Made by a program: the position numbers and the translations under genes
Notes under the pieces: generated by a model
Seen by the model: the letters and a program-made list of their open reading frames with translations, nothing else
What the model was told of the DNA's origin: nothing
The model's database searches: none
Source of the DNA: a virus
DNA length: 64,000 nucleotides
Virus record (IMG/VR): IMGVR_UViG_3300033405_000009
Direction: 5' to 3' (one strand)
In this document: positions 1 through 64,000 of the stretch, piece by piece
Layout of the letters: every line of letters begins with the position of its first letter
Position numbering within the stretch: the first letter of the stretch is position 1

Positions 1-405
1 TCCAAGTAGTCATCAGCTCGGCATTGGAATCACCGATCACGGCTTTTTTGAATCGTTTGGCTCGAGCGAGCTCGAAGAAAATGGCTCCTCCGCCCAGGAA
101 AGGCTCGTAATATGTTTCAATTTGGTCAGGTAGTCTGACCAAGACCCTCCCCGCTACACGAGCTTTACCACCGGCCCATTTGACGAACGGATAGGGAGAT
201 TTTTTGGACACTGGCGACAATACAGTTAGTAGGGATGGGAGGAGTCGAACCTCCGTGTCTTCTTTGCAAAGGTGATCATTCTTTGCTGCATTTTTGGTTT
301 AGAGTGATCAGCTCTATTCCAAAAAAGACCAGGCCTTCGAGAAACCTGTGAGCTGCCGTCTCGCACCCCTATGTAGCGTCATACGTTCGATGGATTCGAA
401 CTTAA

Positions 406-657
406 GTGTTGGCTCTGAGTATGAGCACCCGAGAATCAGGGAATATATCCTTCTTTGAGAAGGGTGTAGAAGATATCTTTAAGAAACTGGAAGGAAATGA
501 TTCTCCTGAGGCGGAAGCGTATCGCCTCAGGGCGGACGCCCTTCGATGCAATGCCCGCAAATGGACTCAGGAAACTCCCATCGAGGACCGAAAGAAGGCT
601 ACCGACGATTTATTTTCATTATTCCGAATCGTGATGGAATCAGGTAATCACCACTAA
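406..657 (+). CDS. hypothetical protein (C-term ..IVMESGNHH)
   Basis: ORF 83 aa; carries VMES motif near C-terminus. Confidence 0.4.
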   Translation: MLALSMSTRESGNISFFEKGVEDIFKKLEGNDSPEAEAYRLRADALRCNARKWTQETPIEDRKKATDDLFSLFRIVMESGNHH

Positions 658-965
658 TTCATCTCGCTGATTACGCGCATGCTCGAAGCGATGTCGTAAA
701 ATTCTGCCTGTTGATCAGCTTCCAGTTGACCGAAAGGCATCAGCCGTGGATCCCGACGTCGATTGACATCCCGAGCCAGCCCGAATACCCACCCTTCGTT
801 GATGGCCGCTCGAGCCCAAGTATCATGGATGCACTTGGCCTGAATGAGTACAGGGACGCTCTTGTCGAGCATCTGCTCTAGACTACGAGGATGAACTTTC
901 GCCAACACCTGATGACGTCTCAGTAGTTCTTCGGCCTCAACGCGCTCCTGTGCTTTCTTGCTCAT
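654..965 (-). CDS. hypothetical protein
   Basis: ORF 103 aa, convergent with 406-657, 4-nt overlap. Confidence 0.45.
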   Translation of the reverse strand: MSKKAQERVEAEELLRRHQVLAKVHPRSLEQMLDKSVPVLIQAKCIHDTWARAAINEGWVFGLARDVNRRRDPRLMPFGQLEADQQAEFYDIASSMRVISEMN

Positions 966-1017
966 AGGTCTAGTTCCATACGGAAATTAAGGGTGAATTT
1001 TTTCCCCTTTATGGGCT

Positions 1018-1431
1018 GTGCCGATTAGGTTTGACCCTATGAGCACAGCCCAATTCACTCTCACGCTCTCTCACACCGGGCTGCTCCCCAACGGGCAGCC
1101 GAACCTTAACGACGTCCTGGTAAACGATTTGGAAACTGGTGGCCAGTTTCAACTTCGGAAAGTCCCGGTTTACGTCCCTGTGGGAGGATCCATTACGTTT
1201 CCTCTAAGCGCCAACGGACTTTTGAGTTATGCCAACGGCGTAATTTCAAAGTTCGTCAGCTCGGGAGTGTTGACTGCTCAACTCTTCATGCAGCCTCCTA
1301 TTTACACGGACGTGACACGACCTGCTGCTACAACTTTTCCAGTTGGGGCAATGATCTATAACACGTCCGATAACGCTCCGAATTACAGTGACGGCACTGC
1401 TTGGCGCGATGCAGCTGGCAATCTGACGTGA
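1018..1431 (+). CDS. hypothetical protein, possible virion/fibre component
   Basis: ORF 137 aa directly upstream of collagen-like gene. Confidence 0.5.
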
Positions 1432-1444
1432 GGATGAACGGACA

Positions 1445-2080
1445 ATGCCCCTTCTAGTTTACAACCTGACTGGAACTCCGATCACTCTCACCGGGGTCTC
1501 ACCGGCAGTTATCGTTCCTGCTAGTCCAAATCCTCCTGTTCCAGGACCAGCTGAAAATGTCACGGGACATTTGTTTGGACTAACCTTTGCTCAGTATGCG
1601 GCTCTTCAGGCCCAACCTGGTCTACTCTATCGTTGGACCAACCTTCCTGAATTCCCTGTCGGAGGGCTGACAACCTTCAGTTCTCAACCCACGGGTTCTC
1701 CTACAGGGTCGGCAGGTCCGCAAGGTCCTACCGGTCCTATCGGTCCTCAAGGGGCTCAAGGAGCCACCGGCCCCGCTGGAGCTCCACAGGGTTCTCCTGG
1801 TGTGACTGGAGCAACCGGCCCAATTGGTGCTACCGGAGCTCAAGGAGCCACCGGCCCCGCAGGTTCCCCACCATCTGGTGTTACAGGTAATATGTCTGGG
1901 ACTCCAGGATCAATCGTAGTGAACGATTCAAACGTGCTTTCCACGAGCAAAATTCTCTATAGCCGAAAAACGGCTGGTGGAACTTTGGGTGAGGTCAGCA
2001 TTTCTGCACAGTCCAACGGATCGTTTACGTTGCTTTCCACCGGCAACGAAACTTCGAATTTCAACTACGAAATCCGCTAA
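1445..2080 (+). CDS. collagen-like (Gly-X-Y repeat) protein, fibre-like
   Basis: [24 protein letters not shown]... triplet repeats in translation. Confidence 0.6.
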
Positions 2081-2421
2081 AGACACTGCTGTAGAGCTGT
2101 AGCAGCTAACTGAGAGGGCTCATCAGAGTCCTCTTTAAGTTGCTGTAATAGTTCTCGCAAAAATTTGAATTTCTCGTCAACCGATGCAGTCAGTTTCAAT
2201 TGACTGAATCCGTCGAGTAATCTTCTAACAGCTTGTGTCGTGTTATTCGAGGGCAGTACGGCCAATCGTGCTTGCGTCCTACCGACCCAAAAAGTCTGTG
2301 TCAATACGTTTGACGTAGAGAGATTAGTGAATGGATGAACTCCAGTCTCATGATAAGTGAGATACTTTCTGGCATAAGTCATTGCGAAAGCTTTGATCCA
2401 TTCTTCTTCACTAACATTCAT
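2077..2421 (-). CDS. hypothetical protein
   Basis: ORF 114 aa. Confidence 0.45.
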
Positions 2422-2423
2422 AA

Positions 2424-2744
2424 TTATCTACTCGGCGAACAACGAGAAAAATTTCTCTGTCTATGAACCATCCAGCCTCGATCATGAGACACGAGTCCGC
2501 GATAAGCAGTGCTAGGGACTTGAACAGGCCTAGGATCCGGAGCAAGCTCCCGAGAGGCACGCAGAGCGAGAGAGTGTGCGTGAGCTTTTTCGAACTCTTG
2601 CCTCAATCGGATGAGTTCGATTTCTTTGGCAGTCAGTCCATGTGAAATGATTCCATCGTAGAAATTGGACGCAGCTCCGGAAATAGTAATGGTAATGATG
2701 GAGCTAGTATACCCGTAGCTTGAACCTGTACCATCGGGCGGCAT
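2424..2744 (-). CDS. hypothetical protein
   Basis: ORF 106 aa in same-strand run. Confidence 0.3.
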   Translation of the reverse strand: MPPDGTGSSYGYTSSIITITISGAASNFYDGIISHGLTAKEIELIRLRQEFEKAHAHSLALRASRELAPDPRPVQVPSTAYRGLVSHDRGWMVHRQRNFSRCSPSR

Positions 2745-2767
2745 ACATCACATTACTTATTGAAGTT

Positions 2768-3193
2768 TTACATGCTCATAACTTCAGCCACAATAGCCAT
2801 ATTTTCAAGCCACATTCGATTTGCTCCAGGAATCTCAGCAAAACGTCTCATCTGCCCCGCCGATCCGTGTTGGAGCACAATGCTTTGGAATCTCTTTACG
2901 TTGGCACCTTGAATGTCCCGAGCGAATGAGATGGCACACTCTGCATTGTCTGAATGAAGCGCTATCAGCTGCAAGCGCTTAATATCTACACCTTTGCGTC
3001 CACCCCATTGTTTGGCGAACACATAGGCGACCCATTCATTCCGGTAACCGTAACCGTAACCTTGAACGGGTGGTTGACCGGGACGATTGTATCCGGGAGG
3101 AACCCAGTGCTGGTAGGCCGAAGCATCACCGGCCAAAATCGCATTATATTGGGATTGCAATCGCCGCGTCAACGCTGCTTTTTGACGACGCAT
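2768..3193 (-). CDS. hypothetical protein (C-term AEVMSM)
   Basis: ORF 141 aa. Confidence 0.5.
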   Translation of the reverse strand: MRRQKAALTRRLQSQYNAILAGDASAYQHWVPPGYNRPGQPPVQGYGYGYRNEWVAYVFAKQWGGRKGVDIKRLQLIALHSDNAECAISFARDIQGANVKRFQSIVLQHGSAGQMRRFAEIPGANRMWLENMAIVAEVMSM

Positions 3194-3291
3194 GGAACAC
3201 CTCTCTCAAGGCATGGTAGTCTTACTCCTTTGTGAGAGAGGTGAGTTCCCGAGCATGTGATTATTCTACACTCAACAACGTTCGAATGCAA

Positions 3292-3672
3292 TTACCAAGA
3301 AGAATCAATTACAATATCCCGAAGGGGGGTAGAAAGCGAACCAGTATAATGAGTCCCGGAATAATCGGGAGAACCTGATACGACCCAAGTGTCGTACTTT
3401 CCTCCAATGTTGTGATCCATTCCCCGCATTCTGTAGTATATGACGGTCGTAGAACCGGCTGTAATGCCAGCAAGTGACTGTTTCGAAGTAAAAAATGAGA
3501 CACTTGAGTAATCTAATCCTGGTTGCCTATCACCAAAAATAGGCCATCCATACCAACCATTCGATGTTGCTGGAGCTCCACCATTTGCAGTATCTGATTG
3601 AGGGCTAGCAGGAGTGATTTTGCTCTCCGCTCGAATGAAAATATTGGCAATGCCCTGATCTACTGAGGCCAT
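3292..3672 (-). CDS. hypothetical protein
   Basis: ORF 126 aa immediately downstream of fibre-like gene. Confidence 0.5.
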   Translation of the reverse strand: MASVDQGIANIFIRAESKITPASPQSDTANGGAPATSNGWYGWPIFGDRQPGLDYSSVSFFTSKQSLAGITAGSTTVIYYRMRGMDHNIGGKYDTWVVSGSPDYSGTHYTGSLSTPLRDIVIDSSW

Positions 3673-3680
3673 GAATCACC

Positions 3681-5345
3681 TCATTGAACAGGGGTAGTTG
3701 ACCCGTCATACGGCCCGATTACAAGACATGGAGAATAACCTGTAGCTGCTACTGAGACTCCAAGCAGAGATTTAGATTCGAATGTGTCATATGTGTTGCC
3801 GATAGAACTATAGAACAACCATCGGCAACGTCCTTTGTACTGATTCTTGGAGTTAGATACGGAGCTCAATCCGTTCGTATAGATAGCAATAGGTTCTAGA
3901 ATAAGCGGTCTTGTAGTGGCTGGAGAATTGATGATTCTCATCGGGCTCCCGAGAGAGTTTGACGTTCCAATAGCGTAAGTTACATTGCTGATAATATCCA
4001 CTTGGGGCATTGCCGTATATGCATTGAATACATCGAGTGTTCCATTTCCTCGAGATTGATTGCCGAAGAAGTATGGATAGCTTCCATTACGGAGATTAGT
4101 AACTGCAAATGTGTACTGCAAGCTTCCATAGCTATTTTGAGTAGATGAATTAGTAAGCGAGCTATATGAATTGCCATTGCCTGGCACGAGAAATACAAAC
4201 GGATCACAGTCTCCAGGTTCTGTATCATCGAGTCTAAGGAGACCAAAACCTACAGCAACGTTTGTAACTGAGCTATTCGACAGAACAATATAGAATGTTC
4301 CATCTGCACTCACGCCTGTAGCAGGTGTGCAGTTGGTGGCAGCTATTTGAGCATTAGTTTGAAAGCCACTGGTGTAAATAAAGAATCCGGTAGTCGTGGT
4401 ACTGCCGGCAGTACCACGAATTACGATGCCTTTGGACGGGAATCCGTTGCTGGTACCACCCATTCCAGGTCCGACTGCGGCTGTACAACCTGTTTGAGAG
4501 GCAAGGCTCGAGAACAATTGGGTGCTTTCGCCGGAAGCATCGAAACACCCGTAATAAATAGTGCCGCTAGTTTGTGAAGTATCTTTGAAAAACATCACCT
4601 CACGGTTGTAAGTGACGATCGTTCCAGTGGGGGAGAAAGTCGCTCCGCTGGTGCTACCCGTGATTGTGTGAGTATTGTCGAATGTTCCAGTATGCGGTAG
4701 AACTGCCATCCATCCAGAACTTCCTACGGAGTCCCAGACGTAGCCCATCAATTCGCCTTCAGCAGAGCTGGTAGCTTGTGTAATGGTTTCACCACGGAGA
4801 GGTGTTCCCGTGGGAGCAGCGCTAATCGGGATTTTTTGAGTTTGAGGACCACTTAGGACGATCCATGCGTCCACGGTATCGAGCCCGATAGTTGTAGCAC
4901 CAATAGTGGTTTGTGCTACGGGGGTTCCAGAAACCCATGTGCCAGTTCCGCCCGTGCAACCCGTTAGTTGATTTCCACCGCTAGTACCGGTATAATTGAC
5001 CGTTTGCCAGCCATTTGCAGCTGTTAGAATTGATACATATCCAGAAGCGCTAAAAGAAGAAGTAGATGAGACATTGATGCTGAAAGTACCCGTTAATGTA
5101 CCAGTTCCTGTAGTGGCAGTAGATGTATTGGTATATGAATCTGTAGTGGGATCAGATGCTCCACCCCAAATATCATTAGCAGCTGTTCCACTAGTATCTT
5201 TAGTGCCAGCAGAAGCTCCGGCACCGCTGGCTTTATAAGTCCAGCCAGCGGCCTTCATCGTTCGTGTCAATTTCCAGAGCGTTGCGAAAACGTTAGTAGC
5301 GCTCGGGATCGCGAAATTTGTGGCGTATTTAGTTGCCATAGCCAA
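3681..5345 (-). CDS. Ser/Thr/Gly-rich fibre or adhesin-like protein
   Basis: 554 aa, long low-complexity T/S/G tracts typical of tail fibres or receptor-binding proteins; no motif-level ID. Confidence 0.55.
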   Translation of the reverse strand: MAMATKYATNFAIPSATNVFATLWKLTRTMKAAGWTYKASGAGASAGTKDTSGTAANDIWGGASDPTTDSYTNTSTATTGTGTLTGTFSINVSSTSSFSASGYVSILTAANGWQTVNYTGTSGGNQLTGCTGGTGTWVSGTPVAQTTIGATTIGLDTVDAWIVLSGPQTQKIPISAAPTGTPLRGETITQATSSAEGELMGYVWDSVGSSGWMAVLPHTGTFDNTHTITGSTSGATFSPTGTIVTYNREVMFFKDTSQTSGTIYYGCFDASGESTQLFSSLASQTGCTAAVGPGMGGTSNGFPSKGIVIRGTAGSTTTTGFFIYTSGFQTNAQIAATNCTPATGVSADGTFYIVLSNSSVTNVAVGFGLLRLDDTEPGDCDPFVFLVPGNGNSYSSLTNSSTQNSYGSLQYTFAVTNLRNGSYPYFFGNQSRGNGTLDVFNAYTAMPQVDIISNVTYAIGTSNSLGSPMRIINSPATTRPLILEPIAIYTNGLSSVSNSKNQYKGRCRWLFYSSIGNTYDTFESKSLLGVSVAATGYSPCLVIGPYDGSTTPVQ

Positions 5346-5358
5346 TCGCTACGGCTCA

Positions 5359-5862
5359 TTAGGCGCTCAATACCTCCCCAATGATGATTTGACGAATGGC
5401 GTCGAGTATCGCTTCCGCATTAATAGACTCGAGATCCCCTTCGAGCTCAATTTTCGGCTCGGCGATTCCGGTCATTGAAATGACCACATTTCCATCTTTA
5501 GAAATCGCGGCTGAATACATATGTCCGAGACCGCGACGGCCACGATCCATTTCAAACCGGAAAGTGCAGGTTTGTGGGATCCAACGCCCCGGTTTGAATT
5601 TAGCAGGACGTCCCCACGAGGAATATTTTTCAACCGGAACCGGAAGAATTTCAACCAGTCCTCCTCGTTGCTCCAAGTTCAAATCTCGGAGAAAGGGATC
5701 ATTAGTGGATTTCCACCGAATTTCTCTTAGAACTTCCTTCAGATACGCCAAAGCAGCGTCCTGACGGAAGATAAACCATTCCTCGACAGCCAGCGTTGTG
5801 CCCATAGACGAACCTCGTTGAACTGAGGTTCCGGGCGGGCCGCGGATGGGAGGAAGAGTCAT
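5359..5862 (-). CDS. hypothetical protein
   Basis: ORF 167 aa. Confidence 0.5.
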   Translation of the reverse strand: MTLPPIRGPPGTSVQRGSSMGTTLAVEEWFIFRQDAALAYLKEVLREIRWKSTNDPFLRDLNLEQRGGLVEILPVPVEKYSSWGRPAKFKPGRWIPQTCTFRFEMDRGRRGLGHMYSAAISKDGNVVISMTGIAEPKIELEGDLESINAEAILDAIRQIIIGEVLSA

Positions 5863-5897
5863 TCGCAGAGCGTGGAGAGGTATTGAGGAAAGCTTGG

Positions 5898-5968
5898 CTC
5901 CGGCGCAGGGAATCGAACCCCGATTCGAAGATTCAAAGTCTTCTGTCCTGCCGTTGAACGACGCCGGA
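5898..5968 (-). tRNA. tRNA-Gln(UUG)
   Basis: acceptor pairing tccggcg/cgccgga, T-arm GGGAATCGAACCC, anticodon loop rc CTTTGAA. Confidence 0.6.
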
Positions 5969-5988
5969 ATACCGGCTACTTTACAATT

Positions 5989-6063
5989 TGGAGCCCCCTG
6001 TCAGAGTCGAACTGACCTTTCCAGTTTACAAGTCTGGTACATCGCCACCAATGTTTAGAGGGC
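5989..6063 (-). tRNA. tRNA-Thr(UGU)
   Basis: encoded CCA (TGG on plus), acceptor gccccct/agagggc with G-U, loop rc CTTGTAA. Confidence 0.5.
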
Positions 6064-6068
6064 AAATT

Positions 6069-6482
6069 TTACGGTCTTGTACGTCCAAGGATCTCGAGAG
6101 CTTCATTTACGTCAATGTCTCGAAGTCCATACTTTGAAGACACTCTGACTTGATAAGCTTCGAAGCCTGTAAGCTTGATGTCATCCAGGACGACATACCT
6201 TTCAAAAGGCCCTTTCGCCGCAATGGTCTCGAGAATACGCTTTACGCGGTTATCGTCGTAAATCGCGTAGCCCCCGAATCGGCCTTTGAACCCAGCTCTA
6301 TGAAGGCATTCTGCTGTTGTCTCCTCAGACAGTTCTAACATCCAGAGAGAATGAATATAGAAAGCCACATCAGGAGCAGCCAGCCGATTAGCGATGGTGA
6401 CTAAATCTGGATCCAAATGTCCGGGTCTAAAGTCCCCACCACGGTTCAAAACTCCGTCAAGATCTAGGAAAATAGCTTTCAT
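6069..6482 (-). CDS. HAD-superfamily hydrolase/phosphatase-like
   Basis: N-terminal FLDLDGVL (HAD motif I DxDGx) and VVLDD motif. Confidence 0.55.
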   Translation of the reverse strand: MKAIFLDLDGVLNRGGDFRPGHLDPDLVTIANRLAAPDVAFYIHSLWMLELSEETTAECLHRAGFKGRFGGYAIYDDNRVKRILETIAAKGPFERYVVLDDIKLTGFEAYQVRVSSKYGLRDIDVNEALEILGRTRP

Positions 6483-6778
6483 TTTCGCGCCGGAGTCTTC
6501 TCTCCTTGGAATTTTACGTCAAGTCCTTTAATGAACTGATCAATATCTTCTTCCTCGGGAAGATCAAACTCACCTGCCTTGATCTTACGAATCAAGACGT
6601 CTGCTTTATTCTTGATGAATTGAAGAGCTAGATCGATTCGTTTAGGATCTTTCAATTTGAGAGCATCTTCGAACTTCTCTCGAAGCAGATACCCGTCCTC
6701 AGATTCCCACACATTTTTCAGAACCGGCTCTGGACAATCGAGAGCGAGAATCTGACGGGCAATCCTATGGAAATTCAC
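6479..6778 (-). CDS. hypothetical protein
   Basis: ORF 99 aa, start overlaps upstream gene stop. Confidence 0.5.
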   Translation of the reverse strand: MNFHRIARQILALDCPEPVLKNVWESEDGYLLREKFEDALKLKDPKRIDLALQFIKNKADVLIRKIKAGEFDLPEEEDIDQFIKGLDVKFQGEKTPARK

Positions 6779-7029
6779 AATGAACAGGCCTAGAAAAACC
6801 CTAGTTTAGTAGGGTTTTGGGTGGGATCTTTACATTTTTGGGAGAAACTTCCAGATCTAGTCTCTAGCCCAGAATTCATATCTCCATCCAAAAGCGATGT
6901 TTGGATGTGTGCAAAATGCAATCAAATTATCCTATCTGGAATTGGACAACCTGTCGATCCAGAATTGAACGATTCTTTCCTATTGAAGACTGCGACACTG
7001 CAATAGTGAAATTCATCATGGAAAACTAG

Positions 7030-7114
7030 CGGAACCATCTGGAGTCGAACCAGGACCTTTTACAGCCACCTGATTAGCAGTCAGGCGTAGAGACCTCCTC
7101 TACTTATGGTTCCA
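7030..7114 (-). tRNA. tRNA-Ser(GCU), type II
   Basis: acceptor ggaacca/tggttcc, T-arm tctgg-agtcgaa-ccagg, anticodon stem cctga/tcagg, long variable arm. Confidence 0.6.
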
Positions 7115-7118
7115 TTGC

Positions 7119-7195
7119 GGCAAGAATAGGAATCGAACCCGACCTTTCGGCAGTCCTAGTTTTCGGAACTAGCGCGGATGCCTTACCGCCTTTCT
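7119..7195 (-). tRNA. tRNA-Ser(CGA)-like, imperfect T-stem
   Basis: acceptor ggcaaga/tcttgcc, anticodon stem ctagt/actag loop rc TCCGAAA; T-stem only 3/5 paired. Confidence 0.35.
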
Positions 7196-7207
7196 TGCCA
7201 AACTCTT

Positions 7208-7291
7208 GCGGATGGGGAGGGATTCGAACCCCCGGTGGGTTGTCCACGGCGATTTTCAAGACCGCTGCCTTAAGCCTCTCAGCCACCCATC
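7208..7291 (-). tRNA. tRNA-Ser(UGA), type II
   Basis: acceptor ggatggg/cccatcc, T-loop attcgaa, anticodon loop rc CTTGAAA. Confidence 0.6.
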
Positions 7292-7326
7292 CATTACGAT
7301 TCGAGAACTTGTTGAAACGATCCGGG

Positions 7327-7408
7327 CGGAGAGTAGAGGAATCGAACCTCTGACCTTTCGGTCCCCCTCGCTTTCCAAGCGAGTTACCAACCTTCAGTGG
7401 TACTCTCC
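7327..7408 (-). tRNA. tRNA-Ser(GGA), type II
   Basis: acceptor ggagagt/actctcc, T-arm agagg-aatcgaa-cctct, loop rc TTGGAAA. Confidence 0.65.
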
Positions 7409-7784
7409 ATTAACTCATCATTACGAAAAAAACCAAACAACCTCGATTTCGACATTCATGCCAGTCGCGTCCATGTTGACAGATTTTGCCCTGTCTCATC
7501 AACATTTGTTGACAGTTAGAGCATCGTCTGAGAGTTCGCTGTTTAGGCTTGCACCAATAGTCCCTATTACAGTTCTTGCATTTACGTTTGCAAGACTTGG
7601 TGCAAGACTTCTTCGTCGCAGTTCGGGAGATCACGTACGTTATGAGGATGTTCTGCGGCTTCATGAATGGTGCGAGAAATACCGCACCGTTTACAGGTCC
7701 AAGTCCACCATTCAAAATTATTAGCTTTTGGTGGGTTGGTCCAATCGTGCGTTCGCGCGTTATGCCATTCTTTACTTAGCTCCA

Positions 7785-7861
7785 TTGGTCGGAATGGCCG
7801 GACTCGAACCGACGACCCTCTGTCCCCCAGACAGATGCGCTACCAGACTGCGCCACATTCC
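7785..7861 (-). tRNA. tRNA-Pro(GGG)
   Basis: CCA encoded, acceptor cggaatg/cattccg, loop rc CTGGGGG. Confidence 0.5.
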
Positions 7862-7896
7862 GATTGATGGCCCGTATGCCGCCGGGCCCACGCGGA

Positions 7897-8415
7897 TTAG
7901 GACACGCTCTGTCCGAGCCATGAAGCCCAGTCAGGGTGTGCCGTGCGAGGATCGATTCTGGCCGAAGATAACGGCAGGGACTTCGGCTTCACCGGCCTCG
8001 AGAGCAGCCTCATGCCGGCCTCTTCCGGGGTCCGGTCGCGCTTACGCTCGTTGCAGCCGTAGCAAGACGTCACGATGTTCTCCCAGACCGTCTTGCCGCC
8101 CTGCTTGCGCGGGACCACATGGTCGTAGTTGAGCTCGTGCGCTTCCTTGTGAGAACCGCAGTATTGACACCGAAACCCGTCCCTCGTGAGGACGTTCAGG
8201 CGCGAGAACTTGACTGCACGCTTGACGCTGTTGATGACTCTCTTGAGTCGCACGACGGCCGGCATCTTCATGCTGACAGACGGCGAGCAAATGGTTTCAT
8301 CGTACTCCTGCAGAACCTCCACGTCGCCCGTGTAGAGCATCGTGATTGCCTTCTGCCAAGGCACGACCTTATGCGGAGCGCACCAGGGAGTGAGGAGGAG
8401 CGTCTGCGTGTTCAT
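7897..8415 (-). CDS. HNH homing endonuclease
   Basis: YDHVVPRKQGGKTVWENIVTSCYGCNERK HNH motif. Confidence 0.7.
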   Translation of the reverse strand: MNTQTLLLTPWCAPHKVVPWQKAITMLYTGDVEVLQEYDETICSPSVSMKMPAVVRLKRVINSVKRAVKFSRLNVLTRDGFRCQYCGSHKEAHELNYDHVVPRKQGGKTVWENIVTSCYGCNERKRDRTPEEAGMRLLSRPVKPKSLPLSSARIDPRTAHPDWASWLGQSVS

Positions 8416-8496
8416 AGTTCACCTTCGCCTTCGCTTTGAGTATCGCATGTTACTATTCTCCGGTTAGAACTTACAGCCGAAACTGTAAGATGAGGA

Positions 8497-8844
8497 ATGG
8501 CCCGAAAGCCGAAAGGTTATCGAACTTTGTCCGTTGATGGGTGCCAGTTCTTTTGGCGCCTTACCCCACAACGCTATGAATGGGAGACGAACAAAGAGCG
8601 TGGGTATGTGAAAGTGGTCCCTGCTGGAGAAGTCAGCAGGCTTGAGGTCGAACTCTCTTGGCAGTACGGCGACTGTGTCACTCCAAGTGATATGGAGGCT
8701 CTCATCCGCGTGGCGCTCGAGAAATGGGATCCGAAAACCCGAGGGACTTTCAGAATGCCCGAAACTCCAGTCACAAAACTGATGACCGTACGACGGAAAG
8801 AGGTGGAAGACCTTCGAGCGATCGCAGAAGTGATGCTTTCTTAG
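8497..8844 (+). CDS. hypothetical protein (C-term AEVMLS)
   Basis: ORF 115 aa. Confidence 0.5.
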   Translation: MARKPKGYRTLSVDGCQFFWRLTPQRYEWETNKERGYVKVVPAGEVSRLEVELSWQYGDCVTPSDMEALIRVALEKWDPKTRGTFRMPETPVTKLMTVRRKEVEDLRAIAEVMLS

Positions 8845-9116
8845 GATTCCATCACTTCTTTAACTGCTTCCATTCCGAAGTGTTCACGAACGATTTCGCC
8901 CATTTCGAGTGCCAAAGCTTCCAGCATCACAATATGACTTTGGCTCAGAACGCCGTTCGCGTCCTCAGACGTCATTACCAGATGGACTCGACCTTTCGCG
9001 AATCCGATGGTCACTAGAACTGGTCGGTAGGCTGTGTCATAGCCCGTACCTTCGAAATGCCCGTGTTTGTTCTTGAACGGAATAGCGATTTCGCGAGGGT
9101 CCTGAGCCATGCGCAT
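8841..9116 (-). CDS. hypothetical protein (C-term KEVMES)
   Basis: ORF 91 aa, convergent with 8497-8844. Confidence 0.5.
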   Translation of the reverse strand: MRMAQDPREIAIPFKNKHGHFEGTGYDTAYRPVLVTIGFAKGRVHLVMTSEDANGVLSQSHIVMLEALALEMGEIVREHFGMEAVKEVMES

Positions 9117-9143
9117 TCATACGCGCGAAGGTTTAGGATTTAC

Positions 9144-9227
9144 TGGTACGAGGGATGGGACTTGAACCCACAAAGAGACCGATTTTGAGCCGGCAGGCTG
9201 TGCCATTCGCCATTACTCCACCCTCGC
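9144..9227 (-). tRNA. tRNA-Leu(CAA), type II
   Basis: CCA encoded, T-arm atggg-acttgaa-cccac, loop rc CTCAAAA. Confidence 0.55.
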
Positions 9228-9242
9228 GTGATGAAACTCAGT

Positions 9243-9320
9243 AGGCCCGAGGGGACTCGAACCCCCAAAGGAACGGATTTTAAGTCCGCAAGCTGTGCCA
9301 TTTGCTACTATCCCACAGGC
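9243..9320 (-). tRNA. tRNA-Leu(UAA)-like (acceptor pairing unresolved)
   Basis: T-arm agggg-actcgaa-ccccc, anticodon stem gcgga/tccgt loop rc CTTAAAA; 5' acceptor partner not found. Confidence 0.35.
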
Positions 9321-9338
9321 CCATGCAGAACTCTACAG

Positions 9339-9420
9339 TGTCGACGAGAGGAATCGAACCTCCACGGTTGTTAACCACAAGCACCTCAAGCTTGAGCGGC
9401 TGCCATTACGCCACGTCGAC
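9339..9420 (-). tRNA. tRNA-Leu(GAG), type II
   Basis: acceptor gtcgacg/cgtcgac, anticodon stem caagc/gcttg loop rc TTGAGGT. Confidence 0.55.
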
Positions 9421-9434
9421 GTGAACTTCTCAGT

Positions 9435-9467
9435 CCGACAGATGGGACTCGAACCCACAACTTCTAG
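9435..9467 (-). other. orphan tRNA 3' fragment (T-arm plus acceptor 3' strand only)
   Basis: atggg-actcgaa-cccac T-arm with no room for 5' half before next tRNA. Confidence 0.35.
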
Positions 9468-9552
9468 TGTCCTCAGAGGGAGTCGAACCCTCATTGCCCA
9501 TTTAAGGGCCCAGGTTCTCAGCCTGGTGTGTCTGCCATTCCACCATGAGGAC
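9468..9552 (-). tRNA. tRNA-Leu(GAG)-like, type II
   Basis: acceptor gtcctca/tgaggac, perfect T-stem gaggg/ccctc, anticodon stem ccagg/cctgg loop rc CTGAGAA. Confidence 0.55.
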
Positions 9553-9707
9553 GTTATTCTTCCATGATCTTCTTACAAAGCTCGATATCGCAGTCAACAT
9601 CGGCTGCATACATTTGCGGTTTGTGACCAGGAGCCCATCCAACTCCTTCGCATCCGCAACGAACACACTTCCAAATATCTTCTCTAGCTGCATCTTTGCG
9701 ACCTGTG

Positions 9708-10028
9708 TCAATCCATTGATGGCGCGTCATCGAATTCTTCTATGAGCAAATCCCACCAGGCAAACCATTTCGCGCAATTGCAGTCTTTCAAAACTACAAT
9801 TCGAGCGTGGAATGCACAAGCAGGACAAGGGACATGATCGAATCCTGGTCGGTATTTTTCGACTAATTTAAGATACTGAGCTCGAATTGATTTTCCCGAC
9901 CAAAATCGCCATATTGAGATGAACCATAAGATGCAACAAGGGCGAATACCAGAGTGCCTCCCACAGTAAATTTCATGGAGCCTATGGATCATCGGTCTCA
10001 TGGTGCTCTCGGCGGGAGTCGAACCCAC
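9708..10028 (-). CDS. hypothetical Cys-containing protein
   Basis: ORF 106 aa. Confidence 0.4.
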   Translation of the reverse strand: MGSTPAESTMRPMIHRLHEIYCGRHSGIRPCCILWFISIWRFWSGKSIRAQYLKLVEKYRPGFDHVPCPACAFHARIVVLKDCNCAKWFAWWDLLIEEFDDAPSMD

Positions 10029-10076
10029 AAACCCGGCTTCTGAGACCGGTTCCGTTGCCAGTTAGGATACGAGAGC
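10001..10076 (-). tRNA. tRNA (anticodon CAG, type I length; identity uncertain)
   Basis: CCA encoded, acceptor gctctcg/cgagagc, T-arm gcggg-agtcgaa-cccac. Confidence 0.45.
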
Positions 10077-10082
10077 AGAAAT

Positions 10083-10358
10083 TTAGGTCGTCATGATTTC
10101 GCTCACCACAAATTCTTCTTCTCCAACCGAGAAGTCGAAATAGCGATTTGCTTGCTTGATCAACTCGAGCAGTTCTTCTGGCGGAACGTGTTTATCACAC
10201 GCAGCTGAACGGAACTCAATGATGTTCTCTGAACGACCGGCGAGGTAGAAGAGAACGGCTTTGTCGCTACACTCTTCACATTTGACCATTGGTACCCCGG
10301 AGGAGACTCGAACTCCCAAAAGCACGGCTTCTAAGGCCGCTTGCTGTGCCATTCGCAA
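10083..10358 (-). CDS. hypothetical protein (C-term SEIMTT)
   Basis: ORF 91 aa. Confidence 0.45.
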   Translation of the reverse strand: MRMAQQAALEAVLLGVRVSSGVPMVKCEECSDKAVLFYLAGRSENIIEFRSAACDKHVPPEELLELIKQANRYFDFSVGEEEFVVSEIMTT

Positions 10359-10392
10359 CTAGCTCACCGGGGCATAGTACAGGACGTGGGGA
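10309..10392 (-). tRNA. tRNA-Leu(UAG), type II
   Basis: CCA encoded, acceptor accccgg/ccggggc, loop rc CTTAGAA. Confidence 0.55.
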
Positions 10393-10396
10393 TCGA

Positions 10397-10469
10397 ACCC
10401 ACCAAAACTGGTCTGTCGAACCAGCGTGTTCACCAGCTCACTCGTCCTGCATGATTTTGTGGGACCAGA
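10397..10469 (-). tRNA. tRNA-Val(GAC)
   Basis: T-arm gtggg-gatcgaa-cccac, anticodon stem ctggt/accag loop rc TCGACAG; paralog of 10841-10916. Confidence 0.5.
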
Positions 10470-10478
10470 AGGGATCGA

Positions 10479-10551
10479 ACCTTCACCAACTCAGATATCA
10501 GCCGAGTGAGGGCAACCAGCCCGTGTAGTCCCGAACGGTGGGGAGACCGGG
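10479..10551 (-). tRNA. tRNA-Ile(GAU)
   Basis: T-arm gaagg-gatcgaa-ccttc, loop rc CTGATAT. Confidence 0.5.
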
Positions 10552-10557
10552 AATCGA

Positions 10558-10629
10558 ACCCGGATTCCATGCTTATCAGACATGGGTACTAACCGTTATA
10601 CGATCTCCCCGAAACTTTAGGACTCGAGG
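10558..10629 (-). tRNA. tRNA (anticodon GAU-like)
   Basis: acceptor ggggaga/tctcccc, perfect T-arm ccggg-aatcgaa-cccgg. Confidence 0.5.
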
Positions 10630-10841
10630 ATTTGCTCAATCATGGCAAATCGTCGAATCTCTGCGAGTGTGGCTTTACCCACGCTTTGGCTGTTCTTCCA
10701 GTCTACCTTATCACAGCACTCCTGACATCGTGGTTCACAACGCATTTCATTGCCTGAAAACCAGTGCAGGAAAACTACGGATTTACGATATGAGCAGTTC
10801 TGGCATTTCGGATATGAACGGAATGCCTTTAGTCTACTCAT
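10617..10841 (-). CDS. hypothetical Cys-rich small protein
   Basis: ORF 74 aa, CQNCSYRK...CEPRCQECC. Confidence 0.35.
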   Translation of the reverse strand: MSRLKAFRSYPKCQNCSYRKSVVFLHWFSGNEMRCEPRCQECCDKVDWKNSQSVGKATLAEIRRFAMIEQILES

Positions 10842-10916
10842 TGGTACAGGACGTGGGGATCGAACCCACCGAAACTGCTGTGTGAAAGCAGCGTGTTCAC
10901 CAGCTCACTCGTCCTG
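10841..10916 (-). tRNA. tRNA-Val(CAC)
   Basis: CCA encoded, near-identical to 10397-10469 except anticodon arm; loop rc TTCACAC. Confidence 0.55.
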
Positions 10917-10918
10917 CA

Positions 10919-11176
10919 TCATGACTCCATGATTCGGAAGATGATTTCTTCCTCTTCTGTAGCTCGAACCATTCGATGTTTCCATCGTGTGGGGTTATGT
11001 TTGTCTGCTGGGACCTCTTTCACCTCCGCAACTCTATGAACAATAATTTCCCCATCGGATGGTAGGACTCCTGAATTGGTCAAGGTCCCAACTTCCATTC
11101 GAGTGTGAGATGTCCTAAAGAGGGGCATTCTCAAGAATACAACGGGTACGGGAAGAGGGGATCGAACCCCCGACAT
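10919..11176 (-). CDS. hypothetical protein (C-term FRIMES)
   Basis: ORF 85 aa. Confidence 0.45.
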   Translation of the reverse strand: MSGVRSPLPVPVVFLRMPLFRTSHTRMEVGTLTNSGVLPSDGEIIVHRVAEVKEVPADKHNPTRWKHRMVRATEEEEIIFRIMES

Positions 11177-11227
11177 TCACCTTGTAGGGGTGACGTTCTA
11201 CCGCTGAACTATTCCCGCATTATTCAG
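11156..11227 (-). tRNA. tRNA-Val(UAC)
   Basis: acceptor acgggaa/ttcccgc, anticodon stem tcacc/ggtga loop rc CCTACAA. Confidence 0.5.
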
Positions 11228-11456
11228 ATGCTGCGATTTTTTCCTCTCGGATTTTCTTCCATTCTTCTTCTGACCTAATCGGAAATAGCGTAAGTACCTT
11301 TCCTCTCAAGTTGTCGTAAGAAATGGTGACGCATGGATTGAGCTTGACAGTCATGGACCCATCATCATGGAGCCAGCCCACTCCAATTTTTCCTCGATCA
11401 GCAGACGTTGTGTCTTTGACGGAGAGTTCATGAGTTGGCTTCTGCGATGTGTTCAT
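11220..11456 (-). CDS. hypothetical protein (start trimmed to avoid tRNA)
   Basis: ORF track 11220-11519; internal Met MNTSQ used because N-terminus overlaps tRNA-Pro. Confidence 0.35.
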   Translation of the reverse strand: MNTSQKPTHELSVKDTTSADRGKIGVGWLHDDGSMTVKLNPCVTISYDNLRGKVLTLFPIRSEEEWKKIREEKIAASE

Positions 11457-11473
11457 GCGGAAAACTACACTAG

Positions 11474-11547
11474 TCGGGGTGACAGGAATTGAACCTGCGG
11501 TCTCGTGGTCCCGAACCACGCGCTTTACCAGGCTAAGCTACACCCCG
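11474..11547 (-). tRNA. tRNA-Pro(CGG)
   Basis: acceptor cggggtg/caccccg, loop rc TTCGGGA. Confidence 0.55.
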
Positions 11548-11744
11548 ATTTTCTGCAACTGACGCATCTCTTGCGAGATGATGAGCTTGTCGAGTCTACG
11601 ACGCCCTCTACGAAGACCTTTCTTGAGACCCCATTGCGGCGGATGGCAGCAACAATGCGTCTTTGGCCATCCGCGCCAATTCTGCATTCCGCCCGATCTT
11701 TTTGCTTGCTCTACGAAATGTCCAGCGCCCATCTGGGACTCCTA

Positions 11745-11815
11745 GTAGCTGCGGAGGGAATCGAACCCTAACCAGGTTGACCTTATGAGAGTCACCTATC
11801 TCCTAGACTCGCAGC
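11745..11815 (-). tRNA. tRNA-Met/Ile2(CAU)
   Basis: T-arm gaggg-aatcgaa-cccta, loop rc CTCATAA. Confidence 0.45.
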
Positions 11816-11817
11816 CA

Positions 11818-12180
11818 TTAACTTGTCATGATCGCGTTTACGATGCAGATGTCGCTACTTTCGCAAGCGCACTGCGGAAAACCTTTGGGGATGAGACAGA
11901 TGCCTTTATTGATGGCCTTGATGAAATTGTCTCTCGTGTTTGGCAAGAATGGGATCACGAAATCCATTGAACTTAGTCCCTTGATCTGAGTCAAGAAAAC
12001 TTTCCATTCATGATTGCCACATCGAAAAATAAACTGCAATTTTTCTTGACTCACTTCAAGAGTCGCTCGTTTCTTGGTTTCTTTACGGGCTAGTTGCAGT
12101 CCGCGTACAAGATTGACGCATCCTGTGAAGGGATGCTCTATCGGGCCTAACACCATTACAATTCCCCTCGGGAGTTTCAT
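11818..12180 (-). CDS. hypothetical protein
   Basis: ORF 120 aa. Confidence 0.4.
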   Translation of the reverse strand: MKLPRGIVMVLGPIEHPFTGCVNLVRGLQLARKETKKRATLEVSQEKLQFIFRCGNHEWKVFLTQIKGLSSMDFVIPFLPNTRDNFIKAINKGICLIPKGFPQCACESSDICIVNAIMTS

Positions 12181-12473
12181 GTTTCCAAGATCTCGAAACA
12201 GAAGAGCTCTTCTTGAGTCATTTCAAGTGAACTCTCCAAGAAATGAGGACCGAATGGATGTCCGTTGCATCGTGAATAGATACGATACTTTCCGTTCTTA
12301 TCCCGTTCCCAAGACCGGGCCCAAGAACTCGCTGCTCGAGGGCATTGTTCAGAGAACATTTGATAACGGGAAACCCAGTCACACCGTTTAGGATCCGGCT
12401 TCTTCGGTTCTGGCTTCGGCCTTCTAGGTTGCCGGGGTGCCATGAGACATCCTACAGTTAGTAACGGGGTCAA
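12177..12473 (-). CDS. hypothetical protein
   Basis: ORF 98 aa, start/stop overlap with 11818-12180. Confidence 0.4.
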   Translation of the reverse strand: MTPLLTVGCLMAPRQPRRPKPEPKKPDPKRCDWVSRYQMFSEQCPRAASSWARSWERDKNGKYRIYSRCNGHPFGPHFLESSLEMTQEELFCFEILET

Positions 12474-12480
12474 GAATTGG

Positions 12481-12551
12481 ATGCGGCCCTCGGAGTCGAA
12501 CCGAGCTGATCGAGCTTATGAGACTAGATCGACGTCCCCGTCTGCGCCGCA
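12481..12551 (-). tRNA. tRNA (CAU anticodon, weaker anticodon stem)
   Basis: perfect T-arm ctcgg-agtcgaa-ccgag; acceptor 6/7. Confidence 0.4.
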
Positions 12552-12555
12552 CAAG

Positions 12556-12626
12556 TGCCTCTAGGAGGAGTCGAACCTCCCACGTCCGGCTTCGAAGGCC
12601 AGCGTCTGCATTCCGTCAGTAGAGGC
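12556..12626 (-). tRNA. tRNA-Arg(UCG)
   Basis: acceptor gcctcta/tagaggc, T-arm ggagg-agtcgaa-cctcc, loop rc CTTCGAA. Confidence 0.6.
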
Positions 12627-12632
12627 ATTGGT

Positions 12633-12706
12633 TGCAGGCACGGGGAATTGAACCACCGCTGTCTCCGGGTTATGAGCCCGGCGTGGAGCCGTTTCACTCG
12701 CCTGCA
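12633..12706 (-). tRNA. tRNA (CAU anticodon) with mismatched T-stem
   Basis: acceptor tgcaggc/gcctgca, anticodon stem ccggg/cccgg perfect, loop rc CTCATAA, T-loop TTCAATT. Confidence 0.45.
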
Positions 12707-12707
12707 G

Positions 12708-12774
12708 TGCCTCCAGCAGGATTCGAACCTGCAAACCAACCTTCGGAGGGTCGGGTCTGTCCATCAGTGAAGGC
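12708..12774 (-). tRNA. tRNA-Arg(CCG)
   Basis: T-arm gcagg-attcgaa-cctgc, loop rc CTCCGAA; short D-arm. Confidence 0.45.
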
Positions 12775-12830
12775 GTTCATGGTAGAGTACGACTGGCTTT
12801 CCAGCCAACACACCACACACGGAGTCTATC

Positions 12831-13016
12831 ATGTCTGATTCGAAACCGTATGAAATCCGAGCTCAAATTCTTCATCTTGCTCAGGACATTCTCTCGGAGA
12901 ATGCCCATCTGAAATTGCAGAATTCTGGTCGCCGACCCGACGACGTTCCTTCCTATACGACGGAAGAGGTCCTCGCCGAGGCGGAGAAACTCTACGAGTT
13001 CGTCTCTAAACGATGA
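12831..13016 (+). CDS. hypothetical protein
   Basis: ORF 61 aa between tRNAs. Confidence 0.35.
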   Translation: MSDSKPYEIRAQILHLAQDILSENAHLKLQNSGRRPDDVPSYTTEEVLAEAEKLYEFVSKR

Positions 13017-13017
13017 T

Positions 13018-13093
13018 TGGTACCCCTAGAAGGACTTGAACCTTCAGCCTCCACGTTCGTAGCGTGTTGCACGATCCATCGTGCTGTAGGGGC
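13018..13093 (-). tRNA. tRNA-Arg(ACG)
   Basis: CCA encoded, T-arm gaagg-acttgaa-ccttc, loop rc CTACGAA. Confidence 0.55.
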
Positions 13094-13223
13094 ATAGGCC
13101 TCCAGGGAGTTGAAGACCGATAGCGAGCGCTCGCTATTGGTCTGAGGCTCCCGTTTCCACGCTTGCGTGGCGTCCTTCTGCTAGACGATGGAGATTGTAG
13201 GACTCCATCATGGAAGTCCCTAG

Positions 13224-13297
13224 CGTTCCCAGGGGGATTCGAACCCCCGTTTGCGCCGTGAGAGGGCGCCATCCTTGGCCAGCTAGATGATGGGAAC
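13224..13297 (-). tRNA. tRNA-Glu(CUC)
   Basis: acceptor gttccca/tgggaac, T-arm ggggg-attcgaa-ccccc, anticodon stem gcgcc/ggcgc. Confidence 0.55.
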
Positions 13298-13298
13298 A

Positions 13299-13727
13299 TT
13301 ACTTTCGAAAATGAGTGCGAATCTTGTGACAGTTGGCACAAACAACATCGCATTTCTGGATTTCTGCTCTGATCATTTCTAGTGCTTTGAGGCTATGAGC
13401 GGCAATTTCACTCACACAAGAAGTCTTCGTAGTTGGATCTCGATGATCAAATTCCATGATATACGAAGGAAAAACCCCTTTACAGTCATGGCACGGTTTG
13501 TTTTTTGCTTCTTCACGAAGCCTTGATGCTTCGATTCTTAAACTAGTATTTCTTTCTTTGACAGCAGATTTTTGCTGAGTTTTATTGGCCTCATACCAAA
13601 ATTCATTGTAGGTTCTTTTGCATGCACGACATCGACTCTGCCGTGTTCCTTTTGTCTTAGACTTCCAAGCAAAATCTGTATCTTTTTTCTTATTACCGCA
13701 TTTTAGGCAAACGCGCATTCTAAACAA
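13299..13727 (-). CDS. HNH homing endonuclease
   Basis: CHDCKG...HxxxR...CANCH zinc-binding HNH pattern; paralog of 17683-18114. Confidence 0.65.
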   Translation of the reverse strand: MFRMRVCLKCGNKKKDTDFAWKSKTKGTRQSRCRACKRTYNEFWYEANKTQQKSAVKERNTSLRIEASRLREEAKNKPCHDCKGVFPSYIMEFDHRDPTTKTSCVSEIAAHSLKALEMIRAEIQKCDVVCANCHKIRTHFRK

Positions 13728-13798
13728 ATGCTACATTAGAATCCTAGACGGCGTGAGAGGCCAGTGTCCTGGGCCGCTAGACGACGGGAACATCGTAG

Positions 13799-13869
13799 TG
13801 CTCGCACGGAGAATCGAACCCCGTTTAGCTGGCTGAGAACCAACTGTCCTACCAGTAGACGATGCGAGC
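13799..13869 (-). tRNA. tRNA (anticodon CUC-like)
   Basis: acceptor gctcgca/tgcgagc, T-arm cggag-aatcgaa-ccccg. Confidence 0.45.
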
Positions 13870-13927
13870 GTTAAACCAGTTTCAGGGCGGACTGGCAGCC
13901 GTTCCAAAACTCCCTTGCGAGAGTGCC

Positions 13928-14002
13928 TGGTGTCTCCGGGCAGAGTCGAACTGCCAATACGGAGGTTCGCGACCTCCAATCTATTGTTCCGATAGCAGAG
14001 AC
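13928..14002 (-). tRNA. tRNA-Arg(GCG)-like
   Basis: CCA encoded, T-arm ggcag-agtcgaa-ctgcc, anticodon stem ggagg/cctcc. Confidence 0.45.
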
Positions 14003-14191
14003 ATGAAGAGCGAGTGCTCTTATCCGCCGCAGAGACCGTTTTTAAGGCGGTATGCGACACGGTACCCCCAAGAGGTAACGATCCTCTCTTCTACGGTTTA
14101 GAAGACCGCGAACTGTCCATCAGTGGGGGCATGAAGGATTTGCATCCTTATCTTCCAACACGGCCCCGATTAGCGGTCGGGAATGTTGGAA

Positions 14192-14273
14192 TGGAGAGGT
14201 TGTCGTGAGTCGAACACGGACTTGTCGCCATCGGTTTTGCAGACCGAACCCAGATACCGTCTGGTACAACCTC
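14192..14273 (-). tRNA. tRNA-Cys(GCA)-like (long variable region)
   Basis: CCA encoded, acceptor gaggttg/caacctc, loop rc CTGCAAA. Confidence 0.45.
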
Positions 14274-14315
14274 ATAATCACACGTACGTTGCCGAGTTGA
14301 ACGGCTTCCGAACCA

Positions 14316-14340
14316 CGGCGAGGAGGGAATTGAACCCTCA
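14316..14340 (-). other. orphan tRNA T-arm fragment
   Basis: gaggg-aattgaa-ccctc with no acceptor partner. Confidence 0.3.
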
Positions 14341-14377
14341 CAGGGCGTCCCCTGCACGACCAATCACGCACGTGTGG

Positions 14378-14450
14378 AGCGGGTGACGAGAGTCGAACTC
14401 GCCTTGGACTCCTTGGGAAGGAGATGCCTCACCACGTCGGCTTCACCCGC
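14378..14450 (-). tRNA. tRNA-Gly(CCC)
   Basis: acceptor gcgggtg/cacccgc, loop rc TTCCCAA. Confidence 0.5.
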
Positions 14451-14451
14451 A

Positions 14452-15048
14452 TTACACTCTGAGAGCTGCTTCTACCGAAGAGAGATAAACTTGATGGTAA
14501 CGATGGTCTCCATATGGAAGACCAGCCCCTCCAACTAGCTGTCCATTTTGAGCCTTGAGACTCCAATCTTTCCCGTTCCGAATGGTGTGAAGAGCGGCCA
14601 TCGAGTCCATGTGATGGACCCAACGCAAAACAGCGTAGCCAAACGCTGGACTTCTCGAACCACCCATTTGACAATGGACGTAAATCGGACCGAGGCCGAT
14701 CATCATCTTCGCAAAACTAACTGCATGCCTTACGGTATCCACATTGAATGGAGTTCCGTCATCCGGCACGCGACACTCAGAAAGATTGGGAATGCCTTTC
14801 CCCTCGTCTGAATGTTCAGTTTCTACGTTCAGAACCGAACGAATCCCGAAATCTTTCGCCAAATGCTCCCAATCCGTTTGATCGCAAATTGAGCCCCCGA
14901 TCATGAGATCTGGTGTCACCCACCACCTTTGAACCGGGTGGTTCGGATCGGGAGCGTAAACGCGATTGGTGTAAACTTCGGCCATTCCCATGTGGGACTT
15001 TACTGGAGCAGGAAGGCGCGGATCGAACGCGCGTTTCTCTGGGGGCAC
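14452..15048 (-). CDS. dual-specificity / protein-tyrosine phosphatase-like
   Basis: active-site signature VHCQMGGSRS (HC-X5-R); true start probably at internal Met ~14985. Confidence 0.55.
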   Translation of the reverse strand: MPPEKRAFDPRLPAPVKSHMGMAEVYTNRVYAPDPNHPVQRWWVTPDLMIGGSICDQTDWEHLAKDFGIRSVLNVETEHSDEGKGIPNLSECRVPDDGTPFNVDTVRHAVSFAKMMIGLGPIYVHCQMGGSRSPAFGYAVLRWVHHMDSMAALHTIRNGKDWSLKAQNGQLVGGAGLPYGDHRYHQVYLSSVEAALRV

Positions 15049-15148
15049 CAGAGTGTTCTACCGTTGGTTTCGCCAGTCTACGGTCTCCGAAGTGGCCAGT
15101 TCCGTTCCTTTAGACTAGGTACACCTTATTGAACTACTCCTGCAGAAC

Positions 15149-15478
15149 TTACGATTCCATCACGTCTTCAACGATCTCTTGGATTTGTTCGTCGATAGAT
15201 CCGATGAAACCGAAGAAACTTGCCAGCTTTCTCATCATTACTCCATGGCAGGACGGAATGATCCAACCTGAATGAGACGCAGTTAGAGATGGAAGGATAG
15301 GTTCTTCCACTGGAGCTCTCGAACTACCACCTTTGGCTCCACAGAATAGGCAAATGAAGCGATCTTCAATTACTGGCTGACCTCTAATCAGCTTTGTTTT
15401 CTCCGGGTCCGTGGAATGGCTCCAAGTAGCACCTTTTACGGAATTTGAACTTGTCCACTGCCACTTGTGGTGGTCCAT
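15149..15478 (-). CDS. hypothetical protein (C-term EDVMES)
   Basis: ORF track 15149-15577; start trimmed to internal Met MDHHKW because N-terminus overlaps tRNA-Gly. Confidence 0.4.
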   Translation of the reverse strand: MDHHKWQWTSSNSVKGATWSHSTDPEKTKLIRGQPVIEDRFICLFCGAKGGSSRAPVEEPILPSLTASHSGWIIPSCHGVMMRKLASFFGFIGSIDEQIQEIVEDVMES

Positions 15479-15552
15479 TGGAGCGGGTGAGGGGAATCGA
15501 ACCCCCTCCCTCTCGTTGGCAACGAGAAGCTCGACCTTCGAGCTACACCCGC
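15479..15552 (-). tRNA. tRNA-Gly(GCC)
   Basis: CCA encoded, acceptor gcgggtg/cacccgc, anticodon stem tctcg/cgaga loop rc TTGCCAA. Confidence 0.55.
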
Positions 15553-15586
15553 AAACTTCTATCGAACTTACAAACAAGAGGTAGTT

Positions 15587-16072
15587 ATGTCGGAAGAGAA
15601 CATGTCGGAAGAGAACAGCTCAGAACTTGTTGTGGAATCTTCAGATTCAACTCCACCTTCGAAGAAACCCAGCAAGATGCGTGACCTTGCTACACTCATC
15701 AGCGCCGTGACGGCCATGATTGTAGCCATTGGGTCCTACTTCAGACCGCAAGATCACACGGTTACGCAAAAATCCTACGAGACTTGCGTTGATGGGATTG
15801 CTAAGATCCAAGACGCCGAGCAAAAGAACCATGACGACATCGCGAACCTCCGCGGATTCGTCGAGGGTTATACTCACGGGCACGTTCCATTTGCGGAACC
15901 TTCATTCGAGGGAAAATCTAGCTCCTCTTCCCCGACTACTAGCCCGACTACTAGCCCCTCAACTTCCACGATGAAGACTGTAGACGTTCTCTTGGATGCG
16001 AATGAACCTCCGGCTCAACATCCGAAGCCGGCCCCCTGGAATCCCCCGCCTTTCTCTGCTATTGTGAAGTAG
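15587..16072 (+). CDS. hypothetical membrane-anchored, Ser/Thr/Pro-rich protein
   Basis: hydrophobic segment LISAVTAMIVAIGSYF; C-terminal S/T/P low complexity. Confidence 0.5.
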   Translation: MSEENMSEENSSELVVESSDSTPPSKKPSKMRDLATLISAVTAMIVAIGSYFRPQDHTVTQKSYETCVDGIAKIQDAEQKNHDDIANLRGFVEGYTHGHVPFAEPSFEGKSSSSSPTTSPTTSPSTSTMKTVDVLLDANEPPAQHPKPAPWNPPPFSAIVK

Positions 16073-16155
16073 CTGAAAGCTAAATCGGCTTAGTATTTCA
16101 CTTGAGCGGCCAGTGGGTATCGAGCCCACATCTTCAGGTTGGAAACCTGAGGCGT

Positions 16156-16596
16156 TCAAACTTGAACGGTCGCAATCAGCCTGCGTTTGGCAGTCACACG
16201 TCTATGACAGTTAGCACAACGGATTTCGCATTTGGCGATTTCTTTCTCGATTTTCCAAATCCTAAAACCACAACCAACCATTCTTGATATGTCACAAATC
16301 TTATCACCTTTTACGTGATCAAAGTCTAAAACTACGGGGTCATTCTCACCGCAATCCACACATGCTCGTTCAGATAAAACTTTTTGAACGTAATCCTTAG
16401 CTTGTTGGATCGCCCTATTGCGGATGGGCTTCATTCGATCGTAAACTGAAATTGGATTATTTTGATTTCGCAACCGAATTCGCTCTCTTACGCATGATTT
16501 GCAATCAGGTCTTAGTTTCCCATCCATTTTTGCAGGATGCAAGAAACTAAATTCCGCTTCAGCTAATACTTTTTGGCATTTTGTACATTTCTTCAT
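16156..16596 (-). CDS. HNH homing endonuclease
   Basis: CVDCGEND...DHVKGDK...CANCH. Confidence 0.65.
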   Translation of the reverse strand: MKKCTKCQKVLAEAEFSFLHPAKMDGKLRPDCKSCVRERIRLRNQNNPISVYDRMKPIRNRAIQQAKDYVQKVLSERACVDCGENDPVVLDFDHVKGDKICDISRMVGCGFRIWKIEKEIAKCEIRCANCHRRVTAKRRLIATVQV

Positions 16597-16602
16597 GTTG
16601 GA

Positions 16603-16628
16603 ACGTTACCAATTGGTAACGTTCCAAC
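16603..16628. promoter_or_regulatory. perfect 26-nt palindrome GGAACGTTACCAATTGGTAACGTTCC
   Basis: seen directly; sits immediately upstream of HNH gene start and downstream of tRNA-Gly. Confidence 0.4.
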
Positions 16629-16697
16629 AGAGCGGATGGCGGGCATCGAACCCGCACGGCACGGCTTGGAAGGCCGGCTGACTGCCAAAGTCGCATC
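16628..16697 (-). tRNA. tRNA-Gly(UCC)
   Basis: acceptor gcggatg/catccgc, T-arm gcggg-catcgaa-cccgc, loop rc CTTCCAA. Confidence 0.55.
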
Positions 16698-16725
16698 CGC
16701 GTTCCCCACACCATACTTGGTGACT

Positions 16726-16800
16726 GGGTGGAGCCGTCAAGGGGGATCGAACCCCAGCCCTTCTCTATACCAAAGAGATGCTCCGCCTTGGAGCTATGAC
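16726..16800 (-). tRNA. tRNA-Thr(GGU)
   Basis: CCA encoded, acceptor gccgtca/tgacggc, anticodon stem tctct/agaga. Confidence 0.6.
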
Positions 16801-16820
16801 GGCAAGTTGTACTATGTTGA

Positions 16821-17069
16821 ATGAGCCATGTCTGCACTCTCTACGAGTATGAAGGCCGTTTTCACGTTAGTGGAGTCTGTCTTTGTGGCCTCGGTGCAAC
16901 CATGTCTTGGGCGACCAAGGGTACCGATGGCAGCTTCGAGCCCCGATGCGGAAAATGTCGACGGGCAGATGCTCGATACGATCGATCTAATAACAGCAAT
17001 CCCGCATATCACGAGATTGACCGTGAGATCTTCGAGTATCTTTGCGTGCAAGAAGTGATGGAATCTTGA
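16821..17069 (+). CDS. hypothetical zinc-ribbon-like protein (C-term QEVMES)
   Basis: ORF 82 aa, CLCG...CGKC. Confidence 0.45.
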   Translation: MSHVCTLYEYEGRFHVSGVCLCGLGATMSWATKGTDGSFEPRCGKCRRADARYDRSNNSNPAYHEIDREIFEYLCVQEVMES

Positions 17070-17335
17070 GTGCCACAGGCGGGAGTCGAACCCGCCACTC
17101 CAGGGTAAAGAACTCTCGCAAACGCGCTTCCCTACTCCGGCAGTTTACGGCCAGGTCTGCGTTTGTTACCAAACGCAGCGGAGTCCGGTGCTTCCGCAAC
17201 TCAAGAGTCCACCCAATCTCGTGCAGTGTTCAGCTGAACCTCGCCCAGAAGATCTTGCACGAGACCAGTCCAAGAAGCCTCTTCTCGAGGTCATCATTTC
17301 CGTTTAACGATGGCCGTCCCGGCGGCCCGCTGTGG
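17070..17335 (-). ncRNA. ~266-nt element closed by tRNA-like acceptor stem and canonical T-arm (intron-containing tRNA or other tRNA-like ncRNA)
   Basis: T-arm gcggg-agtcgaa-cccgc at 17078-17094; acceptor gccacag pairs with ctgtggc at 17329-17335; internal GGCC/GGCC D-like stem and 9-bp hairpin 17156-17177. Confidence 0.35.
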
Positions 17336-17459
17336 CATTCGTGGAGTTTACGGAACTCGAATCCGTATCTGCGCCTTTTCTGACGCTGCTCTACCTTCAC
17401 ATTTGAACCCGGGCCCAGACTCAAACGTGCGACTTTCGCCTTGAGCTAAAACCCCGCAG

Positions 17460-17530
17460 CTGAGGAGGAAGGAATCGAACCTTCATAGCGAGTGCCAAAA
17501 GCTCGCGTCCTGCCGTTAGACGACTCCTCA
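17460..17530 (-). tRNA. tRNA (anticodon UUG or UUU; loop register ambiguous)
   Basis: acceptor tgaggag/ctcctca, perfect T-arm gaagg-aatcgaa-ccttc. Confidence 0.45.
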
Positions 17531-17619
17531 ATGGAGGACTGTCAGGCAACAATGTCAACACTCCCGTGTTGAGTACTCCCGCCTTCGAATCACCTTTCTA
17601 CGTGACTCTGACAATCCAG

Positions 17620-17692
17620 TGGAGTTGACCGGGAACGATCCGGCAACCTCGAGCTTGCAAAGCTCGCGCTCTCCCGATTGAGCTACAACCCC
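17620..17692 (-). tRNA. tRNA-Ala(UGC), non-canonical T-loop
   Basis: RNA reads GGGGTTG-TAGCTCAATCGGGAGAGC-CGAGC TTTGCAA GCTCG; T-loop ATCGTTC. Confidence 0.55.
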
Positions 17693-18114
17693 GTTTTGGT
17701 CATTTGTCGATGGTACGTTCTATCTGCATGACAATTAGCGCAAACTACCTCACATTTTTGGATTTCTGCCAAAACCACTTCTTCAGAATGTTTCCATATT
17801 TCATTAATGGTGCCCATTTTGACTGTTCCAGGCAAGTGGTCAAATTGCATACGCCAGTACGGGTGAATTAGTCTACAGTCGGCACAAGGTTTATTCTTGG
17901 CTTCTCGGACCATTTCTTTTAATTTTTGTTCTCGGGTTTTAGAGTGTTCTCTACTCTGAGAAATATGTTTTCTACGATTAGAAGGATTAGAATACCATTC
18001 TGACCAATATATCTTTTGGCAATCACGACAGACGCTGCTATATCCTGCTTTCTTTTTATTGAAAGAATCCGTAGATTTTGTCTCTCCGCATTTAGAACAA
18101 AATTTCTTCTCCAT
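17683..18114 (-). CDS. HNH homing endonuclease
   Basis: CADCRLIHPYWRMQFDH...CANCH; paralog of 13299-13727. Confidence 0.65.
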   Translation of the reverse strand: MEKKFCSKCGETKSTDSFNKKKAGYSSVCRDCQKIYWSEWYSNPSNRRKHISQSREHSKTREQKLKEMVREAKNKPCADCRLIHPYWRMQFDHLPGTVKMGTINEIWKHSEEVVLAEIQKCEVVCANCHADRTYHRQMTKTGL

Positions 18115-18211
18115 GTCTAGATTTGCAATGGATTTATTATTGCAAATCTAGACACAAGCCTTGCAAAGGCCTGATCCTGCCATTAGACTTATGGCCCCAA
18201 TGTGAACTTTG

Positions 18212-18282
18212 CTGGGGTGTAGGGACTCGAACCCCAATAGGCGGCTCCAGAGACCGCCGTCCTGCCATTAGACGACACCCCA
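18212..18282 (-). tRNA. tRNA-Gln(CUG)
   Basis: acceptor tggggtg/cacccca, anticodon stem gcggt/gccgc loop rc CTCTGGA. Confidence 0.55.
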
Positions 18283-18374
18283 AAGCGAGTGTAGCCCCGT
18301 CGCTTGAGCTACATTCAGCCCAGCTGCTCGAAGTAATCCTCAGGAGCGACCCCGAGGTTCCTCGTCAGCTGTAG

Positions 18375-18448
18375 TGGACCCAGACGGTGACGATCCGTCT
18401 ACCTCCGCGCTGCCAGCGCGGCGCTCTCCCAACGTGAGCTATGGGCCC
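18375..18448 (-). tRNA. tRNA-Ala(GGC), non-canonical T-loop
   Basis: RNA reads GGGCCCA-TA-GCTCACGTTGGGAGAGC-G-CCGCG CTGGCAG CGCGG; T-arm GACGG ATCGTCA CCGTC. Confidence 0.55.
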
Positions 18449-18449
18449 T

Positions 18450-18598
18450 TGGCACTGCGCTAGGAATCGAACCTAGTATCTAAGCGTCCACGATCTTCTT
18501 CTCAGCACCACCCATTCGTACGGCGCCGTACGAGATGAGCAGAAAACTCCGAGCCTCCAATCGCGACCTTCAAAGGAGTGGCACCAGCCACCGCATTG
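18450..18598 (-). ncRNA. structured region ending in tRNA-like T-arm/acceptor/CCA without a clean 5' acceptor partner
   Basis: 3' end ctagg-aatcgaa-cctag + cactgcg + TGG; 16-nt perfect palindrome CGTACGGCGCCGTACG at 18517-18532. Confidence 0.3.
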
Positions 18599-18669
18599 TG
18601 GACCGCCGGGGAATCGAACCCCGATCCCTCCCGTGCGAGGGGAGTGTACGCCCGTTGTACTAGCAGCCC
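18599..18669 (-). tRNA. tRNA-Ala(CGC)
   Basis: acceptor GGGCTGC/GCGGTCC with G-U pairs, D-stem GTAC/GTAC, anticodon stem CTCCC/GGGAG loop CTCGCAC, T-arm CGGGG TTCGATT CCCCG. Confidence 0.55.
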
Positions 18670-19185
18670 GTTTCGAATAAGTGGAGTAGATGTGTAAGCC
18701 GGGTTCTGTCGAGGACGATCATTCATCTAGGCTCGGCATTGCTGACGAGCTCAAGCAGCACACCCGAGAGCATCGGTCGGGCAAACCGCTCTCTGTTGGC
18801 CTTGCTCCAGGTGAGGTTTAGCGCAGTTTACATCACTGCAAACTGGGCAGGGTCTTACTCCTGCCTTTGCACCCTTACCACGGTCGAAACCGTGGCGGTT
18901 TTCTTTCTGTTCCACTTTCTGTCGGATCACTCCGCCTGGTCGTTAACCAGCACCCTGCCCTGTGGAGCCCGGACTTTCCTCTCGCCTTTCGGCCAGCGAT
19001 CGTCTCATCTACTCCGAAGATTGGTGGTACTCACTTGATTCTGCAGAATCTTTACACCCTCAAGAGGCCGTTACGGGAATCCTCCTTTTGGTGAAGGGCG
19101 ACAAGTGATCATGATCGAACGGATCTCTCCGCCCGCGCCATTTCCTTGCTGAGTACCGTCCCTAAGCAGTTTCGAACCTGCTCGG

Positions 19186-19253
19186 CACGCCCGGAAGGAA
19201 TCGAACCCTCATCCGGAGTTTTGGAGGCTCCGTTGGCACCTTGCCTCGGACGT
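19186..19253 (-). tRNA. tRNA-Trp(CCA)-like
   Basis: T-arm gaagg-aatcgaa-ccctc, loop rc CTCCAAA. Confidence 0.4.
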
Positions 19254-19319
19254 ATGGTGAGATGGGAATGATGAACGAGGGACCTAGAAATCAGGTCGTC
19301 ATTCCCATTCACATCTCAG

Positions 19320-19391
19320 CGCCCACGAAGGGAGTCGAACCCTCCTCACTGGCGTGACAAGCCAGCCGCCTCACCGGATGCGTACGCGGGC
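19320..19391 (-). tRNA. tRNA-Asp(GUC) copy 1
   Basis: anticodon stem ctggc/gccag loop rc TTGTCAC; paralog of 21175-21246. Confidence 0.55.
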
Positions 19392-19873
19392 AGTTTTCTA
19401 GTGCCGTAAGTCGATGTTTGTGAATGACAGTTTGGACAAAGAAATCGGAGATTGTCTTTGTCATTATTGGACCAATCTCCGTCTCTATGATCGATTGGGA
19501 GTGTTAATGGTTTGCCATTCCATTTCGGGCCTTGACCACAAGCTTCGCACTTATGCTCTACTCCGCTTTCTAAGAGAGCTCTTCTCAATTGAACGGTGGG
19601 TAGTCTTCTCTTACTAGTCGGAGTGAAGATTTGTGACGGAGCTTTTCTTTTAGTTGAAAATTTTCCTGTGAACCCTCTCCTGAAATGAGAGGTGTTCAAT
19701 TCATACTCTTCAATCCTTCGCCGGATGAGGCTACTGGTGCTTCCGGAATATGATTTGAATCCGAGTCGAGTTAGGACTTCTGCAAGAGAGAAACTTTCTC
19801 TTACAACTCTTTGTAGTACCTCTCGCGTGTATTTCACACGGTCATCATACAAGCGTCGTGAGCCAGCCGTCAA
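19346..19873 (-). CDS. HNH homing endonuclease
   Basis: CEACGQGPKWNGKPLTLPIDHRDGD...NLRFLCPNCH. Confidence 0.6.
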   Translation of the reverse strand: MTAGSRRLYDDRVKYTREVLQRVVRESFSLAEVLTRLGFKSYSGSTSSLIRRRIEEYELNTSHFRRGFTGKFSTKRKAPSQIFTPTSKRRLPTVQLRRALLESGVEHKCEACGQGPKWNGKPLTLPIDHRDGDWSNNDKDNLRFLCPNCHSQTSTYGTRKLPAYASGEAAGLSRQ

Positions 19874-19926
19874 GCGCCGTCACCAGCTGGCTCACGAGAC
19901 ACTGGGAGGCTTGCGCCTCCCAGTGT

Positions 19927-21123
19927 TCACTCGACGCTGACGATGACGCCCGCGCCGACAGTCTTGCTACCCTCACGAACAGCGAACCTCATTCCAGGCT
20001 CGAGTCCGATCGGAACCATCAACTCCAGCGAGACCTGTGCGTGATCTCCAGGGTTGATCATCTTGTTTTCGCCGAAACTCGTCACCGTTCCGGTGACGTC
20101 AGTCGTGCCGAAGAAGAATTGAGGTCTGTATCCCGGGAAGATCGGCGTGTGCCGACCACCCTCTTCTTTCGGAATCACGAATAGCTCCGCGAGAGCTTTT
20201 GCGTGAGGTTGTACGGAGCCGGGAGCGATGAGCACCTGACCACGAACTACCTCATCACGAGCCACTCCTCTGAGGAGAAGCCCACAGTTTTCGCCCGCGC
20301 GAGCCTCCACTTGATCCTTGTGGAACATCTGGATGCTCGTGACCACGACTTGACGAGGCTTGGAGTCTGCCTCTATCAATCCGACAATCTCGACGGGGGA
20401 CCCAGCCTTGAGGACACCACGCTCGATGCGACCCGTGACGACAGTGCCGCGACCAGGGATCGTGTGTACGCCTTCAATGGGCATCATGAACGGCGCGTCG
20501 TAATCTCGCTTCGGATCGGGAAAATGCTGGTCCATTGCGGCAACCAGCTCTGTGATGCAAGCCCCATCCACCGCGGGATTTCGGAGCGCCTTGAGCGCCG
20601 ATCCCTTGACCACCGGACAGTCTTTGTAGCCGTGCAGCTCCAAACGCTCGATCGTCTCCATGACGACAAGATCCAGAAGCTCAGGATCGGAGATGTCCAC
20701 TTTGTTGATGAACACTACGATTCTCTGAACCCCGACCTGACGAGCAAGCAGAATGTGCTCTTTCGTCTGATACTGAGGTCCTTGGCTACCGTCCACCAAG
20801 AGCACGGCCCCGTCCATTTGGGCGGCGCCAGTGATCATGTTCTTGATGTAGTCCGCGTGTCCAGGACAGTCGATATGCGCATAATGCCTAGTAGCACTCT
20901 CGTATTCGACATGGGACACGTTGATGGTCACCGTCTTCGACTCGTCTCGGACCGTGCCGCCCTTGGCGATATCCGCGTAGCTCTTGATCTTCGCGAGCTT
21001 CGCATGCGCTTGTACGGCCAGAAGAGCCGCCGTCAGCGTAGTCTTGCCATGGTCGACGTGTCCGATAGTCCCAACATTCACGTGCTGCTTCGTCACTGTG
21101 CCTTCGCCTCGGGTTGCCAGCCC
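19927..21123 (-). CDS. tuf: translation elongation factor Tu (bacterial type)
   Basis: [15 protein letters not shown]-loop, [12 protein letters not shown] motifs; ORF-track N-terminal extension to 21204 overlaps tRNA-Asp so start is probably non-ATG near 21123. Confidence 0.8.
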
Positions 21124-21174
21124 TTCTTCTCCTTGTAGTGCCCCGTCAGAAGTGTTCTGACTCCAGGGGCTCAG

Positions 21175-21246
21175 CGCTCTCGACCGGAATCGAACCGGCC
21201 TCATCGGCGTGACAAGCCGACTGCCTCACCAGATGCATACGAAAGC
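21175..21246 (-). tRNA. tRNA-Asp(GUC) copy 2
   Basis: T-arm accgg-aatcgaa-ccggc, anticodon arm near-identical to copy 1. Confidence 0.5.
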
Positions 21247-21334
21247 ATGCAGACTAACGTTCTGATCAGACTTACTTCGATGGGCAGGCCGGAAGATCCT
21301 ATAACTGAGATCCTCTGGCCGACCCATCAAAAAC

Positions 21335-21419
21335 TGGTACCCCCGGCAGGAATCGAACCTGCGATGACTTTCGTCTCCGGTTTAGGAAACCGGCGCCTTA
21401 TCCACTAGACTACGGGGGC
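21335..21419 (-). tRNA. tRNA-Arg(CCU)-like with 14-nt variable region
   Basis: CCA encoded, T-arm gcagg-aatcgaa-cctgc, anticodon stem ccggt/accgg loop rc TTCCTAA. Confidence 0.45.
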
Positions 21420-21423
21420 GTAA

Positions 21424-21744
21424 CTAACTTTGCAAAAGAGAAGCGATCACGAAATGGTCCCAAAAGTCTTTCTTTTTTAAGAATTTGAATCCGTCCAATC
21501 GAACGAGTTCATGAATTATGATGGTTTCTCGATACCCTTCTTCTGGAGTCCCAGGGTCGTATCCTGTTAGCTTTGATGTGAAATCACATTGCCCGCAGTG
21601 GACAAAGATCAAGTGTTCCTTTTTCCAATAATCGAAAAAGAGCTCCGGAGGTTGAGGAAGATCTATTACGGGAGTGTGTTTCTTTATTCTGTGCGCGATG
21701 AGTTCCGCGATCCAATCGTTAAACTGTTCGAGTTTCAACTGCAC
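21424..21744 (-). CDS. hypothetical protein
   Basis: ORF 106 aa. Confidence 0.45.
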   Translation of the reverse strand: MQLKLEQFNDWIAELIAHRIKKHTPVIDLPQPPELFFDYWKKEHLIFVHCGQCDFTSKLTGYDPGTPEEGYRETIIIHELVRLDGFKFLKKKDFWDHFVIASLLQS

Positions 21745-22046
21745 ATAACTACATACACCAAGAAGAGCTTGTGATAATCTTCGATACCTGTCCCATATGC
21801 ATGGTCTTTTGAGGTAACGAATTGCTCTATGAATTTCGGGTTCTTGAAGAGTTCGGCGGTTGTTTTATCAACTTTATCCAGGTCCAGATGGAGATTCCAT
21901 TTGCAACTATCACAAGTTGCATGGAGCAAACCGACTCCGTAAGTGGAGTTGATACGAACTTTCGGAATCTTGCCTCCTGGATGGACTACTCGAGTTCGAT
22001 GAGAAACGGCCATTCGCAGCCATTCACTAACCGGATCGATCTCCAC
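21735..22046 (-). CDS. hypothetical protein
   Basis: ORF 103 aa. Confidence 0.45.
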   Translation of the reverse strand: MEIDPVSEWLRMAVSHRTRVVHPGGKIPKVRINSTYGVGLLHATCDSCKWNLHLDLDKVDKTTAELFKNPKFIEQFVTSKDHAYGTGIEDYHKLFLVYVVMCS

Positions 22047-22061
22047 TCAAGACTTTACGGA

Positions 22062-22085
22062 GTGACGTACGGGAGTTGAACCCGC
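22062..22085 (-). other. orphan tRNA T-arm fragment
   Basis: acggg-agttgaa-cccgc without acceptor partner. Confidence 0.25.
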
Positions 22086-22137
22086 CTTCGCTGATTCACA
22101 GTCAGCCCCATTCCCACGACTGGCAACGCCACCATAA

Positions 22138-22743
22138 TCACTGCGAACTAAGAGATTTGCAACAACGAAAGCCGGTTTCGTAGAACCGGAAAGAAGGATG
22201 GTGCGCGTCGTTTGACTGACCGCACGAAGTTTTCTTCGCCCAAAATCCGCCTTTGAGCGTGTATGGATGATCTCGACCGTCACGGGAGACCACCCATTCT
22301 TCAACGCTTCCGAGGAGATCGTAAACCCCATCAGGGTTTTTGCATTGCGGCCAAGACCCAGAAGGCTGTCCTTGCCAAATGCGTCGAACTTCTCGTTTTG
22401 TTGCGTCTTTTGAAGCACTTGGAAAGAAAGCTTCTTCTTTCCATTCGAGCCACCGTCTGATGTTGAGACATGGACCTTGAGTAGGCTCACAAGCCGCGTC
22501 CCACTCATCTTCAGTGCATAGTCTCTTTTCTCGAGCCTCACACCATTTTTTCCCATCCATTGCGGATTGCATCACCATCGGATTCAGACCCTCAACGTTC
22601 GGGGCCTCGAATCTGTCCATGCAAACTCCGTGAGTCAACACCATGTCCTGAGGACAAACTGGTGAGAATTCCAGGAGAAGGAATGTGATGTAGATGAAGA
22701 CCGTCATTGTACGCATCCTACAGTGCGTCGACATGTCTGGCAA
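22138..22743 (-). CDS. secreted FGE/SUMF1-like (formylglycine-generating enzyme family) protein
   Basis: N-terminal hydrophobic signal-like segment; C-terminal ...RFYETGFRCCKS resembling FGE-sulfatase domain end. Confidence 0.4.
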   Translation of the reverse strand: MPDMSTHCRMRTMTVFIYITFLLLEFSPVCPQDMVLTHGVCMDRFEAPNVEGLNPMVMQSAMDGKKWCEAREKRLCTEDEWDAACEPTQGPCLNIRRWLEWKEEAFFPSASKDATKREVRRIWQGQPSGSWPQCKNPDGVYDLLGSVEEWVVSRDGRDHPYTLKGGFWAKKTSCGQSNDAHHPSFRFYETGFRCCKSLSSQ

Positions 22744-22938
22744 GCGGATGAAGAAGTCGAACAGACTTCATTCGGTGTGATCAAGGTGTTCGAATGCGCG
22801 GAATGTCGGAGTCGCGTTCACTTGAATGCTGTCGCCCATAAGAAGGACGATAGTGAACCGAACGAATTCGACTTGGATTTTTACGACGTTCCTTACGACT
22901 GCGAAGAGGCAATCGTAAAATTCATCATGGAAAATTAG
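22723..22938 (+). CDS. hypothetical protein (C-term KFIMEN)
   Basis: ORF 71 aa. Confidence 0.35.
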   Translation: MRRHVWQADEEVEQTSFGVIKVFECAECRSRVHLNAVAHKKDDSEPNEFDLDFYDVPYDCEEAIVKFIMEN

Positions 22939-23012
22939 TCGGGGCGACTGGAATCGAACCAGCGATCTCAAGCACCCAAAGCTCGCGCACTACCAAACTG
23001 TGCTACGCCCCG
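22939..23012 (-). tRNA. tRNA-Pro(UGG)
   Basis: acceptor cggggcg/cgccccg, loop rc TTTGGGT. Confidence 0.55.
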
Positions 23013-23105
23013 AAAATTTTGATCACGCCCGAGTGTGAAAGCCGGTGACTTGTGTCAGCTTTTCTGGCTGTTGCCTTTACCATTTGGCTACTCCCCCGTA
23101 AAAGT

Positions 23106-23165
23106 GGAGGAGGTTGGATTCGAACCAACAATTGCGTGTAGGCTTACAAGGGTGGGCGCGATCAG
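23106..23165 (-). other. tRNA-like 3' element (T-arm gttgg-attcgaa-ccaac) lacking 5' acceptor partner; paralog at 23566-23634
   Basis: two similar copies each followed by an intact tRNA. Confidence 0.3.
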
Positions 23166-23240
23166 TGAGTCCTCTCGGAATCGAACCGAGTTCTTCTGCT
23201 CTTCAGGCAGACGCTGAATCACCAGACTAGCTCAGGACTC
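23166..23240 (-). tRNA. tRNA-Phe(GAA)
   Basis: acceptor gagtcct/aggactc, perfect T-arm ctcgg-aatcgaa-ccgag, loop rc CTGAAGA. Confidence 0.6.
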
Positions 23241-23565
23241 GTTACAACTGCATGAGACGAAGTGCTGCTTCTGCGGCCTCACGTGAAGTGCAGAGAGCGT
23301 AAAACTGAAGAAGACCACCATAAGCGTTGAAAGTCGGGAGATGTTCCTTCCTCTCGGCCTTTCGGTCGGTCTCGGCTACTCCGAATTTCCAACCAGAAAA
23401 GGAAGGACTGACGATTTGATCGAAAGGCGAGTGAACGACTTCCTGAACATTCACGACTTGCAGCATGATGGCTCCAAAAGGTTAGATAGCGCCCGAGTGA
23501 GAAAGCAGTTGCTTTTGCTAGCTTGGATGGCTAGTGTCCTGACCTCTAGACGACTCGGCCATATT

Positions 23566-23634
23566 GGAGGCCGAGGTTGGATTCGAACCAACGTTACTTA
23601 TGCTTGTGTGCTTTGCTCGAGTGGGCGTTATCGG
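23566..23634 (-). other. tRNA-like 3' element, paralog of 23106-23165
   Basis: acceptor-like ggccgag pairs upstream (ctcggcc 23555-23561) forming hairpin rather than acceptor. Confidence 0.3.
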
Positions 23635-23706
23635 TGACCCCAGCGAGAATCGAACTCGCATAAGCAGATTGAAAATCTGCGATCCTAACCTTTAGACGAT
23701 GGGGCC
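23635..23706 (-). tRNA. tRNA-Glu(UUC)
   Basis: perfect T-arm gcgag-aatcgaa-ctcgc, anticodon stem gcaga/tctgc loop rc TTTTCAA. Confidence 0.55.
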
Positions 23707-23794
23707 GTTTGCCTTTACACGCTGATGCGCCAACGTTAAAGGCTGCTTACGTTGAACGGCGGGCCGCGCATGGGAGGTCGCTCGTTCGGAGATT

Positions 23795-23926
23795 GGGGGA
23801 CTTCCGGAGTCGAACCGGATGCTTGTGGGGATTGCTGGATGGCCCCTTTCAGGGCCGAGGTGCAATACCTAACTGCCTTGCGGCCTAGAGTGTGAGTCTA
23901 GTTGGGCGCCGTGCCCAAAAGTCCCC
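23795..23926 (-). ncRNA. long tRNA-like RNA A (~132 nt): tRNA frame with ~60-nt insert between anticodon-like arm and T-arm
   Basis: acceptor ggggact/agtcccc, T-arm tccgg-agtcgaa-ccgga; insert has GCAA-tetraloop hairpin and second hairpin with compensatory changes across copies. Confidence 0.5.
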
Positions 23927-24027
23927 GTAACTTTTCCTTTACTCTTTCGAGTCAGCCACTTATGGGCAGCTGATCGAAATTTACGCTTGGCTTGACGCCT
24001 CGCGGCCATGTTTCGCATGGAATTCAT

Positions 24028-24170
24028 TGGAGAGGGATCTTGGAGTCGAACCAAGTATGCTTGTGGGTACTACTGAGTGGCTCCGTGAGGAGCCGAGTTG
24101 TAATACCGGAACGCCTTGCGGCGCCAGTTTTACTGACTGGTAGGCGGCCGTCGCCCATATCCCTCATGTG
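24028..24170 (-). ncRNA. long tRNA-like RNA B
   Basis: acceptor gagggat/atccctc, T-arm cttgg-agtcgaa-ccaag, conserved gcttgtggg...ccgag...gccttgcggc blocks. Confidence 0.5.
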
Positions 24171-24210
24171 TTTTGTGAAAGTTTAAGGCAGCCGAGTTGT
24201 AGTGCTGTTT

Positions 24211-24285
24211 TTGGTGCAAAAGGTCGGATTTGAACCGACCAGTGTTTCCGTTCCGGGGAAATGCTCCACCTAGGAGCATCTTTTG
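24211..24285 (-). tRNA. tRNA (anticodon loop CCGGAAC, identity uncertain)
   Basis: CCA encoded, acceptor gcaaaag/cttttgc, perfect T-arm gtcgg-atttgaa-ccgac. Confidence 0.45.
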
Positions 24286-24317
24286 CGTGTTAGCACTACG
24301 GGTTGGCTGCCTTGGCG

Positions 24318-24462
24318 GGGATCCCTGGATTCGAACCAGGATTGCTTGTGGGAACCGCTTGGTGGTCCCTTTCAGGACCGAGTTGCGATGCCGGACTGTC
24401 TTGCGACACAGTTTAACCAACTGTTGAGCTGCCATTGCTCAAGATCCCCAAAATTGTGGCAC
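24318..24462 (-). ncRNA. long tRNA-like RNA C
   Basis: T-arm ccctggattcgaaccagg; acceptor ggggatc/gatcccc; same conserved insert. Confidence 0.45.
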
Positions 24463-24490
24463 CCGAGTTGTGATGCTGATTTTTGCAAGA

Positions 24491-24562
24491 GCGAGTTTCG
24501 AATTCGCCCCTTCGGTTTAGCAGACCGACGTTCCACCTAGGAACATCTTGCGTGTAAGCATC
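24491..24562 (-). tRNA. tRNA (anticodon GCU-like, type I length)
   Basis: T-arm gcgag-tttcgaa-ttcgc, anticodon stem tcggt/accga. Confidence 0.4.
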
Positions 24563-24580
24563 ACTGATTGGGTGCCTCAG

Positions 24581-24651
24581 AGCCGCCGAGTGGAGTCGAA
24601 CCACCCTCACCGCATTACGAAAGCGGGGTTCTCCCAGAGAACTACGACGGC
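24581..24651 (-). tRNA. tRNA-Thr(CGU)
   Basis: T-arm agtgg-agtcgaa-ccacc, loop rc TTCGTAA. Confidence 0.45.
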
Positions 24652-24767
24652 GTGAAGTGCTCCATTACACTCACCATGGCACTCCCTATGAGTTAGGTGA
24701 CTATAACGGTTGGGTTGCACTTACCCGATTAAGGCGGCCTGATTCGAAGTCAGAACCTTAACCACGG

Positions 24768-24904
24768 TCGAGGAGCCAGGAGTCGAACCTGGATTTTTGC
24801 TTGTAGGAACTGCTGGTTGGCTCTTTTCAGAGCCGAGTGGCAATGCCGGCTGCGCCTTTCGGCTAGCTCCCTTTGCTAGTGGGGGACCGACCCCCTATCT
24901 CCTC
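24768..24904 (-). ncRNA. long tRNA-like RNA D
   Basis: acceptor cgaggag/ctcctcg, T-arm ccagg-agtcgaa-cctgg, conserved insert. Confidence 0.5.
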
Positions 24905-25055
24905 GTTCTATCGATCTCTACATTCGACGAGTTCCAGTTTACGGAACTCATCAGCGTCTCAGGTAGGTAACGATCCTACTTTCTCTCGCTTAACAGGCGA
25001 GTGCTATTCCATATTAGCTTCTGAGACAATGAACTTTTGTTAACAAGTTCTTGTT

Positions 25056-25496
25056 ATGAGAACTTGTAAGAAGTGTGGAAACTCTATTCCTCGGTACACC
25101 GAGGTGGACGGTAAACAAGTTTCGCTCACTAACAGGACCCTGTGTTTGGGGTGCAGTTCGCTTAAAAAGCCACGTTCTTTTCCAAACTTAAAACGTCAAA
25201 AGAATATGATACTCGTTACCGCTTATCGTCAGAAAACGAAACAGAAGGCTGTAGAAACTAAAGGAGGTAAGTGCGAAATCTGTGGATATGACCGTTGCAT
25301 TTCTGCACTTATCTTCCACCATCGCGACCCATCTACCAAGTCTTTCTCCATCAATGATGGTAGAACTCGAAGGTGGGAGATAGTTGAAAACGAGATCGTT
25401 AAATGCGCACTCCTTTGTCACAATTGCCATTCCGAAGTCCACGCGGGACTTATTCAGCTCCAGGGGAAGGACTCGAACCTCCAGCCTCTTGGTTAA
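25056..25496 (+). CDS. HNH homing endonuclease
   Basis: CEICGYDRC...FHHRDP...CHNCH. Confidence 0.65.
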   Translation: MRTCKKCGNSIPRYTEVDGKQVSLTNRTLCLGCSSLKKPRSFPNLKRQKNMILVTAYRQKTKQKAVETKGGKCEICGYDRCISALIFHHRDPSTKSFSINDGRTRRWEIVENEIVKCALLCHNCHSEVHAGLIQLQGKDSNLQPLG

Positions 25497-25531
25497 CAGC
25501 CAAGCCATGGTACCCATACCAAAACCCTGGA
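25458..25531 (-). tRNA. tRNA-Asn(GUU)
   Basis: acceptor tccaggg/ccctgga, anticodon stem cttgg/ccaag loop rc CTGTTAA; overlaps 3' end of HNH ORF. Confidence 0.55.
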
Positions 25532-25677
25532 ACGAAAGTGGAACTCCGTGATCCGTACCACGGAGTTCCCTCGCGCGAAGGCTTTTCGGTGACTTCCAGC
25601 CACACTACTGCGCCCTCTCTATCGCTCTGCGTAGATTGTCAGAGAACTGGACCCTTCACGTTTGAGGGGCCGTTCGG

Positions 25678-25744
25678 CTGAGACGGAAGGATTCGAACCT
25701 TCTTCGACGGAATCAGAAACCGTCTTATCACCTTGAGCATCTCA
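25678..25744 (-). tRNA. short tRNA, anticodon ambiguous
   Basis: perfect T-arm gaagg-attcgaa-ccttc, acceptor 6/7. Confidence 0.35.
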
Positions 25745-25757
25745 ATGTTTGTCTTCG

Positions 25758-25829
25758 TGAGCCCTGAAGGAATCGAACCTTCTACACGCGGCTTAAGAGA
25801 CCGCTGTTCTACCAGTGAACTAAGGGCCC
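25758..25829 (-). tRNA. tRNA-Lys(CUU)
   Basis: T-arm gaagg-aatcgaa-ccttc, loop rc CTCTTAA. Confidence 0.55.
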
Positions 25830-25860
25830 GCTTTTGTTTTGAGGCTGGGGTTTGCCTCAG

Positions 25861-25932
25861 TGAGCCCTGAAGGAATCGAACCTTCTGCGCGCGGCTTAAA
25901 AGACCACCGTTCTACCAGTGAACTAAGGGCCC
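25861..25932 (-). tRNA. tRNA-Lys(UUU)
   Basis: paralog of 25758-25829, loop rc CTTTTAA. Confidence 0.55.
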
Positions 25933-25992
25933 CCTTTCTTTGTTTTTGGCCCCTGTTTGAGGGGCTTGGTCTTGCGTTTCATCTGTGACTCC

Positions 25993-26080
25993 AGTGTGGG
26001 CGATAGGATTCGAACCTACTCAGGCTTATTGGCGTTGCGGGCGGGTTACAGCCGCTTGAGCTCTCCAGGGCTCAGCACCC
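25993..26080 (-). tRNA. tRNA-Tyr(GUA), type II
   Basis: T-loop attcgaa, D-arm gagc-cctggaga-gctc, loop rc CTGTAAC. Confidence 0.5.
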
Positions 26081-26137
26081 ACGCGATTTTGTTGCGCGCG
26101 TGCGCCGCCGTATACTGTTCTCGTCGCGTTGCCATCT

Positions 26138-26620
<483 letters not shown>

Positions 26621-27016
26621 TTACGGGTGTTGAGAGAAGCCGCCCTAGGTATCCTCCACCAGATTAGCGAGTCCGGGCTTACGGCTGGTGGAGGACGAAA
26701 TGAGTGTTTCGGTTGACTGATGCTGCGCGGCGCCCATACCGACACACCAGTCCGCTTTCGGCATCGCTGCCGTTGGCGTCATGGTAAAGGTCGGTTGATA
26801 GCGCAACATTGTCGAACTCAGATCTTCCTGTTGGTACCGCTTCCCGAGTACTATAGCACACGCAGAGCGAGTGCGCAAGTATTTCGTTGTTCGGTGGTTG
26901 TTCGGACCCTACACTTGAGGGTTTCGGACTTACGAAGGCTGTCCTGAGACTTCCGCGTAGTGCGGAGATGCCAAGATTCCACCCATTCTACATCTGACTC
27001 ATCCGAATTTATGGAT

Positions 27017-36486: not shown

Positions 36487-37725
36487 CTAGCCCTTCACAC
36501 ACATGATCTGCTTGAGCGTGTAAACGATATCGACCAGATCGCTTTGAGCTGCCATTACATCTTCGATCGGCTTGTAAGCACTCGGGCTCTCGTCGATTAC
36601 GTCCTTATCCTTGCGACAAGCCACACCCTCCGTCGCCGCTCGGTGCTCCTCGAGTGTGATACTCCGCTTGGCCTCCCCACGAGCCATCGTACGTCCTGCT
36701 CCGTGTGAACATGAATTGAAGCTCTCCGGGTTACCCTTCCCGCGCACGATATAACTCTTGGTGCCCATCGAACCCGGAATAATGCCCATGTCCCCGAGTT
36801 GAGCACGCACAGCACCCTTACGAGTCACCCATACATCTTCTCCGAGGTGATGCTCTCGAGCCACATAGTTGTGGTGACAATTCACCACTTCTCCGGTAAG
36901 AGTGAAGCGCGGGAGTCCAGCCTTGCGGACCGCCTCGATCACGGCTCGCATCATGAGATCACGATTTGTGCGAGCATAGTCCTGGCACCAGCTGACCGCC
37001 TTCACGTAGTCGTCGAAATGCTCGGTACCTTCATCCAGATACGCGAGGTCTCGGTTTGGAAGACGACGGTCGAGACGCTCCATGTCCTTCTTAGCGAGCT
37101 CGATGAAATAGGTTCCGATCTTGTTCCCAATCCCGCGGGATCCGGAATGGAGCATGAACCAAACGTTTTGGTCCTGATCGAGACATACTTCGACGAAGTG
37201 ATTACCTCCTCCGAGCGTCCCAAGTTGTCCTTCCGGATTTCCCTCCTTCGCACGACCATGACGTCCCACGACTTCCTTGAAGCCCGGGACAAGCCTCCCC
37301 CACGCCTCTGTGACGTACTTCGGGGTCTTCTCCCAGGACCCGACCGCGCCTTTATCTTTGGCGCTACCATGCGGAACGGCCGCTGAAATGTGGTCAAAGA
37401 GAAGCTTGTCAGCATTGACCGGAAGATCTGAGGCGTTGAGACTGGTACGCACGGCGGCCATACCACATCCGATGTCTACCCCGACAGCCGCCGGGATGAT
37501 GGCCTTCAGGGTCGGAATGACACTTCCGACTGTCGCCCCGATACCGAAATGGACATCAGGCATGACAGCAATATGCCCATGCACGATGGGAAGCGTGGCG
37601 GCCTGGATAAGCTGAAGCTTGGCTCCAGCTTCGAACTTCACTCCATTCGTCCATGCCTTGATGGGAACACGTCCGCCCTCGACCAACTCGTAGCTCATGC
37701 CGCATGTTACATGCGAACTGCACAA
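36487..37725 (-). CDS. rtcB: RtcB RNA 3'-phosphate/5'-OH ligase
   Basis: GGGNHFVE, CHHNYV, SCSHGAGR signature motifs. Confidence 0.85.
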   Translation of the reverse strand: MCSSHVTCGMSYELVEGGRVPIKAWTNGVKFEAGAKLQLIQAATLPIVHGHIAVMPDVHFGIGATVGSVIPTLKAIIPAAVGVDIGCGMAAVRTSLNASDLPVNADKLLFDHISAAVPHGSAKDKGAVGSWEKTPKYVTEAWGRLVPGFKEVVGRHGRAKEGNPEGQLGTLGGGNHFVEVCLDQDQNVWFMLHSGSRGIGNKIGTYFIELAKKDMERLDRRLPNRDLAYLDEGTEHFDDYVKAVSWCQDYARTNRDLMMRAVIEAVRKAGLPRFTLTGEVVNCHHNYVAREHHLGEDVWVTRKGAVRAQLGDMGIIPGSMGTKSYIVRGKGNPESFNSCSHGAGRTMARGEAKRSITLEEHRAATEGVACRKDKDVIDESPSAYKPIEDVMAAQSDLVDIVYTLKQIMCVKG

Positions 37726-37753
37726 ATTTACGCTTTTTATTGTAAGATAATGT

Positions 37754-37957
37754 ATGGAAATGTGGGATGAATCGGTGTTGGAATTTATGAACCTTTCAAG
37801 ACGTCAGCGAAAGACTGTAATTATGCATCTCTTCGACAAATGGCATGAACTGAAGCGCACCAATCCGCAAGTCGCAGAAGATTTCTTAATTGGACTTCGA
37901 GTCGTGGATAGCTTGCATCATGCGTCAGACTGCGTGCGAGAGGTCATGGAATCCTAA
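37754..37957 (+). CDS. hypothetical protein (C-term REVMES)
   Basis: ORF 67 aa. Confidence 0.45.
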   Translation: MEMWDESVLEFMNLSRRQRKTVIMHLFDKWHELKRTNPQVAEDFLIGLRVVDSLHHASDCVREVMES

Positions 37958-37970
37958 GCTTCCATGACCT
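37941..37970. terminator. 30-nt perfect palindrome formed by two convergent gene-end motifs
   Basis: AGGTCATGGAA-TCCTAAGC-TTCCATGACCT; both stop codons in loop. Confidence 0.4.
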
Positions 37971-38154
37971 CTGCGACTCTCATCAGCAAGCATTCTTCCA
38001 GAGTGATCTCTTCGTAATACTTCATGTGATCCACTTTTAGAATGTTTTGATAATAGACATCGCAGCATGCGATGGTTCGACCTGGCTCAGATTTAATGCG
38101 TAGAAAGCGTGTCGCCGTTATGGGCAGCCCACAACAACCATCACAGATAATCAT
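37954..38154 (-). CDS. hypothetical protein (C-term AEVMEA)
   Basis: ORF 66 aa. Confidence 0.45.
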   Translation of the reverse strand: MIICDGCCGLPITATRFLRIKSEPGRTIACCDVYYQNILKVDHMKYYEEITLEECLLMRVAEVMEA

Positions 38155-38363
38155 CGTGGGCGAGGGAACAAGCAGACTTCCTTTTTATCCACATGCACTG
38201 CGTAAGTATAAAGTTTGCCGAGAGTCTTCTCGAGATTGGTGTGAAGATCTGCTAGTGCAGTCTTCTGATCCGGACCTTTTCCGGAAACCTGAATCGATCG
38301 ATTGAGCGCTGAAATGATCGTTTCAGTTCTCGACGGCGTGATTTCAAGTCTCATATCATCCAT
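38151..38363 (-). CDS. hypothetical protein
   Basis: ORF 70 aa. Confidence 0.45.
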   Translation of the reverse strand: MDDMRLEITPSRTETIISALNRSIQVSGKGPDQKTALADLHTNLEKTLGKLYTYAVHVDKKEVCLFPRPR

Positions 38364-38365
38364 GA

Positions 38366-38635
38366 TTAGCTCTCCAAGATTCCGCGAACCATTTCATAAT
38401 TACAATCGCTGGAAATTCCTTGCTTGAGAGCATTCTTGTTAATGGATGATTTATGAGATTCCTCACGGATTCTAACAGGTCCCGCCCCACAACGCTTGCA
38501 AACGTATGATCGGAACCCATGAAGATGCATCTGAATATGAGATTCTTTGGTGGCGCCTCCCGCTAAATGAATTCCCATGCTCGACGGGACGAGCTCCCAC
38601 CGATGAATGGCTTTCTTCATCGGCTTGCCGTTCAT
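38366..38635 (-). CDS. zinc-ribbon protein (C-term RGILES)
   Basis: likely start MNGKPMKK overlapping upstream stop (TGATGA); CKRCGAG. Confidence 0.45.
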   Translation of the reverse strand: MNGKPMKKAIHRWELVPSSMGIHLAGGATKESHIQMHLHGFRSYVCKRCGAGPVRIREESHKSSINKNALKQGISSDCNYEMVRGILES

Positions 38636-38850
38636 CACGACTCCATCACGTGTCGGACGATGCATTCAGGATGTGCGCATTTATCAAGAGCCATACGATG
38701 TTCGCAATGATGATTTTTGAAGATCGTAGCAAGCACTTTGAAGGTAACGGCGGCGTCACATTTCGCGTATTTCGCAAGATTGTCGAATTGGTCTTGAAAT
38801 TGCTTCAGAACCAGTTCCATCTGCAGAACATGCGAAATACGCGAACTCAT
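38635..38850 (-). CDS. hypothetical protein (C-term RHVMES)
   Basis: ORF 71 aa. Confidence 0.45.
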   Translation of the reverse strand: MSSRISHVLQMELVLKQFQDQFDNLAKYAKCDAAVTFKVLATIFKNHHCEHRMALDKCAHPECIVRHVMES

Positions 38851-39545
38851 CAGCGTCTTGCTCGGCGTTCTGCCTTCAACCTTGCTCGGCTCTTAACGAC
38901 CTTCGGGAAGAGAGAAGTCATATAGGGATGGGCATTCGTTTGAGTTTCGAATGGACCCATCCATGCGACTCTCGACTTGAGGTCCAAATTTTCAGGAGTC
39001 TCCTCGAGATTCAGTCCAAGTGAAGAACGCTCCACGAATCCGATCTTTACATTCGGTTTCAAGAGAGGCTGCACCGTCTTGAAAGTAGTTGAGACAGCCC
39101 CGGGCTCGCTCGAGAAATAAACACCTTTGTATAGAATCTGGTAGTCCATACCTTGAGCAATAGGCTCGCCATTTTTGAGCTCCCACGCCAGTTTGTATCG
39201 CTCTACAGACTTCTCGACCTTTGGAATCAGGGCGATGGCATAGTCTTTTTCCCGACTCAGAATGTGAAAGTTGAACCAGCTGGTAGGAGACCCTTCAGAC
39301 CAGTCAACAATATGATTGAAAATCTGTTCTGCTTCATCCAGAACGAAAATCGGCCACGGGTCGCCTTCGGGCGACACACCCCAAAGTATGGCCTCGGCTC
39401 TTCCGTCTGGAAGCGCATTGATCATGTTCGAAAAAGCTCTCATCGAACTCGGTTCGAGATCGAGCGTTTGTCCTGCATTACCCGTCAAGAGCGGGATATA
39501 ACTCACCACATAATGAACGAGTTTTTTAGATTTGGTGATAGGCAT
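38850..39545 (-). CDS. hypothetical protein
   Basis: ORF 231 aa. Confidence 0.5.
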   Translation of the reverse strand: MPITKSKKLVHYVVSYIPLLTGNAGQTLDLEPSSMRAFSNMINALPDGRAEAILWGVSPEGDPWPIFVLDEAEQIFNHIVDWSEGSPTSWFNFHILSREKDYAIALIPKVEKSVERYKLAWELKNGEPIAQGMDYQILYKGVYFSSEPGAVSTTFKTVQPLLKPNVKIGFVERSSLGLNLEETPENLDLKSRVAWMGPFETQTNAHPYMTSLFPKVVKSRARLKAERRARR

Positions 39546-39819
39546 AATTAAGTTGCTCCCTCGCTTTTGCGTTTGGCTTGTCTTTCAGGTAGATGACAGG
39601 CTTGAGAGCGCCAGTTCGAATACTGACCTGTTCGATGAGGCCGTCGAGCACAGTATCAGTGAAAATCTCCTCATCCTTCGGATCCACCATGAGGAGAAGC
39701 TCCAAATCGAAGAATACTTTGCGACGAGCAAAATTGGCTTCGTCAGGTTTCTTGACCATCGCCTCGATGAGTTTCATGAACCATTGCTTTTCTTCAGCTT
39801 CCCACTTGATCATGAGCAT
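39526..39819 (-). CDS. hypothetical protein
   Basis: ORF 97 aa. Confidence 0.45.
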   Translation of the reverse strand: MLMIKWEAEEKQWFMKLIEAMVKKPDEANFARRKVFFDLELLLMVDPKDEEIFTDTVLDGLIEQVSIRTGALKPVIYLKDKPNAKAREQLNYAYHQI

Positions 39820-39837
39820 CTCTCGGTATGATCTGAT

Positions 39838-40134
39838 ATGGACTGCGTGTTTATTAATGGAAAGTGCTGGACTTGTGGTGGATCAGGCCTTAAAGTCGTA
39901 CATCGGCAAGGGGACCCAGTTGATCCGCATGAATTAGACCCTGAGGAATCTCCGCCACCAACTTATCCTCCCGAGTATTACCCGAATGGGTACCCGATTC
40001 TGCAGCAAGTTTACAAGAGTCAAGCGGTTTGGGCTGGAACCATGTATGCAACTTGTGATTGTCGCATCATCCGGAGCCCGCCATGGAATGGGCAGCTAAA
40101 TTTGAATCCGAATTACGGATTAAGCTTCGGTTAG
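39838..40134 (+). CDS. hypothetical protein
   Basis: ORF 98 aa. Confidence 0.4.
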   Translation: MDCVFINGKCWTCGGSGLKVVHRQGDPVDPHELDPEESPPPTYPPEYYPNGYPILQQVYKSQAVWAGTMYATCDCRIIRSPPWNGQLNLNPNYGLSFG

Positions 40135-40971
40135 CACTTCGAAAAATCGCTGTCTATCTCTCAACGCAATAGCGATTTTTACATCACTGTCGCGGTTCAA
40201 GCGAGCCCCCCACTCGCCCTTATGTCGGTACATATCGACGCGCTGAAATTCGCAAATCTCAGGCTCAATAGCTACGGCCATCGCTAAAGGATCGTGAAGT
40301 TTTTTCCCATCAGGATTCTTCTCTAGATAGAGTTCCATCCCTTTGAGCACGAGATCTAACCCAGCAGTTCGTTTAGGCAGCGCTTTAACTCTCGCATGGA
40401 ACTCGGGATCCCATGCGACTCCATGACATACATTTTTACCTACGAGTAGCTTCTCTCCAATATGCGAACTGGCCAGCATTCCTTCCGCTACTTTTGGAGC
40501 GCCGTTGAAATTGAAAGTTGGACAGGTTTCTCGTCCGGCAAATTTCTCTAGACGATATTCCGGGGGCACCACAGAATCACCAGCAAATCCGCCTTGTGCC
40601 ACCCATCGCGGGAAGCGCGGCAAAGAAATGAAATTCTTAAGAGGAGCTCCTGTTAAGAGTGTTGCTCCCAAATCTACCGCATAATTCAAGACATCGAGCG
40701 CATATCTGTCCGGCATCAATGAGAACGAGCCGAGCCATTTATCATGAAATGCGCTCACCGCAGGCTTTGTTCGGCTCGGATCTCCTCCAATGGGAACATC
40801 TTTGCGATCCAAATGATCCAGCACGTGTCTTGCGAGCCCGACTTGATCGGGCCCACCAGGAGTAATCGTTACGGAGACAAGTTCGACCCTCGGATGCGTT
40901 GCCAGGATGGCGAGCGTCATCACATCATCCGGATCTTGCGTCTCCATGTCAAAATGGATGCGATGTTTCAT
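40120..40971 (-). CDS. nucleoside hydrolase-like protein
   Basis: N-terminal HFDMETQDPDDVMTLAIL resembles IU-nucleoside hydrolase DxDxGxDD motif. Confidence 0.45.
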   Translation of the reverse strand: MKHRIHFDMETQDPDDVMTLAILATHPRVELVSVTITPGGPDQVGLARHVLDHLDRKDVPIGGDPSRTKPAVSAFHDKWLGSFSLMPDRYALDVLNYAVDLGATLLTGAPLKNFISLPRFPRWVAQGGFAGDSVVPPEYRLEKFAGRETCPTFNFNGAPKVAEGMLASSHIGEKLLVGKNVCHGVAWDPEFHARVKALPKRTAGLDLVLKGMELYLEKNPDGKKLHDPLAMAVAIEPEICEFQRVDMYRHKGEWGARLNRDSDVKIAIALRDRQRFFEVLTEA

Positions 40972-41153
40972 GATTCCAGCACTGTACGAATTGTCTGTTC
41001 ATTACAGTCGATCGCGTACTTACCGGATGGTTTCTTGAAAAGACCGGAAGTCTTGAAGCCGCAACGTCGGCATTCGAAAAACATTCGATCCTGGTGAGCG
41101 ATCGGATCTGGCTGTGTGTCAACCAGTTTCCATCTATGCGGTCTCCACTTCAT
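40968..41153 (-). CDS. zinc-ribbon small protein (C-term RTVLES)
   Basis: ORF 61 aa. Confidence 0.4.
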   Translation of the reverse strand: MKWRPHRWKLVDTQPDPIAHQDRMFFECRRCGFKTSGLFKKPSGKYAIDCNEQTIRTVLES

Positions 41154-41530
41154 GACTCCATGATATTACGTACGATGTTAATGCGTTTCCCACGTGGAAC
41201 CATCTGAATAGGCCCTCGTTTATATCTATCAAGAGTTTCTTTTGTTTCCTGGTGATTCTTTCGAGCAGTTTCCAACTCACGTTCCGCGTTTGAAACTTCG
41301 ATTTGCGAATATCGAAAGTCTCTTTGAATTTCCTCGATGCGTTTATGAGTATCGCATTCGGGGTCGTCGCACATGAGGTCACAGTCACCACAATAAGAGC
41401 ACCATTTGAGGCACCCGTGGCATCTGCCCTCTCCGGGACATTCGGGCTCTTCGTAAGCCTCACTCACGGCCTTTTTCCTTGTCGAATTTATTGATGGCCT
41501 TATGAATGGCAGAAGCCACGATTTTTGCAC
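41150..41530 (-). CDS. Cys-rich protein (C-term RNIMES)
   Basis: CPGEGRCHGCLKWCSYCGDCDLMCDDPECD. Confidence 0.45.
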   Translation of the reverse strand: MQKSWLLPFIRPSINSTRKKAVSEAYEEPECPGEGRCHGCLKWCSYCGDCDLMCDDPECDTHKRIEEIQRDFRYSQIEVSNAERELETARKNHQETKETLDRYKRGPIQMVPRGKRINIVRNIMES

Positions 41531-41678
41531 CGGAGAGTTTGGCTTGCCGATGCAAAATTCCTTGTACGTCTTTTGGTTTGGCTTCGGAGAAATCTGTCAG
41601 ATCTTTTTGTAAATCAATCTGACAGGCCAACAGCACATCATCTAAAAGACGCCGAAGTTCTGATTCTTCCGGACTCAT
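41460..41678 (-). CDS. hypothetical protein
   Basis: ORF 72 aa. Confidence 0.4.
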   Translation of the reverse strand: MSPEESELRRLLDDVLLACQIDLQKDLTDFSEAKPKDVQGILHRQAKLSGAKIVASAIHKAINKFDKEKGRE

Positions 41679-42172
41679 GACTCCATGACCTGACGAACTT
41701 TTTCCTCGTCACAATCCTCCGGCATCTTATCTAGAACTTTGATCAAATCACTCGCCGGACTGTTCTTGAATGATAGTTTAAGACGAGTGCCACAATCCGG
41801 GCACAAAATGACAAATTTATCTTGGTGTTTCGTCACTAACTCATATGCAAGTGAATGCTTTGCTTTACCAAATCTATCACATGCAAATGCGAGCAGTTCT
41901 CGCTTAAATTCCAAGTCTTGTTTGCGAAATTCTAAATTCACTGATGCAAGACACACAGATCCACAGTATTCATTGCAACATGCGGTGCAATTCCCGCCTT
42001 GACAGCGCGGGTCTTCATAACCTTCACAATCTCGAGTAGAACATCGGGGGGCAGAGTCTGGTTCTGGTTCTGGAAGTTCTGGCGATCCGAATAGAAGCCT
42101 CCAAATCCAAACAAGGATTCCGGGCCAGCGCCAAGGAGGTGATTGATTTGTTGTGGTAAGTTCGTCACTCAT
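41675..42172 (-). CDS. Cys-rich protein (C-term RQVMES)
   Basis: multiple CxxC pairs. Confidence 0.45.
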   Translation of the reverse strand: MSDELTTTNQSPPWRWPGILVWIWRLLFGSPELPEPEPDSAPRCSTRDCEGYEDPRCQGGNCTACCNEYCGSVCLASVNLEFRKQDLEFKRELLAFACDRFGKAKHSLAYELVTKHQDKFVILCPDCGTRLKLSFKNSPASDLIKVLDKMPEDCDEEKVRQVMES

Positions 42173-42426
42173 TAGTTCGAATTACTCTTTAGAAGAGATA
42201 CATCGAACTTTACGAGAGGTAGATTCCGAATCCAGGATCGAACGTCTTCTGGAGCCCCTAGAATCTTCGCTAGTTCAGCCGTTGCCATGGGTGTATGGAC
42301 TTCACCCTTCTCATTCCAGACAAAATTTCCGTATGGGACAGGTCCGATATCCACTCGGACGTCTTCTCCAGGATGGCTTACGGACAAATCTGCTGCAATT
42401 TTTGCTCGGATCTGATCGGGTGTCAT
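42172..42426 (-). CDS. hypothetical protein
   Basis: ORF 84 aa. Confidence 0.4.
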   Translation of the reverse strand: MTPDQIRAKIAADLSVSHPGEDVRVDIGPVPYGNFVWNEKGEVHTPMATAELAKILGAPEDVRSWIRNLPLVKFDVSLLKSNSN

Positions 42427-42467
42427 ATTGATTATCTACTCTGATCGGATGAGAACTTCGTTACAAG

Positions 42468-42737
42468 TTAAGAATTCATGATCTCCTGAACAGTGTGGCT
42501 ATTGATGGCTTCCAAAATCACATCTGGATCTGGGGAACTAAGAGGAAGCCATTTGCCTTCTCCAGGCCACTCGCTCATCACAACAAGAACGAGCTTCGAA
42601 CCACCATCTTCTCCCGTAATAATTTCAAATGAGTATTTTTTCTCGCGAAAAACGAACGGTTTCCGCTGACCCGTATGAAAACGCAGCCAGGCACGCCGCA
42701 GGACTCGTTCGTCAGATGATAAGATGGGACGACTCAT
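42468..42737 (-). CDS. hypothetical protein (C-term QEIMNS)
   Basis: ORF 89 aa. Confidence 0.45.
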   Translation of the reverse strand: MSRPILSSDERVLRRAWLRFHTGQRKPFVFREKKYSFEIITGEDGGSKLVLVVMSEWPGEGKWLPLSSPDPDVILEAINSHTVQEIMNS

Positions 42738-42810
42738 TCGCGTGTTGTACGCGCAACGGTTCGAAATCTAGCATACACGCAAATTTGGCCATGGCTCGAG
42801 TAATGAACAA

Positions 42811-43464
42811 GTGAGCTCTTACGAATCGCGCGTCTCGCGCACACAAAGCCGGTTTCTCGCCGCTCTGTCACATTACGGAATTGAAGCCAGTATCACGGTG
42901 GGAGCCAGAGGCAAATGCACATTAATTGTGGATGATTTCAAATACCCGTGCGCCTTTTACGACGGAACGGTCTACCTTGTCTCCGGAATATCTTCACCTG
43001 TCTCTTCAGAGAAGAGACATTATATCTCCATGCCTAAGCGTTGGAAAGGCGATAGGTGGAGAGATTTCCACTATATTCAAAGCGCGATCCTGCACGGAAA
43101 TAAATCCGCTGCAGATTACAAAGCGTGGCTACAGCGGACTCAATGGAGTAGAGATTTACAAGAGCTAGTGAGTCGATTCTCGAACATGACACTCAAGGTA
43201 TCATGTGGTCAGGATCTCGTTTCCAATAAGCTTCTGATCAAAGTTGAAGGTTCCACTACAGGGACTAAGCTCGAACGGTGGCGATTCGAGCATATTGTCA
43301 AGATGTGGAGTGAATGGGTTGGAACAGGACGACAAGTAGTAATGACTGCAGATGACATGAATTGCACTTGCAATCTCCAAGGATGGTTCACTGAGCCCCA
43401 GGCTCGAGAATTCATCCTATATCTCATCGAAACTCAAATTGCGGCCGATGTTATTACCTCATGA
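42811..43464 (+). CDS. hypothetical protein
   Basis: ORF 217 aa. Confidence 0.5.
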   Translation: MSSYESRVSRTQSRFLAALSHYGIEASITVGARGKCTLIVDDFKYPCAFYDGTVYLVSGISSPVSSEKRHYISMPKRWKGDRWRDFHYIQSAILHGNKSAADYKAWLQRTQWSRDLQELVSRFSNMTLKVSCGQDLVSNKLLIKVEGSTTGTKLERWRFEHIVKMWSEWVGTGRQVVMTADDMNCTCNLQGWFTEPQAREFILYLIETQIAADVITS

Positions 43465-43482
43465 TCCTATAGTCTTTGAATT

Positions 43483-43806
43483 TCATTTGATGCGATATGG
43501 GAACATTCCATCCCATTTAACCTTGTTCGTCAGCCTACAAATTGCCAATCTGACGTCACCAGGTTGGACCAAGTGCCAACCTTGAATTGATCGTCCATTC
43601 GATGATTCGATCATCGGACGAGCTTGAAGCTTATCTTCAATCGCATACAGGACACCAGAAATAGCCATTCGTTTGGAGGAATCTGTCGGTAGGACCTCTA
43701 AAATGAGAGCTCGCAAACGAGCTTCTGTAATTCGGATGGTCGACGTCGGAGCGATCCCAATTCGACGTTGAAGTCCTCTCTTTTTTGTGATTGATTCGGT
43801 GGTCAT
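43483..43806 (-). CDS. hypothetical protein
   Basis: ORF 107 aa. Confidence 0.45.
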   Translation of the reverse strand: MTTESITKKRGLQRRIGIAPTSTIRITEARLRALILEVLPTDSSKRMAISGVLYAIEDKLQARPMIESSNGRSIQGWHLVQPGDVRLAICRLTNKVKWDGMFPYRIK

Positions 43807-44054
43807 ATGTTCATAACCTCAAACACAAGACCTTCTTCAACTGTTACTTCTTCTACTAGAAAACGGACTTCAATGAAATCTAGTTTATGGTTTGGACATC
43901 GATACTTCACGTTGCCCCATTTCATGATGAATGCATTTCGAGTCGGGCTCCCGCAGGTTTTACCCGACGCGTATTGAAATCGGCAATTGAAATAACTACC
44001 AGCAGGGTCCATTGGTGATTGAGTCATGATCCCATGATCTCCCCAACCAAACAT
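43803..44054 (-). CDS. hypothetical protein (C-term FEVMNI)
   Basis: ORF 83 aa. Confidence 0.45.
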   Translation of the reverse strand: MFGWGDHGIMTQSPMDPAGSYFNCRFQYASGKTCGSPTRNAFIMKWGNVKYRCPNHKLDFIEVRFLVEEVTVEEGLVFEVMNI

Positions 44055-44308
44055 TCTTCAATCGTCGGGGAGAGAGCTTCTCCGTTAATTGTGTCGTCAG
44101 TATAGATATACTGTTGTCCACACCCTGAGCAATGATCCAAACGAGAAAGGCCACCATTAGTTCTAACGACCAAAAGAATTCCTGGTGGATTATAAGCGCA
44201 ATGAGGGCATTCAGATCTATACGGACTGTCGTCAGAATATCGGATCAATTCTGAATGCTTGACCTGAATCCATTGTCGTCTCAAATTCTTACCAACTTCT
44301 TCGCTCAT
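44024..44308 (-). CDS. zinc-ribbon protein (C-term GEIMGS)
   Basis: CPHC...CSGC. Confidence 0.45.
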   Translation of the reverse strand: MSEEVGKNLRRQWIQVKHSELIRYSDDSPYRSECPHCAYNPPGILLVVRTNGGLSRLDHCSGCGQQYIYTDDTINGEALSPTIEECLVGEIMGS

Positions 44309-44979
44309 GAGTTCATGTCTAGTTCTATGAAATTCATCTGCTCTGCACTCTTACAAGCTTCTTCGTAAGACTCACCGATTCCTTCCGAAGGTCGAATTTG
44401 GATTCCGAGCTCACGCATATCGCGTCGGTGATCCACTTTCCCCGGCTGGTCATCCACACGGCAGACTCCATAACGCTGAGTGCCTGCGGGTCTGCTCTTA
44501 GCATCTCCGCGATCCACTACGACCCAAAGACCACCGAAATCTGTCAAATCGACATCATCGGCAAAATATGACCCGTTCAAGTCGTAACCACCCGCTCCGG
44601 AACCTTGCTTTTCGGAAGGGTCGCTTCGGTATCCGAAAGTCGGTTCCTTTACTCCGAACTCAGAAAGATCTGGTTCAAACCCAATAGGCGGTGGCGCAGG
44701 AAGAAGCGCAATTCTTTCAGATTCAGTTTGAGTTGTTCTCAGTTCAAGATCTCCAAGGTCTACAGACAAACTCGGATCCAATTCTTCCGGCAGTTTAGTG
44801 GTTTTTACGGACGTCGATCGCTCCCTATGAGGAATTACTTTGGCCGGACCAAATAGATCCTTCAAAGTTGGGAGCCAGCCGGGTCGACCTTTGTTACTCA
44901 CGAGAAAATTTACGCCGAAAATTCGAGTATCTGCTGGATGAGTCGAATATATGCCATAAATTTCGTAAATATATGGCAT
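44305..44979 (-). CDS. hypothetical protein
   Basis: ORF 224 aa. Confidence 0.5.
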   Translation of the reverse strand: MPYIYEIYGIYSTHPADTRIFGVNFLVSNKGRPGWLPTLKDLFGPAKVIPHRERSTSVKTTKLPEELDPSLSVDLGDLELRTTQTESERIALLPAPPPIGFEPDLSEFGVKEPTFGYRSDPSEKQGSGAGGYDLNGSYFADDVDLTDFGGLWVVVDRGDAKSRPAGTQRYGVCRVDDQPGKVDHRRDMRELGIQIRPSEGIGESYEEACKSAEQMNFIELDMNS

Positions 44980-44982
44980 ATA

Positions 44983-45189
44983 TTAAGAAGATATAATATG
45001 GTATATTAGGGTCTCTTGACATGTCAAGTCTCGAACAAATGGATGGAGAGCTTCTTGTTCAGGAGGCCTGAGTGTGAATGAAGTTGTCTTTAATCCGCAA
45101 TTGCGACATTCCCAATAGCGACGCCTGGCATGACCACCAACTCTTTTGACAGTGTTGAGACGCCAGATATGTTCACTCGGCGACTTCAT
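44983..45189 (-). CDS. zinc-ribbon small protein
   Basis: ORF 68 aa, CRNCG. Confidence 0.4.
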   Translation of the reverse strand: MKSPSEHIWRLNTVKRVGGHARRRYWECRNCGLKTTSFTLRPPEQEALHPFVRDLTCQETLIYHIISS

Positions 45190-45464
45190 TCGTTCATGAT
45201 TCTCGCAATCATTAGCACATCACAATTGTGAAATCTCATATTCAAGCCTCCGGCCCAAGCCTGAACCGGAACGTATGTAGTTTTGTAGTCGTTGAAATCA
45301 GGAAATGCGTGTGCTTTCGGAAATTCGCAAATAGTTCCACAATTAACACATCTAATGCGCTGCCTTCGACCCGGATAAATGGCACTCTTAGTAGGTGGAC
45401 CGTCATCAGTCCACACGTGTCCACGGTCTGACACGATTCTCGAGCGTGCCGGACCCTTACTCAT
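45186..45464 (-). CDS. hypothetical protein (C-term ARIMNE)
   Basis: ORF 92 aa. Confidence 0.45.
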   Translation of the reverse strand: MSKGPARSRIVSDRGHVWTDDGPPTKSAIYPGRRQRIRCVNCGTICEFPKAHAFPDFNDYKTTYVPVQAWAGGLNMRFHNCDVLMIARIMNE

Positions 45465-46165
45465 GAGAGCATAACATTCGCCACTGATGCTTCTTGAAGC
45501 AAATCGTGAAGTACATCTTCAAGATTCTCGAAAGCGGACATTCGACGATAGAGATTCCTAATTTGGCGCAAATTTTCTGAAGCCACCCATTGACTGTCGT
45601 GCTTGATGGCGAATTCGATCCAGTCCTTAACATCTCGTTTGCGCTGAATCTCAGTCGGCTCATCGCCTCCAGTCATATTACTGTCTTCCCAGTCCCATTT
45701 GAGATACTGCTCCGCAAATTTGATTACGAAGCGACGAGCCTTGGTGTGGAAAGACTTTTTGATGTCCTTCGGAAGACGAGCCCTGTCAATGTCTGAAACG
45801 ACTTTGAATCGTGTTCCAGCAATGGTGTCGAAAGGTTCATATGAACATGGACCGAGATGATCAACATCTTCCTTCGTGCCGAATGCGTGAATCCGCTTTC
45901 GGACGGAATCTGTCGTCATGAAGCTAGCGAGCGGGTCGGTCATAATCCATTCAAGAAACCCCACTCGAATTGGTTCAAGACGAGCCATCAAAAAGGCCCT
46001 TCCAACATGACATGCAGTATTGGAAATGGGTTTAATTTCGGTCTCTCTCATCCAGGTATCGAGAACTCCGGTATTCAGCCAATATGTAAACAGAACTCGG
46101 AGAATGTTGTGTTCTGGAGAACGAGTGTTTGACGTCTCATATGGAAAAATCACAGGCTTCGTCAT
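45461..46165 (-). CDS. hypothetical protein (C-term ANVMLS)
   Basis: ORF 234 aa. Confidence 0.5.
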   Translation of the reverse strand: MTKPVIFPYETSNTRSPEHNILRVLFTYWLNTGVLDTWMRETEIKPISNTACHVGRAFLMARLEPIRVGFLEWIMTDPLASFMTTDSVRKRIHAFGTKEDVDHLGPCSYEPFDTIAGTRFKVVSDIDRARLPKDIKKSFHTKARRFVIKFAEQYLKWDWEDSNMTGGDEPTEIQRKRDVKDWIEFAIKHDSQWVASENLRQIRNLYRRMSAFENLEDVLHDLLQEASVANVMLS

Positions 46166-46692
46166 TGCTCCATGATCTCCCGAATATCTGCCAGTCTCAT
46201 GTGTTCAACGCCCTGCATCAGGTAACGAAACCATTCTGGCATGATGTCTTTAATCCAAGATTTGCCAGTCTCGTACGCTGGATAAACCTCGAGCATTCGG
46301 AAGTATTGTCCGATGATCTCGCCATTGTGCGGTCCTGGCGTTGCCAGCAATTGCATCACCGTAATGAACTCAGCTTGCGAGATCGCAGGATACCCGGGAA
46401 AGGGTTTCGGCAGCGGAGGGTGGATGCTATAACGCATTCCGCAGATGCCCCATCGGCTCTCCCCGATTACCCTGCGCATCTTATAATCCCAACGAGATCG
46501 TGACTGGCCGTTGAGTTTTTCTTGAATCTCATAAGGAAGTTCCTCTTCAATTCGAAACTTCAAGTCGTTGACCCGCTGCCCATGAGATTGGATTGTAGCC
46601 ACGAGACGAGCTTCAAGTCGTATTTTGTTCTTCCCGCCGATATTGCACATCGTGGATGGAATTTCTTCGTGGTACTCGACGACTTGATTCAT
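46162..46692 (-). CDS. hypothetical protein
   Basis: ORF 176 aa. Confidence 0.5.
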   Translation of the reverse strand: MNQVVEYHEEIPSTMCNIGGKNKIRLEARLVATIQSHGQRVNDLKFRIEEELPYEIQEKLNGQSRSRWDYKMRRVIGESRWGICGMRYSIHPPLPKPFPGYPAISQAEFITVMQLLATPGPHNGEIIGQYFRMLEVYPAYETGKSWIKDIMPEWFRYLMQGVEHMRLADIREIMEQ

Positions 46693-47390
46693 CAGGACGT
46701 CAGAGCCTCATGGACGACGGCTTCTGGAATCCATTGTTCGACGGTCTCGGTTGGGTCCTCCCGAAAGAATTTGATCTGCTTGTGTCCTGCAAAGAAAAAC
46801 AGGACCGTGTAAAGAGGCCTGGTGGGATCGCATTGTTCCCAACCTGACATGAAGGTACAGGGAGGCCCGTGGACTACTTTCCAGGTTCCTTCGACAAGCA
46901 AGTGTCCTTCTTGTCCAGCGGGAGCATCGGACACATCGCCAACACCGTCAATGTTGAATGACCCAATGAAGCCCGGAATCTTTGTCAACTGCTCCGTGTA
47001 ATTGCCTTTCTTCTTGGAAAGGGCATATCCCGACTGTAGCAGTCGACTGAGACTGGCGAGATGCTTGATCACGAGTCCATCACCTCGATACAGAACATGA
47101 CGTCGCAATCCGGAATTTGCTCCAGAACCAGTTCCTTTGACAAACGCTGCCCGCCTCTGCGGAGCCACTGCGCATTCATCGAATAGTCTTCCACTACACG
47201 GAGAGAGCAGACAATGCATTCCTGCGTCTCCAAGGACCCGTTTTGGATGATAGTTTTCCAACAGTGTTCCATCACGACTCCATGACTTCATAAAGGACAA
47301 TTTGTTTTTCCAGCGACTTGATGCGTTTCTCCCAAGGCACCAATGAAATCTGATGCTCTGCGGCTTCTCGTTTGAGTTGGTCCAACCCAT
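46692..47390 (-). CDS. hypothetical protein
   Basis: ORF 232 aa. Confidence 0.5.
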   Translation of the reverse strand: MGWTNSNEKPQSIRFHWCLGRNASSRWKNKLSFMKSWSRDGTLLENYHPKRVLGDAGMHCLLSPCSGRLFDECAVAPQRRAAFVKGTGSGANSGLRRHVLYRGDGLVIKHLASLSRLLQSGYALSKKKGNYTEQLTKIPGFIGSFNIDGVGDVSDAPAGQEGHLLVEGTWKVVHGPPCTFMSGWEQCDPTRPLYTVLFFFAGHKQIKFFREDPTETVEQWIPEAVVHEALTS

Positions 47391-47469
47391 TTTGGGATGG
47401 CTTCTTCTCCAACTTTCGAAGACGTGCCGTCACATCGATCCTGTACTTGGCACCTGGAATGATATTCAT
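47272..47469 (-). CDS. hypothetical protein (C-term YEVMES)
   Basis: ORF 65 aa; overlaps start of downstream ORF. Confidence 0.35.
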   Translation of the reverse strand: MNIIPGAKYRIDVTARLRKLEKKPSQNGLDQLKREAAEHQISLVPWEKRIKSLEKQIVLYEVMES

Positions 47470-47744
47470 GCGCTGAGAGCATCCTCCACGACAGCCATCA
47501 TATCGCGGGCCAGTTTCTCGCCCTCAACCAGGGTGGAGAACCCATCCGCGAGATCCAGCTCATAAGTCTCACGGTCTCCACCATGATCGATGGTGATACC
47601 TTCATCTTCGTACTGAGCGCAGACGCCTTGAAGCTTGTCCCATACTCCTGACCGAGAAAAGTCGTATGTTTTGGAAGAGACGACCTGACCCTCGGATTCA
47701 TCAGTGTGGAATGCGATTGTGATCTTCATTGGTGCGCTTCTCAT
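47466..47744 (-). CDS. hypothetical protein
   Basis: ORF 92 aa. Confidence 0.45.
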   Translation of the reverse strand: MRSAPMKITIAFHTDESEGQVVSSKTYDFSRSGVWDKLQGVCAQYEDEGITIDHGGDRETYELDLADGFSTLVEGEKLARDMMAVVEDALSA

Positions 47745-48982
47745 TCGTAGTCCCTCACCGCAATGAAACTAGCACCCTTCGGCTTCCCAGCGTCGGTCTT
47801 GTCCATGTAGCGATAAGTCACCACAGATCCAATCGGAGGAGGGTTGCGTCGATCTTCGTCTGTGAGCCCGCCGCCGAGGTTGAACTCGATGCCTTCCGGC
47901 GTCCGAACCTCCAGACCGCCCGTCCTGCCCTTGTGGCGGCCTTTCCCGGCCTCATAACCGATGACCGTGGCCTCCGCATCCTTCCACGGCTTGACCTTCA
48001 GAATGGTGGCGCTCCGGGCCGCGACGTACCGAGATTTCGGCTCGCGAATCATGACCCCCTCAGCCCCGAGAGCAACCAAGCGATCCAACTCCTGCTTGAG
48101 GTGATCGAGCCCGAGACATGGGTTTTGATCGACCATCTTGAAAAAGTCGCTGTGGCGATGCTTGAGGACACCCTCGAGCAATTCCATCCGCTTCTCGAAT
48201 CCTTCGAGGGTGAGGTGTGGCATGTCGAACGCGCGGTAGCATACCTTCTTCCAGCGGTCTCCGGAATCCACGCTCTTGACGACACTGATCGTCTGCTGGA
48301 AAGCATGACGCCCCATCCACAGCTCACCGTCGAGCGGGTGGTCGGGAAGACCGTTCCGGAACCAATCCGGGGCGTAGAAGATGTTGCCTTGGCGGGAGAT
48401 GAACTGCTTCCCGTCCCAATAGGCGCGCACCCCATCGAGCTTCTCGCTCATCCACCAGCCCTTGGGGCTAATATCGGCCTCCTCAAACGGATGTGCGAGG
48501 AGGATGGGCGGCCCGAAGAACTTCGCTTTCTCGTCCTGACGGAGCTTGCGTCCAAGCTCCTTCTCCGCCATCTCCTCGATCTGAGGCCGCATTTGCATGA
48601 GGAAATCCATGCCGGCGCGGCGACAGTGGTTGACGAACGATTCGACGCTTTTGCCCTCCCAACCCGGCTCACCAAGAGCGACGCTCGACACCGGATTCCC
48701 GTTGCCGGACGCGGCTCTCGGAGCGTTGCTAAGGTTGGGTGCAGAGGTCGGGAGGCGACCTGTGGTGATCCCTACGGCAGAGATACCGCCAATACGGGCC
48801 GTCTCAGCTGCATCACCGCAGACCTTTCGCAGGTGCTTGCAGGTGCGCTTGTCGATGGGAACCGACTGATTGCGCCATGCAGGGCAAGAGCAGCTCTTGA
48901 CTCCACCCGAGTTCTTGAGCTGGTAGGGCTTGGACCCTGAACCCTGCACCTCTGCCGTATCGCCGTCGTGATCGAGCGCCAT
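47741..48982 (-). CDS. ATP-dependent DNA ligase with N-terminal Cys-rich zinc-finger-like domain
   Basis: KLDGVRAYW (motif I KxDG), EGVMIREP (IV), ILKVKPWKD (VI); N-term CSCPAW..C.H. Confidence 0.75.
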   Translation of the reverse strand: MALDHDGDTAEVQGSGSKPYQLKNSGGVKSCSCPAWRNQSVPIDKRTCKHLRKVCGDAAETARIGGISAVGITTGRLPTSAPNLSNAPRAASGNGNPVSSVALGEPGWEGKSVESFVNHCRRAGMDFLMQMRPQIEEMAEKELGRKLRQDEKAKFFGPPILLAHPFEEADISPKGWWMSEKLDGVRAYWDGKQFISRQGNIFYAPDWFRNGLPDHPLDGELWMGRHAFQQTISVVKSVDSGDRWKKVCYRAFDMPHLTLEGFEKRMELLEGVLKHRHSDFFKMVDQNPCLGLDHLKQELDRLVALGAEGVMIREPKSRYVAARSATILKVKPWKDAEATVIGYEAGKGRHKGRTGGLEVRTPEGIEFNLGGGLTDEDRRNPPPIGSVVTYRYMDKTDAGKPKGASFIAVRDYE

Positions 48983-49021
48983 GCGGAACCTCCGCCGATC
49001 GTACGCTCGCGCACGCAGGAT

Positions 49022-49459
49022 TTAGCTCTCCATGACTTCGCGAACCATTTGTTGATTTTGCCAGTCAACCACATCTGGAGTGAGCGGCGGGAAATCTCGA
49101 GCTACACATCTCGCGAAATCCCCTAAAAGGCGCGGAAGCTGATCACTCATCCCTTCTTCGCGAAGAATATAAGAAAGTGGCCGGTTATCAGACTGTCCGT
49201 TGACCGCCCGGGTGAAATGTATCAAAGCCGTGAGGGTATCGAATTCCGGGTATCCGAAGATGACCTGTCGAAGTCCAACTAGTGCAAAGACAAGAGCTTC
49301 TTGAGCATCATCCCCACCCCACATGCGAGGAGCCCGCTCCAGATTTTGAAGTATCTTCTCTATCCTAATGAGAAGAGTTTCGAGCCTCTCCATCAAAATG
49401 GCTTCGGCTCGGTCTTCTGGAAGAGCTCCGCAATCTCGAGCAAGAGTTTGGCAGTCCAC
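49022..49459 (-). CDS. hypothetical protein (C-term REVMES)
   Basis: ORF 145 aa. Confidence 0.45.
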   Translation of the reverse strand: MDCQTLARDCGALPEDRAEAILMERLETLLIRIEKILQNLERAPRMWGGDDAQEALVFALVGLRQVIFGYPEFDTLTALIHFTRAVNGQSDNRPLSYILREEGMSDQLPRLLGDFARCVARDFPPLTPDVVDWQNQQMVREVMES

Positions 49460-49641
49460 AGATCGATGGGCTTGCTCGGATTATCCCAAGTGTCGTAGCC
49501 GCGCTCGGTCCGGATAGGGTTCTGAAGGTGGCGTTGCATGTGCTCAGCTGCACGTTCGCGACATGCCTCCGCAACATCAACCTCTTGACATTCGGCCCTA
49601 GTCTGATGGATCTTAATCTTCATAGGAGAGCTTACGCTCAA
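49393..49641 (-). CDS. hypothetical protein
   Basis: ORF 82 aa overlapping start of 49022-49459. Confidence 0.3.
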   Translation of the reverse strand: MSVSSPMKIKIHQTRAECQEVDVAEACRERAAEHMQRHLQNPIRTERGYDTWDNPSKPIDLWTAKLLLEIAELFQKTEPKPF

Positions 49642-49653
49642 GCCTATTCGAGT

Positions 49654-50100
49654 TTACGCAGTCATGACCTCGCGAACCTTCTTGTTGTTGCCCACAATGC
49701 GCCGGATTTTGACCACGTTATCCTTCCAAAATTGAGTTTGATGGACTGCGTTCCCGATGTTGGTTTGGCACTTCTGGATGAGGGGGATGACGTCCGCTAC
49801 CTCATGCACGCAGAAACGCTGGAATGACCCTTCTCGCATGATCTCCTCGTGCATCCTCTTCGTGAAGAAGGTTGCATTCGGATCGAGCGGCATGTGCTGA
49901 TGAGTACCCCAGACCCGAATCCCGGTCAGGAGCTTCCCGATTCCGAAGGCCGAGATGCTGTCGCACTCGAAGAAGAAGTCCGTACCGAGTTTCACCAACT
50001 CGGCGTCGAGCCATTCTTGGATGTCAGGGCGTGTGACGAACCAGACGGTTAGTCTTTCTGCGATCGCCGTTTTAAACTGGTAGGAAGTTCGGTTGATCAC
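49654..50100 (-). CDS. hypothetical protein (C-term REVMTA)
   Basis: ORF 148 aa. Confidence 0.45.
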   Translation of the reverse strand: MINRTSYQFKTAIAERLTVWFVTRPDIQEWLDAELVKLGTDFFFECDSISAFGIGKLLTGIRVWGTHQHMPLDPNATFFTKRMHEEIMREGSFQRFCVHEVADVIPLIQKCQTNIGNAVHQTQFWKDNVVKIRRIVGNNKKVREVMTA

Positions 50101-50148
50101 ATGATCAGTACGTCGCGGATCGCGCGAGCTACAACCATGCGAGCCGTC

Positions 50149-50814
50149 TCAAGATTCCATTACTCCTGCAACCGAACAGAGGTCCCAAGACTCTTGAATT
50201 ACAATCTCATTTACTTCCGGTTTTTTCGTGAAGAGAATAAGATCGTCCAACTTGTTACCGATCCAATGATAATCAACCAAATACGCAATATCACCGTTCC
50301 GGCTTTGAGCCGGATTGGAAATTCTCTGTTGAAATGCAAGAATGTTCTGAACGTTGCTAAGGTCAGGAAACTCCAAGTCCACAGGATCTTGCGGATGGAA
50401 CTCACCAGGCTTTTCCAAACGCTGTTGCGCCAAATAATCTCTACTATTTTGTTTGCTGCGATTTACTGCAACAATAGCTTTCATCACCTCATGCATCCTC
50501 GCCAAACCCATCTTGAGTAGGACTTTGTTGGGTGTCGGGGTGCGCTTCACCTCTCTCAAGCCAGAGAGTTTATCTAGAACTTCTTGTTCATTTGAAGTGT
50601 TGAAGAAGAACGCTGTGGCCTTTGCAACTCCGTAAATCATGGGTTTCTGGATTCCCATGATTTGTTGCATCATGATCATCCCTTTGACGAAATCGTCAAT
50701 CCCCCTAGTATCAGTCGTTCCAACCGAACAATTCTTGATATCCGACCTTTTGTAAATACCCACAGCTTGAGTTAGAGCTCGATCAAGCACAGATGACCTT
50801 AGGATCTGACTCAT
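50149..50814 (-). CDS. hypothetical protein (C-term AGVMES)
   Basis: ORF 221 aa. Confidence 0.5.
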   Translation of the reverse strand: MSQILRSSVLDRALTQAVGIYKRSDIKNCSVGTTDTRGIDDFVKGMIMMQQIMGIQKPMIYGVAKATAFFFNTSNEQEVLDKLSGLREVKRTPTPNKVLLKMGLARMHEVMKAIVAVNRSKQNSRDYLAQQRLEKPGEFHPQDPVDLEFPDLSNVQNILAFQQRISNPAQSRNGDIAYLVDYHWIGNKLDDLILFTKKPEVNEIVIQESWDLCSVAGVMES

Positions 50815-51528
50815 TCAGGACTCCAATACGCTCGCGGTCACAGTTTCATCCCATGCTGTCTTCACATCTTCGAACGAAACATGGCGACCTACCAAAAATT
50901 TGAATTGTTCGCGGCATTTTTCCATTGACTCTCGAATATCAATCCCGTTGAACTCCCTGTACTTCTGTTCTAGAAGAAGAACTCCGTTCATTGCTGCAGC
51001 CGGCATATCTCGAACGGTATAAGAATCTGTTCCGAGATATGCACACTGATTCTTAATGCAACGAAACGAACGTTGCTGCAATGATTTCGGATTCAGGTGT
51101 TTTCCCACCCAACGATGGAGTTCTTTATTGCAACATAACCAGGGAATCCAGACGGCCAGCATGGCACTCATGATCAAGTTTGTGTCCCACTCTTGAATCT
51201 TGAGACTCGATTGATTTCGAGAATTATGTTCCAAATTGGACACGTCAGTCGTAGCGAAGTTCAGAAAATTTGTCTGCCCTTTACGCTCGAACCAAACAAT
51301 AGAAGCCAGTTTGCGAAATGGAACGCCCGCGACGTTGCGAGCACTCGTGGACCTATAGATTTTAAGACCCTCTTTTGGATACCCTGGACAGTTTGTCTCG
51401 TATACAAAGTCCCAATTGGCTCGTTTGAGATCGTGATTTTGAATCGTCACGGCTTGGAGAAATCCGTCTTCTTGTGCTCTCATGCCGCCATGATCCCCGC
51501 TACAACGCATTCCGGATGGTCGCACCAT
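50815..51528 (-). CDS. hypothetical protein (C-term ASVLES)
   Basis: ORF 237 aa. Confidence 0.5.
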   Translation of the reverse strand: MVRPSGMRCSGDHGGMRAQEDGFLQAVTIQNHDLKRANWDFVYETNCPGYPKEGLKIYRSTSARNVAGVPFRKLASIVWFERKGQTNFLNFATTDVSNLEHNSRNQSSLKIQEWDTNLIMSAMLAVWIPWLCCNKELHRWVGKHLNPKSLQQRSFRCIKNQCAYLGTDSYTVRDMPAAAMNGVLLLEQKYREFNGIDIRESMEKCREQFKFLVGRHVSFEDVKTAWDETVTASVLES

Positions 51529-51941
51529 GAAGCATGTTGAACTGGTGAGAAATTCTTTTCCAAATCATCAATGGCATACTCGATCATAGTTTGTACGCAT
51601 TCCTCGAGGAAATCTTTTCCGCCTTGATCATCAGATACGCCTACCATCCCAAGAGATGCTCGTCCAAGCGCCGTCGCGTAGTCTTCTTCGGCAGCGAGAC
51701 TTGCCTGAACATATAGATCATAGAGTTTATCGTCTTCTCCCAGTGGTTCACATCCATCCCACTCTACGGTCTCTTGATTGTAATGGATGGAAATATCCAG
51801 TTGATGCCCCCTCCACATTCGTTTCCGGTGTTTGACAGCTCCGAAACTTGGGATGTACTGGATCGAGAGAGTAATACTCATGTGATCACGGGGAGTACGT
51901 GCCGATCTGCCAGATCTACAACCCGCGCAGATCGGCAACAT
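51480..51941 (-). CDS. hypothetical protein
   Basis: ORF 153 aa. Confidence 0.4.
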   Translation of the reverse strand: MLPICAGCRSGRSARTPRDHMSITLSIQYIPSFGAVKHRKRMWRGHQLDISIHYNQETVEWDGCEPLGEDDKLYDLYVQASLAAEEDYATALGRASLGMVGVSDDQGGKDFLEECVQTMIEYAIDDLEKNFSPVQHASWCDHPECVVAGIMAA

Positions 51942-52534
51942 CCGAGCGTACAGATCAGCGGAGGTGTGCTATGGGTGATGACAAAACTCCTTTCGAGAGA
52001 AAGGGTGCTCCGGCTCCGGAGAAGCAAAATGAGAAATGGGTCCGGATGAGGCTCAAGACTCGCTCAGGAGTCGCTATCGTGAAGCACCTGATGCTCTCTC
52101 ATAAGGAAGGAGATACTTGCATCTGCGGAATTCCAACGCAAGAGATTCTGGATGGGCTCGAGTGGGACCATCCGAGCAAGAATGCTTTCTACTACGCGTC
52201 GGCTTACAGGCATTACCCGCGTGTGATGAAGCTCCTTCCGAGCTTCAACCACACCAAATATGTCAAAATGTTCATCGAGTTCAAGACCATTCCCGAGATT
52301 TTTACGCTATTCGCAAGCACTAATACCCCGTATGATCCCGAAGAATTGAGGAAACGTCTAAACGAGAAATGCAAAGGATCCTGGTGGGCAGATCCTGTGC
52401 TCGGGGAGTGGTTTACCCTCCAAAAGTCATCCAAACACGGGATGCTTCGTCGTTGGTGGAAATGTGATGTCTTGAAGCCTCTTGTAGAGGAATTGCGAGA
52501 GGCCGAAGTCGTCGTCGGAGTGATGCAATCGTAA
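51899..52534 (+). CDS. hypothetical protein (C-term VGVMQS)
   Basis: ORF 211 aa. Confidence 0.5.
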   Translation: MPICQIYNPRRSATSERTDQRRCAMGDDKTPFERKGAPAPEKQNEKWVRMRLKTRSGVAIVKHLMLSHKEGDTCICGIPTQEILDGLEWDHPSKNAFYYASAYRHYPRVMKLLPSFNHTKYVKMFIEFKTIPEIFTLFASTNTPYDPEELRKRLNEKCKGSWWADPVLGEWFTLQKSSKHGMLRRWWKCDVLKPLVEELREAEVVVGVMQS

Positions 52535-52586
52535 CAGTTCTGCGCAAGCTCGTAAATTCGCGATCGCACGACGTACTGGAGGTAAG

Positions 52587-53309
52587 ATGGCGATTCCTTC
52601 ATTCTCGGTTAAGGCGGTTTACCACCCGTCGTGGATGAGTCAAAGACAGGCTCCGGGGCCACTTACTCCAGAGCAGAGGTTACATCTCCTAGCCAAAGAG
52701 TATGCGACCGAGTTGGTCTTGAACCATCAATGGTGGAAGGACCGGATCGATAATTTCGTTAAGCATGTTGAGAACGCGCGCCTCAGCCAGCCCGTGCCGA
52801 ATCATTCGGGTCGCGCAGCGAACATCTCGCTCAAACTAACATCGAAATGGAAGATTCTCCTTCCCTTCGCCGCGGAGGAGAGAGGCTCGAACGTTCGAAC
52901 GCAGAGAGCGATGATGGAAGAAGCCTGGATTGCTATTGGAAGAGCCATTCCTGCGGGTGCTGGTATCAATGATTCGTGGCGTCTTTGCCAAGAATGGAAC
53001 GCTCAGATCAAGGCCAAGTTCGGCTGCGATCACGTCTCTCCATCACATACGGATATGGAGATTGCAGTTGTGGACACAATCAAGAAGCGCATTCAAGGCA
53101 AGCTCACCGCCGTTGACAGAGCCGTTGCAACCGTGCACGAGTTCCTCTTGTCTGGTGGTCTCGAAGAGAAGTTCACGTCGCATCAAACTGCGAGAGCCAT
53201 GGAGGCTCTCAAAGCATCAGCGGTCCATGCTTTCAAACATGGTGGCAAGCTCGATGATATGATCACGCTCCTCAACGAGTGTCTCGTCGAGTCCACGATG
53301 GAGTCATGA
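52587..53309 (+). CDS. hypothetical protein (C-term VESTMES)
   Basis: ORF 240 aa. Confidence 0.5.
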   Translation: MAIPSFSVKAVYHPSWMSQRQAPGPLTPEQRLHLLAKEYATELVLNHQWWKDRIDNFVKHVENARLSQPVPNHSGRAANISLKLTSKWKILLPFAAEERGSNVRTQRAMMEEAWIAIGRAIPAGAGINDSWRLCQEWNAQIKAKFGCDHVSPSHTDMEIAVVDTIKKRIQGKLTAVDRAVATVHEFLLSGGLEEKFTSHQTARAMEALKASAVHAFKHGGKLDDMITLLNECLVESTMES

Positions 53310-53536
53310 GCACTGGTCTCACATTTTTGAATTGGACCCTCACAAAATCTTCGGCTTCGCCTGAATTTCAATGCGATAGCTTCGGATGTAGACGCGAAGC
53401 TACGCATGTTTTCGAAAACAGGAAAGTACGTAGATTTGAATTCCGATGTCGAATCTGTGCTCCTCGAATCAATTGGGACCATTGGACGGCAATTGATCTC
53501 AATGAGTATCTCGTCAGCCTGGTAATGGAGTCATGA
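53279..53536 (+). CDS. zinc-ribbon small protein (C-term SLVMES)
   Basis: CDSFGCRR...CRICAPR. Confidence 0.4.
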   Translation: MSRRVHDGVMSTGLTFLNWTLTKSSASPEFQCDSFGCRREATHVFENRKVRRFEFRCRICAPRINWDHWTAIDLNEYLVSLVMES

Positions 53537-54543
53537 GCAAAATCAAAGACCAAATCATTCGTGAAGAAGAGGCAGCCGAGCGCGCCGCCACAAATCCGAC
53601 AGATTCGCGCGTATTGACCGGCGGAGGTGATGAGATGATCGATCCCGCTGTCGAAGCCCGTTACAACGCCGCACTGACTGGTTCCACTGGTCTGCTCGCA
53701 GTTCCCCCGCCGCCCGCGGAGGACCCCGCTCCGGAGAGCACCGAGCGTCCCGTCTCGCAAGTTCCCACCGCTCCCGCAGTCGACCCGACCGTCGTCGTTG
53801 GCGGGGTGAAACTCCAGAAGATGTACCACGGCAAACTGATCCTCCAGGGGGTCTGCTCGCATTGCGCCCACTGCGGTCAGGCTCTCACGGATTCCGAGTC
53901 CGTGGAGCGCGGTATCGGCCCGGTCTGTTCGCGCAAGGGCTACTTCGAGGATCCGAAGGACTCGGACGAGATGCAGGCAATGATCGATCTCGCGGAGTAC
54001 CCGCAGTTGGTCGAGTTCCTCGTCGAGCATTACAAGCCGCAGGGCATCCGCGGGATGGTCAATGGGCTCGTCCGGGTCTGTTCCCTCAATCGCCGAAGCC
54101 CCGTGCACCAGGCATGCACGGATGCCATCCAGAGCCTCGGTTACGAGAAGCTGGCCTCTCTGCTCCGTGAGAGCCTCGCTGTTGTGGAGATCAAGGAGTC
54201 CAAGAAGTTCCCCGGCTCCATCGAGGTCTGGTGCAAGAAGGACGAGTGGAAGTTCCGTTTCACCAATGCCCTCAGGTACCAGCTGGGTGGGCACTTCGAG
54301 CGCGATCTCAAGGCCACGGTGGTTCCGGTCACCAAGGACGTCGATGGTGTGACCACTTCCTTGATGATCTACTCGCCTTCGGCTAAGGGTCAGGTCACGC
54401 ACCGCCGGTACATCTGGAACCTCCTCCTGGCCCACTACGAGGGATTCTACGTCAAGGTGGTCAAAGGCGACACCAAGACCTGCACCAAGATCACCACGAA
54501 GACCATCACCAAGGTCAAGAGCGTCCCGCCGCCCGCTTCCTGA
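53533..54543 (+). CDS. hypothetical protein with CxxC..CxxC pair, GC-rich
   Basis: ORF 336 aa; CSHCAHCG...CSRKG. Confidence 0.5.
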   Translation: MSKIKDQIIREEEAAERAATNPTDSRVLTGGGDEMIDPAVEARYNAALTGSTGLLAVPPPPAEDPAPESTERPVSQVPTAPAVDPTVVVGGVKLQKMYHGKLILQGVCSHCAHCGQALTDSESVERGIGPVCSRKGYFEDPKDSDEMQAMIDLAEYPQLVEFLVEHYKPQGIRGMVNGLVRVCSLNRRSPVHQACTDAIQSLGYEKLASLLRESLAVVEIKESKKFPGSIEVWCKKDEWKFRFTNALRYQLGGHFERDLKATVVPVTKDVDGVTTSLMIYSPSAKGQVTHRRYIWNLLLAHYEGFYVKVVKGDTKTCTKITTKTITKVKSVPPPAS

Positions 54544-54613
54544 TACCAATTCAGGTCATTGCAAGAGGCCGGCAGGATTAACTGCCGGCCTCTTTGTATT
54601 ATGGAAAGTTGCA

Positions 54614-55132
54614 ATGGAACAGATTGATTTTCGCAAGGCGATTCACCGGGAGCAGATGCCCCTCCGGGTCAAATATATCCTAAGACGCCATTCGGTCGAT
54701 ACCAACTTGCAGGGCAAGAACATCCGTCACGCTCAAGCAGACAGTATCAACTTTTCAGGATGGTTCCTGTTCACGTCCGTCAAGTTCGATGAAGTGCTGG
54801 CGCTCCTCAAGAGCGTCTGGCCGTCTGCTCGCAGGGCTGACGCCGAATTGACGATCGAGATGCTGGTCAACGAAAAGTTTCTGCGAAAGATGCAGGAAGA
54901 AGTCTACATCATCGATTACCCGCAGCAGGAGCCTGCCTCCAAAACACCGACGCCTCCACCATACCAGACTATAACCACACGCGGGAACAAGCAGCGATAT
55001 AAGGAGCGAAGGCGCGCAGGCATTTGTCCTCGTTGCCTTCGTCCAGCGAAGAACAAGAACCGCCACGCTAACTCGGCGCATCGAGCCGAGGAGTGTAACG
55101 AGAATATCTGCGCCAATATCATCGAGAGCTAA
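54614..55132 (+). CDS. hypothetical protein
   Basis: ORF 172 aa. Confidence 0.5.
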   Translation: MEQIDFRKAIHREQMPLRVKYILRRHSVDTNLQGKNIRHAQADSINFSGWFLFTSVKFDEVLALLKSVWPSARRADAELTIEMLVNEKFLRKMQEEVYIIDYPQQEPASKTPTPPPYQTITTRGNKQRYKERRRAGICPRCLRPAKNKNRHANSAHRAEECNENICANIIES

Positions 55133-55380
55133 TGAAATACTCCAATTGGTCCAAGAAGTATGAGCGAGAATCCAACCGGATCAATCGCGCCCGTCAAAAT
55201 AAGGACCGGAGAATGAATATCTCGTTTCAGGGAACGAGTTACGAGGTGATCCGCCTCAAGGAAGGGACTTACGAGGTTTTCCGGTTGGGTGGACTCATTA
55301 AGAATCCTCCCTATCAAATCCTTCGGAAGGCTAAGGAAGCCTTTTGCGAGCTCGATGTCCAAGAGGTAATGCTCGCCTAG
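55132..55380 (+). CDS. hypothetical protein (C-term QEVMLA)
   Basis: ORF 82 aa, ATGA overlap with upstream. Confidence 0.45.
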   Translation: MKYSNWSKKYERESNRINRARQNKDRRMNISFQGTSYEVIRLKEGTYEVFRLGGLIKNPPYQILRKAKEAFCELDVQEVMLA

Positions 55381-55402
55381 ATTTTCAATAACCAGTAGGC
55401 AT

Positions 55403-55768
55403 ATGGCACTGGATATTCTCAAGATTGCTGCCCGCATTGCCGCCCCCGTCGAAACCATGACGGTCGAAGTGGAATGCAGTATGTGCGATGGAAGCGGTGA
55501 GGACGTCGAGTATAAAATTGAATGTGAAGTATCCCCACAGGACCTCGAACTGCGCAAGGTGACCAGGGTTGATACCAATCAGGAAGTGGACCCGGAAGCT
55601 TTCCAAATTGTATTCGGCAAGACCGCTTTGATGGCCCTCTGGGAGGAAGCCAAGCAGCGCGCTATTGATATCACTCAGGCCCGCCGCGAGGAATCTTTGG
55701 AAAGCCGCGGAGGTGGGTCCCCTCCAAAGCCTAAAGCTCCATCAGGCGTTCAATCGCAAGAAGATTGA
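55403..55768 (+). CDS. hypothetical protein
   Basis: ORF 121 aa. Confidence 0.45.
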   Translation: MALDILKIAARIAAPVETMTVEVECSMCDGSGEDVEYKIECEVSPQDLELRKVTRVDTNQEVDPEAFQIVFGKTALMALWEEAKQRAIDITQARREESLESRGGGSPPKPKAPSGVQSQED

Positions 55769-56111
55769 CTGACTCTTCGATAGACTCACAGTCACAACCG
55801 AAAAAACATTTACATCCTTCGCACATCTCGTGGAGCCCTTCCGACTCAATAGGCTCACGGTCTAGGATGTACGTGAAGTGGAATTGACGCTCCAAGTATT
55901 CCTTCAAACGAGGAAGGAACTCGTGATGACTGGTGGGAGTGTGCCGAGGCTGGGTATCGGCTCCTTCTCCAACCCAATCATGAAGTCCATGTTTAAGCCA
56001 TTTTGAAGTATCCTTTCGGATACCCTCGTCTAAATGGGCTACGGTGATTACTCCATTCTCCCAAATGAGAATAAAGAGAGTGTCAGTGGAAGAACGAATA
56101 GTAAGGGTCAC
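55731..56111 (-). CDS. hypothetical protein
   Basis: ORF 126 aa. Confidence 0.45.
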   Translation of the reverse strand: MTLTIRSSTDTLFILIWENGVITVAHLDEGIRKDTSKWLKHGLHDWVGEGADTQPRHTPTSHHEFLPRLKEYLERQFHFTYILDREPIESEGLHEMCEGCKCFFGCDCESIEESVNLLAIERLMEL

Positions 56112-56533
56112 GATTCCATCACGTCTTTGACGGCCTTCACCCGATCACGATACAAGGAATCGATGTCCACGCTGTAATCAATGTCGTAGCAGTCGGGCAA
56201 TTTAACCCAGAATCGCTGCTTCGTAACGGGCTTCCCGTTTTTCACCACCTTCCAGGTGATGCTATCGTAGTCGTCGCCGACTCGAAGCGCGGACTTACTG
56301 AAAGTCCGGATGTACACGCGATCGCATTCGAGCGTGGTGCCGATGGGAAGGGTGGCTCGGACTTTTTGCAATTCCTTGCCATATCCATAATCACACCGCT
56401 TCTTCTTCGGATCTGCCTTGATGAATTCTCGAGCAATCGCAAAATTGAGATTCCGATGTTCGAGGTAAAGGTCGAACGTCCAAGGAGCTACAAGATTAAG
56501 CCTGTCGCCGCATGCAGGAATGAACAGTTTCAC
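56108..56533 (-). CDS. hypothetical protein (C-term KDVMES)
   Basis: ORF 141 aa. Confidence 0.45.
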   Translation of the reverse strand: MKLFIPACGDRLNLVAPWTFDLYLEHRNLNFAIAREFIKADPKKKRCDYGYGKELQKVRATLPIGTTLECDRVYIRTFSKSALRVGDDYDSITWKVVKNGKPVTKQRFWVKLPDCYDIDYSVDIDSLYRDRVKAVKDVMES

Positions 56534-56542
56534 ACGAGCCTC

Positions 56543-56929
56543 CTATGATTCCATTACTCGGGATACGATGCAATTTGGGTGAAGACAGTTTTTAGTGTCA
56601 TCGTCATCCGACGCGAGCTTAAACTGAACATGCTCGTGAAAACAGGTATCAATGTTAAATGATTCGGGGTTGGCAATAATTAGAGCCCCGAGTTTCTCCA
56701 TGTCGCTCTTCACGATAAGCTCCATTGCTTGGAGCCGTACCCGATTCCCAACCGAGAAATTTTCCAGTCGGAATCGAGGTTTGTATTTGAAAGCCAGTCT
56801 CCCCATAGCGACATTCTTGGTAGGTCCAAGGTCTCGCAAAGCAGGTTTCTGTACGACGAAAGCAGCCCACCTTTCGTGGAGGGGTGCATTTGGCAGGAAC
56901 CTTAGCACAATTTCGGACGGCTCTACCAA
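56543..56929 (-). CDS. hypothetical protein (C-term SRVMES)
   Basis: ORF 128 aa. Confidence 0.45.
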   Translation of the reverse strand: MVEPSEIVLRFLPNAPLHERWAAFVVQKPALRDLGPTKNVAMGRLAFKYKPRFRLENFSVGNRVRLQAMELIVKSDMEKLGALIIANPESFNIDTCFHEHVQFKLASDDDDTKNCLHPNCIVSRVMES

Positions 56930-57156
56930 AACGTCAGCCCTCTTGAGCGTTTCTCACGCCTTGTAATCAGCCAATACACCAGATTCGCCACCTGACGGTC
57001 GCTCATCTGGTCCAGGTGTTTGAGTTGTAGCCAACGTGCGAAACGACGCAGATTCTCCGGCTTCGCTCTCCTGAGTTGCCGTCTGGTCAGACATGGACGG
57101 TGAAATCCGCTGCTGTCCATACCGGAGAGTACGCTCGGGATCGCAAGATCTACGCC

Positions 57157-57552
57157 CTAGGCGTTAAGGATCATTTCTACCAAAAGTTCCCGATATTCAT
57201 TCTCGGTGATGCTGTGCCAGGTATCCCAAGAGTGATACCTTCTGGCTTCGGCCGTCATCTCCTCATCACAGAATATACTCATGCAAACAGCTGCAGCCTT
57301 TTGCGGCGGTCCGTATACGTCGTATGGGTCCTGCTTCCAAAATAATCGAGCGGGACGTTTACAGATATCGCATCTGAAAGCGCGCATCTTTAAAAATACT
57401 CGTCGTTCCACCACCATGAAAAGTAGAGTTGCGGCTCCTGTGGTTCTGCCTCGACCCACGCGATCGGGTCGTCCATCTGGCGCTCCTGCTCCGCGGCCCA
57501 CGAGCAGCCCGGCTCGTGCACCGCGAGCGGCGCCACGCCACACCCGGGGCAC
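57157..57552 (-). CDS. hypothetical protein (C-term EMILNA)
   Basis: ORF 131 aa. Confidence 0.4.
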   Translation of the reverse strand: MPRVWRGAARGARAGLLVGRGAGAPDGRPDRVGRGRTTGAATLLFMVVERRVFLKMRAFRCDICKRPARLFWKQDPYDVYGPPQKAAAVCMSIFCDEEMTAEARRYHSWDTWHSITENEYRELLVEMILNA

Positions 57553-57588
57553 TCGGCGTCATCGGGCGTCGCAGGCTCGAGCTCCATC

Positions 57589-58044
57589 TCAAGAGTTCAA
57601 CACTTCAGAAACAGTCATTTGATCTACGAGTTCTTGGCAGAACGTCTGGGCTTCCAATGTCACGAGTTCCAACCAACTATGGTATTCCTCGGTCGCACGT
57701 ACCGTAGCACCCGTAAGTGTAGGCATGAAGATCGAAGATCTGGTGTCCTTAGGAACTTTCACGCGAGTGTCCGCGTTAGTGCGGGTGCTCTGGACAACTT
57801 TCACCATTTTGCCGATGGTGAAATCTCTCAACTTGAATCCTTCCGCATCGTACTTCAAAACCAAGATTTCATATTTCGGAATATAACGAGCCTCGAAATT
57901 CATCTTGGCAATGCGATACTCTTGAAATTCCGCGGCATGCCTCGGTGCGTCTGAATCTTTCGCAATCTTGAACCGGATTTGCTCCTCGCAGTTAAAGATT
58001 TGAACACATTGGATCTCTTCGGTCACCGCATACCGCTCAGCCAT
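57589..58044 (-). CDS. hypothetical protein (C-term SEVLNS)
   Basis: ORF 151 aa. Confidence 0.45.
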   Translation of the reverse strand: MAERYAVTEEIQCVQIFNCEEQIRFKIAKDSDAPRHAAEFQEYRIAKMNFEARYIPKYEILVLKYDAEGFKLRDFTIGKMVKVVQSTRTNADTRVKVPKDTRSSIFMPTLTGATVRATEEYHSWLELVTLEAQTFCQELVDQMTVSEVLNS

Positions 58045-58584
58045 TTAACACTCCATGATTTCATAGACGATAATTAGGTCGTGAACTTCATGAACGAGGT
58101 CTCGATAAGTATCACGAAAGCCCGGACGCTTCTTACAAAGCTTCAGCAAGAGATTCCCAAACTCGCAAGGCTGACGCCTGTCCTTGGACATTTTGACAAT
58201 ATTCCAGACCACGAAAGGGTCTACATCCGGGAGTTTGCGCAAGCAGGCCATTGCGTCTTGCGGTACAGAAGTGTGGCCGGTATCAACACAGAAACCTTCA
58301 CGAATAATCCGATTCGTGTCGTAATGCGCTGCTAGATGATCGGCTGCCACTGCGGCATCTCTATTGAGGAGATACTGACGAAGCACGTTTGAATGCTGTT
58401 GTCGAACGCGCTCCCTCAACCAATCCAGAGTCCACTTTGGACGCTGGCGCTCCAATTGAGCCTCACGTTTAAGCTGACTCATTGTTGACTCCACTTCGAG
58501 AAGTCCGCGAGCGATTCGTGAAGGACCTTTCCGAGTTCCTTCGCGGCGTGCTCGGCGTTCTCTTGTGTGAAGTTGACGAACCAA
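58045..58584 (-). CDS. hypothetical protein (C-term YEIMEC)
   Basis: ORF 179 aa. Confidence 0.45.
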   Translation of the reverse strand: MVRQLHTRERRARREGTRKGPSRIARGLLEVESTMSQLKREAQLERQRPKWTLDWLRERVRQQHSNVLRQYLLNRDAAVAADHLAAHYDTNRIIREGFCVDTGHTSVPQDAMACLRKLPDVDPFVVWNIVKMSKDRRQPCEFGNLLLKLCKKRPGFRDTYRDLVHEVHDLIIVYEIMEC

Positions 58585-58757
58585 TCCACGAAGATCATAT
58601 CGTTGTTCTTGCTGACGTCGGATTCCCAGAACAGAGATCCGTCCTCGTCCTCACTACCGAGGTACTCGTCGAAGAAGATTTCTTCTTGGTCCTCGGTCAG
58701 CGGGAACTCAGGGCTTTGGAACGTTTGCTTATCACGATATCGAAATTGGATCTTCAT
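58479..58757 (-). CDS. hypothetical acidic protein
   Basis: ORF 92 aa; 5' part overlaps downstream ORF start so true start uncertain. Confidence 0.35.
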   Translation of the reverse strand: MKIQFRYRDKQTFQSPEFPLTEDQEEIFFDEYLGSEDEDGSLFWESDVSKNNDMIFVDWFVNFTQENAEHAAKELGKVLHESLADFSKWSQQ

Positions 58758-58769
58758 GAAACCCTCGTT

Positions 58770-59519
58770 CTAGGTCTTCATCACGATTGCCACGTTCGCG
58801 AGATCCATGACGTCTTTGCAAAACGTCTGAATGAATCCATCCTCGATAAGCCAGTGGGGCAGATTCTCCCTTAGAGCTCGAACTCGATAAGGGACTTTCT
58901 TGTCGTTAACATCGCTGACAGAGAAGCGGATGATGTGGATTGCCAGAGTTTGGGCAATCATCTTATACGCCGAAATGGCGTTACCACTCGAAGGTTTTGC
59001 ATAGAGCTTGTGAACGGTGATTTTCTTCTTCGGCTCCCAATCGTGGAAGTCATGTACGAAGGTCATCTGTCCATTGCTCTTCATGCGGGCGTTTCCGACT
59101 CGGAGATGGAGAGGTTTCCAAGTCTCGTAATCCCCGCCTCGTCCGTTCTCGTCGTATCCGATACCAGGACAATGAACGACGATCTCCACTTCTTTGAAAA
59201 GTAGCCCTCCATGCTCTCCGTTGATGACTCTTTGAGTGTCAACACGGAGAGGCTCTCCATACCATGGAATATTGGCTCGGGTAACGATCACCTTCGGCTG
59301 GAAGACCCGAACGGTGGCTCGAAAATCATCATTTCTATCTCGACCCTCCGTCATGCATGGAATCTGCCGGAGACAAAAGCCTTTCGTCTTTAGATCTTCC
59401 AACGCCCGTTCGGCCATTCGTCCGAAACGAACCATCCGGCGTAGCTCACGGATAGCCATTTCAGCTTGGTACGGATTATCGTCGTTATCGACAACGAACG
59501 GGAAAGGAGCTTTCAGCAT
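58770..59519 (-). CDS. hypothetical protein (C-term AIVMKT)
   Basis: ORF 249 aa. Confidence 0.5.
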   Translation of the reverse strand: MLKAPFPFVVDNDDNPYQAEMAIRELRRMVRFGRMAERALEDLKTKGFCLRQIPCMTEGRDRNDDFRATVRVFQPKVIVTRANIPWYGEPLRVDTQRVINGEHGGLLFKEVEIVVHCPGIGYDENGRGGDYETWKPLHLRVGNARMKSNGQMTFVHDFHDWEPKKKITVHKLYAKPSSGNAISAYKMIAQTLAIHIIRFSVSDVNDKKVPYRVRALRENLPHWLIEDGFIQTFCKDVMDLANVAIVMKT

Positions 59520-60017
59520 TTAGCTCTCCAACACCGTCTGAACAGTATGCTCGTCGATAGCGTCTTCCATGATCACACGCCAATCATCAGGCGACATATC
59601 TTGCGCATTCGATTGGCCCATGAATCGCCGGAGTTGCTTCTTAAAATGATCTCGCATGCGAATGCGACTCGGGTCTTCCCCAAGAGATGACACCACTTCA
59701 ACAAAATCGACCAACCCGCGTTGATGCATTACTGCCGGGTGCGGAGGAGAGCGCCAAGAAGGCACTTTCGGATGACTTGGCTGCATTTCCCAACGGGAAA
59801 GATTAGCGAACTCGTCCTTGTGTTCAATGCATACACCGAACGTATCGCCCTCAACCACTAGATTACGTCGAATGGGTTGAGAATAATGGACACGATAAAA
59901 AGCGACGGCCTTTTTGCCGCAACCGCGCTGCTGGGCTCGGTCTACCATTTCGATAGCACCAGCGCTATGCTGTTTGACCTTCTTGATCTGCCACACCATG
60001 CAAGCGCAGGGAATCAC
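59520..60017 (-). CDS. hypothetical protein (C-term QTVLES)
   Basis: ORF 165 aa. Confidence 0.5.
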   Translation of the reverse strand: MIPCACMVWQIKKVKQHSAGAIEMVDRAQQRGCGKKAVAFYRVHYSQPIRRNLVVEGDTFGVCIEHKDEFANLSRWEMQPSHPKVPSWRSPPHPAVMHQRGLVDFVEVVSSLGEDPSRIRMRDHFKKQLRRFMGQSNAQDMSPDDWRVIMEDAIDEHTVQTVLES

Positions 60018-60092
60018 GAGTGGGACCTCCGATCTCGGATACGCACGAGCCCGCAGAATTTAGCGGGCTCGACTTGGTTATGTGCGAGGCAA

Positions 60093-60359
60093 CTAGGGCC
60101 GTGGAAGCCTGATGAGCAAGTTCAATAGGTCATGATCCATACGAGCGTTCTCCAATAGCTCAAGCTCCTTGAGGATATTGGCTCCCACGTTAGCTTGAAT
60201 GTTTTGCTGGCCGACGTCGAGCTTATCGCCTTGGAGGTCAGTTGCGAACCATCCAAAGGATGGTTCCTTAAGAGCTGCTTCGAGTTGACCTGTCAGCTGC
60301 GCGAAGATGCGGCGCCTGGCATTCTCCACCGTGTAGTTATCTGTTCTGGTTGCCATCAT
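60093..60359 (-). CDS. hypothetical protein
   Basis: ORF 88 aa. Confidence 0.4.
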   Translation of the reverse strand: MMATRTDNYTVENARRRIFAQLTGQLEAALKEPSFGWFATDLQGDKLDVGQQNIQANVGANILKELELLENARMDHDLLNLLIRLPRP

Positions 60360-60760
60360 TCCTCCATGATCTGCTTGATTGGGATCTCGATGATTCGTTG
60401 ACGAATGCGTTCTTTGATTTCCTCCAGCGGACCGAAGAAGATGCGGAGTCCAACCCCATCGCTCGTATACCAGATATCACGTCCCGCGGCTTCCACAGCG
60501 ATCATAGCTCCGATTTCGAGGATCTCCGCCCACTGACCAGGATCCATTTTGGACTCTTCCGGAGCGTAAAGGTAGTCGAAATCCGTGAGTCCATCTTCGC
60601 GGAAATTGTCATCCGCTTCCCCTGGATGAGCACATAGCCCGTTGTCGTCCCGAGTCACGATATACTGCTTGATGAGTTCATTCAATTCCGCATCGCTTCG
60701 AAGCTTCACGTCAATCCTCCATGATCTGGTAAACGATCGCTTCGTCGTGCGACATCTCAA
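60356..60760 (-). CDS. hypothetical protein
   Basis: ORF 134 aa. Confidence 0.45.
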   Translation of the reverse strand: MRCRTTKRSFTRSWRIDVKLRSDAELNELIKQYIVTRDDNGLCAHPGEADDNFREDGLTDFDYLYAPEESKMDPGQWAEILEIGAMIAVEAAGRDIWYTSDGVGLRIFFGPLEEIKERIRQRIIEIPIKQIMEE

Positions 60761-60923
60761 TCATGTTGATGTTGAAATTAACCCGCCGAGTCTTAGTGCA
60801 CGGTTCGCAATATCGCCAAACCAATCCGCGGTCAGACGATTCTGGTGACTTTAGCCTAAAGAAATGAGTTGCAGTATGGAGACAGCCTTCGCTTTTGAAG
60901 CCACCTCTATTGATGCAATTCAT
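60711..60923 (-). CDS. hypothetical protein (C-term YQIMED)
   Basis: ORF 70 aa. Confidence 0.4.
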   Translation of the reverse strand: MNCINRGGFKSEGCLHTATHFFRLKSPESSDRGLVWRYCEPCTKTRRVNFNINMIEMSHDEAIVYQIMED

Positions 60924-61162
60924 CCGACCACCGTGACTTGGAACTCCTTCCCACTGCGGGTTCGGATAACGAATCCCGCATTCTCGGTGAGAACACCGGC
61001 CTCTGCGAAGGAGCGAACGGTGCAGCGCTTGGGGAAGACTTCCAAGGCGTCCAAACAGCTCGTGTCCACCTCTTCTTGATCGTCCGCGTCCTTGGCGACC
61101 AGGAGCCCCGTAAGAACGGTTTGAAGAGTCTCTGCCACGGTCTTATCAGTCAATCCAGCCAT
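60920..61162 (-). CDS. hypothetical protein
   Basis: ORF 80 aa. Confidence 0.4.
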   Translation of the reverse strand: MAGLTDKTVAETLQTVLTGLLVAKDADDQEEVDTSCLDALEVFPKRCTVRSFAEAGVLTENAGFVIRTRSGKEFQVTVVG

Positions 61163-61207
61163 TGGTGCCTCCGATCTGAATACGCGAGCGAATGCGAGAT
61201 CTGCGCC

Positions 61208-61438
61208 TCACGATTCCATGATTTGCCAAACGATATATTCACCGTAAGAAATTCGTTCGACATTCATCGGTAAATGTTGGTTGGCGAATGAATGTCCCCA
61301 ACAGAATGCACGCGGGCGACCATGTTCAAGATAGAAGAAATCAGCTTTCTTGCTACATTGATAGAAGCCTGTAGACTCTGGTGAGCGCTTCTCGTCGTAG
61401 GAATCGCACGGGAATCTTATCATGGGAGTCCAACTCAT
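61208..61438 (-). CDS. hypothetical protein (C-term WQIMES)
   Basis: ORF 76 aa. Confidence 0.4.
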   Translation of the reverse strand: MSWTPMIRFPCDSYDEKRSPESTGFYQCSKKADFFYLEHGRPRAFCWGHSFANQHLPMNVERISYGEYIVWQIMES

Positions 61439-61914
61439 GACTCCATGATTTCCTTGACCATTTCAATGGGATGAGGCCAGATAATCCCTCGATTAGCCCA
61501 TTCCCAGCCAGCTTTCTTGGCGTCTGCTAGATCCCAATCGGCTCCGCGCCAGTTCTCCCGATCGTGTTCGTAATTGCGTGATTGCTTGAGAATCAAATCA
61601 AACGTCTGCCCATCATTGTGAGCATTCGGATAAATTTCAGCGTAACGAGTGTGAGTTCCGTCTACGCTTTTCCACGAAAATCCACCTCGCGGCTTGTCAC
61701 CTTCGCTGAAGGACCCTTCCCGAGCCATGAGTTCTCTCTCAAACTCCAGTTGGACTTGACGCTCCGACATGAAGCGCTCTGCATCCAACACTAGCTGCAA
61801 GAGCCGTCCAGGAATGAAGTTCTCAGGGCAGTCCGATTTGGCTCCCTCAGCCGCCATTCGTGCAATCTCTTGCAGTCGATGTTGGATCGCCTTGAGTTTT
61901 TGATCGGATCGCAT
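61435..61914 (-). CDS. hypothetical protein (C-term KEIMES)
   Basis: ORF 159 aa. Confidence 0.5.
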   Translation of the reverse strand: MRSDQKLKAIQHRLQEIARMAAEGAKSDCPENFIPGRLLQLVLDAERFMSERQVQLEFERELMAREGSFSEGDKPRGGFSWKSVDGTHTRYAEIYPNAHNDGQTFDLILKQSRNYEHDRENWRGADWDLADAKKAGWEWANRGIIWPHPIEMVKEIMES

Positions 61915-61958
61915 ATAATTAGTACGCGCGTGTCAGGTTCATTTATCCGACACTTCGC

Positions 61959-62198
61959 CTATGATTCCATGATTTGGAAGATCTCGAATTCGTCCGCTGA
62001 AATTTCTGCGCGGAACCATTTATTCAGTTTGTGTTTCGGAATGAGAACTTTTGCGCATTCCTCGCAGTATGCGAGAGCGATGTCTGTTATCCCATTATCA
62101 GTTCGAATCACGATGAACCTGGTCGCAACACTCGTGGCGCTGCGACACAAGTTCTGATCGGGTTTGCTGAGACAGCAACGTCTCATCAGCCGGGCCAT
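61959..62198 (-). CDS. hypothetical protein (C-term FQIMES)
   Basis: ORF 79 aa. Confidence 0.4.
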   Translation of the reverse strand: MARLMRRCCLSKPDQNLCRSATSVATRFIVIRTDNGITDIALAYCEECAKVLIPKHKLNKWFRAEISADEFEIFQIMES

Positions 62199-62743
62199 CT
62201 ACCTGAATTCAAATACTCGCACAACACCCAGGCATGGCTCATAGGCCCGTTCCTATCAATCCCGCGTCCCGTATCATGATCTCGCAGGAACACCGGGCCG
62301 GGGTGCTGCTTGGCTTTTTCGACCCAGCCTTTAACTTCCTCGTCCTGGAGCCAATGTTCCACCAAGCGTCGGAATGCAGGGACATAAATAGCCCTTCGGG
62401 CACCGCCGGGGCTGGTGATCAAAGGGATTCCTTCTCCCCGCCAAGCCCCGATCGGACGCTTCGCCTTCCCCCGACGCCAGTCTCCCATGAGAGTGAGCTC
62501 GTCTGGACGCCCTCCAAACTTGAAGATCTTGCACCCTTGCCAAAGGCATTCGACTGAAACAGCATCCACCCCTTCGTAATGATGATCGATCGCTTGGTTG
62601 GTCGGGTTACTCCAAACCCAACTCTCGAACGATCCCTTGTCTGCGGTGTCGTTGCCGCCGCACGTTGAAATTACGAGCGCTGAAGAATCCGAGATCCTGA
62701 CCCTCATCCCAACGGCTGTAAACTTACCCATCGAAACAATCAT
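62186..62743 (-). CDS. hypothetical protein
   Basis: ORF 185 aa. Confidence 0.5.
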   Translation of the reverse strand: MIVSMGKFTAVGMRVRISDSSALVISTCGGNDTADKGSFESWVWSNPTNQAIDHHYEGVDAVSVECLWQGCKIFKFGGRPDELTLMGDWRRGKAKRPIGAWRGEGIPLITSPGGARRAIYVPAFRRLVEHWLQDEEVKGWVEKAKQHPGPVFLRDHDTGRGIDRNGPMSHAWVLCEYLNSGRWPG

Positions 62744-62798
62744 CGCGTCACCTCCGATCGCTAATACTGCGCGGATCGTCGAATTTGCGGCGCGCGAA

Positions 62799-63116
62799 CT
62801 AACTTTCGAGGACGTCTTGCACTACGACTTCGGGGAAATGACTGAGGATGTACTCCTCCACTGCTTTCGGATCACGAATCACATATGTGTCCGAATTGCT
62901 AGATCCGTGATCGAAGGACGCCAACCAGAAAGTTTGGTCAGGCACTACATCGCATAGAGCCGATGTATATCCGATTCTCTGCCTTTGCTCACCAGCTGAA
63001 AACCACTTCTGGAGTGAAGGCATCTGACGCAGGTACTCGAGACATTCTTTCTTATTGCGAGCACTCTTGTATGCGGTTTGGAGGAAATTACTAATCCGGG
63101 TTGCATACTCAATCAT
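62799..63116 (-). CDS. hypothetical protein (C-term QDVLES)
   Basis: ORF 105 aa. Confidence 0.45.
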   Translation of the reverse strand: MIEYATRISNFLQTAYKSARNKKECLEYLRQMPSLQKWFSAGEQRQRIGYTSALCDVVPDQTFWLASFDHGSSNSDTYVIRDPKAVEEYILSHFPEVVVQDVLES

Positions 63117-63455
63117 TTAGCTCTCCATGATATCTTCGACGATTCCGAGAGATACTTTCTCGATAGCATCCTCTGTATCTTGACGCATCTTAGTTACGAG
63201 AAGATTGGCGTCCCGAGTAGCCGCGCGAGCGATGAGAGCTGACGGGAAGCAGGTGTTCGTAAACCCGCAAAACGCGCACGTTGCCAAGAAACTGGGCGGC
63301 ATCGTGTGCTGTTCCTTGAACTCGCTTGCATCGCCTTCATTCGTCGCACGACATGAAGTGCACTTGAACTGAATGGGTGGTGCTTTGACAACTCTCATCA
63401 GTAGAGGTCCTCGTGCGTCCCGATCTCGTCCGAAGCGCCACGCGCGTTGCACCAC
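63117..63455 (-). CDS. zinc-ribbon protein (C-term EDIMES)
   Basis: CTSCRATN...CAFCGFTN. Confidence 0.45.
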   Translation of the reverse strand: MVQRAWRFGRDRDARGPLLMRVVKAPPIQFKCTSCRATNEGDASEFKEQHTMPPSFLATCAFCGFTNTCFPSALIARAATRDANLLVTKMRQDTEDAIEKVSLGIVEDIMES

Positions 63456-63685
63456 TCCTTCACGAAATCCGAGATCTTGTCAACGGTGAAGTTGAAGATC
63501 GCGAATCCGGTATGCTGCCGCGAGACCAAGGCCATGAAGCCGGGTGGGTCGACACTCGGTTCCTCAAGCAAGAATTCCAACCCTCGAGAGCCGAACTTCT
63601 TTTCGAGTGCGTCTCGCAGAGCACGGAGTTCGAACTTTTCCACCTCTTCCGCGTTCTCTGCCACGACATGTTTACGGTCGATCAT
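63398..63685 (-). CDS. hypothetical protein
   Basis: ORF 95 aa; start ATG overlaps upstream stop (ATGA). Confidence 0.4.
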   Translation of the reverse strand: MIDRKHVVAENAEEVEKFELRALRDALEKKFGSRGLEFLLEEPSVDPPGFMALVSRQHTGFAIFNFTVDKISDFVKEWCNARGASDEIGTHEDLY

Positions 63686-63966
63686 GACTCCATCACTTCC
63701 GAGACGGTCAATTCATTGACAGCTTCTTCGACGTCCACAACCGTCATCTCCCGAGCAATCTTCTTGTGGGAACGCACAAACTTGAGGAGATCTTCAACAA
63801 CCTCCCATTTCTCGTTCAAATGTTGGATGATGCGGAAGATCTCGACAGCGGACAATCCTCCGAAAGAGCGACTTCGACCTCCTTTGCGGTAACCCGTAGA
63901 ACCCTTCTCTTTGAAGAAGTCCACCAGGGCTTTCGTCCTGGCGTGCTCTCTCTTCTCTCGATTCAT
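63682..63966 (-). CDS. hypothetical protein (C-term SEVMES)
   Basis: ORF 94 aa. Confidence 0.4.
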   Translation of the reverse strand: MNREKREHARTKALVDFFKEKGSTGYRKGGRSRSFGGLSAVEIFRIIQHLNEKWEVVEDLLKFVRSHKKIAREMTVVDVEEAVNELTVSEVMES

Positions 63967-64000
63967 CCCCAGGACCCACGACGGAATGGTCCACGGAACA

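Follow-up and report, generated by a model that had tools for sequence, protein, structure and literature searches.

A probable translation island with a type-A RNase P RNA, an EF-Tu gene and about 58 tRNA or tRNA-like genes in an uncultivated huge phage

The stretch of DNA analysed here, called the window, is 64 kb long, and its interval 5.9-26.1 kb is probably a translation island of an uncultivated huge phage, in which tRNA genes would be expressed as long precursors and processed with the help of the phage's own RNase P RNA. About 58 tRNA or tRNA-like genes, all on the minus strand, form one block of about 20 kb, together with a gene for RNase P RNA, a gene for EF-Tu, about ten small ORFs and four long tRNA-like RNAs. 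Arrays of tRNA genes and EF-Tu are already known for huge phages; the less common features of the interval are the RNase P RNA, the EF-Tu and the long tRNA-like RNAs.

The initial annotation had counted about 53 tRNA genes, and its near-complete array stands, with a total that is now about 58. With default settings, ARAGORN predicts 43 tRNAs between positions 5895 and 25932, each of them on the minus strand; the Rfam model RF00005 gives 39 matches with default filters, and 44 at or above the gathering score of 29 bits with permissive ones. The two tools share 38 genes, five are found by ARAGORN only and six by Rfam only, which makes 49 in union. Nine extra cloverleafs, under the thresholds of both tools, were found by hand parsing or MFE folding: Ser-CGA, Leu-UAG, the CAU candidate at 11745-11816, Arg-UCG, Arg-GCG, Arg-UCU, the Trp-CCA-like candidate, the CUG element at 25676-25745 and Tyr-GUA. 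Of the 58, 9 are weak, and the array can be put at some 50-58 tRNA genes. In the remaining 44 kb, neither ARAGORN nor Rfam finds a tRNA gene. The genes are the following.

5895..5968 (-) tRNA-Gln(UUG), CCA encoded; ARAGORN, Rfam 56.7 bits
5989..6063 (-) tRNA-Thr(UGU), CCA encoded; ARAGORN, Rfam 40.2 bits
7029..7113 (-) tRNA-Ser(GCU), class II; ARAGORN, Rfam 42.1 bits
7117..7199 (-) tRNA-Ser(CGA), weak, C33; ARAGORN relaxed, Rfam tRNA-Sec model 28 bits, MFE class II cloverleaf
7208..7292 (-) tRNA-Ser(UGA); ARAGORN, Rfam 49.8 bits
7324..7409 (-) tRNA-Ser(GGA); ARAGORN, Rfam 31.8 bits
7786..7862 (-) tRNA-Pro(GGG); ARAGORN, Rfam 61.4 bits
9144..9227 (-) tRNA-Leu(CAA), short variable loop, enlarged D region; Rfam 30.4 bits, ARAGORN relaxed, repeat family D8
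9240..9322 (-) tRNA-Leu(UAA), paralogue of the preceding gene; Rfam 36.0 bits, ARAGORN relaxed, repeat family D8
9338..9420 (-) tRNA-Leu(GAG), class II; ARAGORN, Rfam 47.7 bits
9467..9552 (-) tRNA-Leu(GAG), class II; ARAGORN, Rfam 57.3 bits
10001..10076 (-) class I tRNA, anticodon CAG (Leu codon), without long variable arm; ARAGORN, Rfam 53.7 bits
10290..10375 (-) tRNA-Leu(UAG), weak, CCA encoded; 77% identity to Leu-UAA (repeat family D8), MFE cloverleaf, loop CUUAGAA
10377..10450 (-) tRNA-Val(GAC), C33; ARAGORN, Rfam 38.8 bits
10459..10532 (-) tRNA-Ile(GAU); ARAGORN default only
10537..10610 (-) tRNA-Ile(GAU); ARAGORN, Rfam 62.4 bits
10842..10917 (-) tRNA-Val(CAC), duplicate of Val-GAC, 89% identity; ARAGORN, Rfam 43 bits
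11144..11219 (-) tRNA-Val(UAC); ARAGORN, Rfam 65.7 bits
11473..11547 (-) tRNA-Pro(CGG); ARAGORN, Rfam 67.6 bits
11745..11816 (-) CAU-anticodon tRNA, weak (Met or Ile2); ARAGORN relaxed, MFE cloverleaf
12478..12551 (-) CAU-anticodon tRNA; ARAGORN default only
12555..12626 (-) tRNA-Arg(UCG), weak; hand parse, loop CUUCGAA, MFE cloverleaf z -2.8, Rfam tRNA-Sec model 25.7 bits
12629..12706 (-) CAU-anticodon tRNA, initiator-like GGG/CCC anticodon stem; Rfam 33.7 bits, ARAGORN relaxed
12707..12774 (-) tRNA-Arg(CCG); ARAGORN default, Rfam 27.7 bits
13018..13093 (-) tRNA-Arg(ACG); ARAGORN, Rfam 48.7 bits
13223..13297 (-) tRNA-Glu(CUC); ARAGORN, Rfam 55.1 bits
13798..13869 (-) tRNA-Glu(CUC); ARAGORN, Rfam 48.8 bits
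13928..14002 (-) tRNA-Arg(GCG), weak, C33, CCA encoded; MFE cloverleaf z -2.3, loop UCGCGAA
14061..14130 (-) tRNA-Arg(UCU), doubtful, atypical T loop; ARAGORN relaxed, MFE not a cloverleaf
14192..14273 (-) tRNA-Cys(GCA), 82 nt, unusually long variable region; ARAGORN default, Rfam tRNA-Sec model 35.9 bits
14375..14450 (-) tRNA-Gly(CCC); ARAGORN, Rfam 41.8 bits
15479..15552 (-) tRNA-Gly(GCC); ARAGORN, Rfam 58.1 bits
16105..16173 (-) tRNA-Gly(UCC), atypical D arm; Rfam 29.0 bits, MFE z -2.9
16630..16700 (-) tRNA-Gly(UCC); ARAGORN default, Rfam 28.6 bits
16729..16803 (-) tRNA-Thr(GGU); ARAGORN, Rfam 51.3 bits
17342..17455 (-) tRNA-Ala-like RNA, 114 nt (G3:U70, A73), 14-bp hairpin in D loop, 6-nt anticodon loop; Rfam 36.3 bits, MFE z -3.55
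17459..17530 (-) tRNA-Gln(UUG); ARAGORN, Rfam 51.8 bits
17619..17692 (-) tRNA-Ala(UGC); ARAGORN, Rfam 61.5 bits
18211..18282 (-) tRNA-Gln(CUG); ARAGORN, Rfam 54.3 bits
18374..18448 (-) tRNA-Ala(GGC); ARAGORN, Rfam 45.2 bits
18598..18669 (-) tRNA-Ala(CGC), 9 nt downstream of RNase P RNA (from sequence); ARAGORN, Rfam 51.9 bits
19184..19253 (-) tRNA-Trp(CCA)-like, weak, A1:U72, G73, 9-nt loop CCUCCAAAA; MFE, ARAGORN relaxed with introns allowed
19319..19391 (-) tRNA-Asp(GUC); ARAGORN, Rfam 45.9 bits
21174..21246 (-) tRNA-Asp(GUC), 77 nt upstream of the EF-Tu gene (from spacing); ARAGORN, Rfam 47.2 bits
21335..21419 (-) CCU-anticodon tRNA (Arg codon), 85 nt, long variable arm, class II-like; ARAGORN, Rfam 60.4 bits
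22059..22132 (-) tRNA-His(GUG), G-1 encoded; ARAGORN, Rfam 40.7 bits, leader sequence
22938..23012 (-) tRNA-Pro(UGG); ARAGORN, Rfam 63 bits
23165..23240 (-) tRNA-Phe(GAA); ARAGORN, Rfam 29.9 bits
23633..23706 (-) tRNA-Glu(UUC); ARAGORN, Rfam 58.6 bits
24212..24286 (-) class I tRNA, anticodon GGA (Ser codon), without long variable arm; ARAGORN, Rfam 40.8 bits
24483..24552 (-) class I tRNA, anticodon GCU (Ser codon); Rfam 39.0 bits, ARAGORN relaxed
24580..24651 (-) tRNA-Thr(CGU); ARAGORN, Rfam 46.4 bits
24954..25027 (-) tRNA-Asn(GUU); ARAGORN, Rfam 52.4 bits
25457..25531 (-) tRNA-Asn(GUU); ARAGORN, Rfam 32.6 bits
25676..25745 (-) weak tRNA-like element, CUG in loop; Rfam 26 bits, ARAGORN relaxed, MFE
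25757..25829 (-) tRNA-Lys(CUU); ARAGORN, Rfam 62.5 bits
25860..25932 (-) tRNA-Lys(UUU), 93% identity to Lys-CUU; ARAGORN, Rfam 58.6 bits
25994..26082 (-) tRNA-Tyr(GUA), class II, weak; ARAGORN relaxed, Rfam tRNA-Sec model 34 bits, MFE

The set is near-complete: each of the eight four-codon boxes has its triplet of G34, U34 and C34 anticodons, and 19-20 amino acids are covered. Every isoacceptor set listed in the initial annotation is found again; only hand parsing or MFE folding detects Leu-UAG, Arg-GCG and Arg-UCG. The His tRNA that had been suspected missing is present, at 22059-22132, and the candidate at 25678-25744, which had been left unassigned, turns out to carry the anticodon CUG, with only 26 bits in Rfam. 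For Trp, the atypical candidate, whose anticodon loop has 9 nt, is the sole representative; its MFE structure is a perfect cloverleaf, yet its energy is no better than that of shuffled sequences (z -0.64).

Local duplication with change of anticodon, proposed earlier for the clustered families, holds for some of them, including the Lys-CUU/UUU and Val-GAC/CAC pairs; Leu-CAA, Leu-UAA and Leu-UAG are a paralogous trio. The two Val genes had been described as identical outside the anticodon arm, which is nearly so: 68 of 74 positions agree, a compensatory swap of C-G to G-C is among the changes in the anticodon stem-loop, and one base of the variable loop and the 3' tail differ as well. Several genes have non-canonical features (C33, 9-nt anticodon loops, a tRNA class that does not match the anticodon) and may be pseudogenes. 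The codon usage of the phage is flat, with a GC3 of 0.52.

The RNase P RNA lies among these genes.

18679..19015 (-) bacterial type-A RNase P RNA, 337 nt, full length; Rfam RF00010

RNase P RNA is the ribozyme that trims tRNA precursors. The window copy scores 287.6 bits against RF00010 (gathering score 100; E 5.8e-93; model positions 1-367), and it matches the consensus in the P4 strands, J5/15 GGAGCAAGG, the GGU of L15, J18/2, and loops L9, L14 and L18. Two other metagenome assemblies share with the window, at 100% identity, a segment of 5,170 bp that holds EF-Tu, tRNA-Asp, RNase P RNA and tRNA-Ala. Type-A RNase P RNAs (108-300 bits) recur inside same-strand tRNA arrays in at least 14 further IMG/VR viral contigs, which are 31-463 kb long; a flanking tRNA is usually 0-15 nt away. 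The nearest other copy is only 72% identical to that of the window, and the structure that RNAalifold derives from eight copies has 87 predicted pairs, with compensatory changes in 54. Among 185,579 species genomes, none has an exact match to either of two 26-nt helix sequences of the window copy, and a search of the full-text literature found no report of an RNase P RNA encoded by a phage or described for any virus. In the closest relative, a contig of 436 kb, the 10 kb around the EF-Tu gene contain no RNase P RNA and a P4 motif is found nowhere, so this lineage can do without the gene. No rnpA gene was found in the 64 kb of genome covered.

We now turn to the EF-Tu gene, upstream of the RNase P RNA.

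19927..21096 (-) EF-Tu, 389 aa, GTG start; Pfam GTP_EFTU, D2 and D3

The protein, identical to P0001, has all three domains with intact G motifs, and its best match among solved structures has an E of 1.7e-139. It is divergent, with about 53% identity to bacterial EF-Tu; its identity to many proteins from contigs as long as 530 kb is 78-88%. In relatives, one same-strand tRNA or more lies about 30-370 nt from EF-Tu. In the bacterial tufB operon, tRNA also lies upstream of EF-Tu, as tRNA-Asp(GUC) does here.

The four long tRNA-like RNAs, of about 135 nt each, have a structured insertion and no match in Rfam. All are based on repeat family D6, structure and covariation.

23795..23926 (-) E1, structured insertion of about 65 nt replacing the variable arm
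24028..24165 (-) E2, E1 family, CCA encoded
24313..24449 (-) E3, E1 family, CCA encoded
24766..24902 (-) E4, E1 family

The ORFs in and around the array, homing-endonuclease genes among them, are as follows.

6069..6482 (-) HAD_SAK_2 domain ORF, 137 aa; Pfam PF18143, E 7.6e-10, concatenated ORFs
7897..8415 (-) HNH endonuclease ORF, 172 aa; Pfam HNH_5 E 6e-13, HNH E 4e-12
13299..13727 (-) HNH-like ORF by motif, 142 aa; translation, repeat family D15
14452..15048 (-) dual-specificity-phosphatase-like ORF (weak), 198 aa; Pfam DSPc E 0.002, under the curated cut-off
16156..16596 (-) HNH-like paralogue, 146 aa; translation, repeat family D15
17683..18114 (-) HNH-like paralogue, 143 aa; translation, repeat family D15
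22138..22743 (-) FGE-sulfatase domain ORF, 201 aa; Pfam E 3.4e-10, called as a gene in L107 too
26138..26560 (-) Endonuclease VII-like ORF, upstream edge of array; Pfam PF02945, E 6e-18
36487..37725 (-) RtcB RNA ligase, 10 kb upstream of array; Pfam RtcB E 1.6e-123, PHROG 1075

The three HNH-like paralogues share the motifs CxxC...DH...CANCH, and the one at 13299-13727 has no Pfam match. HAD_SAK_2 is a phosphatase domain of the HAD type that occurs in RNA repair proteins; it lies within the array, and the RtcB gene is 10 kb away.

There are no capsid, portal or terminase genes in the 64-kb window; consequently, the assignment to a phage is based on viral contigs that are homologous and syntenic. 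Synteny links the window to the 436-kb IMG/VR contig, with 68% identity for an MVP-like gene and 88% for EF-Tu, and the other GenBank matches of the MVP-like protein are only in huge phages of 735 kb and 462 kb. Most genes of the window have no known relatives, and PHROG matches are present. The early suggestion that such a repertoire belongs to the largest phages agrees with closest relatives that are viral contigs of 250-620 kb.

We infer the function of the translation island as follows. The block would be transcribed as long precursors, as suggested by the lack of enrichment in sigma-70-like promoters (8 found versus 13.4 expected), by tRNA-tRNA spacers that are often 0-30 nt, and by at least one ORF stop codon that abuts the 5' end of a tRNA. 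RNase P would then be needed to cut every tRNA 5' end. Of 56 genes, 29 have U at position -1, a frequency that resembles that of E. coli pre-tRNAs, in which U at -1 occurs in roughly 60% and is linked to the ribozyme nucleotide A248 (PMC6582537). A catalytic RNA supplied by the phage, presumably in complex with the host RnpA protein, would raise or secure RNase P capacity. This RNA would itself be freed by tRNA processing: its 3' end is 9 nt before tRNA-Ala(CGC), so that RNase P cleavage of this tRNA would form that end. Since the CCA end is not encoded in about 70% of the tRNA genes, a CCA-adding enzyme would be needed, and EF-Tu would then deliver the charged tRNAs. The net result would be a tRNA supply chain largely independent of the host, which would help if infection depletes or cleaves host tRNAs.

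The minus-strand tRNA array, which occupies about 20 kb of the window between 5.9 and 26.1 kb, contains a bacterial type-A RNase P RNA. Located at 18679-19015 (minus), it matches the Rfam model RF00010 over the full length of the model (positions 1-367), with 287.6 bits (E 5.8e-93; the gathering score is 100). The RNA is compact, with 337 nt for the 367 positions of the model: P3, P12 and P16-17 are shortened. In the cmscan alignment, the two strands of P4, GAGGAAAGUCCGGGCUCC and ACAGAACCCGGCUUA, match the consensus exactly, as do J5/15 GGAGCAAGG and J18/2 CCUAGAUGAAUGA, and most positions of these elements are invariant columns across 16 RNase P RNA copies. Read directly from the sequence, L15 is CGGGUG, with the GGU motif to which the substrate pairs through its 3' RCCA, and the tertiary-contact loops are GUGA (L9), GUAAGA (L14) and GCAA (L18). 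Judged by its sequence, this RNA appears to be an intact ribozyme, with predicted catalysis.

A segment of 5,170 bp that includes the genes of EF-Tu, tRNA-Asp, the RNase P RNA and the Ala tRNAs is found with 100% identity in two other metagenome assemblies (samples 3300033402 and 3300034091); consequently, the locus is no product of chimeric assembly. Exact searches of 185,579 species genomes of bacteria and archaea found neither of two 26-nt helix sequences of the RNA, which seems to have no close cellular source. It lies 168 nt from the upstream Trp-like tRNA and 9 nt from the downstream tRNA. The protein partner RnpA (PF00825) has no match among the 113 ORFs of the window in a concatenated scan, or in 10 ORFs scanned singly. 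We consider it likely that the interval is the translation island of a huge phage, with a functional RNase P RNA that the phage maintains.

The array itself is recovered by automated tools. ARAGORN with default settings finds 43 tRNA genes, every one of them minus-strand and located at 5895-25932; the other 44 kb of the window have none. The Rfam tRNA model RF00005 yields 39 matches with standard filters and, with permissive filters, 44 matches that reach the 29-bit gathering score. The two tools share 38 genes and their union has 49: five are detected by ARAGORN only (those starting at 10459, 12478, 12707, 14192 and 16630), and six by Rfam only (9147, 9242, 12633, 16105, 17342 and 24483). Nine extra candidates fall below both thresholds; their cloverleaves emerge from hand parsing, relaxed ARAGORN or MFE folds, and bring the total to about 58.

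tRNA candidates below both thresholds
7117-7199, minus, weak candidate, Ser-CGA
10290-10375, minus, weak candidate, Leu-UAG (by hand or MFE only)
11745-11816, minus, weak candidate, CAU
12555-12626, minus, weak candidate, Arg-UCG (by hand or MFE only)
13928-14002, minus, weak candidate, Arg-GCG (by hand or MFE only)
14061-14130, minus, doubtful candidate, Arg-UCU
19184-19253, minus, weak Trp-CCA-like candidate
25676-25745, minus, weak candidate with CUG
25994-26082, minus, weak candidate, Tyr-GUA

Relaxed ARAGORN mis-assigned Leu-UAG, Arg-GCG and Arg-UCG as 'His-atg', 'Thr-ggt' and 'Phe-gaa'. Its intron and relaxed modes also produce many spurious calls, such as kilobase-long introns and plus-strand mirror images; the calls at 14282-14376, 15607-15700, 22299-22388 and 17070-17141 are spurious too, and the fold of the last is not a cloverleaf. 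A permuted 'tmRNA*' call at 18057-18690, made with default settings, is an artefact that overlaps three good tRNAs, Rfam giving only a 16.6-bit fragment elsewhere, and no tmRNA rises above threshold in the window.

The initial annotation, made from the sequence alone, had claimed about 53 genes, which is compatible with the total of about 58, and the automated finders did not recover far fewer. Its isoacceptor sets are all found again, Leu-UAG, Arg-GCG and Arg-UCG by hand or MFE only. The His tRNA that it suspected to be missing is present: tRNA-His(GUG) lies at 22059-22132 (minus) with a bacterial-type encoded G-1, and the candidate at 25678-25744, to which no identity had been given, carries CUG and scores 26 bits with Rfam. 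The Val-GAC and Val-CAC genes, reported as identical outside the anticodon arm, are nearly so: one base of the variable loop and the 3' tail also differ, and the differences in the anticodon stem include a compensatory pair swap. The proposal that families arose by local duplication with anticodon change holds for part of the array. Lys-CUU and Lys-UUU are 93% identical, and Leu-CAA, Leu-UAA and Leu-UAG form a family of 84-nt repeats; because of such near-identity and repeat-family relations, duplication followed by anticodon change is documented for the Val, Lys and Leu families, while other isoacceptor pairs are only 70-77% alike. In short, the array is confirmed as observed, and its first interpretation is partly supported, having overlooked the most unusual content of the array.

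With 49 to 58 genes in 20.2 kb, the array has a density of 2.4-2.9 tRNA genes per kb. A prokaryotic tRNA array unit is defined as at least 20 tRNA genes at a density of at least 2 per kb (PMC4758250), and the array has both the number and the density of such a unit. Residence in a bacterial chromosome or plasmid is not what we find: the genes and their synteny indicate a huge phage, and tens of clustered tRNA genes are the number and clustering expected of a huge-phage island. Codon usage of the phage is flat, with a GC3 of 0.52, and nearly all sense codons in phage use are readable with wobble, provided that one CAU tRNA is an Ile2 tRNA (lysidine) that reads AUA.

Most genes of the array have a 7-nt anticodon loop with U33, and a class that fits their anticodon, the criterion being that in bacteria only Leu, Ser and Tyr tRNAs have a long variable arm. 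Encoded CCA is found in only 17 of the 58 genes, and N73-C-U-R stands in its place in about 22. Position 33 is C in Val-GAC, Ser-CGA and Arg-GCG. In MFE folds, the Trp-like candidate 19184-19253 and the CUG candidate 25676-25745 (both minus) have 9-nt anticodon loops, respectively CCUCCAAAA and UUUCUGAUU; the former bears the tRNA-Trp identity marks A1:U72, G73 and CCA. In five tRNAs, the class and the anticodon disagree, which could reflect anticodon shifts, altered identity or pseudogenes.

tRNAs whose class does not fit their anticodon
10001-10076, minus, class I body with Leu anticodon CAG
24212-24286, minus, class I body with Ser anticodon GGA
24483-24552, minus, class I body with Ser anticodon GCU
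21335-21419, minus, 85-nt tRNA with a long variable arm and Arg anticodon CCU
14192-14273, minus, 82-nt Cys tRNA (GCA) with a long variable region

A 114-nt tRNA-Ala-like RNA at 17342-17455 (minus) has the tRNA-Ala identity marks G3:U70 and A73, and a score of 36.3 bits with the Rfam tRNA model; it carries a 14-bp hairpin within its D loop and a 6-nt anticodon loop, and its MFE z-score is -3.55. Between the CUG candidate 25676-25745 and the Asn tRNA 25457-25531 sits a perfect 13-bp hairpin, GGAACTCCGTGGT ACGG ATCACGGAGTTCC, at 25540-25569 (minus); a weak T tract comes next, and the hairpin may serve as a terminator or as a site of processing.

The array also holds four paralogous tRNA-like RNAs of about 135 nt, E1 to E4, members of a family whose length varies from about 125 to 140 nt.

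Long tRNA-like RNAs
23795-23926, minus, E1
24028-24165, minus, E2
24313-24449, minus, E3
24766-24902, minus, E4

These RNAs have acceptor, D and T arms and an anticodon-like hairpin, and, between this hairpin and the T arm, they have a conserved insertion of about 55-65 nt instead of a variable arm. The insertion consists, in this order, of a GNRA hairpin, a long-range helix around a second hairpin, and the sequence CCYACAAGC. The anticodon-like loops are diverse and mostly non-canonical, with A33 or G33, and CCA is encoded in two of the window copies. Relatives carry further copies, in loci L007 (5-6 copies, 7489-8391), L001 (3-5 copies, 5628-7020) and L039 (2 copies, 5616-6319) of other contigs. 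Over 14 copies, 94.6% of the cells pair, versus 41-61% with slid partners, and 19 of the 24 pairs show changes on both sides; the observed values are reached in 0 of 500 shuffles. E1-E4 have no match to an Rfam family at E up to 1. The apparent 50-58-nt 'introns' at 23795-24449 are really the insertion after the anticodon arm. Orphan segments made of a T arm and a 3' acceptor strand, at 9429-9463, 23100-23164 and 23560-23632 (minus), directly follow intact tRNAs, and are tRNA 3' halves or remnants of the E family.

It is conceivable, although we think it unlikely, that a substantial fraction of the array does not serve decoding, and consists of decoys or spares against host anticodon nucleases, or of pseudogenes, the ribozyme only processing the excess. 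The C33 genes and the 9-nt loops lean in that direction, together with class I bodies that carry Leu or Ser anticodons, class II-like ones that carry Arg or Cys anticodons, the 3'-half remnants, the four long tRNA-like RNAs with their variable loops, and the presence nearby of RtcB and of an HAD_SAK_2 RNA-repair domain. However, the 38 shared genes score well with both tools, a complete G/U/C34 decoding set covers nearly all codons in phage use, and isoacceptor sets this regular are what decoding requires.

The EF-Tu gene lies within the array at 19927-21096 (minus); it encodes 389 amino acids from a GTG start, and tRNA-Asp ends 77 nt before its start codon. The Pfam domains GTP_EFTU, D2 and D3 are detected with E-values of 8.7e-51, 2.9e-20 and 1.9e-28, the motifs G1-G5 are intact, including SAL, and residues 2-386 align with solved EF-Tu structures (E 1.7e-139). 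The protein is about 53% identical to bacterial EF-Tu, and its switch I reads KTVTI where bacterial EF-Tu has RGITI. In E. coli, RGITI is the motif of EF-Tu that is cut by the Lit protease; as far as the sequence goes, the change would be compatible with escape from defences that target EF-Tu. Other protein genes are interspersed in the array or lie beyond it.

Other protein genes
6069-6482, minus, HAD_SAK_2 RNA-repair-type phosphatase domain
7897-8415, minus, HNH endonuclease
13299, 16156 and 17683, minus, three paralogous CxxC...CANCH proteins
22138-22743, minus, FGE-sulfatase domain protein
26138-26560, minus, endonuclease VII, at the edge of the array
36487-37725, minus, RtcB

The motif ATGGAGTCATGA occurs at 37 sites of the window with at most 2 mismatches, against 7.2 expected, a count reached in 0 of 100 shuffles; examples are 10919-10930, 41150-41161, 41675-41686, 61435-61446 and 63682-63693 on the minus strand, and 53298-53309 and 53525-53536 on the plus strand. 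Roughly one site in two coincides exactly with the 3' end of a listed ORF, which gives dozens of small proteins a C-terminal (V/I)(M/L)ES. In several cases the TGA stop and the ATG of the following ORF overlap, with GGAG 2 nt upstream, and the motif may mark gene junctions or signal translational coupling.

Motif scans of IMG/VR, followed by Rfam or profile searches, reveal type-A RNase P RNAs within same-strand tRNA arrays on at least 14 other viral contigs, and copies with few neighbouring tRNAs on two more large contigs, of 372 and 497 kb.

RNase P RNAs on other viral contigs, with the spacers to the flanking tRNAs
L002, 252-kb contig: Rfam 263 bits
L083, 463-kb contig: Rfam 208 bits; 9 nt to the upstream and 6 nt to the downstream tRNA
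L084, 169-kb contig: no hit at the Rfam gathering score; partial nhmmer match at the locus end, E 1.5e-12
L085, 155-kb contig: Rfam 108 bits; runs off the locus end
L087, 162-kb contig: Rfam 280 bits; 1 nt upstream, 0 nt downstream
L090, 101-kb contig: Rfam 209 bits; 9 nt upstream, 6 nt downstream
L092, 363-kb contig: Rfam 300 bits
L100, 190-kb contig: Rfam 261 bits; 0 nt upstream, 61 nt downstream
L101, 31-kb contig: Rfam 253 bits
L105, 94-kb contig: Rfam 262 bits; 160 nt upstream, 1 nt downstream
L106, 103-kb contig: Rfam 259 bits
L111, 74-kb contig: Rfam 167 bits
L144, 205-kb contig: Rfam 167 bits; 8 nt upstream, 0 nt downstream
L155, 170-kb contig: Rfam 155 bits; 1 nt upstream

In most of these loci, the RNase P RNA is tightly flanked by tRNA genes. 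The window copy is 54-72% identical to the other viral-contig copies, and in a fold of eight such copies, 54 of the 87 predicted pairs have compensatory changes on both sides. The RNAs at L083, L090, L082, L111, L144 and L155 are strongly reduced, with about 280-325 nt and 155-209 bits, and in the alignment they seem to lack parts of the specificity domain. Related arrays hold other RNA genes: tmRNAs of 97-124 bits at L002 (18255-18609), L105 (4074-4409) and L106 (7997-8332), and a group I intron of 76.6 bits at L007 (6329-6559). Pfam scans of the genes next to the other viral-contig RNase P RNAs were uninformative on virion genes.

In GenBank, blastn searches of 50,697 phage records with the RNase P RNA and its P4 motif match only bacterial-looking records: a Salmonella WGS contig, 'Acinetobacter phage MD-2021a', faecal 'Bacteriophage sp.' contigs and Microcystis phage MaAM05, the best of these matches having about 69% identity. 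The last record (MW495066.1, 'Microcystis phage MaAM05', locus L172, 109323-121348) is annotated as a jumbo phage, and its RNase P-like motif lies amid fliM, fabI, engB, mtgA and glyS: it looks like bacterial DNA.

One may ask whether the RNase P RNA of the window is a recently captured host gene, a passenger that the phage does not use or that is decaying. The presence of the gene is patchy, phage tRNA regions attract insertions and homing endonucleases, and the closest relative of the window, a 436-kb IMG/VR viral contig, seems to lack a copy: there is no RNase P RNA within 10 kb of its EF-Tu gene, and no P4 motif on the whole contig. On the other hand, the window copy is full length with all conserved core elements intact, it is only distantly similar both to the viral-contig copies and to its best match in the phage collection, two of its helices have no exact match in species genomes, and its fold is kept in the viral-contig copies by compensatory changes. 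The same tRNA-flanked position in the viral copies argues for long retention under selection. We thus hold a passenger gene to be quite improbable, and a ribozyme maintained by the phage remains the preferred reading.

That reading assumes that the window is phage DNA, which we consider very likely. No near-identical DNA exists in the 50,697 GenBank phage records, where a megablast of the array gave only tRNA matches of 60-70 nt. Metagenomic data are richer: the EF-Tu of the window is 100% identical to a JGI metagenome protein, the longest contig with an identical EF-Tu having 98 kb, and 78-88% identical to more than 100 metagenomic clusters, many of them on contigs of 100-530 kb. Its IMG/VR relatives are on viral contigs of 250-620 kb, the closer ones embedded in same-strand tRNA arrays. 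A gene at 30674-33232 (plus) encodes an 852-aa protein with the shoulder and repeat domains of the major vault protein (Pfam E 9.6e-30). The best IMG/VR matches of both this MVP-like protein (68%) and EF-Tu (88%) lie on the 436-kb contig, and the window is syntenic with it because the spacing and relative orientation of the two genes are similar. Among GenBank phages, homologues of the MVP-like protein are confined to the huge phages of 735 kb and 462 kb described by Al-Shayeb et al., where the regions beside the gene have neither tRNAs nor RNase P RNA; 13 IMG/VR contigs also carry homologues. The possibility that L083 is the 462-kb GenBank phage was rejected. Most other ORFs of the window have no known relatives, the matches being to RtcB, DNA ligase, DUF6011, a collagen-type tail-fibre-like protein and PHROG 6452; a PHROG scan of ten mid-sized ORFs gave one match, and a 554-aa ORF has no relative in phage records or, by a pattern method, in IMG/VR. 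No capsid, portal, terminase or other virion gene is found in the 64-kb window.

The competing view is that the window comes from a bacterial chromosome, a megaplasmid or another large element that carries a tRNA array unit, with rnpB and tuf as ordinary cellular genes. Bacterial and plasmid arrays of 20-43 tRNA genes are known (PMC4758250, PMC8421152), similar translation gene sets have been noted by Al-Shayeb et al. on large putative plasmids (PMC7162821), and neither capsid nor terminase is encoded here. But the EF-Tu is far from its bacterial counterparts, and its context is neither that of the str operon nor that of tufB with ribosomal genes; the neighbours are small genes without relatives, HNH and endonuclease VII genes, a collagen-type tail-fibre-like protein and PHROG families. 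The synteny is with a viral contig, the GenBank matches of the MVP-like protein are curated huge phage genomes only, and the two RNase P helix sequences are absent, as exact matches, from bacterial and archaeal species genomes. On this evidence, we judge a cellular or plasmid origin very improbable. Finally, an RNase P RNA directed against the host, which would titrate host RnpA, for which it would compete since the window has no rnpA, or whose altered specificity would favour phage precursors, many of them without CCA and with unusual features, is a purely inferred reading that we regard as highly improbable, since L15 GGU, J5/15 and P4 are identical to the bacterial consensus, so that nothing suggests a changed specificity.

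How could a ribozyme maintained by the phage work in such an island? Sigma-70-like promoters are not enriched in the array, with 8 found against 13.4 expected, tRNA genes are in many cases separated by 0-30 nt, and in at least one case an ORF stop codon, at 10919-10921, abuts the 5' end of a tRNA, Val-CAC. Position -1 is a U in 29 of 56 array tRNA genes, which resembles the roughly 60% of E. coli pre-tRNAs with U at -1, a preference linked to A248 of the ribozyme (PMC6582537). In the mechanism that we propose, the island would be transcribed as long mixed tRNA-mRNA precursors, with more than 50 RNase P cuts for each precursor. The phage ribozyme would supplement or replace the capacity of the host, with host RnpA as its partner. 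Heterologous reconstitution of bacterial RNase P from RNA and protein is well established. The 3' end of the ribozyme may itself be made by RNase P cutting of the adjacent tRNA-Ala, and a CCA-adding enzyme would complete the tRNAs without encoded CCA. EF-Tu, released from a tufB-like position, would carry the charged tRNAs, and RtcB and the HAD_SAK_2 protein would mend cleaved ones. Why the phage would need its own ribozyme is a matter of speculation: the reason may be a very high load of pre-tRNAs, shut-off of the host or its anticodon nucleases. The joint reading, in which a huge phage has its own RNase P ribozyme, the first viral one, aids the release of this ribozyme, matures its tRNAs independently of host rnpB, and carries a new class of tRNA-like RNAs, is one to which we give an even chance.

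Large tRNA sets are well documented. Xanthomonas phage XacN1 has 56 tRNAs (PMC5852040), and metagenomic huge phages have up to 67 tRNAs, with EF-G, EF-Tu, EF-Ts and tmRNA (PMC7162821). Like the window, these huge and jumbo phages have tens of tRNAs for nearly all amino acids in one region, and a phage EF-Tu (PMC5852040, PMC7162821); unlike them, the window has a ribozyme gene inside the array. RNase P RNA is not mentioned in PMC5852040, PMC7162821 or reviews of jumbo phages. No description of an RNase P RNA encoded by a phage or another virus turned up in an incomplete coverage of the full-text literature, which included the huge-phage paper, jumbo-phage reviews and a genomics paper on mycobacterial tRNAs and non-coding RNAs from Kirsebom's group, so an earlier description may exist.

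Compared with bacterial rnpB, such as the M1 RNA of E. coli, the window RNA has the same fold and the same conserved core sequences, but it is compact, resides on a viral contig, is set between tRNA genes where rnpB has a promoter and a terminator of its own, and has no partner rnpA nearby in a scan of the window. The E. coli tufB operon has the order thrU-tyrU-glyT-thrT-tufB, and tRNA processing defines the 5' end of the tuf mRNA. The EF-Tu gene of the window likewise has same-strand tRNA genes directly upstream; it differs in having tRNAs on both sides, in an array of more than 50 genes, and in its KTVTI switch I. The tRNA clusters of T4 and T5 are transcribed as polycistronic precursors, processed by host RNase P, and have homing endonuclease genes between the tRNAs. 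Such interspersed genes, and probably the polycistronic precursors, are common to these phages and to the window, but T4 and T5 rely wholly on the host ribozyme, whereas the phage of the window carries its own.

Among dependent genomes, two papers (PMC3590771, PMC6330054) describe jakobid mitochondria and glaucophyte and red-algal plastids as keeping rnpB together with tRNAs and tmRNA, with protein partners from elsewhere. The organelle gene is a vertical relic of the endosymbiont, whereas the phage copies look like an accessory gain in some lineages, because their presence is patchy and the copies are diverse. Another parallel is GOLLD (PMC9569102, PMC6582537), a large non-coding RNA of Mycobacterium tRNA arrays and of phages: here too, a large structured RNA gene lies amid horizontally moving tRNA arrays. 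GOLLD has no known activity, whereas the window RNA belongs to a ribozyme family with a defined function, and E1-E4 are outside the Rfam families. Large tRNA arrays, phage EF-Tu and tmRNA, tRNAs upstream of tuf, and large non-coding RNAs beside mobile tRNA arrays are thus already known; the added component is a tRNA-processing ribozyme, unreported for viruses in the literature searched.

Taken alone, the array is one more example of the documented tRNA sets of huge phages. The compact and reduced variants on viral contigs, of about 280-340 nt, are natural experiments on the minimal size of a type-A RNase P RNA. The tight arrangement of tRNA, ribozyme and tRNA suggests a self-processing design, of interest for synthetic tRNA arrays and for work on minimal cells, and the non-canonical tRNAs and E1-E4 are leads to new tRNA biology in the conflict between phage and host. 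If the proposed reading is true, the ribozyme would be freed partly by its own activity from precursor transcripts punctuated by tRNAs, and the same arrays would bear a class of tRNA-like RNAs, hitherto undescribed, that have a covarying two-helix domain in place of a variable arm. The translation genes of viruses would then extend beyond tRNAs, synthetases and factors to the biogenesis of tRNAs, and a virus would join the few dependent genomes, the rest of them organellar, that keep an RNase P ribozyme.

What the first reader, a model, noticed from the sequence alone, without database searches (positions are those of the whole stretch)
17070..17335. 266-nt element bracketed by a tRNA acceptor stem with canonical T-arm
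A canonical T-arm (gcggg-agtcgaa-cccgc) and acceptor 3' strand at 17071-17094 find their exact 7-nt complement (ctgtggc) only 260 nt away at 17329-17335. The interior starts with a D-like GGCC/GGCC stem and contains a 9-bp hairpin at 17156-17177. No convincing tmRNA tag frame was seen. Candidates are a tRNA carrying a ~190-nt intron, or a tRNA-like ncRNA. The co-encoded RtcB ligase would be the natural sealing enzyme if an intron is excised.
Basis: partly seen in the sequence, partly recalled or inferred. Interest (0 to 1): 0.6.

Follow-up and report, generated by a model that had tools for sequence, protein, structure and literature searches.

The report
Phage tRNA-like gene with giant insert
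Inside a huge phage's 20-kb tRNA gene array sits a 266-base gene that folds as a complete tRNA cloverleaf but carries a roughly 190-base, strongly folded extra domain between the anticodon arm and the T arm. It has no known relative, and it is one of several kinds of oddly built tRNA-like genes in this phage group.

Summary
On the minus strand, 17336->17071 has a perfect 7-bp acceptor stem, a canonical T arm, a D arm and a 9-bp GUAA hairpin.

The two ends belong to one tRNA-derived gene. The 38 nt after the 5' strand form a D arm and anticodon arm. With the insert removed, ARAGORN scores it 114.2, against an array median of 113.5. Only 5 of 8000 random 38-mers reach that score.

The extra ~190 nt lie after a complete anticodon arm (loop AAACGGA, "ACG", no U33). 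That is the variable region, not the anticodon loop.

Rfam finds no group I or II intron, no YrlA and no tmRNA beyond the T arm. There is no G3:U70, no tag frame and no SmpB.

The insert folds better than shuffles on the sense strand (z -3.1). No homologue exists in any collection searched, and four metagenome copies are identical, so covariation cannot be tested.

The same array and related huge phages hold covariation-supported "long" tRNAs with a 60-nt variable-region domain, and circularly permuted versions. Some share B's A-R-NNN-G-A loop.

Best reading: a stable tRNA-scaffolded RNA matured like a tRNA. The main rivals are an excised insert and a disrupted pseudogene.

The parts
17071..17336 (-). 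Element B, whole: a 266-nt tRNA-like gene read 17336->17071, with the discriminator A at 17071 and no encoded CCA
   Evidence: Sequence. ARAGORN -i calls c[17070,17336] at default thresholds. Identical in four metagenome contigs.
17330..17336 (-). Acceptor 5' strand GCCACAG. It begins 5 nt after the discriminator of the preceding tRNA-like gene (17342).
   Evidence: It makes 7/7 Watson-Crick pairs with 17072-17078.
17312..17327 (-). D arm: GGCC-GCCGGGAC-GGCC (G18 G19 A20). It is preceded by C8 G9 (17329-17328).
   Evidence: ARAGORN cloverleaf.
17292..17312 (-). Anticodon-type arm: (CA)UCGUU-AAACGGA-AAUGA(UG). The stem is 5 bp, extendable to 7. The 7-nt loop has ACG in the anticodon position and A32, A33, G37, A38.
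   Evidence: MFE and constrained folds. ARAGORN calls tRNA-Arg(acg) on insert-deleted constructs.
17101..17291 (-). Insert of about 190 nt in the variable region. It folds on its own into several helices.
   Evidence: strand folding gives z = -3.07 on the sense strand (1 of 200 shuffles as good), against -1.95 on the antisense strand. No match to Rfam, to the phage database, to the rest of the window or to related loci.
17270..17288 (-). Insert hairpin 1: UCGAGAAG-AGG-CUUCUUGG, preceded by ACC. The ACCUCG start weakly resembles the A(A/C)CUCGG motif of the long-tRNA family.
   Evidence: mean pair probability 0.84. The resemblance was judged by eye.
17213..17268 (-). Insert hairpin 2: a 13-bp stem, an internal loop and a 6-bp stem
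   Evidence: pair probability 0.94-0.98.
17157..17178 (-). Insert hairpin with a GNRA (GUAA) tetraloop: CUGCGUUUG-GUAA-CAAACGCAG.
   Evidence: pair probability 0.99.
17097..17144 (-). 3' hairpin of the insert. In the isolated-insert fold this part instead pairs with 17259-17245 to close a large domain.
   Evidence: The alternative folds are not resolved.
17079..17095 (-). T arm: GCGGG-UUCGACU-CCCGC
   Evidence: (exact match to the tmRNA/tRNA T-arm consensus, 16.6 bits).
17072..17078 (-). Acceptor 3' strand CUGUGGC
18679..19015 (-). Context only: a phage-encoded bacterial-type RNase P RNA, 1.3 kb upstream in the same array. It is the presumed 5'-end maturation enzyme (inferred).
   Evidence: Rfam RF00010, 287.6 bits, full length.

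Best explanation
Element B is a tRNA-derived gene of the phage's minus-strand tRNA array. It keeps a complete cloverleaf: a 7-bp acceptor stem, a D arm with GG, an anticodon-type arm and a canonical T arm. It carries a self-folding domain of about 190 nt in the variable region.

Proposed mechanism (inferred, not shown):
- It is transcribed with the array. No promoter or terminator of its own was found.
- Its 5' end is cut by RNase P, whose RNA subunit the phage itself encodes 1.3 kb upstream.
- Its 3' end is trimmed after A73 and CCA is added.
- The insert stays in the mature 266-nt RNA, projecting from the variable pocket as class II variable arms do.

The tRNA body would thus act as a processing and stability scaffold for the extra domain.

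The loop AAACGGA (ACG, C35, G36), A20 and A73 fit the Arg identity elements. But A33, C8 and G14 make efficient decoding doubtful. A non-decoding role, such as a decoy or a protein-binding platform in the phage-host conflict over tRNAs, is as likely as translation.
For: Shown:
- The ends and arms are present as described.
- The cloverleaf scores like genuine array tRNAs once the insert is removed: 114.2 against a median of 113.5. Only 5 of 8000 random 38-mers do as well.
- The gene sits at a natural gene boundary, 5 nt after the previous tRNA-like gene.
- The insert is more stable than shuffles on the sense strand (z -3.07) and less so on the antisense strand (z -1.95). The adjacent spacer is not structured (z -0.5).
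- The insert contains GNRA-capped helices.
- There is precedent in the same array. Four paralogous 131-137-nt tRNAs (23926-23795, 24165-24031, 24449-24316, 24905-24769) have a full cloverleaf plus a conserved 60-nt variable-region domain. They recur in four related huge-phage contigs. In 17 sequences, 35 of 39 pairs show compensatory changes and 95.8% of cells are paired.
- Circularly permuted versions use that domain as the closing helix. In 9 sequences, 25 of 32 pairs are compensatory. In that family, therefore, the extra domain is part of the mature fold and not an intron.
- B's unusual loop pattern A-R-NNN-G-A recurs in family members: AAAGGGA, AAUUGGA, AGUAGGA. An ACG loop with A33 occurs in L094 6172-6310.
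- A homology-free scan of 1.57 Mb of phage loci finds B among only three candidates scoring >=105. All the others lie at one locus, L074. Reversed decoy sequences gave none.
- An RNase P RNA lies in the array.
Against: - There is only one sequence. Four metagenome copies are 100% identical and no diverged homologue was found. No covariation or conservation test of the insert is therefore possible.
- B does not match the covariance model of the long-tRNA family, apart from the T arm.
- Rfam's tRNA model does not report B at all.
- C8, G14, A32 and A33 depart from near-universal tRNA features.
- The closest syntenic relative (L087) has only a 72-nt degenerate tRNA-like element at the corresponding position, with no detectable sequence homology to B. 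It ranks 266th of 389 in similarity to B.
- The array contains many tRNA fragments and homing-endonuclease ORFs, a setting in which disrupted pseudogenes are expected.
- No expression data exist.
Confidence: 0.5

Rival explanations
1. Excised intervening sequence. The ~175-190-nt insert is removed after transcription and the halves are sealed, for example by the phage RtcB. The product would be a ~76-90-nt tRNA-Arg(ACG)-like molecule, or tRNA-Leu(AAG) under ARAGORN's anticodon-loop model.
For: - ARAGORN calls an intron-containing tRNA at default thresholds.
- In that model the 5' exon ends in U and the insert ends in G, as at group I splice sites.
- RtcB is encoded in the window.
- The insert is lineage-specific.
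Against: - No group I, group II or small-ribozyme model matches at E<=10.
- At 176-190 nt it would lie at or below the smallest group I introns, and it lacks their conserved core sequences (by inspection).
- No bacterial protein endonuclease for such sites is known.
- The anticodon-loop model gives a poor stem and ignores a perfect 7-bp hairpin.
- In the related long and permuted tRNAs, the variable-region domain is structural.
- RtcB is 19 kb away, and in jumbo phages it is explained as a tRNA repair enzyme (PMC7824862).
Confidence: 0.17
2. Disrupted pseudogene. A formerly normal tRNA gene received ~190 nt of unrelated DNA in its variable loop, for example during homing-endonuclease-driven rearrangement of the array. 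It is now non-functional, and the intact helices only reflect a recent event.
For: - About 18 orphan T arms and several HNH/EndoVII ORFs are scattered through the array, including ORFs on both sides of B.
- B and the 267-nt spacer after it have no homologues. The spacer's 82-aa ORF matches only itself.
- There are non-canonical bases at positions 8, 14, 32 and 33.
- A weaker internal alternative 5' strand, GCCGGAG, gives a sub-threshold 72-nt tRNA-like reading of the last 72 nt.
Against: - All four cloverleaf helices and the 7/7 acceptor stem are intact.
- The T loop is canonical.
- The insert folds unusually well, and better on the sense strand. This is not expected of random inserted DNA.
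- The odd loop pattern is shared with covariation-supported family members, so it is not simply decay.
Confidence: 0.25
3. Divergent tmRNA, either one-piece or acting together with the neighbouring tRNA-like gene that carries G3:U70.
For: - The T arm matches the tmRNA consensus (16.6 bits).
- A related huge phage carries a bona fide tmRNA in its tRNA array (L001 2064-2413, 76.9 bits).
- This window has no recognised tmRNA.
- A constrained fold shows a P2-like long-range helix enclosing several hairpins.
Against: - Pair 3:70 is C-G, not G-U, so there is no alanine identity.
- ARAGORN's tmRNA mode reports 'Tag not identified' even at a lowered threshold.
- Only the T arm matches Rfam tmRNA, with a gathering score of 47.
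- No SmpB was found in the window.
- The neighbour's acceptor strands are self-complementary and do not pair with B.
Confidence: 0.02
4. Coincidence. An orphan tRNA 3' fragment and an unrelated upstream sequence happen to be complementary, or the region is really the + strand ORF 17042-17383.
For: - A perfect long-range partner for some orphan T arm is expected about 0.4 times per window.
- A 113-aa + strand ORF spans the element.
Against: - The upstream strand is followed by D and anticodon arms at tRNA spacing. Only 5 of 8000 random sequences do as well.
- The complement is anchored on both sides (p = 6e-5).
- Gene callers on four source contigs did not call the + strand ORF. It is Arg/Ser-rich and has no family match.
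Confidence: 0.04

Closest known systems
Class II tRNAs (Leu, Ser, Tyr, Sec) with a long variable arm
   Same: A complete cloverleaf with extra helical material emerging between the anticodon arm and the T arm. The gene lies in a tRNA array. The T loop is canonical and G18 G19 are present.
   Different: Known variable arms are about 10-25 nt and form one hairpin. B has about 190 nt with at least five helices. B lacks U33, U8 and A14. Rfam's tRNA model does not report it.
The 'long' and circularly permuted tRNA-like genes of the same phage clade (this study: window 23795-24905 and 23021-23632, plus L087, L088, L089, L094)
   Same: Same array, same strand, and the same idea of a structured domain in the variable region of an otherwise complete cloverleaf. 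They share non-U33 loops, including the A-R-NNN-G-A pattern and an ACG/A33 example.
   Different: Their domain is about 60 nt and has conserved motifs (ACUCGG, CACAAGCA) that B lacks. Covariance model R1 matches only B's T arm.
YrlA (bacterial and phage Y RNA-like RNAs, Rfam RF02553; Chen et al. 2014, PMC4201824)
   Same: Non-coding RNAs that mimic tRNA, with T and D arms and an acceptor-like stem. Some are cut by RNase P and receive CCA. They are linked to RtcB-type RNA repair loci and occur in phages.
   Different: YrlA has the order stem-(V)-T-acceptor loop-D-stem, with its ends in a Ro60-binding helix. B has normal tRNA order with its ends in the acceptor stem. YrlA does not hit B, and no TROVE/Ro60 gene is in the window. 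The permuted elements G and H, not B, give weak sub-threshold YrlA hits (24 and 16.8 bits against a gathering score of 69).
tmRNA
   Same: An RNA of 260-400 nt closed by a tRNA-like acceptor stem and T arm, with a structured interior. tmRNAs are found in huge-phage tRNA arrays (PMC7162821).
   Different: B has no G3:U70, no tag reading frame, no PK1-type organisation detected and no SmpB. Unlike tmRNA, B has true D and anticodon-type arms.
Bacterial tRNA genes interrupted by group I introns (for example cyanobacterial tRNA-Leu(UAA), Azoarcus tRNA-Ile)
   Same: A tRNA gene made 200-300 nt long by an internal structured RNA.
   Different: Those introns lie in the anticodon loop and match the group I core. 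B's insert follows an intact anticodon-type arm, and no intron model matches.
tRNA-scaffolded RNAs (engineered tRNA scaffolds; MHV68 tRNA-miRNA chimeras). From my own knowledge.
   Same: A tRNA body is used so that RNase P/Z processing and tRNA-like stability apply to an attached RNA.
   Different: Those carry the cargo in place of the anticodon arm or downstream of the tRNA. B carries it in the variable region. No function for the cargo is known.

Membership tests
tRNA (Rfam RF00005 / canonical cloverleaf) | 7-bp acceptor stem closing the molecule, with the discriminator base after it | tested here: met
   GCCACAG/CUGUGGC, 7/7 Watson-Crick pairs, with A73.
tRNA (Rfam RF00005 / canonical cloverleaf) | T arm: 5-bp stem and 7-nt loop UUCRANY | tested here: met
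   GCGGG-UUCGACU-CCCGC.
tRNA (Rfam RF00005 / canonical cloverleaf) | D arm with G18 G19, at a 2-nt spacing from the acceptor stem | tested here: met
   CG + GGCC-GCCGGGAC-GGCC. However, C8 and G14 replace U8 and A14.
tRNA (Rfam RF00005 / canonical cloverleaf) | Anticodon arm with a 7-nt loop carrying U33 and a purine at position 37 | tested here: not met
   The stem and the 7-nt loop are present, and position 37 is G, a purine. But the loop is AAACGGA, so U33 is replaced by A33.
tRNA (Rfam RF00005 / canonical cloverleaf) | Score at or above the family gathering threshold (29 bits), with a length of ~70-95 nt | tested here: not met
   No RF00005 hit to B even at E<=10. The length is 266 nt. ARAGORN reaches tRNA-like scores only after the insert is deleted in silico.
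tmRNA (RF00023) | G3:U70 alanine identity pair | tested here: not met
   Pair 3:70 is C-G.
tmRNA (RF00023) | Internal tag reading frame with a resume codon and a stop | tested here: not met
   ARAGORN -m at a lowered threshold reports 'Tag not identified'.
tmRNA (RF00023) | Covariance-model score at or above gathering (47 bits) | tested here: not met
   16.6 bits, T arm only.
tmRNA (RF00023) | Partner protein SmpB | tested here: inconclusive
   No SmpB was found in the 64-kb window. The rest of the genome is unseen.
tRNA gene with a group I intron | Insert matches the group I core (Rfam RF00028) | tested here: not met
   No hit at E<=10 with permissive filters.
tRNA gene with a group I intron | Insert lies in the anticodon loop, and the spliced product is a good tRNA | tested here: not met
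   An anticodon-loop model exists, but its stem is weak. The insert-after-anticodon-arm model scores as well as genuine tRNAs.
tRNA gene with a group I intron | Self-splicing activity | not testable with these tools
   This needs in vitro transcription with a GTP-dependent splicing assay.
YrlA (RF02553) | Order stem-T-acceptor loop-D-stem, with the RNA ends in a Ro60-binding helix | tested here: not met
   B has normal tRNA order, and there is no YrlA hit on B.
YrlA (RF02553) | Encoded next to a Ro60/TROVE gene | tested here: not met
   No TROVE domain was found among the 69 ORFs of the window.
   Only the T arm matches, at 9.7 bits with filters off. Family members score 41-147 bits.
   The loop AAACGGA compares with AAAGGGA, AAUUGGA and AGUAGGA in family members.

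The most novel reading that the evidence does not exclude
B, the 60-nt-domain 'long' tRNAs and the circularly permuted tRNA-like genes may together represent a phage-specific class of re-engineered tRNAs. They would be expanded, or two-piece, molecules matured by a phage-encoded RNase P RNA. They would serve as nuclease-resistant decoders or as decoys in the conflict over tRNAs. Their partners would be the phage's own EF-Tu, RtcB and other RNA-repair genes. In this reading B is the extreme case, in which the tRNA body carries a ~190-nt functional RNA domain of a new kind.
Probability: 0.3. Interest if true: 0.8.

Novelty: new variant of a known kind. Interest (0 to 1): 0.62.

Why it matters
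tRNA is among the most constrained RNA folds. Natural variable arms stop at about 25 nt, and bacterial-type tRNA genes are thought to be interrupted only by group I introns in the anticodon loop.

A phage tRNA-like gene with a 190-nt structured variable-region domain would widen what a tRNA body can carry. So would its neighbours with a conserved 60-nt domain, circular permutation and non-U33 loops.

These features point to an unexplored layer of the phage-host contest over tRNAs, involving anticodon nucleases, repair by RtcB and decoys. They also show that standard tRNA finders miss a substantial fraction of the tRNA-like genes in huge-phage arrays. In this window that is at least nine: B, A, four long, two permuted and a Trp-like gene.

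Tried and rejected
**Homologue searches for B, all negative**
- blastn 'distant' against GenBank phages found nothing.
- Megablast of 20 kb of the window against phages found no match.
- An exact 26-mer was absent from IMG/VR.
- Contigs encoding the flanking HNH protein are all 100% identical to the window.
- Relatives reached through EF-Tu (L087-L096) and the DSP-phosphatase (L099-L103) have rearranged arrays without B.
- The adjacent 82-aa ORF has no homologue.
- tblastx of B plus the spacer found nothing.
- B's interior is not repeated in the window.

**Identity hypotheses rejected**
- tmRNA.
- Group I or II intron, or a small ribozyme.
- YrlA.
- Two-piece tmRNA formed with the neighbouring gene: the acceptor strands are not complementary.
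- Member of the long-tRNA family R1.
- Protein-coding on either strand.
- Own promoter or terminator.

**Side ideas dropped**
- A Ro60-like role for the 626-aa VWA protein next to the long tRNAs in relatives: it has no PDB sequence hit and no homologue in the window.
- A resemblance of the D-loop insert of the neighbouring gene to group II domain V: no Rfam support.
- Orthology of B with the 72-nt element at the same position in L087: the similarity is no better than to random tRNAs.

Full report
**Context.** The window looks like part of a huge phage.
- Its minus strand carries a tRNA array from about 5.9 to 26 kb, with 44 ARAGORN calls.
- The array also holds a full-length bacterial-type RNase P RNA (19015-18679, 287.6 bits).
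- The window encodes EF-Tu (21204-19927), RtcB (37725-36487), a major-vault-protein-like ORF (30674-33232, + strand) and an ATP-dependent DNA ligase.
- It also has HAD_SAK_2 and DSP-phosphatase domains.
- HNH/EndoVII homing-endonuclease-like ORFs are scattered between the tRNAs.
- A related array lies on a 286-kb IMG/VR contig (L001). That array contains a genuine tmRNA.
- Iyer et al. (PMC7824862) describe jumbo-phage tRNAs together with RtcB/Rnl ligases as a defence against tRNA-cleaving host effectors.
- Al-Shayeb et al. (PMC7162821) report EF-Tu, tRNAs and tmRNAs in huge phages. Their text does not mention RNase P, tRNA introns or RtcB.

**The observation.** In order it reads:
- GCCACAG (acceptor 5' strand), then CG;
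- GGCC-GCCGGGAC-GGCC (D arm), then A;
- UCGUU-AAACGGA-AAUGA (anticodon-type arm);
- about 190 nt of insert;
- GCGGG-UUCGACU-CCCGC (T arm);
- CUGUGGC (acceptor 3' strand), then A.

The 9-bp GUAA hairpin is at 17178-17157. The element starts 5 nt after the discriminator of the preceding tRNA-like gene (17455-17342).

**Is it chance?** The long-range complement alone is weak evidence.
- The array has about 18 T arms with no nearby partner.
- About 8% of such arms in related loci have a spurious partner within 420 nt when one G-U pair is allowed.

The decisive point is what follows the 5' strand.
- I deleted the insert in silico over 2,852 boundary combinations. ARAGORN then scores the cloverleaf up to 114.2, as tRNA-Arg(ACG). 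Genuine tRNAs in the array score 101.5-122.6, with a median of 113.5.
- I replaced the 38 nt after the acceptor strand with random genomic or shuffled 38-mers. These reach 114.2 in only 5 of 8000 trials each.
- With both acceptor strands fixed by their adjacent arms, a 7/7 match has probability 6e-5.
It made no intron call in 640 kb of random sequence.
- A homology-free scan of 1.57 Mb of phage loci finds B among only three candidates scoring >=105. All the others lie at one locus, L074. Reversed decoy sequences gave none.

The two ends therefore belong to one tRNA-derived gene.

**Where the extra sequence sits.** ARAGORN's own model puts a 176-nt intron in the anticodon loop of a tRNA-Leu(AAG). 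That model has a stem with only three Watson-Crick pairs and an unpaired 24-nt variable arm. It also ignores the perfect CAUCGUU-AAACGGA-AAUGAUG hairpin, which lies exactly one base after the D stem. The better reading is a complete anticodon-type arm followed by the insert, which places the insert in the variable region.

**What it is not.**
- Rfam at E<=10 on this region reports only the neighbouring tRNA-like gene and the T arm of B as a 16.6-bit tmRNA fragment. It reports no group I or II intron, ribozyme, YrlA or riboswitch.
- tmRNA is excluded. Pair 3:70 is C-G, ARAGORN finds no tag, and no SmpB is in the window.
- No ORF in or across the element has family support. Gene callers on four source contigs left it uncalled.

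**The insert.**
- On the sense strand it folds with z = -3.07 (1 of 200 shuffles as good). On the antisense strand z = -1.95. The 267-nt spacer after B has z = -0.5.
- It forms an 8-bp hairpin, a 13+6-bp hairpin, a GUAA-capped 9-bp hairpin and further helices.
- Two global arrangements compete.
- It has no similarity to anything in the window, in GenBank phages or in the related loci I retrieved. My single-word scans of IMG/VR and JGI metagenomes, which used B's 3'-end T-arm/acceptor word, also found no homologue.
- The four metagenome copies found are identical, so covariation cannot be assessed. This is the main limitation.

**Precedent in the same array.** Looking for other T arms with distant partners revealed three related things.

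1. *Long tRNAs.* Four paralogous tRNAs of 131-137 nt lie at 23926-23795, 24165-24031, 24449-24316 and 24905-24769.
   - Their unconstrained folds give a full cloverleaf plus a conserved ~60-nt domain between the anticodon arm and the T arm.
   - A covariance model (R1) finds three to four copies in each of four related huge-phage contigs.
   - Over 17 sequences, 35 of 39 pairs show compensatory changes and 95.8% of cells are paired.
   - Their anticodon loops differ (CAU, GAU, GUU, GUC, UCC, CAC, GUA, ACG). Several have A33 or G33.

2. *Circularly permuted genes.* Many 'orphan' T arms have their exact acceptor 5' strand downstream, at 8 or 21-25 nt.
   - Examples are window 23632-23485 and 23163-23021, with seven more in relatives.
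   - The two ends of these genes pair to form the long helix of the same variable-region domain.
   - In nine sequences, 25 of 32 pairs are compensatory.
   - In this family the variable-region domain is therefore part of the mature architecture, not an intron.

3. *A shared loop pattern.* Some members have loops of the form A-R-NNN-G-A (AAAGGGA, AAUUGGA, AGUAGGA). This is the pattern of B's AAACGGA. One long tRNA has ACG with A33.

B itself does not match R1 beyond its T arm. It is a different, larger variant rather than a member of that family. Literature searches found no report of long-variable or permuted tRNAs in phages.

The nearest described RNAs are the YrlA Y RNA-like tRNA mimics (PMC4201824). 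The permuted elements give only sub-threshold YrlA hits (24 and 16.8 bits against a gathering score of 69). No Ro60/TROVE gene is in the window.

**Mechanism.**
- *Shown:* a complete cloverleaf with a large, self-folding variable-region insert, lying in the array and in gene register, with an RNase P RNA nearby.
- *Inferred:* co-transcription with the array, since there is no promoter or terminator signal of its own.
- *Inferred:* 5' maturation by RNase P, 3' trimming and CCA addition.
- *Inferred:* retention of the insert, so that the tRNA body acts as a processing and stability scaffold.

C35, G36, A20 and A73 fit the Arg identity elements (established knowledge of E. coli ArgRS). A33, C8 and G14 argue against efficient decoding. 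A decoy or platform role in the tRNA-targeted conflict is therefore as plausible as translation.

**Confidence.**

| Explanation | Confidence |
|---|---|
| Stable tRNA-scaffolded RNA that keeps the insert | about 0.5 |
| Recently disrupted pseudogene | 0.25 |
| Excised insert, possibly sealed by RtcB | 0.17 |
| Coincidence or + strand ORF | 0.04 |
| tmRNA | 0.02 |

**Verdict.** The 'intron' reading is only partly right, and the 'tRNA-like ncRNA' reading is favoured. B is a new variant of a known kind. It is interesting mainly because it belongs to a wider, apparently undescribed repertoire of re-engineered tRNA-like genes in this huge-phage clade.

Noticed in passing
window 23795-23926, 24031-24165, 24316-24449, 24769-24905 (all minus); also L087 5723-5854, 6037-6159, 6413-6546; L088 6662-6799, 6953-7086, 7222-7366; L089 5731-5867, 6021-6156, 6294-6434; L094 5293-5428, 5911-6027, 6172-6310, 6320-6462: A family of 'long tRNAs' of 117-145 nt. 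Each has a full cloverleaf plus a conserved ~60-nt domain in the variable region: a short GNRA hairpin, a long hairpin with an ACUCGG motif, and single-stranded CACAAGCA. Standard ARAGORN and Rfam miss them. In 17 sequences, 35 of 39 pairs show compensatory changes. Anticodon triplets differ between copies.
   Followed up: partly
window 23485-23632 and 23021-23163 (minus); L087 5858-5997; L088 1340-1511, 7481-7649; L089 670-829, 6548-6715; L094 5744-5903, 6570-6742: Circularly permuted tRNA-like genes. The T arm and acceptor 3' strand (+NCC) come first. A linker of 8 or 21-25 nt follows, often a UUCG hairpin. Then come the acceptor 5' strand, D arm and anticodon arm. The two RNA ends pair to form the long helix of the variable-region domain. 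Each gene starts right after a normal tRNA. In 9 sequences, 25 of 32 pairs are compensatory. Only weak sub-threshold hits to YrlA and permuted tmRNA were found. I found no report of such genes in phages. After RNase P cleavage they would yield two-piece tRNAs.
   Followed up: partly
window 17342-17455 (minus); L087 11977-12049: The tRNA-like gene directly upstream of B has a G3:U70 (alanine-type) acceptor stem, an 'anticodon' loop of only 6 nt, and a 48-nt structured insert in the D loop (Rfam tRNA 36.3 bits). The L087 counterpart lacks the insert and has a 4-6-nt loop. It may be an anticodon-less alanine acceptor.
   Followed up: partly
window 18679-19015 (minus): A full-length bacterial class A RNase P RNA (287.6 bits) lies inside the phage tRNA array. 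Surveys of huge phages that I read do not report this. One states that only tRNAs and a tmRNA were detected in megaphages (PMC8172020).
   Followed up: partly
anticodon loops of the long and permuted tRNA-likes, e.g. window 24165-24031 (CAGUAAA), 23632-23485 (CAUCCAA), 23163-23021 (CAGAAAA), 24905-24769 (AAAGGGA): U33 is recurrently replaced by A or G, in two loop patterns: C-[U/A/G]-NNN-A-A and A-R-NNN-G-A. This occurs across several phages. It may be relevant to resistance against anticodon nucleases (speculation).
   Followed up: no
window 19183-19256 (minus); L087 11307-11378; L088 11405-11478: A conserved, unannotated tRNA-Trp-like element with a CUCCAAA loop lies just downstream of EF-Tu. 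It is 82-91% identical between phages but is not called by ARAGORN or Rfam.
   Followed up: no
window 13932-14002, 12557-12626, 10294-10373, 25996-26082, 231-370 (all minus): Further T-arm/acceptor pairs not in the ARAGORN default list. Three are of normal length, one is 87 nt (probably class II), and one is a 140-nt element at the window start with a weak R1 hit of 18.8 bits.
   Followed up: no
window 30674-33232 (+), 36487-37725 (-), 19927-21204 (-), 14452-15048 (-): A major-vault-protein-like ORF (MVP shoulder plus a vault repeat), RtcB, an EF-Tu with an N-terminal extension and a DSP-type phosphatase. Elsewhere in the window there is a HAD_SAK_2 'RNA repair' domain. Together they form a translation and RNA-repair gene set around the array.
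   Followed up: no
window 16156-16596, 17683-18114, 19346-19873, 26138-26560 (all minus): Free-standing HNH / endonuclease VII homing-endonuclease-like ORFs are interspersed among the tRNA genes, including on both sides of B. Array order differs strongly between related phages.
   Followed up: no
L074 2786-2940, 2955-3023, 3030-3154 (+): An unrelated RtcB-encoding viral contig also carries tRNA-like genes with large internal expansions. In one, 66 nt replace the anticodon-arm region. Another has a truncated anticodon arm. Expanded tRNA-likes may therefore be more widespread in phages.
   Followed up: partly
window 18057-18690 (minus): ARAGORN's permuted 'tmRNA*' call overlaps three ordinary tRNA genes. 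Its 3' edge overlaps the 3' end of the RNase P RNA (18679-19015) by about 12 nt. It has no Rfam support and is probably a false positive.
   Followed up: no
window 16804-17070: The 267-nt spacer after B is lineage-specific. Its only called gene is an 82-aa + strand ORF ending at 17069, which has no homologue beyond itself. The spacer shows no excess RNA structure (z -0.5).
   Followed up: yes

Follow-up and report, generated by a model that had tools for sequence, protein, structure and literature searches.

An apparently long-resident EF-Tu gene with its own candidate leader RNA in the tRNA array of a probable huge phage

The locus and its viral setting

The window (the whole 64-kb stretch of DNA that was analysed) carries, between two tRNA-Asp(GUC) genes, a gene for EF-Tu and a gene for an HNH endonuclease. 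Every feature of this segment lies on the minus strand (Table 1). The first-pass annotation had seen here a complete bacterial-type EF-Tu, and three full-length Pfam domains bear this out (GTP_EFTU, domain 2 and domain 3, with E-values of 7e-51, 3e-20 and 1.6e-28, each profile being fully covered). The coding sequence is identical to JGI gene call P0001, and sequence alignment to EF-Tu proteins of solved structure gives E 1e-139. A longer, ATG-started open reading frame reaching 21204 is an artefact: it crosses the leader and enters the tRNA-Asp gene. The endonuclease was recovered where it had been placed, as an ORF matching PHROG 10822 ('HNH endonuclease') with E 2e-47. Its Pfam HNH score, 20.8 bits, falls just below the cutoff of 21.4. 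The catalytic motif of a His-Me finger (HNH) is present, as CxxC...DH...N...CPNCH with flanking CxxC zinc ligands (CEACG...DHRDGDWSNNDKDNLRFLCPNCH).

Table 1. Features of the EF-Tu segment and of its downstream neighbours, in the direction of transcription of the minus strand.
Feature	Position	Strand	Evidence and remarks
tRNA-Asp(GUC), copy 2	21174/75..21246	-	Directly upstream of EF-Tu leader; ARAGORN; Rfam tRNA, 47.2 bits, E 3e-8
Structured 5' leader of EF-Tu (candidate)	21097..21172	-	Alignment covariation, RNAalifold, covariance model R1
EF-Tu coding sequence	19927..21096	-	389 aa, GTG start, TGA stop; Pfam GTP_EFTU, D2, D3
GC-rich 3' hairpin of EF-Tu	19900..19925	-	Directly 3' of stop codon; read from sequence
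Inserted segment with HNH gene (about 508 bp)	19392..19899	-	Between EF-Tu 3' hairpin and tRNA-Asp copy 1
HNH endonuclease ORF	19346..19873	-	PHROG 10822
tRNA-Asp(GUC), copy 1	19319/20..19391	-	Downstream of HNH gene; ARAGORN; Rfam tRNA, 45.9 bits, E 6e-8
tRNA-Trp(CCA)-like gene, non-canonical	19184..19255	-	Next gene downstream of tRNA-Asp copy 1; kept in relatives
Bacterial class A RNase P RNA, full-length	18679..19015	-	Rfam RF00010, 287.6 bits, E 6e-93, model positions 1-367

Two further RNAs follow. The tRNA-Trp-like gene, with a D loop of 3 nt and a C-A mismatch closing its anticodon loop, is missed by both ARAGORN and Rfam. Six relatives (L110, L007, L003, L002, L111 and L113) keep the gene, and among them its acceptor, D and anticodon stems have changed in a compensatory manner. 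In its 3' half it agrees with the bacterial tRNA-Trp located after tuf in locus L043. The RNase P RNA is co-oriented with the array and is also present in relative L002 (263 bits). A permuted 'tmRNA*' called by ARAGORN at 18057-18690 is best treated as a false positive, since it overlaps three tRNAs and finds no support in Rfam.

That this EF-Tu belongs to a phage and lies next to a tRNA array had been proposed from the outset; the type of genome agrees with it, and the gene is placed inside the array. The assignment to a phage is based on relatives in IMG/VR, a unidirectional gene content rich in ORFans, a collagen/tail-fibre-like ORF and several PHROG matches (RtcB, ligase, phrog_6452); nearly all ORFs of the window are short ORFans. 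Ten relatives are IMG/VR viral contigs, 62-436 kb in length. We consider it very unlikely that the contig is a fragment of a bacterial or symbiont chromosome, or a megaplasmid, having EF-Tu as its housekeeping gene. It is true that capsid, portal and terminase genes are absent from these 64 kb, that a tRNA set close to complete, together with EF-Tu and RNase P RNA, has a cellular look, and that large plasmid-like elements with similar translation genes figure in the main text of a survey of huge phages (Al-Shayeb et al., 2020; PMC7162821). However, the window holds no ribosomal RNA, ribosomal-protein or other housekeeping gene either. The features just listed, with many free-standing HNH genes and a dense one-strand tRNA array that is not like bacterial genomes, also speak against a cellular origin. 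Among GenBank phages no relative of the window was found, DNA matches being limited to tRNA, RNase P and contaminating host tuf, and none of these phages has an EF-Tu more than 60% identical. The NCBI cluster names of the closest proteins are uninformative.

The EF-Tu gene, its history and its leader

The GTPase motifs of the protein are intact, as seen in alignment both to EF-Tu proteins of solved structure and to the members of its clade: G1 P-loop GHVDHGKT, switch I threonine, G3 DCPGH with the catalytic histidine, G4 NKVD and G5 SAL. Purifying selection is strong, with dN/dS of 0.05-0.16 and dS of at least 1 in comparison with 13 relatives. We infer that the phage EF-Tu would be a working aminoacyl-tRNA carrier.

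Switch I is non-canonical, reading KTVTI in place of RGITI (canonical ..PEE.xRGITI). In E. coli EF-Tu, the RGITI segment spans the site of the Lit protease. The idea that KTVTI is a phage-specific adaptation against defence is rejected, because the loci examined in Planctomycetota and Myxococcota have this same variant in their housekeeping tuf, a gene that stands there among its canonical tRNAs. For the same reason the variant can be taken as a natural subtype of EF-Tu, which does not disqualify the protein. Two members of the phage clade (L024 and L009), by contrast, have the canonical RGITI, while the window shares its switch I with planctomycetal and myxococcal tuf genes, so that the history of the gene appears to be mosaic.

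To the first-pass annotation the arrangement looked like an insertion or duplication associated with a homing endonuclease, which brought in a host-derived tuf gene; on this model a cassette would recently have imported tuf into the array and duplicated tRNA-Asp in doing so. There are reasons to think of this. The GC content of EF-Tu is above the window average, the HNH gene adjoins it and tRNA-Asp genes flank the pair. Besides, tuf is ultimately bacterial: the loci examined in Planctomycetota and Myxococcota have the order Thr-Tyr-Gly-Thr-tuf-Trp, of which L002 retains an echo in Thr-Gly-Thr-EF-Tu, and the window one in its Trp-like gene downstream of EF-Tu. The phylogeny that had been suggested as a check points the other way. 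Neighbour-joining groups EF-Tu of the window with that of other huge phages (L001-L006, L008, L009 and L024) as a monophyletic clade, in 195 of 200 bootstrap replicates, and in all 200 when switch I is left out. Identity within this lineage is 70-88%, against at most 62% to any sampled bacterium. The bacterial sample consisted of 80 loci, kept out of 600 scored candidates from a scan of GTDB genomes, and the absence of a closer tuf among these is suggestive. Synonymous sites are saturated even with respect to the nearest relatives, a degree of divergence at odds with recent import.

Composition had been the other argument, the whole segment being described as richer in GC than its surroundings. 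This holds for EF-Tu, at 0.574 (GC3 0.67) against 0.505 for the window, but not for the HNH gene, at 0.46 (GC3 0.40), and two genes so far apart in composition hardly look like a single import. Even the excess of EF-Tu is just 1.4 sd above the 32 other ORFs of the window, where a ligase gene (0.605) and another HNH gene (0.601) stand higher. In 11 of 11 relatives EF-Tu exceeds its own flanks by 2-8 points, and it follows genome GC over a range of 0.36-0.61, as expected of a gene ameliorated to each phage genome. With its phage homologues and its genome-matching composition, EF-Tu therefore appears to be a long resident of the phage lineage rather than a recent capture from a host. Grouping with phage EF-Tu genes of similar composition is what the first-pass annotation had itself named as counting against its model. 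In the loci examined (IMG/VR or metagenome contigs of 62-436 kb) it is co-oriented with large tRNA arrays; around EF-Tu of L008 there are just 3 tRNAs within 21 kb.

A further mark of this lineage is a structured leader, which begins 2 nt past tRNA-Asp copy 2. It is predicted to fold into a bulged hairpin (GCCCC, an invariant UGGA bulge, a 6-bp inner stem, GGGGC), followed by a purine-rich linker and by a second hairpin, GGG-CUGGCAA-CCC, just 5' of the start codon. In an alignment of 14 sequences 98.5% of the cells are paired, 8 of the 14 pairs show compensatory changes, and none of 500 shuffles does as well; RNAalifold predicts the same structure independently. A covariance model (R1) finds matches solely directly upstream of EF-Tu genes of the clade, including that of L009, which lay outside the model-building set. 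The exact leader pattern occurs in just four IMG/VR contigs, always upstream of EF-Tu, and Rfam has no family for it. No such element is seen in bacterial tuf leaders, which again argues against a recent bacterial source. Small upstream ORFs seen within the leader in L111 and L001 are not conserved.

At its other end the gene is closed by a hairpin, CACTGGGAGGC-GCAA-GCCTCCCAGTG, with an equivalent directly after the stop codon in L111, L110, L113, L024, L001 and L002. It is not followed by a run of T and was not called by the terminator scan; the promoter and terminator scans as a whole did no better than on shuffled sequence. Leader and 3' hairpin are found with the coding sequence in every slot of the array that EF-Tu occupies. 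EF-Tu thus seems to travel as a compact unit made of structured leader, coding sequence and 3' hairpin.

The tRNA-Asp bracket and the endonuclease insertion

The two tRNA-Asp(GUC) genes which bracket the segment were found by ARAGORN and Rfam where they had been annotated. They are not, as had been thought, near-identical: 17 of their 72 positions differ (76% identity, or 81% in a shifted frame). Both form a cloverleaf with a GUC anticodon and a G73 discriminator, and all stem pairs are standard, bar one A-G mismatch of the D stem that is common to the two. Fourteen of the 17 differences fall in seven base pairs changed on both sides, pairing being retained. Because most of their differences are compensatory in this way, the genes are best read as old, functional paralogues, which would have been maintained independently. 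Such divergence is not what a duplication made by recent import of tuf would leave. Nor does the locus resemble an integrase-type island with a tRNA target-site duplication, since both copies are full-length and diverged; neither the ORF list nor Pfam gives a recombinase ORF between them. The tRNA genes of these arrays evolve too fast for upstream and downstream Asp genes to be sorted into orthologues across phages.

The same bracket exists in the closest relatives. In L111 the order is Glu-Asp-EF-Tu-(35 nt)-Asp-Glu, with no HNH gene, and L110 and L113 are equivalent; the spacer from the EF-Tu 3' hairpin to tRNA-Asp is 4-12 nt in these three and holds no ORF. Since these relatives already have Asp-EF-Tu-Asp, the HNH gene appears to have arrived separately and later, with an insert of about 508 bp in the spacer that precedes the downstream tRNA-Asp, and the comparison with relatives lacking the insert, which had been recommended, delimits it in this way. 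Presence or absence of the gene is polymorphic among relatives at an otherwise conserved site. Hence, of the claim that a homing endonuclease brought about an insertion or duplication, one part stands, that an endonuclease gene was inserted in the array; the other, that import of tuf and duplication of tRNA-Asp belong to the same event, does not, as the bracket exists free of HNH. Taken with the phylogeny, the recent-import model is largely refuted, and we regard it as extremely improbable. An insert-free variant of the same phage was not found, the sole near-identical contigs (L028 and L029) being 100% identical and arranged alike.

The HNH gene probably starts at GTG 19837, TTG 19852 or 19873 being also possible, and a sigma70-like TTGACG-18-TATGAT, a consensus match only, is present at 19873-19844. 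Its ORF meets no in-frame stop before the tRNA, and its final 15 codons are the 5' half of tRNA-Asp copy 1. The match to PHROG profile positions 7-154 of 245 might be taken as strong truncation. This is ruled out by short homologues of 168-179 aa, to be compared with 163 aa here, and just a short tail would have been replaced. Homologues with 33-46% identity occur here and there in further arrays, those of L002, L022 and L026 occupying different positions, and the array of the window has at least five further HNH genes or HNH-like stretches. Directly 3' of EF-Tu lies a GIY-YIG endonuclease gene in L007, and in L006 an HNH gene other than that of the window. Different endonuclease families thus appear to have colonized this slot independently in other relatives.

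The pair of tRNA-Asp genes might still be the product of a segmental amplification of a tRNA-containing unit driven by an endonuclease, as with SegB in phage T6, after which the copies would have diverged or been deleted in part. SegB-type tandem repeats have the form tRNA-endonuclease-tRNA, in which the 3' end of the endonuclease gene is joined to the tRNA at its 5' end (PMC13096335), and the HNH ORF here is open across the boundary with tRNA-Asp copy 1, into its first base. The two Asp genes of the window also have a D arm in common, as well as a 3' trailer of 5 nt (CTGAG), and are closer to each other than most Asp genes of relatives. Yet we hold this origin to be unlikely. The Asp-EF-Tu-HNH unit is itself unrepeated, what is shared amounts to the tRNA and its trailer, and the 24% divergence of the copies is of the compensatory kind. 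The Asp bracket of relatives, moreover, has no endonuclease inside, and the HNH gene is near the full length of its short homologues.

The position of the EF-Tu unit in the array does differ between relatives, and homing-endonuclease genes often adjoin it. In L002, where the array is otherwise syntenic (His-Arg(CCU)-Asp-Asp-Trp-Trp-like-RNase P-Ala...), a gap of 27 nt separates the two Asp genes, the EF-Tu unit lying elsewhere, between Thr(UGU) and Gly(CCC); in L115 it is found between Thr(CGU) and Glu(UUC). One may therefore ask whether a tandem pair of tRNA-Asp genes was there first and received the whole unit, leader and hairpin included, by recombination, which would make the bracket an occupied site and not a duplication. 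The way in which leader and hairpin accompany the coding sequence in all slots would fit. L002 may equally have lost the unit from its Asp slot, however, its Asp genes are no clear orthologues of those of the window, and the ends of the unit show no recombination scars or repeats. This is a possibility to be kept in mind, though a tentative one.

The reading we prefer, with a probability of roughly 75%, is that the segment is part of a single-strand 'translation island' of about 20 kb in a huge peat phage, with some 47 tRNA genes, an RNase P RNA and EF-Tu, where EF-Tu is an old resident and insertion of the HNH gene the only recent event.

A possible elongation module and its known counterparts

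Strand and spacing suggest how such an island might work. It would be transcribed as long tRNA-mRNA precursors, as is the bacterial tRNA-tufB operon. The tRNAs would be cut out of these by 3' processing and by RNase P, whose RNA subunit has its gene 0.9 kb downstream. Excision of the tRNAs would free an EF-Tu mRNA bounded by the leader hairpin and the 3' hairpin, and the phage protein could then supplement or replace host EF-Tu during infection. The HNH gene would be a selfish passenger, which in co-infection probably cuts endonuclease-free alleles near the junction of the EF-Tu 3' end with tRNA-Asp and spreads by gene conversion.

One may go further, although what follows is speculative and we would not bet on it. 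The island might constitute a partly self-sufficient elongation module private to the phage, with its own RNase P ribozyme, its 47 or so fast-evolving tRNAs, including the aberrant tRNA-Trp-like species, and an EF-Tu co-evolving with them. A dedicated part in regulation or processing would fall to the leader, which is specific to this clade and carries the invariant UGGA bulge and the CUGGCA loop. EF-Tu might favour phage tRNAs, or sustain elongation after defence systems, or shut-off induced by the phage, have put host EF-Tu or tRNAs out of action, and endonuclease insertions might drive exchange of the module between co-infecting phages.

Some of this has precedents. An EF-Tu encoded by a phage is already known, as are endonucleases in phage tRNA clusters. 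Animal mitochondria make use of tRNA punctuation, an mRNA with a tRNA on both sides being released by 5' and 3' processing of the tRNAs; the likeness is only an analogy, and the mRNA of EF-Tu would also have terminal hairpins of its own. Metagenomic huge phages of more than 200 kb carry large tRNA sets with EF-G, EF-Tu and EF-Ts, factors by which, in the view of the authors, the phages keep translation going or redirect it in infected cells (Al-Shayeb et al., 2020, Nature 578:425; PMC7162821). For EF-Tu the main text of that article gives presence only: it does not describe placement in a tRNA array, a monophyletic long-resident lineage, a structured leader or a tRNA-Asp pair, and the term 'RNase P' does not occur in it.

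A closer counterpart is the E. coli thrU-tyrU-glyT-thrT-tufB operon, a single cotranscript processed to tRNAs and tufB mRNA (PMC12439589). As there, EF-Tu of the window lies directly downstream of tRNA genes and in the same orientation. The likeness in gene order is partial: Thr-Gly-Thr-EF-Tu of L002 recalls it, whereas the window lacks that order and has just the Trp-like gene downstream. The differences are that EF-Tu is flanked here by Asp on both sides, within an array of about 47 tRNAs, that its leader is unrelated to bacterial tuf leaders, and that cotranscription is presumed. With reference to the endonuclease, SegB of phage T4 favours transmission of the tRNA genes on either side, and a statistical excess of its homologues is found beside phage tRNA genes (PMC2330249; PMC13096335). 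Like SegB in T4 and T6, the gene of the window occupies a spacer of a tRNA cluster and is sporadic among relatives. It differs in encoding an HNH enzyme where SegB is of the GIY-YIG family, to which the enzyme in the same slot of L007 does belong, and in having no tandem identical repeats around it. The new items are the EF-Tu leader, the phage RNase P RNA and the odd tRNA-Trp-like gene.

Two lessons of caution come from this locus, namely that local differences in GC content are poor evidence of recent transfer, and that flanking tRNA genes with the same anticodon are poor evidence of a duplication made by insertion. What is left in place of a recent import is an EF-Tu gene that would be anciently domesticated and under selection, with a candidate cis-regulatory RNA of its own, wired into a tRNA array much as tufB is. 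The idea that huge phages run part of elongation themselves would thereby receive concrete and testable parts: an mRNA unit, a candidate leader RNA, an RNase P RNA and, for cleavage by the HNH enzyme, a natural 'empty site'.

Age and composition of the phage EF-Tu gene

The segment in which two tRNA-Asp genes bracket an EF-Tu gene and an HNH gene, all on the minus strand (see the table), had been seen in a first-pass annotation as a GC-rich cassette, probably an insertion or duplication associated with the homing endonuclease, that brought in a host-derived tuf gene. As to content this was right. Between the Asp genes there is a complete, bacterial-type EF-Tu with its three Pfam domains and intact P-loop, DCPGH, NKVD and SAL motifs, which matches known structures of EF-Tu at E 1e-139. 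The ORF that holds it is longer, the CDS proper being that given in the table. The HNH endonuclease, with its motif, is likewise where it was placed.

Features of the EF-Tu segment and of the surrounding tRNA array
Feature	Position	Strand	Evidence or remark
tRNA-Asp(GUC), copy 1	19319-19391	minus	ARAGORN; Rfam 45.9 bits
tRNA-Asp(GUC), copy 2	21174-21246	minus	ARAGORN; Rfam 47.2 bits
EF-Tu 5' leader	21172-21097	minus	conserved 60-90 nt element
EF-Tu CDS	19927-21096	minus	GTG start, 389 aa; identical to JGI gene call
HNH ORF	19346-19873	minus	PHROG 10822, E 2e-47; CxxC...DH...N...CPNCH motif
tRNA-Trp(CCA)-like gene	19184-19255	minus	conserved extension to ~19129; unseen by ARAGORN and Rfam
RNase P RNA, bacterial class A, full length	18679-19015	minus	287.6 bits, E 6e-93
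HNH gene	7897-8415	minus	direct Pfam/PHROG match
HNH gene	17683-18114	minus	direct Pfam/PHROG match
HNH-like stretch	13302-13715	minus	tblastn match to 17683-18114
HNH-like stretch	16168-16407	minus	tblastn match to 17683-18114
HNH-like stretch	25230-25436	plus	tblastn match to 17683-18114

A recent host capture is not supported. The window EF-Tu shares 78-88% identity with more than 100 protein clusters, while no tuf gene of the sampled bacteria (best 80 of 600 candidates) exceeds 62%. The phylogeny proposed for finding a host-like donor placed the gene, in a neighbour-joining tree of 105 sequences, in a clade with loci from IMG/VR or metagenome contigs (L001-L006, L008, L024 and L009; 195 of 200 bootstraps), the next neighbours of which are again IMG/VR EF-Tu genes. 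Composition tells the same story. The term GC-rich suits EF-Tu (0.574; GC3 0.67) and fails for the HNH gene (0.46; GC3 0.40), which lies below the window (0.505). EF-Tu is just 1.4 sd above 32 other ORFs, the ligase and another HNH gene being higher still; in 11/11 relatives it exceeds its flanks by 2-8 points, following genome GC from 0.36 to 0.61. So modest an excess belongs to the gene itself and is no scar of transfer. Grouping with phage homologues of similar composition, which the annotation itself had named as telling against its reading, is thus what was found.

Against 13 relatives dN/dS is 0.05-0.16, with dS of at least 1 even for the nearest, so that the gene is probably functional and its residence predates the split of these phages. 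The closest IMG/VR homologue (L007, 88% identity) is broken by an apparent frameshift at FFF codons (~10930-11050), which may be an assembly error or mark a pseudogene.

The switch I region of the window protein is unusual, replacing the common ..PEEKARGITI. That it might be specific to phages was ruled out, the same form belonging to housekeeping tuf in the Planctomycetota and Myxococcota loci examined (context Thr-Tyr-Gly-Thr-tuf-Trp). At residues ~30-60, L024 and L009 carry canonical RGITI/RGVTI, other clade members having the Planctomycetota/Myxococcota-type KGGTVRDxxKTVTI; the canonical form in these two points to a mosaic history. The better support for the clade once switch I is left out (200/200, neighbour joining) suggests recombination inside the gene.

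A structured leader and a relocatable unit

Whatever the preceding gene, the same leader is found 5' of all EF-Tu genes of the clade. It consists of a first hairpin (GCCCC, an invariant UGGA bulge, a variable 6-bp stem, GGGGC), a purine-rich linker and a GGG-CUGGCAA-CCC hairpin beside the start codon. In an alignment of 14 sequences, 98.5% of cells are paired and compensatory changes are present in 8 of 14 pairs, a result equalled by none of 500 shuffles; RNAalifold, unprompted, returned an identical structure. A covariance model matches only 5' of clade EF-Tu genes, including that of L009 (23 bits), which was outside the training set, with no match at bacterial tuf or more distant viral EF-Tu genes. 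The exact pattern occurs on four IMG/VR contigs only, each time 5' of EF-Tu, and no Rfam family covers it. A GC-rich hairpin also follows the stop codon in the window (19925-19900), L111, L110, L113, L024, L001 and L002. The unit thus consists of leader, coding sequence and hairpin.

In the neighbourhoods examined, the gene sits within a dense same-strand tRNA array in L001-L007, L009, L010, L024, L110, L111, L113 and L115; L008 has only three tRNAs in the 21 kb covered. The slot varies. The unit lies between two Asp genes in the window, L110, L111 and L113, between Asp and the GIY-YIG gene in L007, between Thr(CGU) and Glu(UUC) in L115, and between Thr(UGU) and Gly(CCC) in L002, where the array is otherwise syntenic with that of the window and the two Asp genes are adjacent. 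The unit can therefore be called relocatable within arrays, possibly aided by endonuclease-induced breaks. Of the idea of a mobile cassette, the change of position survives; a recent host import is not supported.

Nor are the two Asp genes near-identical: they differ at 17/72 positions, 14 of which make up seven two-sided, pairing-preserving changes, one being one-sided and two lying in loops. They may have arisen by duplication within the lineage, or the unit may have been inserted into a pre-existing tandem pair; tRNA genes of these arrays evolve too quickly for orthology calls.

Endonucleases of the array

The bracket had been read as a likely insertion or duplication associated with the HNH gene. 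In L111 (87% identity) the order is Glu-Asp-EF-Tu-Asp-Glu, with just 35 nt from stop codon to downstream tRNA-Asp, and L110 and L113 (86%) are arranged equivalently. The spacer between hairpin and tRNA-Asp is 4-12 nt in these three loci, against 508 nt in the window (19899-19392), where it is of lower GC and holds the HNH gene. Hence the HNH gene is a secondary insertion, the Asp bracket being older. Lacking a stop codon before the tRNA, its ORF extends 46 nt into tRNA-Asp copy 1 (19346-19391), as far as a TGA of the anticodon stem, so that a transcript cut by RNase P at the 5' end of this tRNA would be left as a non-stop HNH mRNA.

HNH homologues of 33-46% identity occupy other positions in other arrays. 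In L007 the same slot, just 3' of EF-Tu, is taken by a GIY-YIG endonuclease, in L006 by an unrelated HNH gene. Scattered elsewhere in the window array are at least five others, HNH genes or HNH-like stretches of two or more families; the one at 7897-8415 shares 85% identity with a partial gene that lies at the end of L007. This distribution is as expected of free-standing homing endonucleases and agrees with what is known of SegB in T4 and T6 tRNA clusters (PMC2330249; PMC13096335).

Genome context and RNA processing

The window is very probably part of a huge phage. It is rich in ORFans, nearly all in one direction, and encodes RtcB, an ATP-dependent DNA ligase, a collagen/tail-fibre-like ORF, phrog_6452 and several HNH genes. 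Neither capsid, terminase or other virion genes nor cellular housekeeping genes were found within it, and GenBank phages yielded no relative; the closest EF-Tu homologues are on IMG/VR viral contigs (62-436 kb) and metagenome contigs (up to 530 kb). From 5.9 to 25.9 kb ARAGORN predicts 43 tRNA genes, to which Rfam adds four. A permuted tmRNA called by ARAGORN (18057-18690, minus) overlaps three tRNA genes, matches no Rfam tmRNA family and is probably a false positive.

Several neighbours deserve mention. RtcB tRNA-splicing ligase (phrog_1075, E 8e-140; 36487-37725, minus) and the DNA ligase (47741-48982, minus), near the array, suggest mending of tRNAs cut by host defences. An 852-aa protein with major vault protein domains (MVP_shoulder E 1e-29, Vault_3 E 8e-10; 30674-33232, plus) is unusual for a phage-type genome. 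Between tRNA genes lie an FGE-sulfatase-domain protein (22138-22743, minus) and a weakly dual-specificity-phosphatase-like one (14452-15048, minus). In the arrays of relatives, L009 matches bacterial small SRP RNA (12509-12591; 42.1 bits, gathering score 40), L110 the tRNA-Sec model (4905-4978; 49.3 against 47), L007 a group I intron (6329-6559; 76.6 bits) and L002 tmRNA (18222-18576; 123.8 bits).

The RNase P RNA gene lies within the array, co-oriented with the tRNAs, 0.9 kb downstream of EF-Tu. L002 has one too (5552-5904, 263 bits); in the remaining relatives that were examined, no such gene lies within about 10 kb of EF-Tu. RNase P is mentioned in none of the top-ranked papers on jumbo and huge phages that the literature search gave. 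The tRNA-Trp-like gene has homologues in L110 (7405-7478), L007 (12019-12146), L003 (1221-1292), L002 (5500-5555), L111 (~2230-2301) and L113 (~7415-7491). Its acceptor stem has 7 bp and its D stem 4 bp, with a loop of only 3 nt (AGG); the variable region is short, and a conserved C-A mismatch closes the anticodon loop CUCCAAA. Compensatory changes occur in acceptor, D and anticodon stems, and its 3' half resembles the bacterial tRNA-Trp located after tuf. In L007 as in the window, some 55 nt beyond the gene are conserved as well, a T-arm-like hairpin among them. Neither a canonical tRNA-Trp nor a canonical tRNA-Tyr is present in the window.

With its leader 2 nt after tRNA-Asp copy 2 and all genes co-oriented, the locus recalls the bacterial tRNA-tufB cotranscript (PMC12439589). 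The array might be transcribed as long precursors, from which excision of tRNAs would free the EF-Tu mRNA, capped by the leader hairpin and ended by the 3' hairpin. The protein would carry aminoacyl-tRNA, adding to host EF-Tu, a role like that suggested by Al-Shayeb et al. (PMC7162821) for elongation factors of huge phages. EF-Tu in huge phages and homing endonucleases in phage tRNA clusters have both been reported already. What is new is the structured leader specific to this clade and the case for a long-resident, relocatable EF-Tu unit, with, on the side, the RNase P RNA encoded by the phage and the tRNA-Trp-like gene of non-canonical form.
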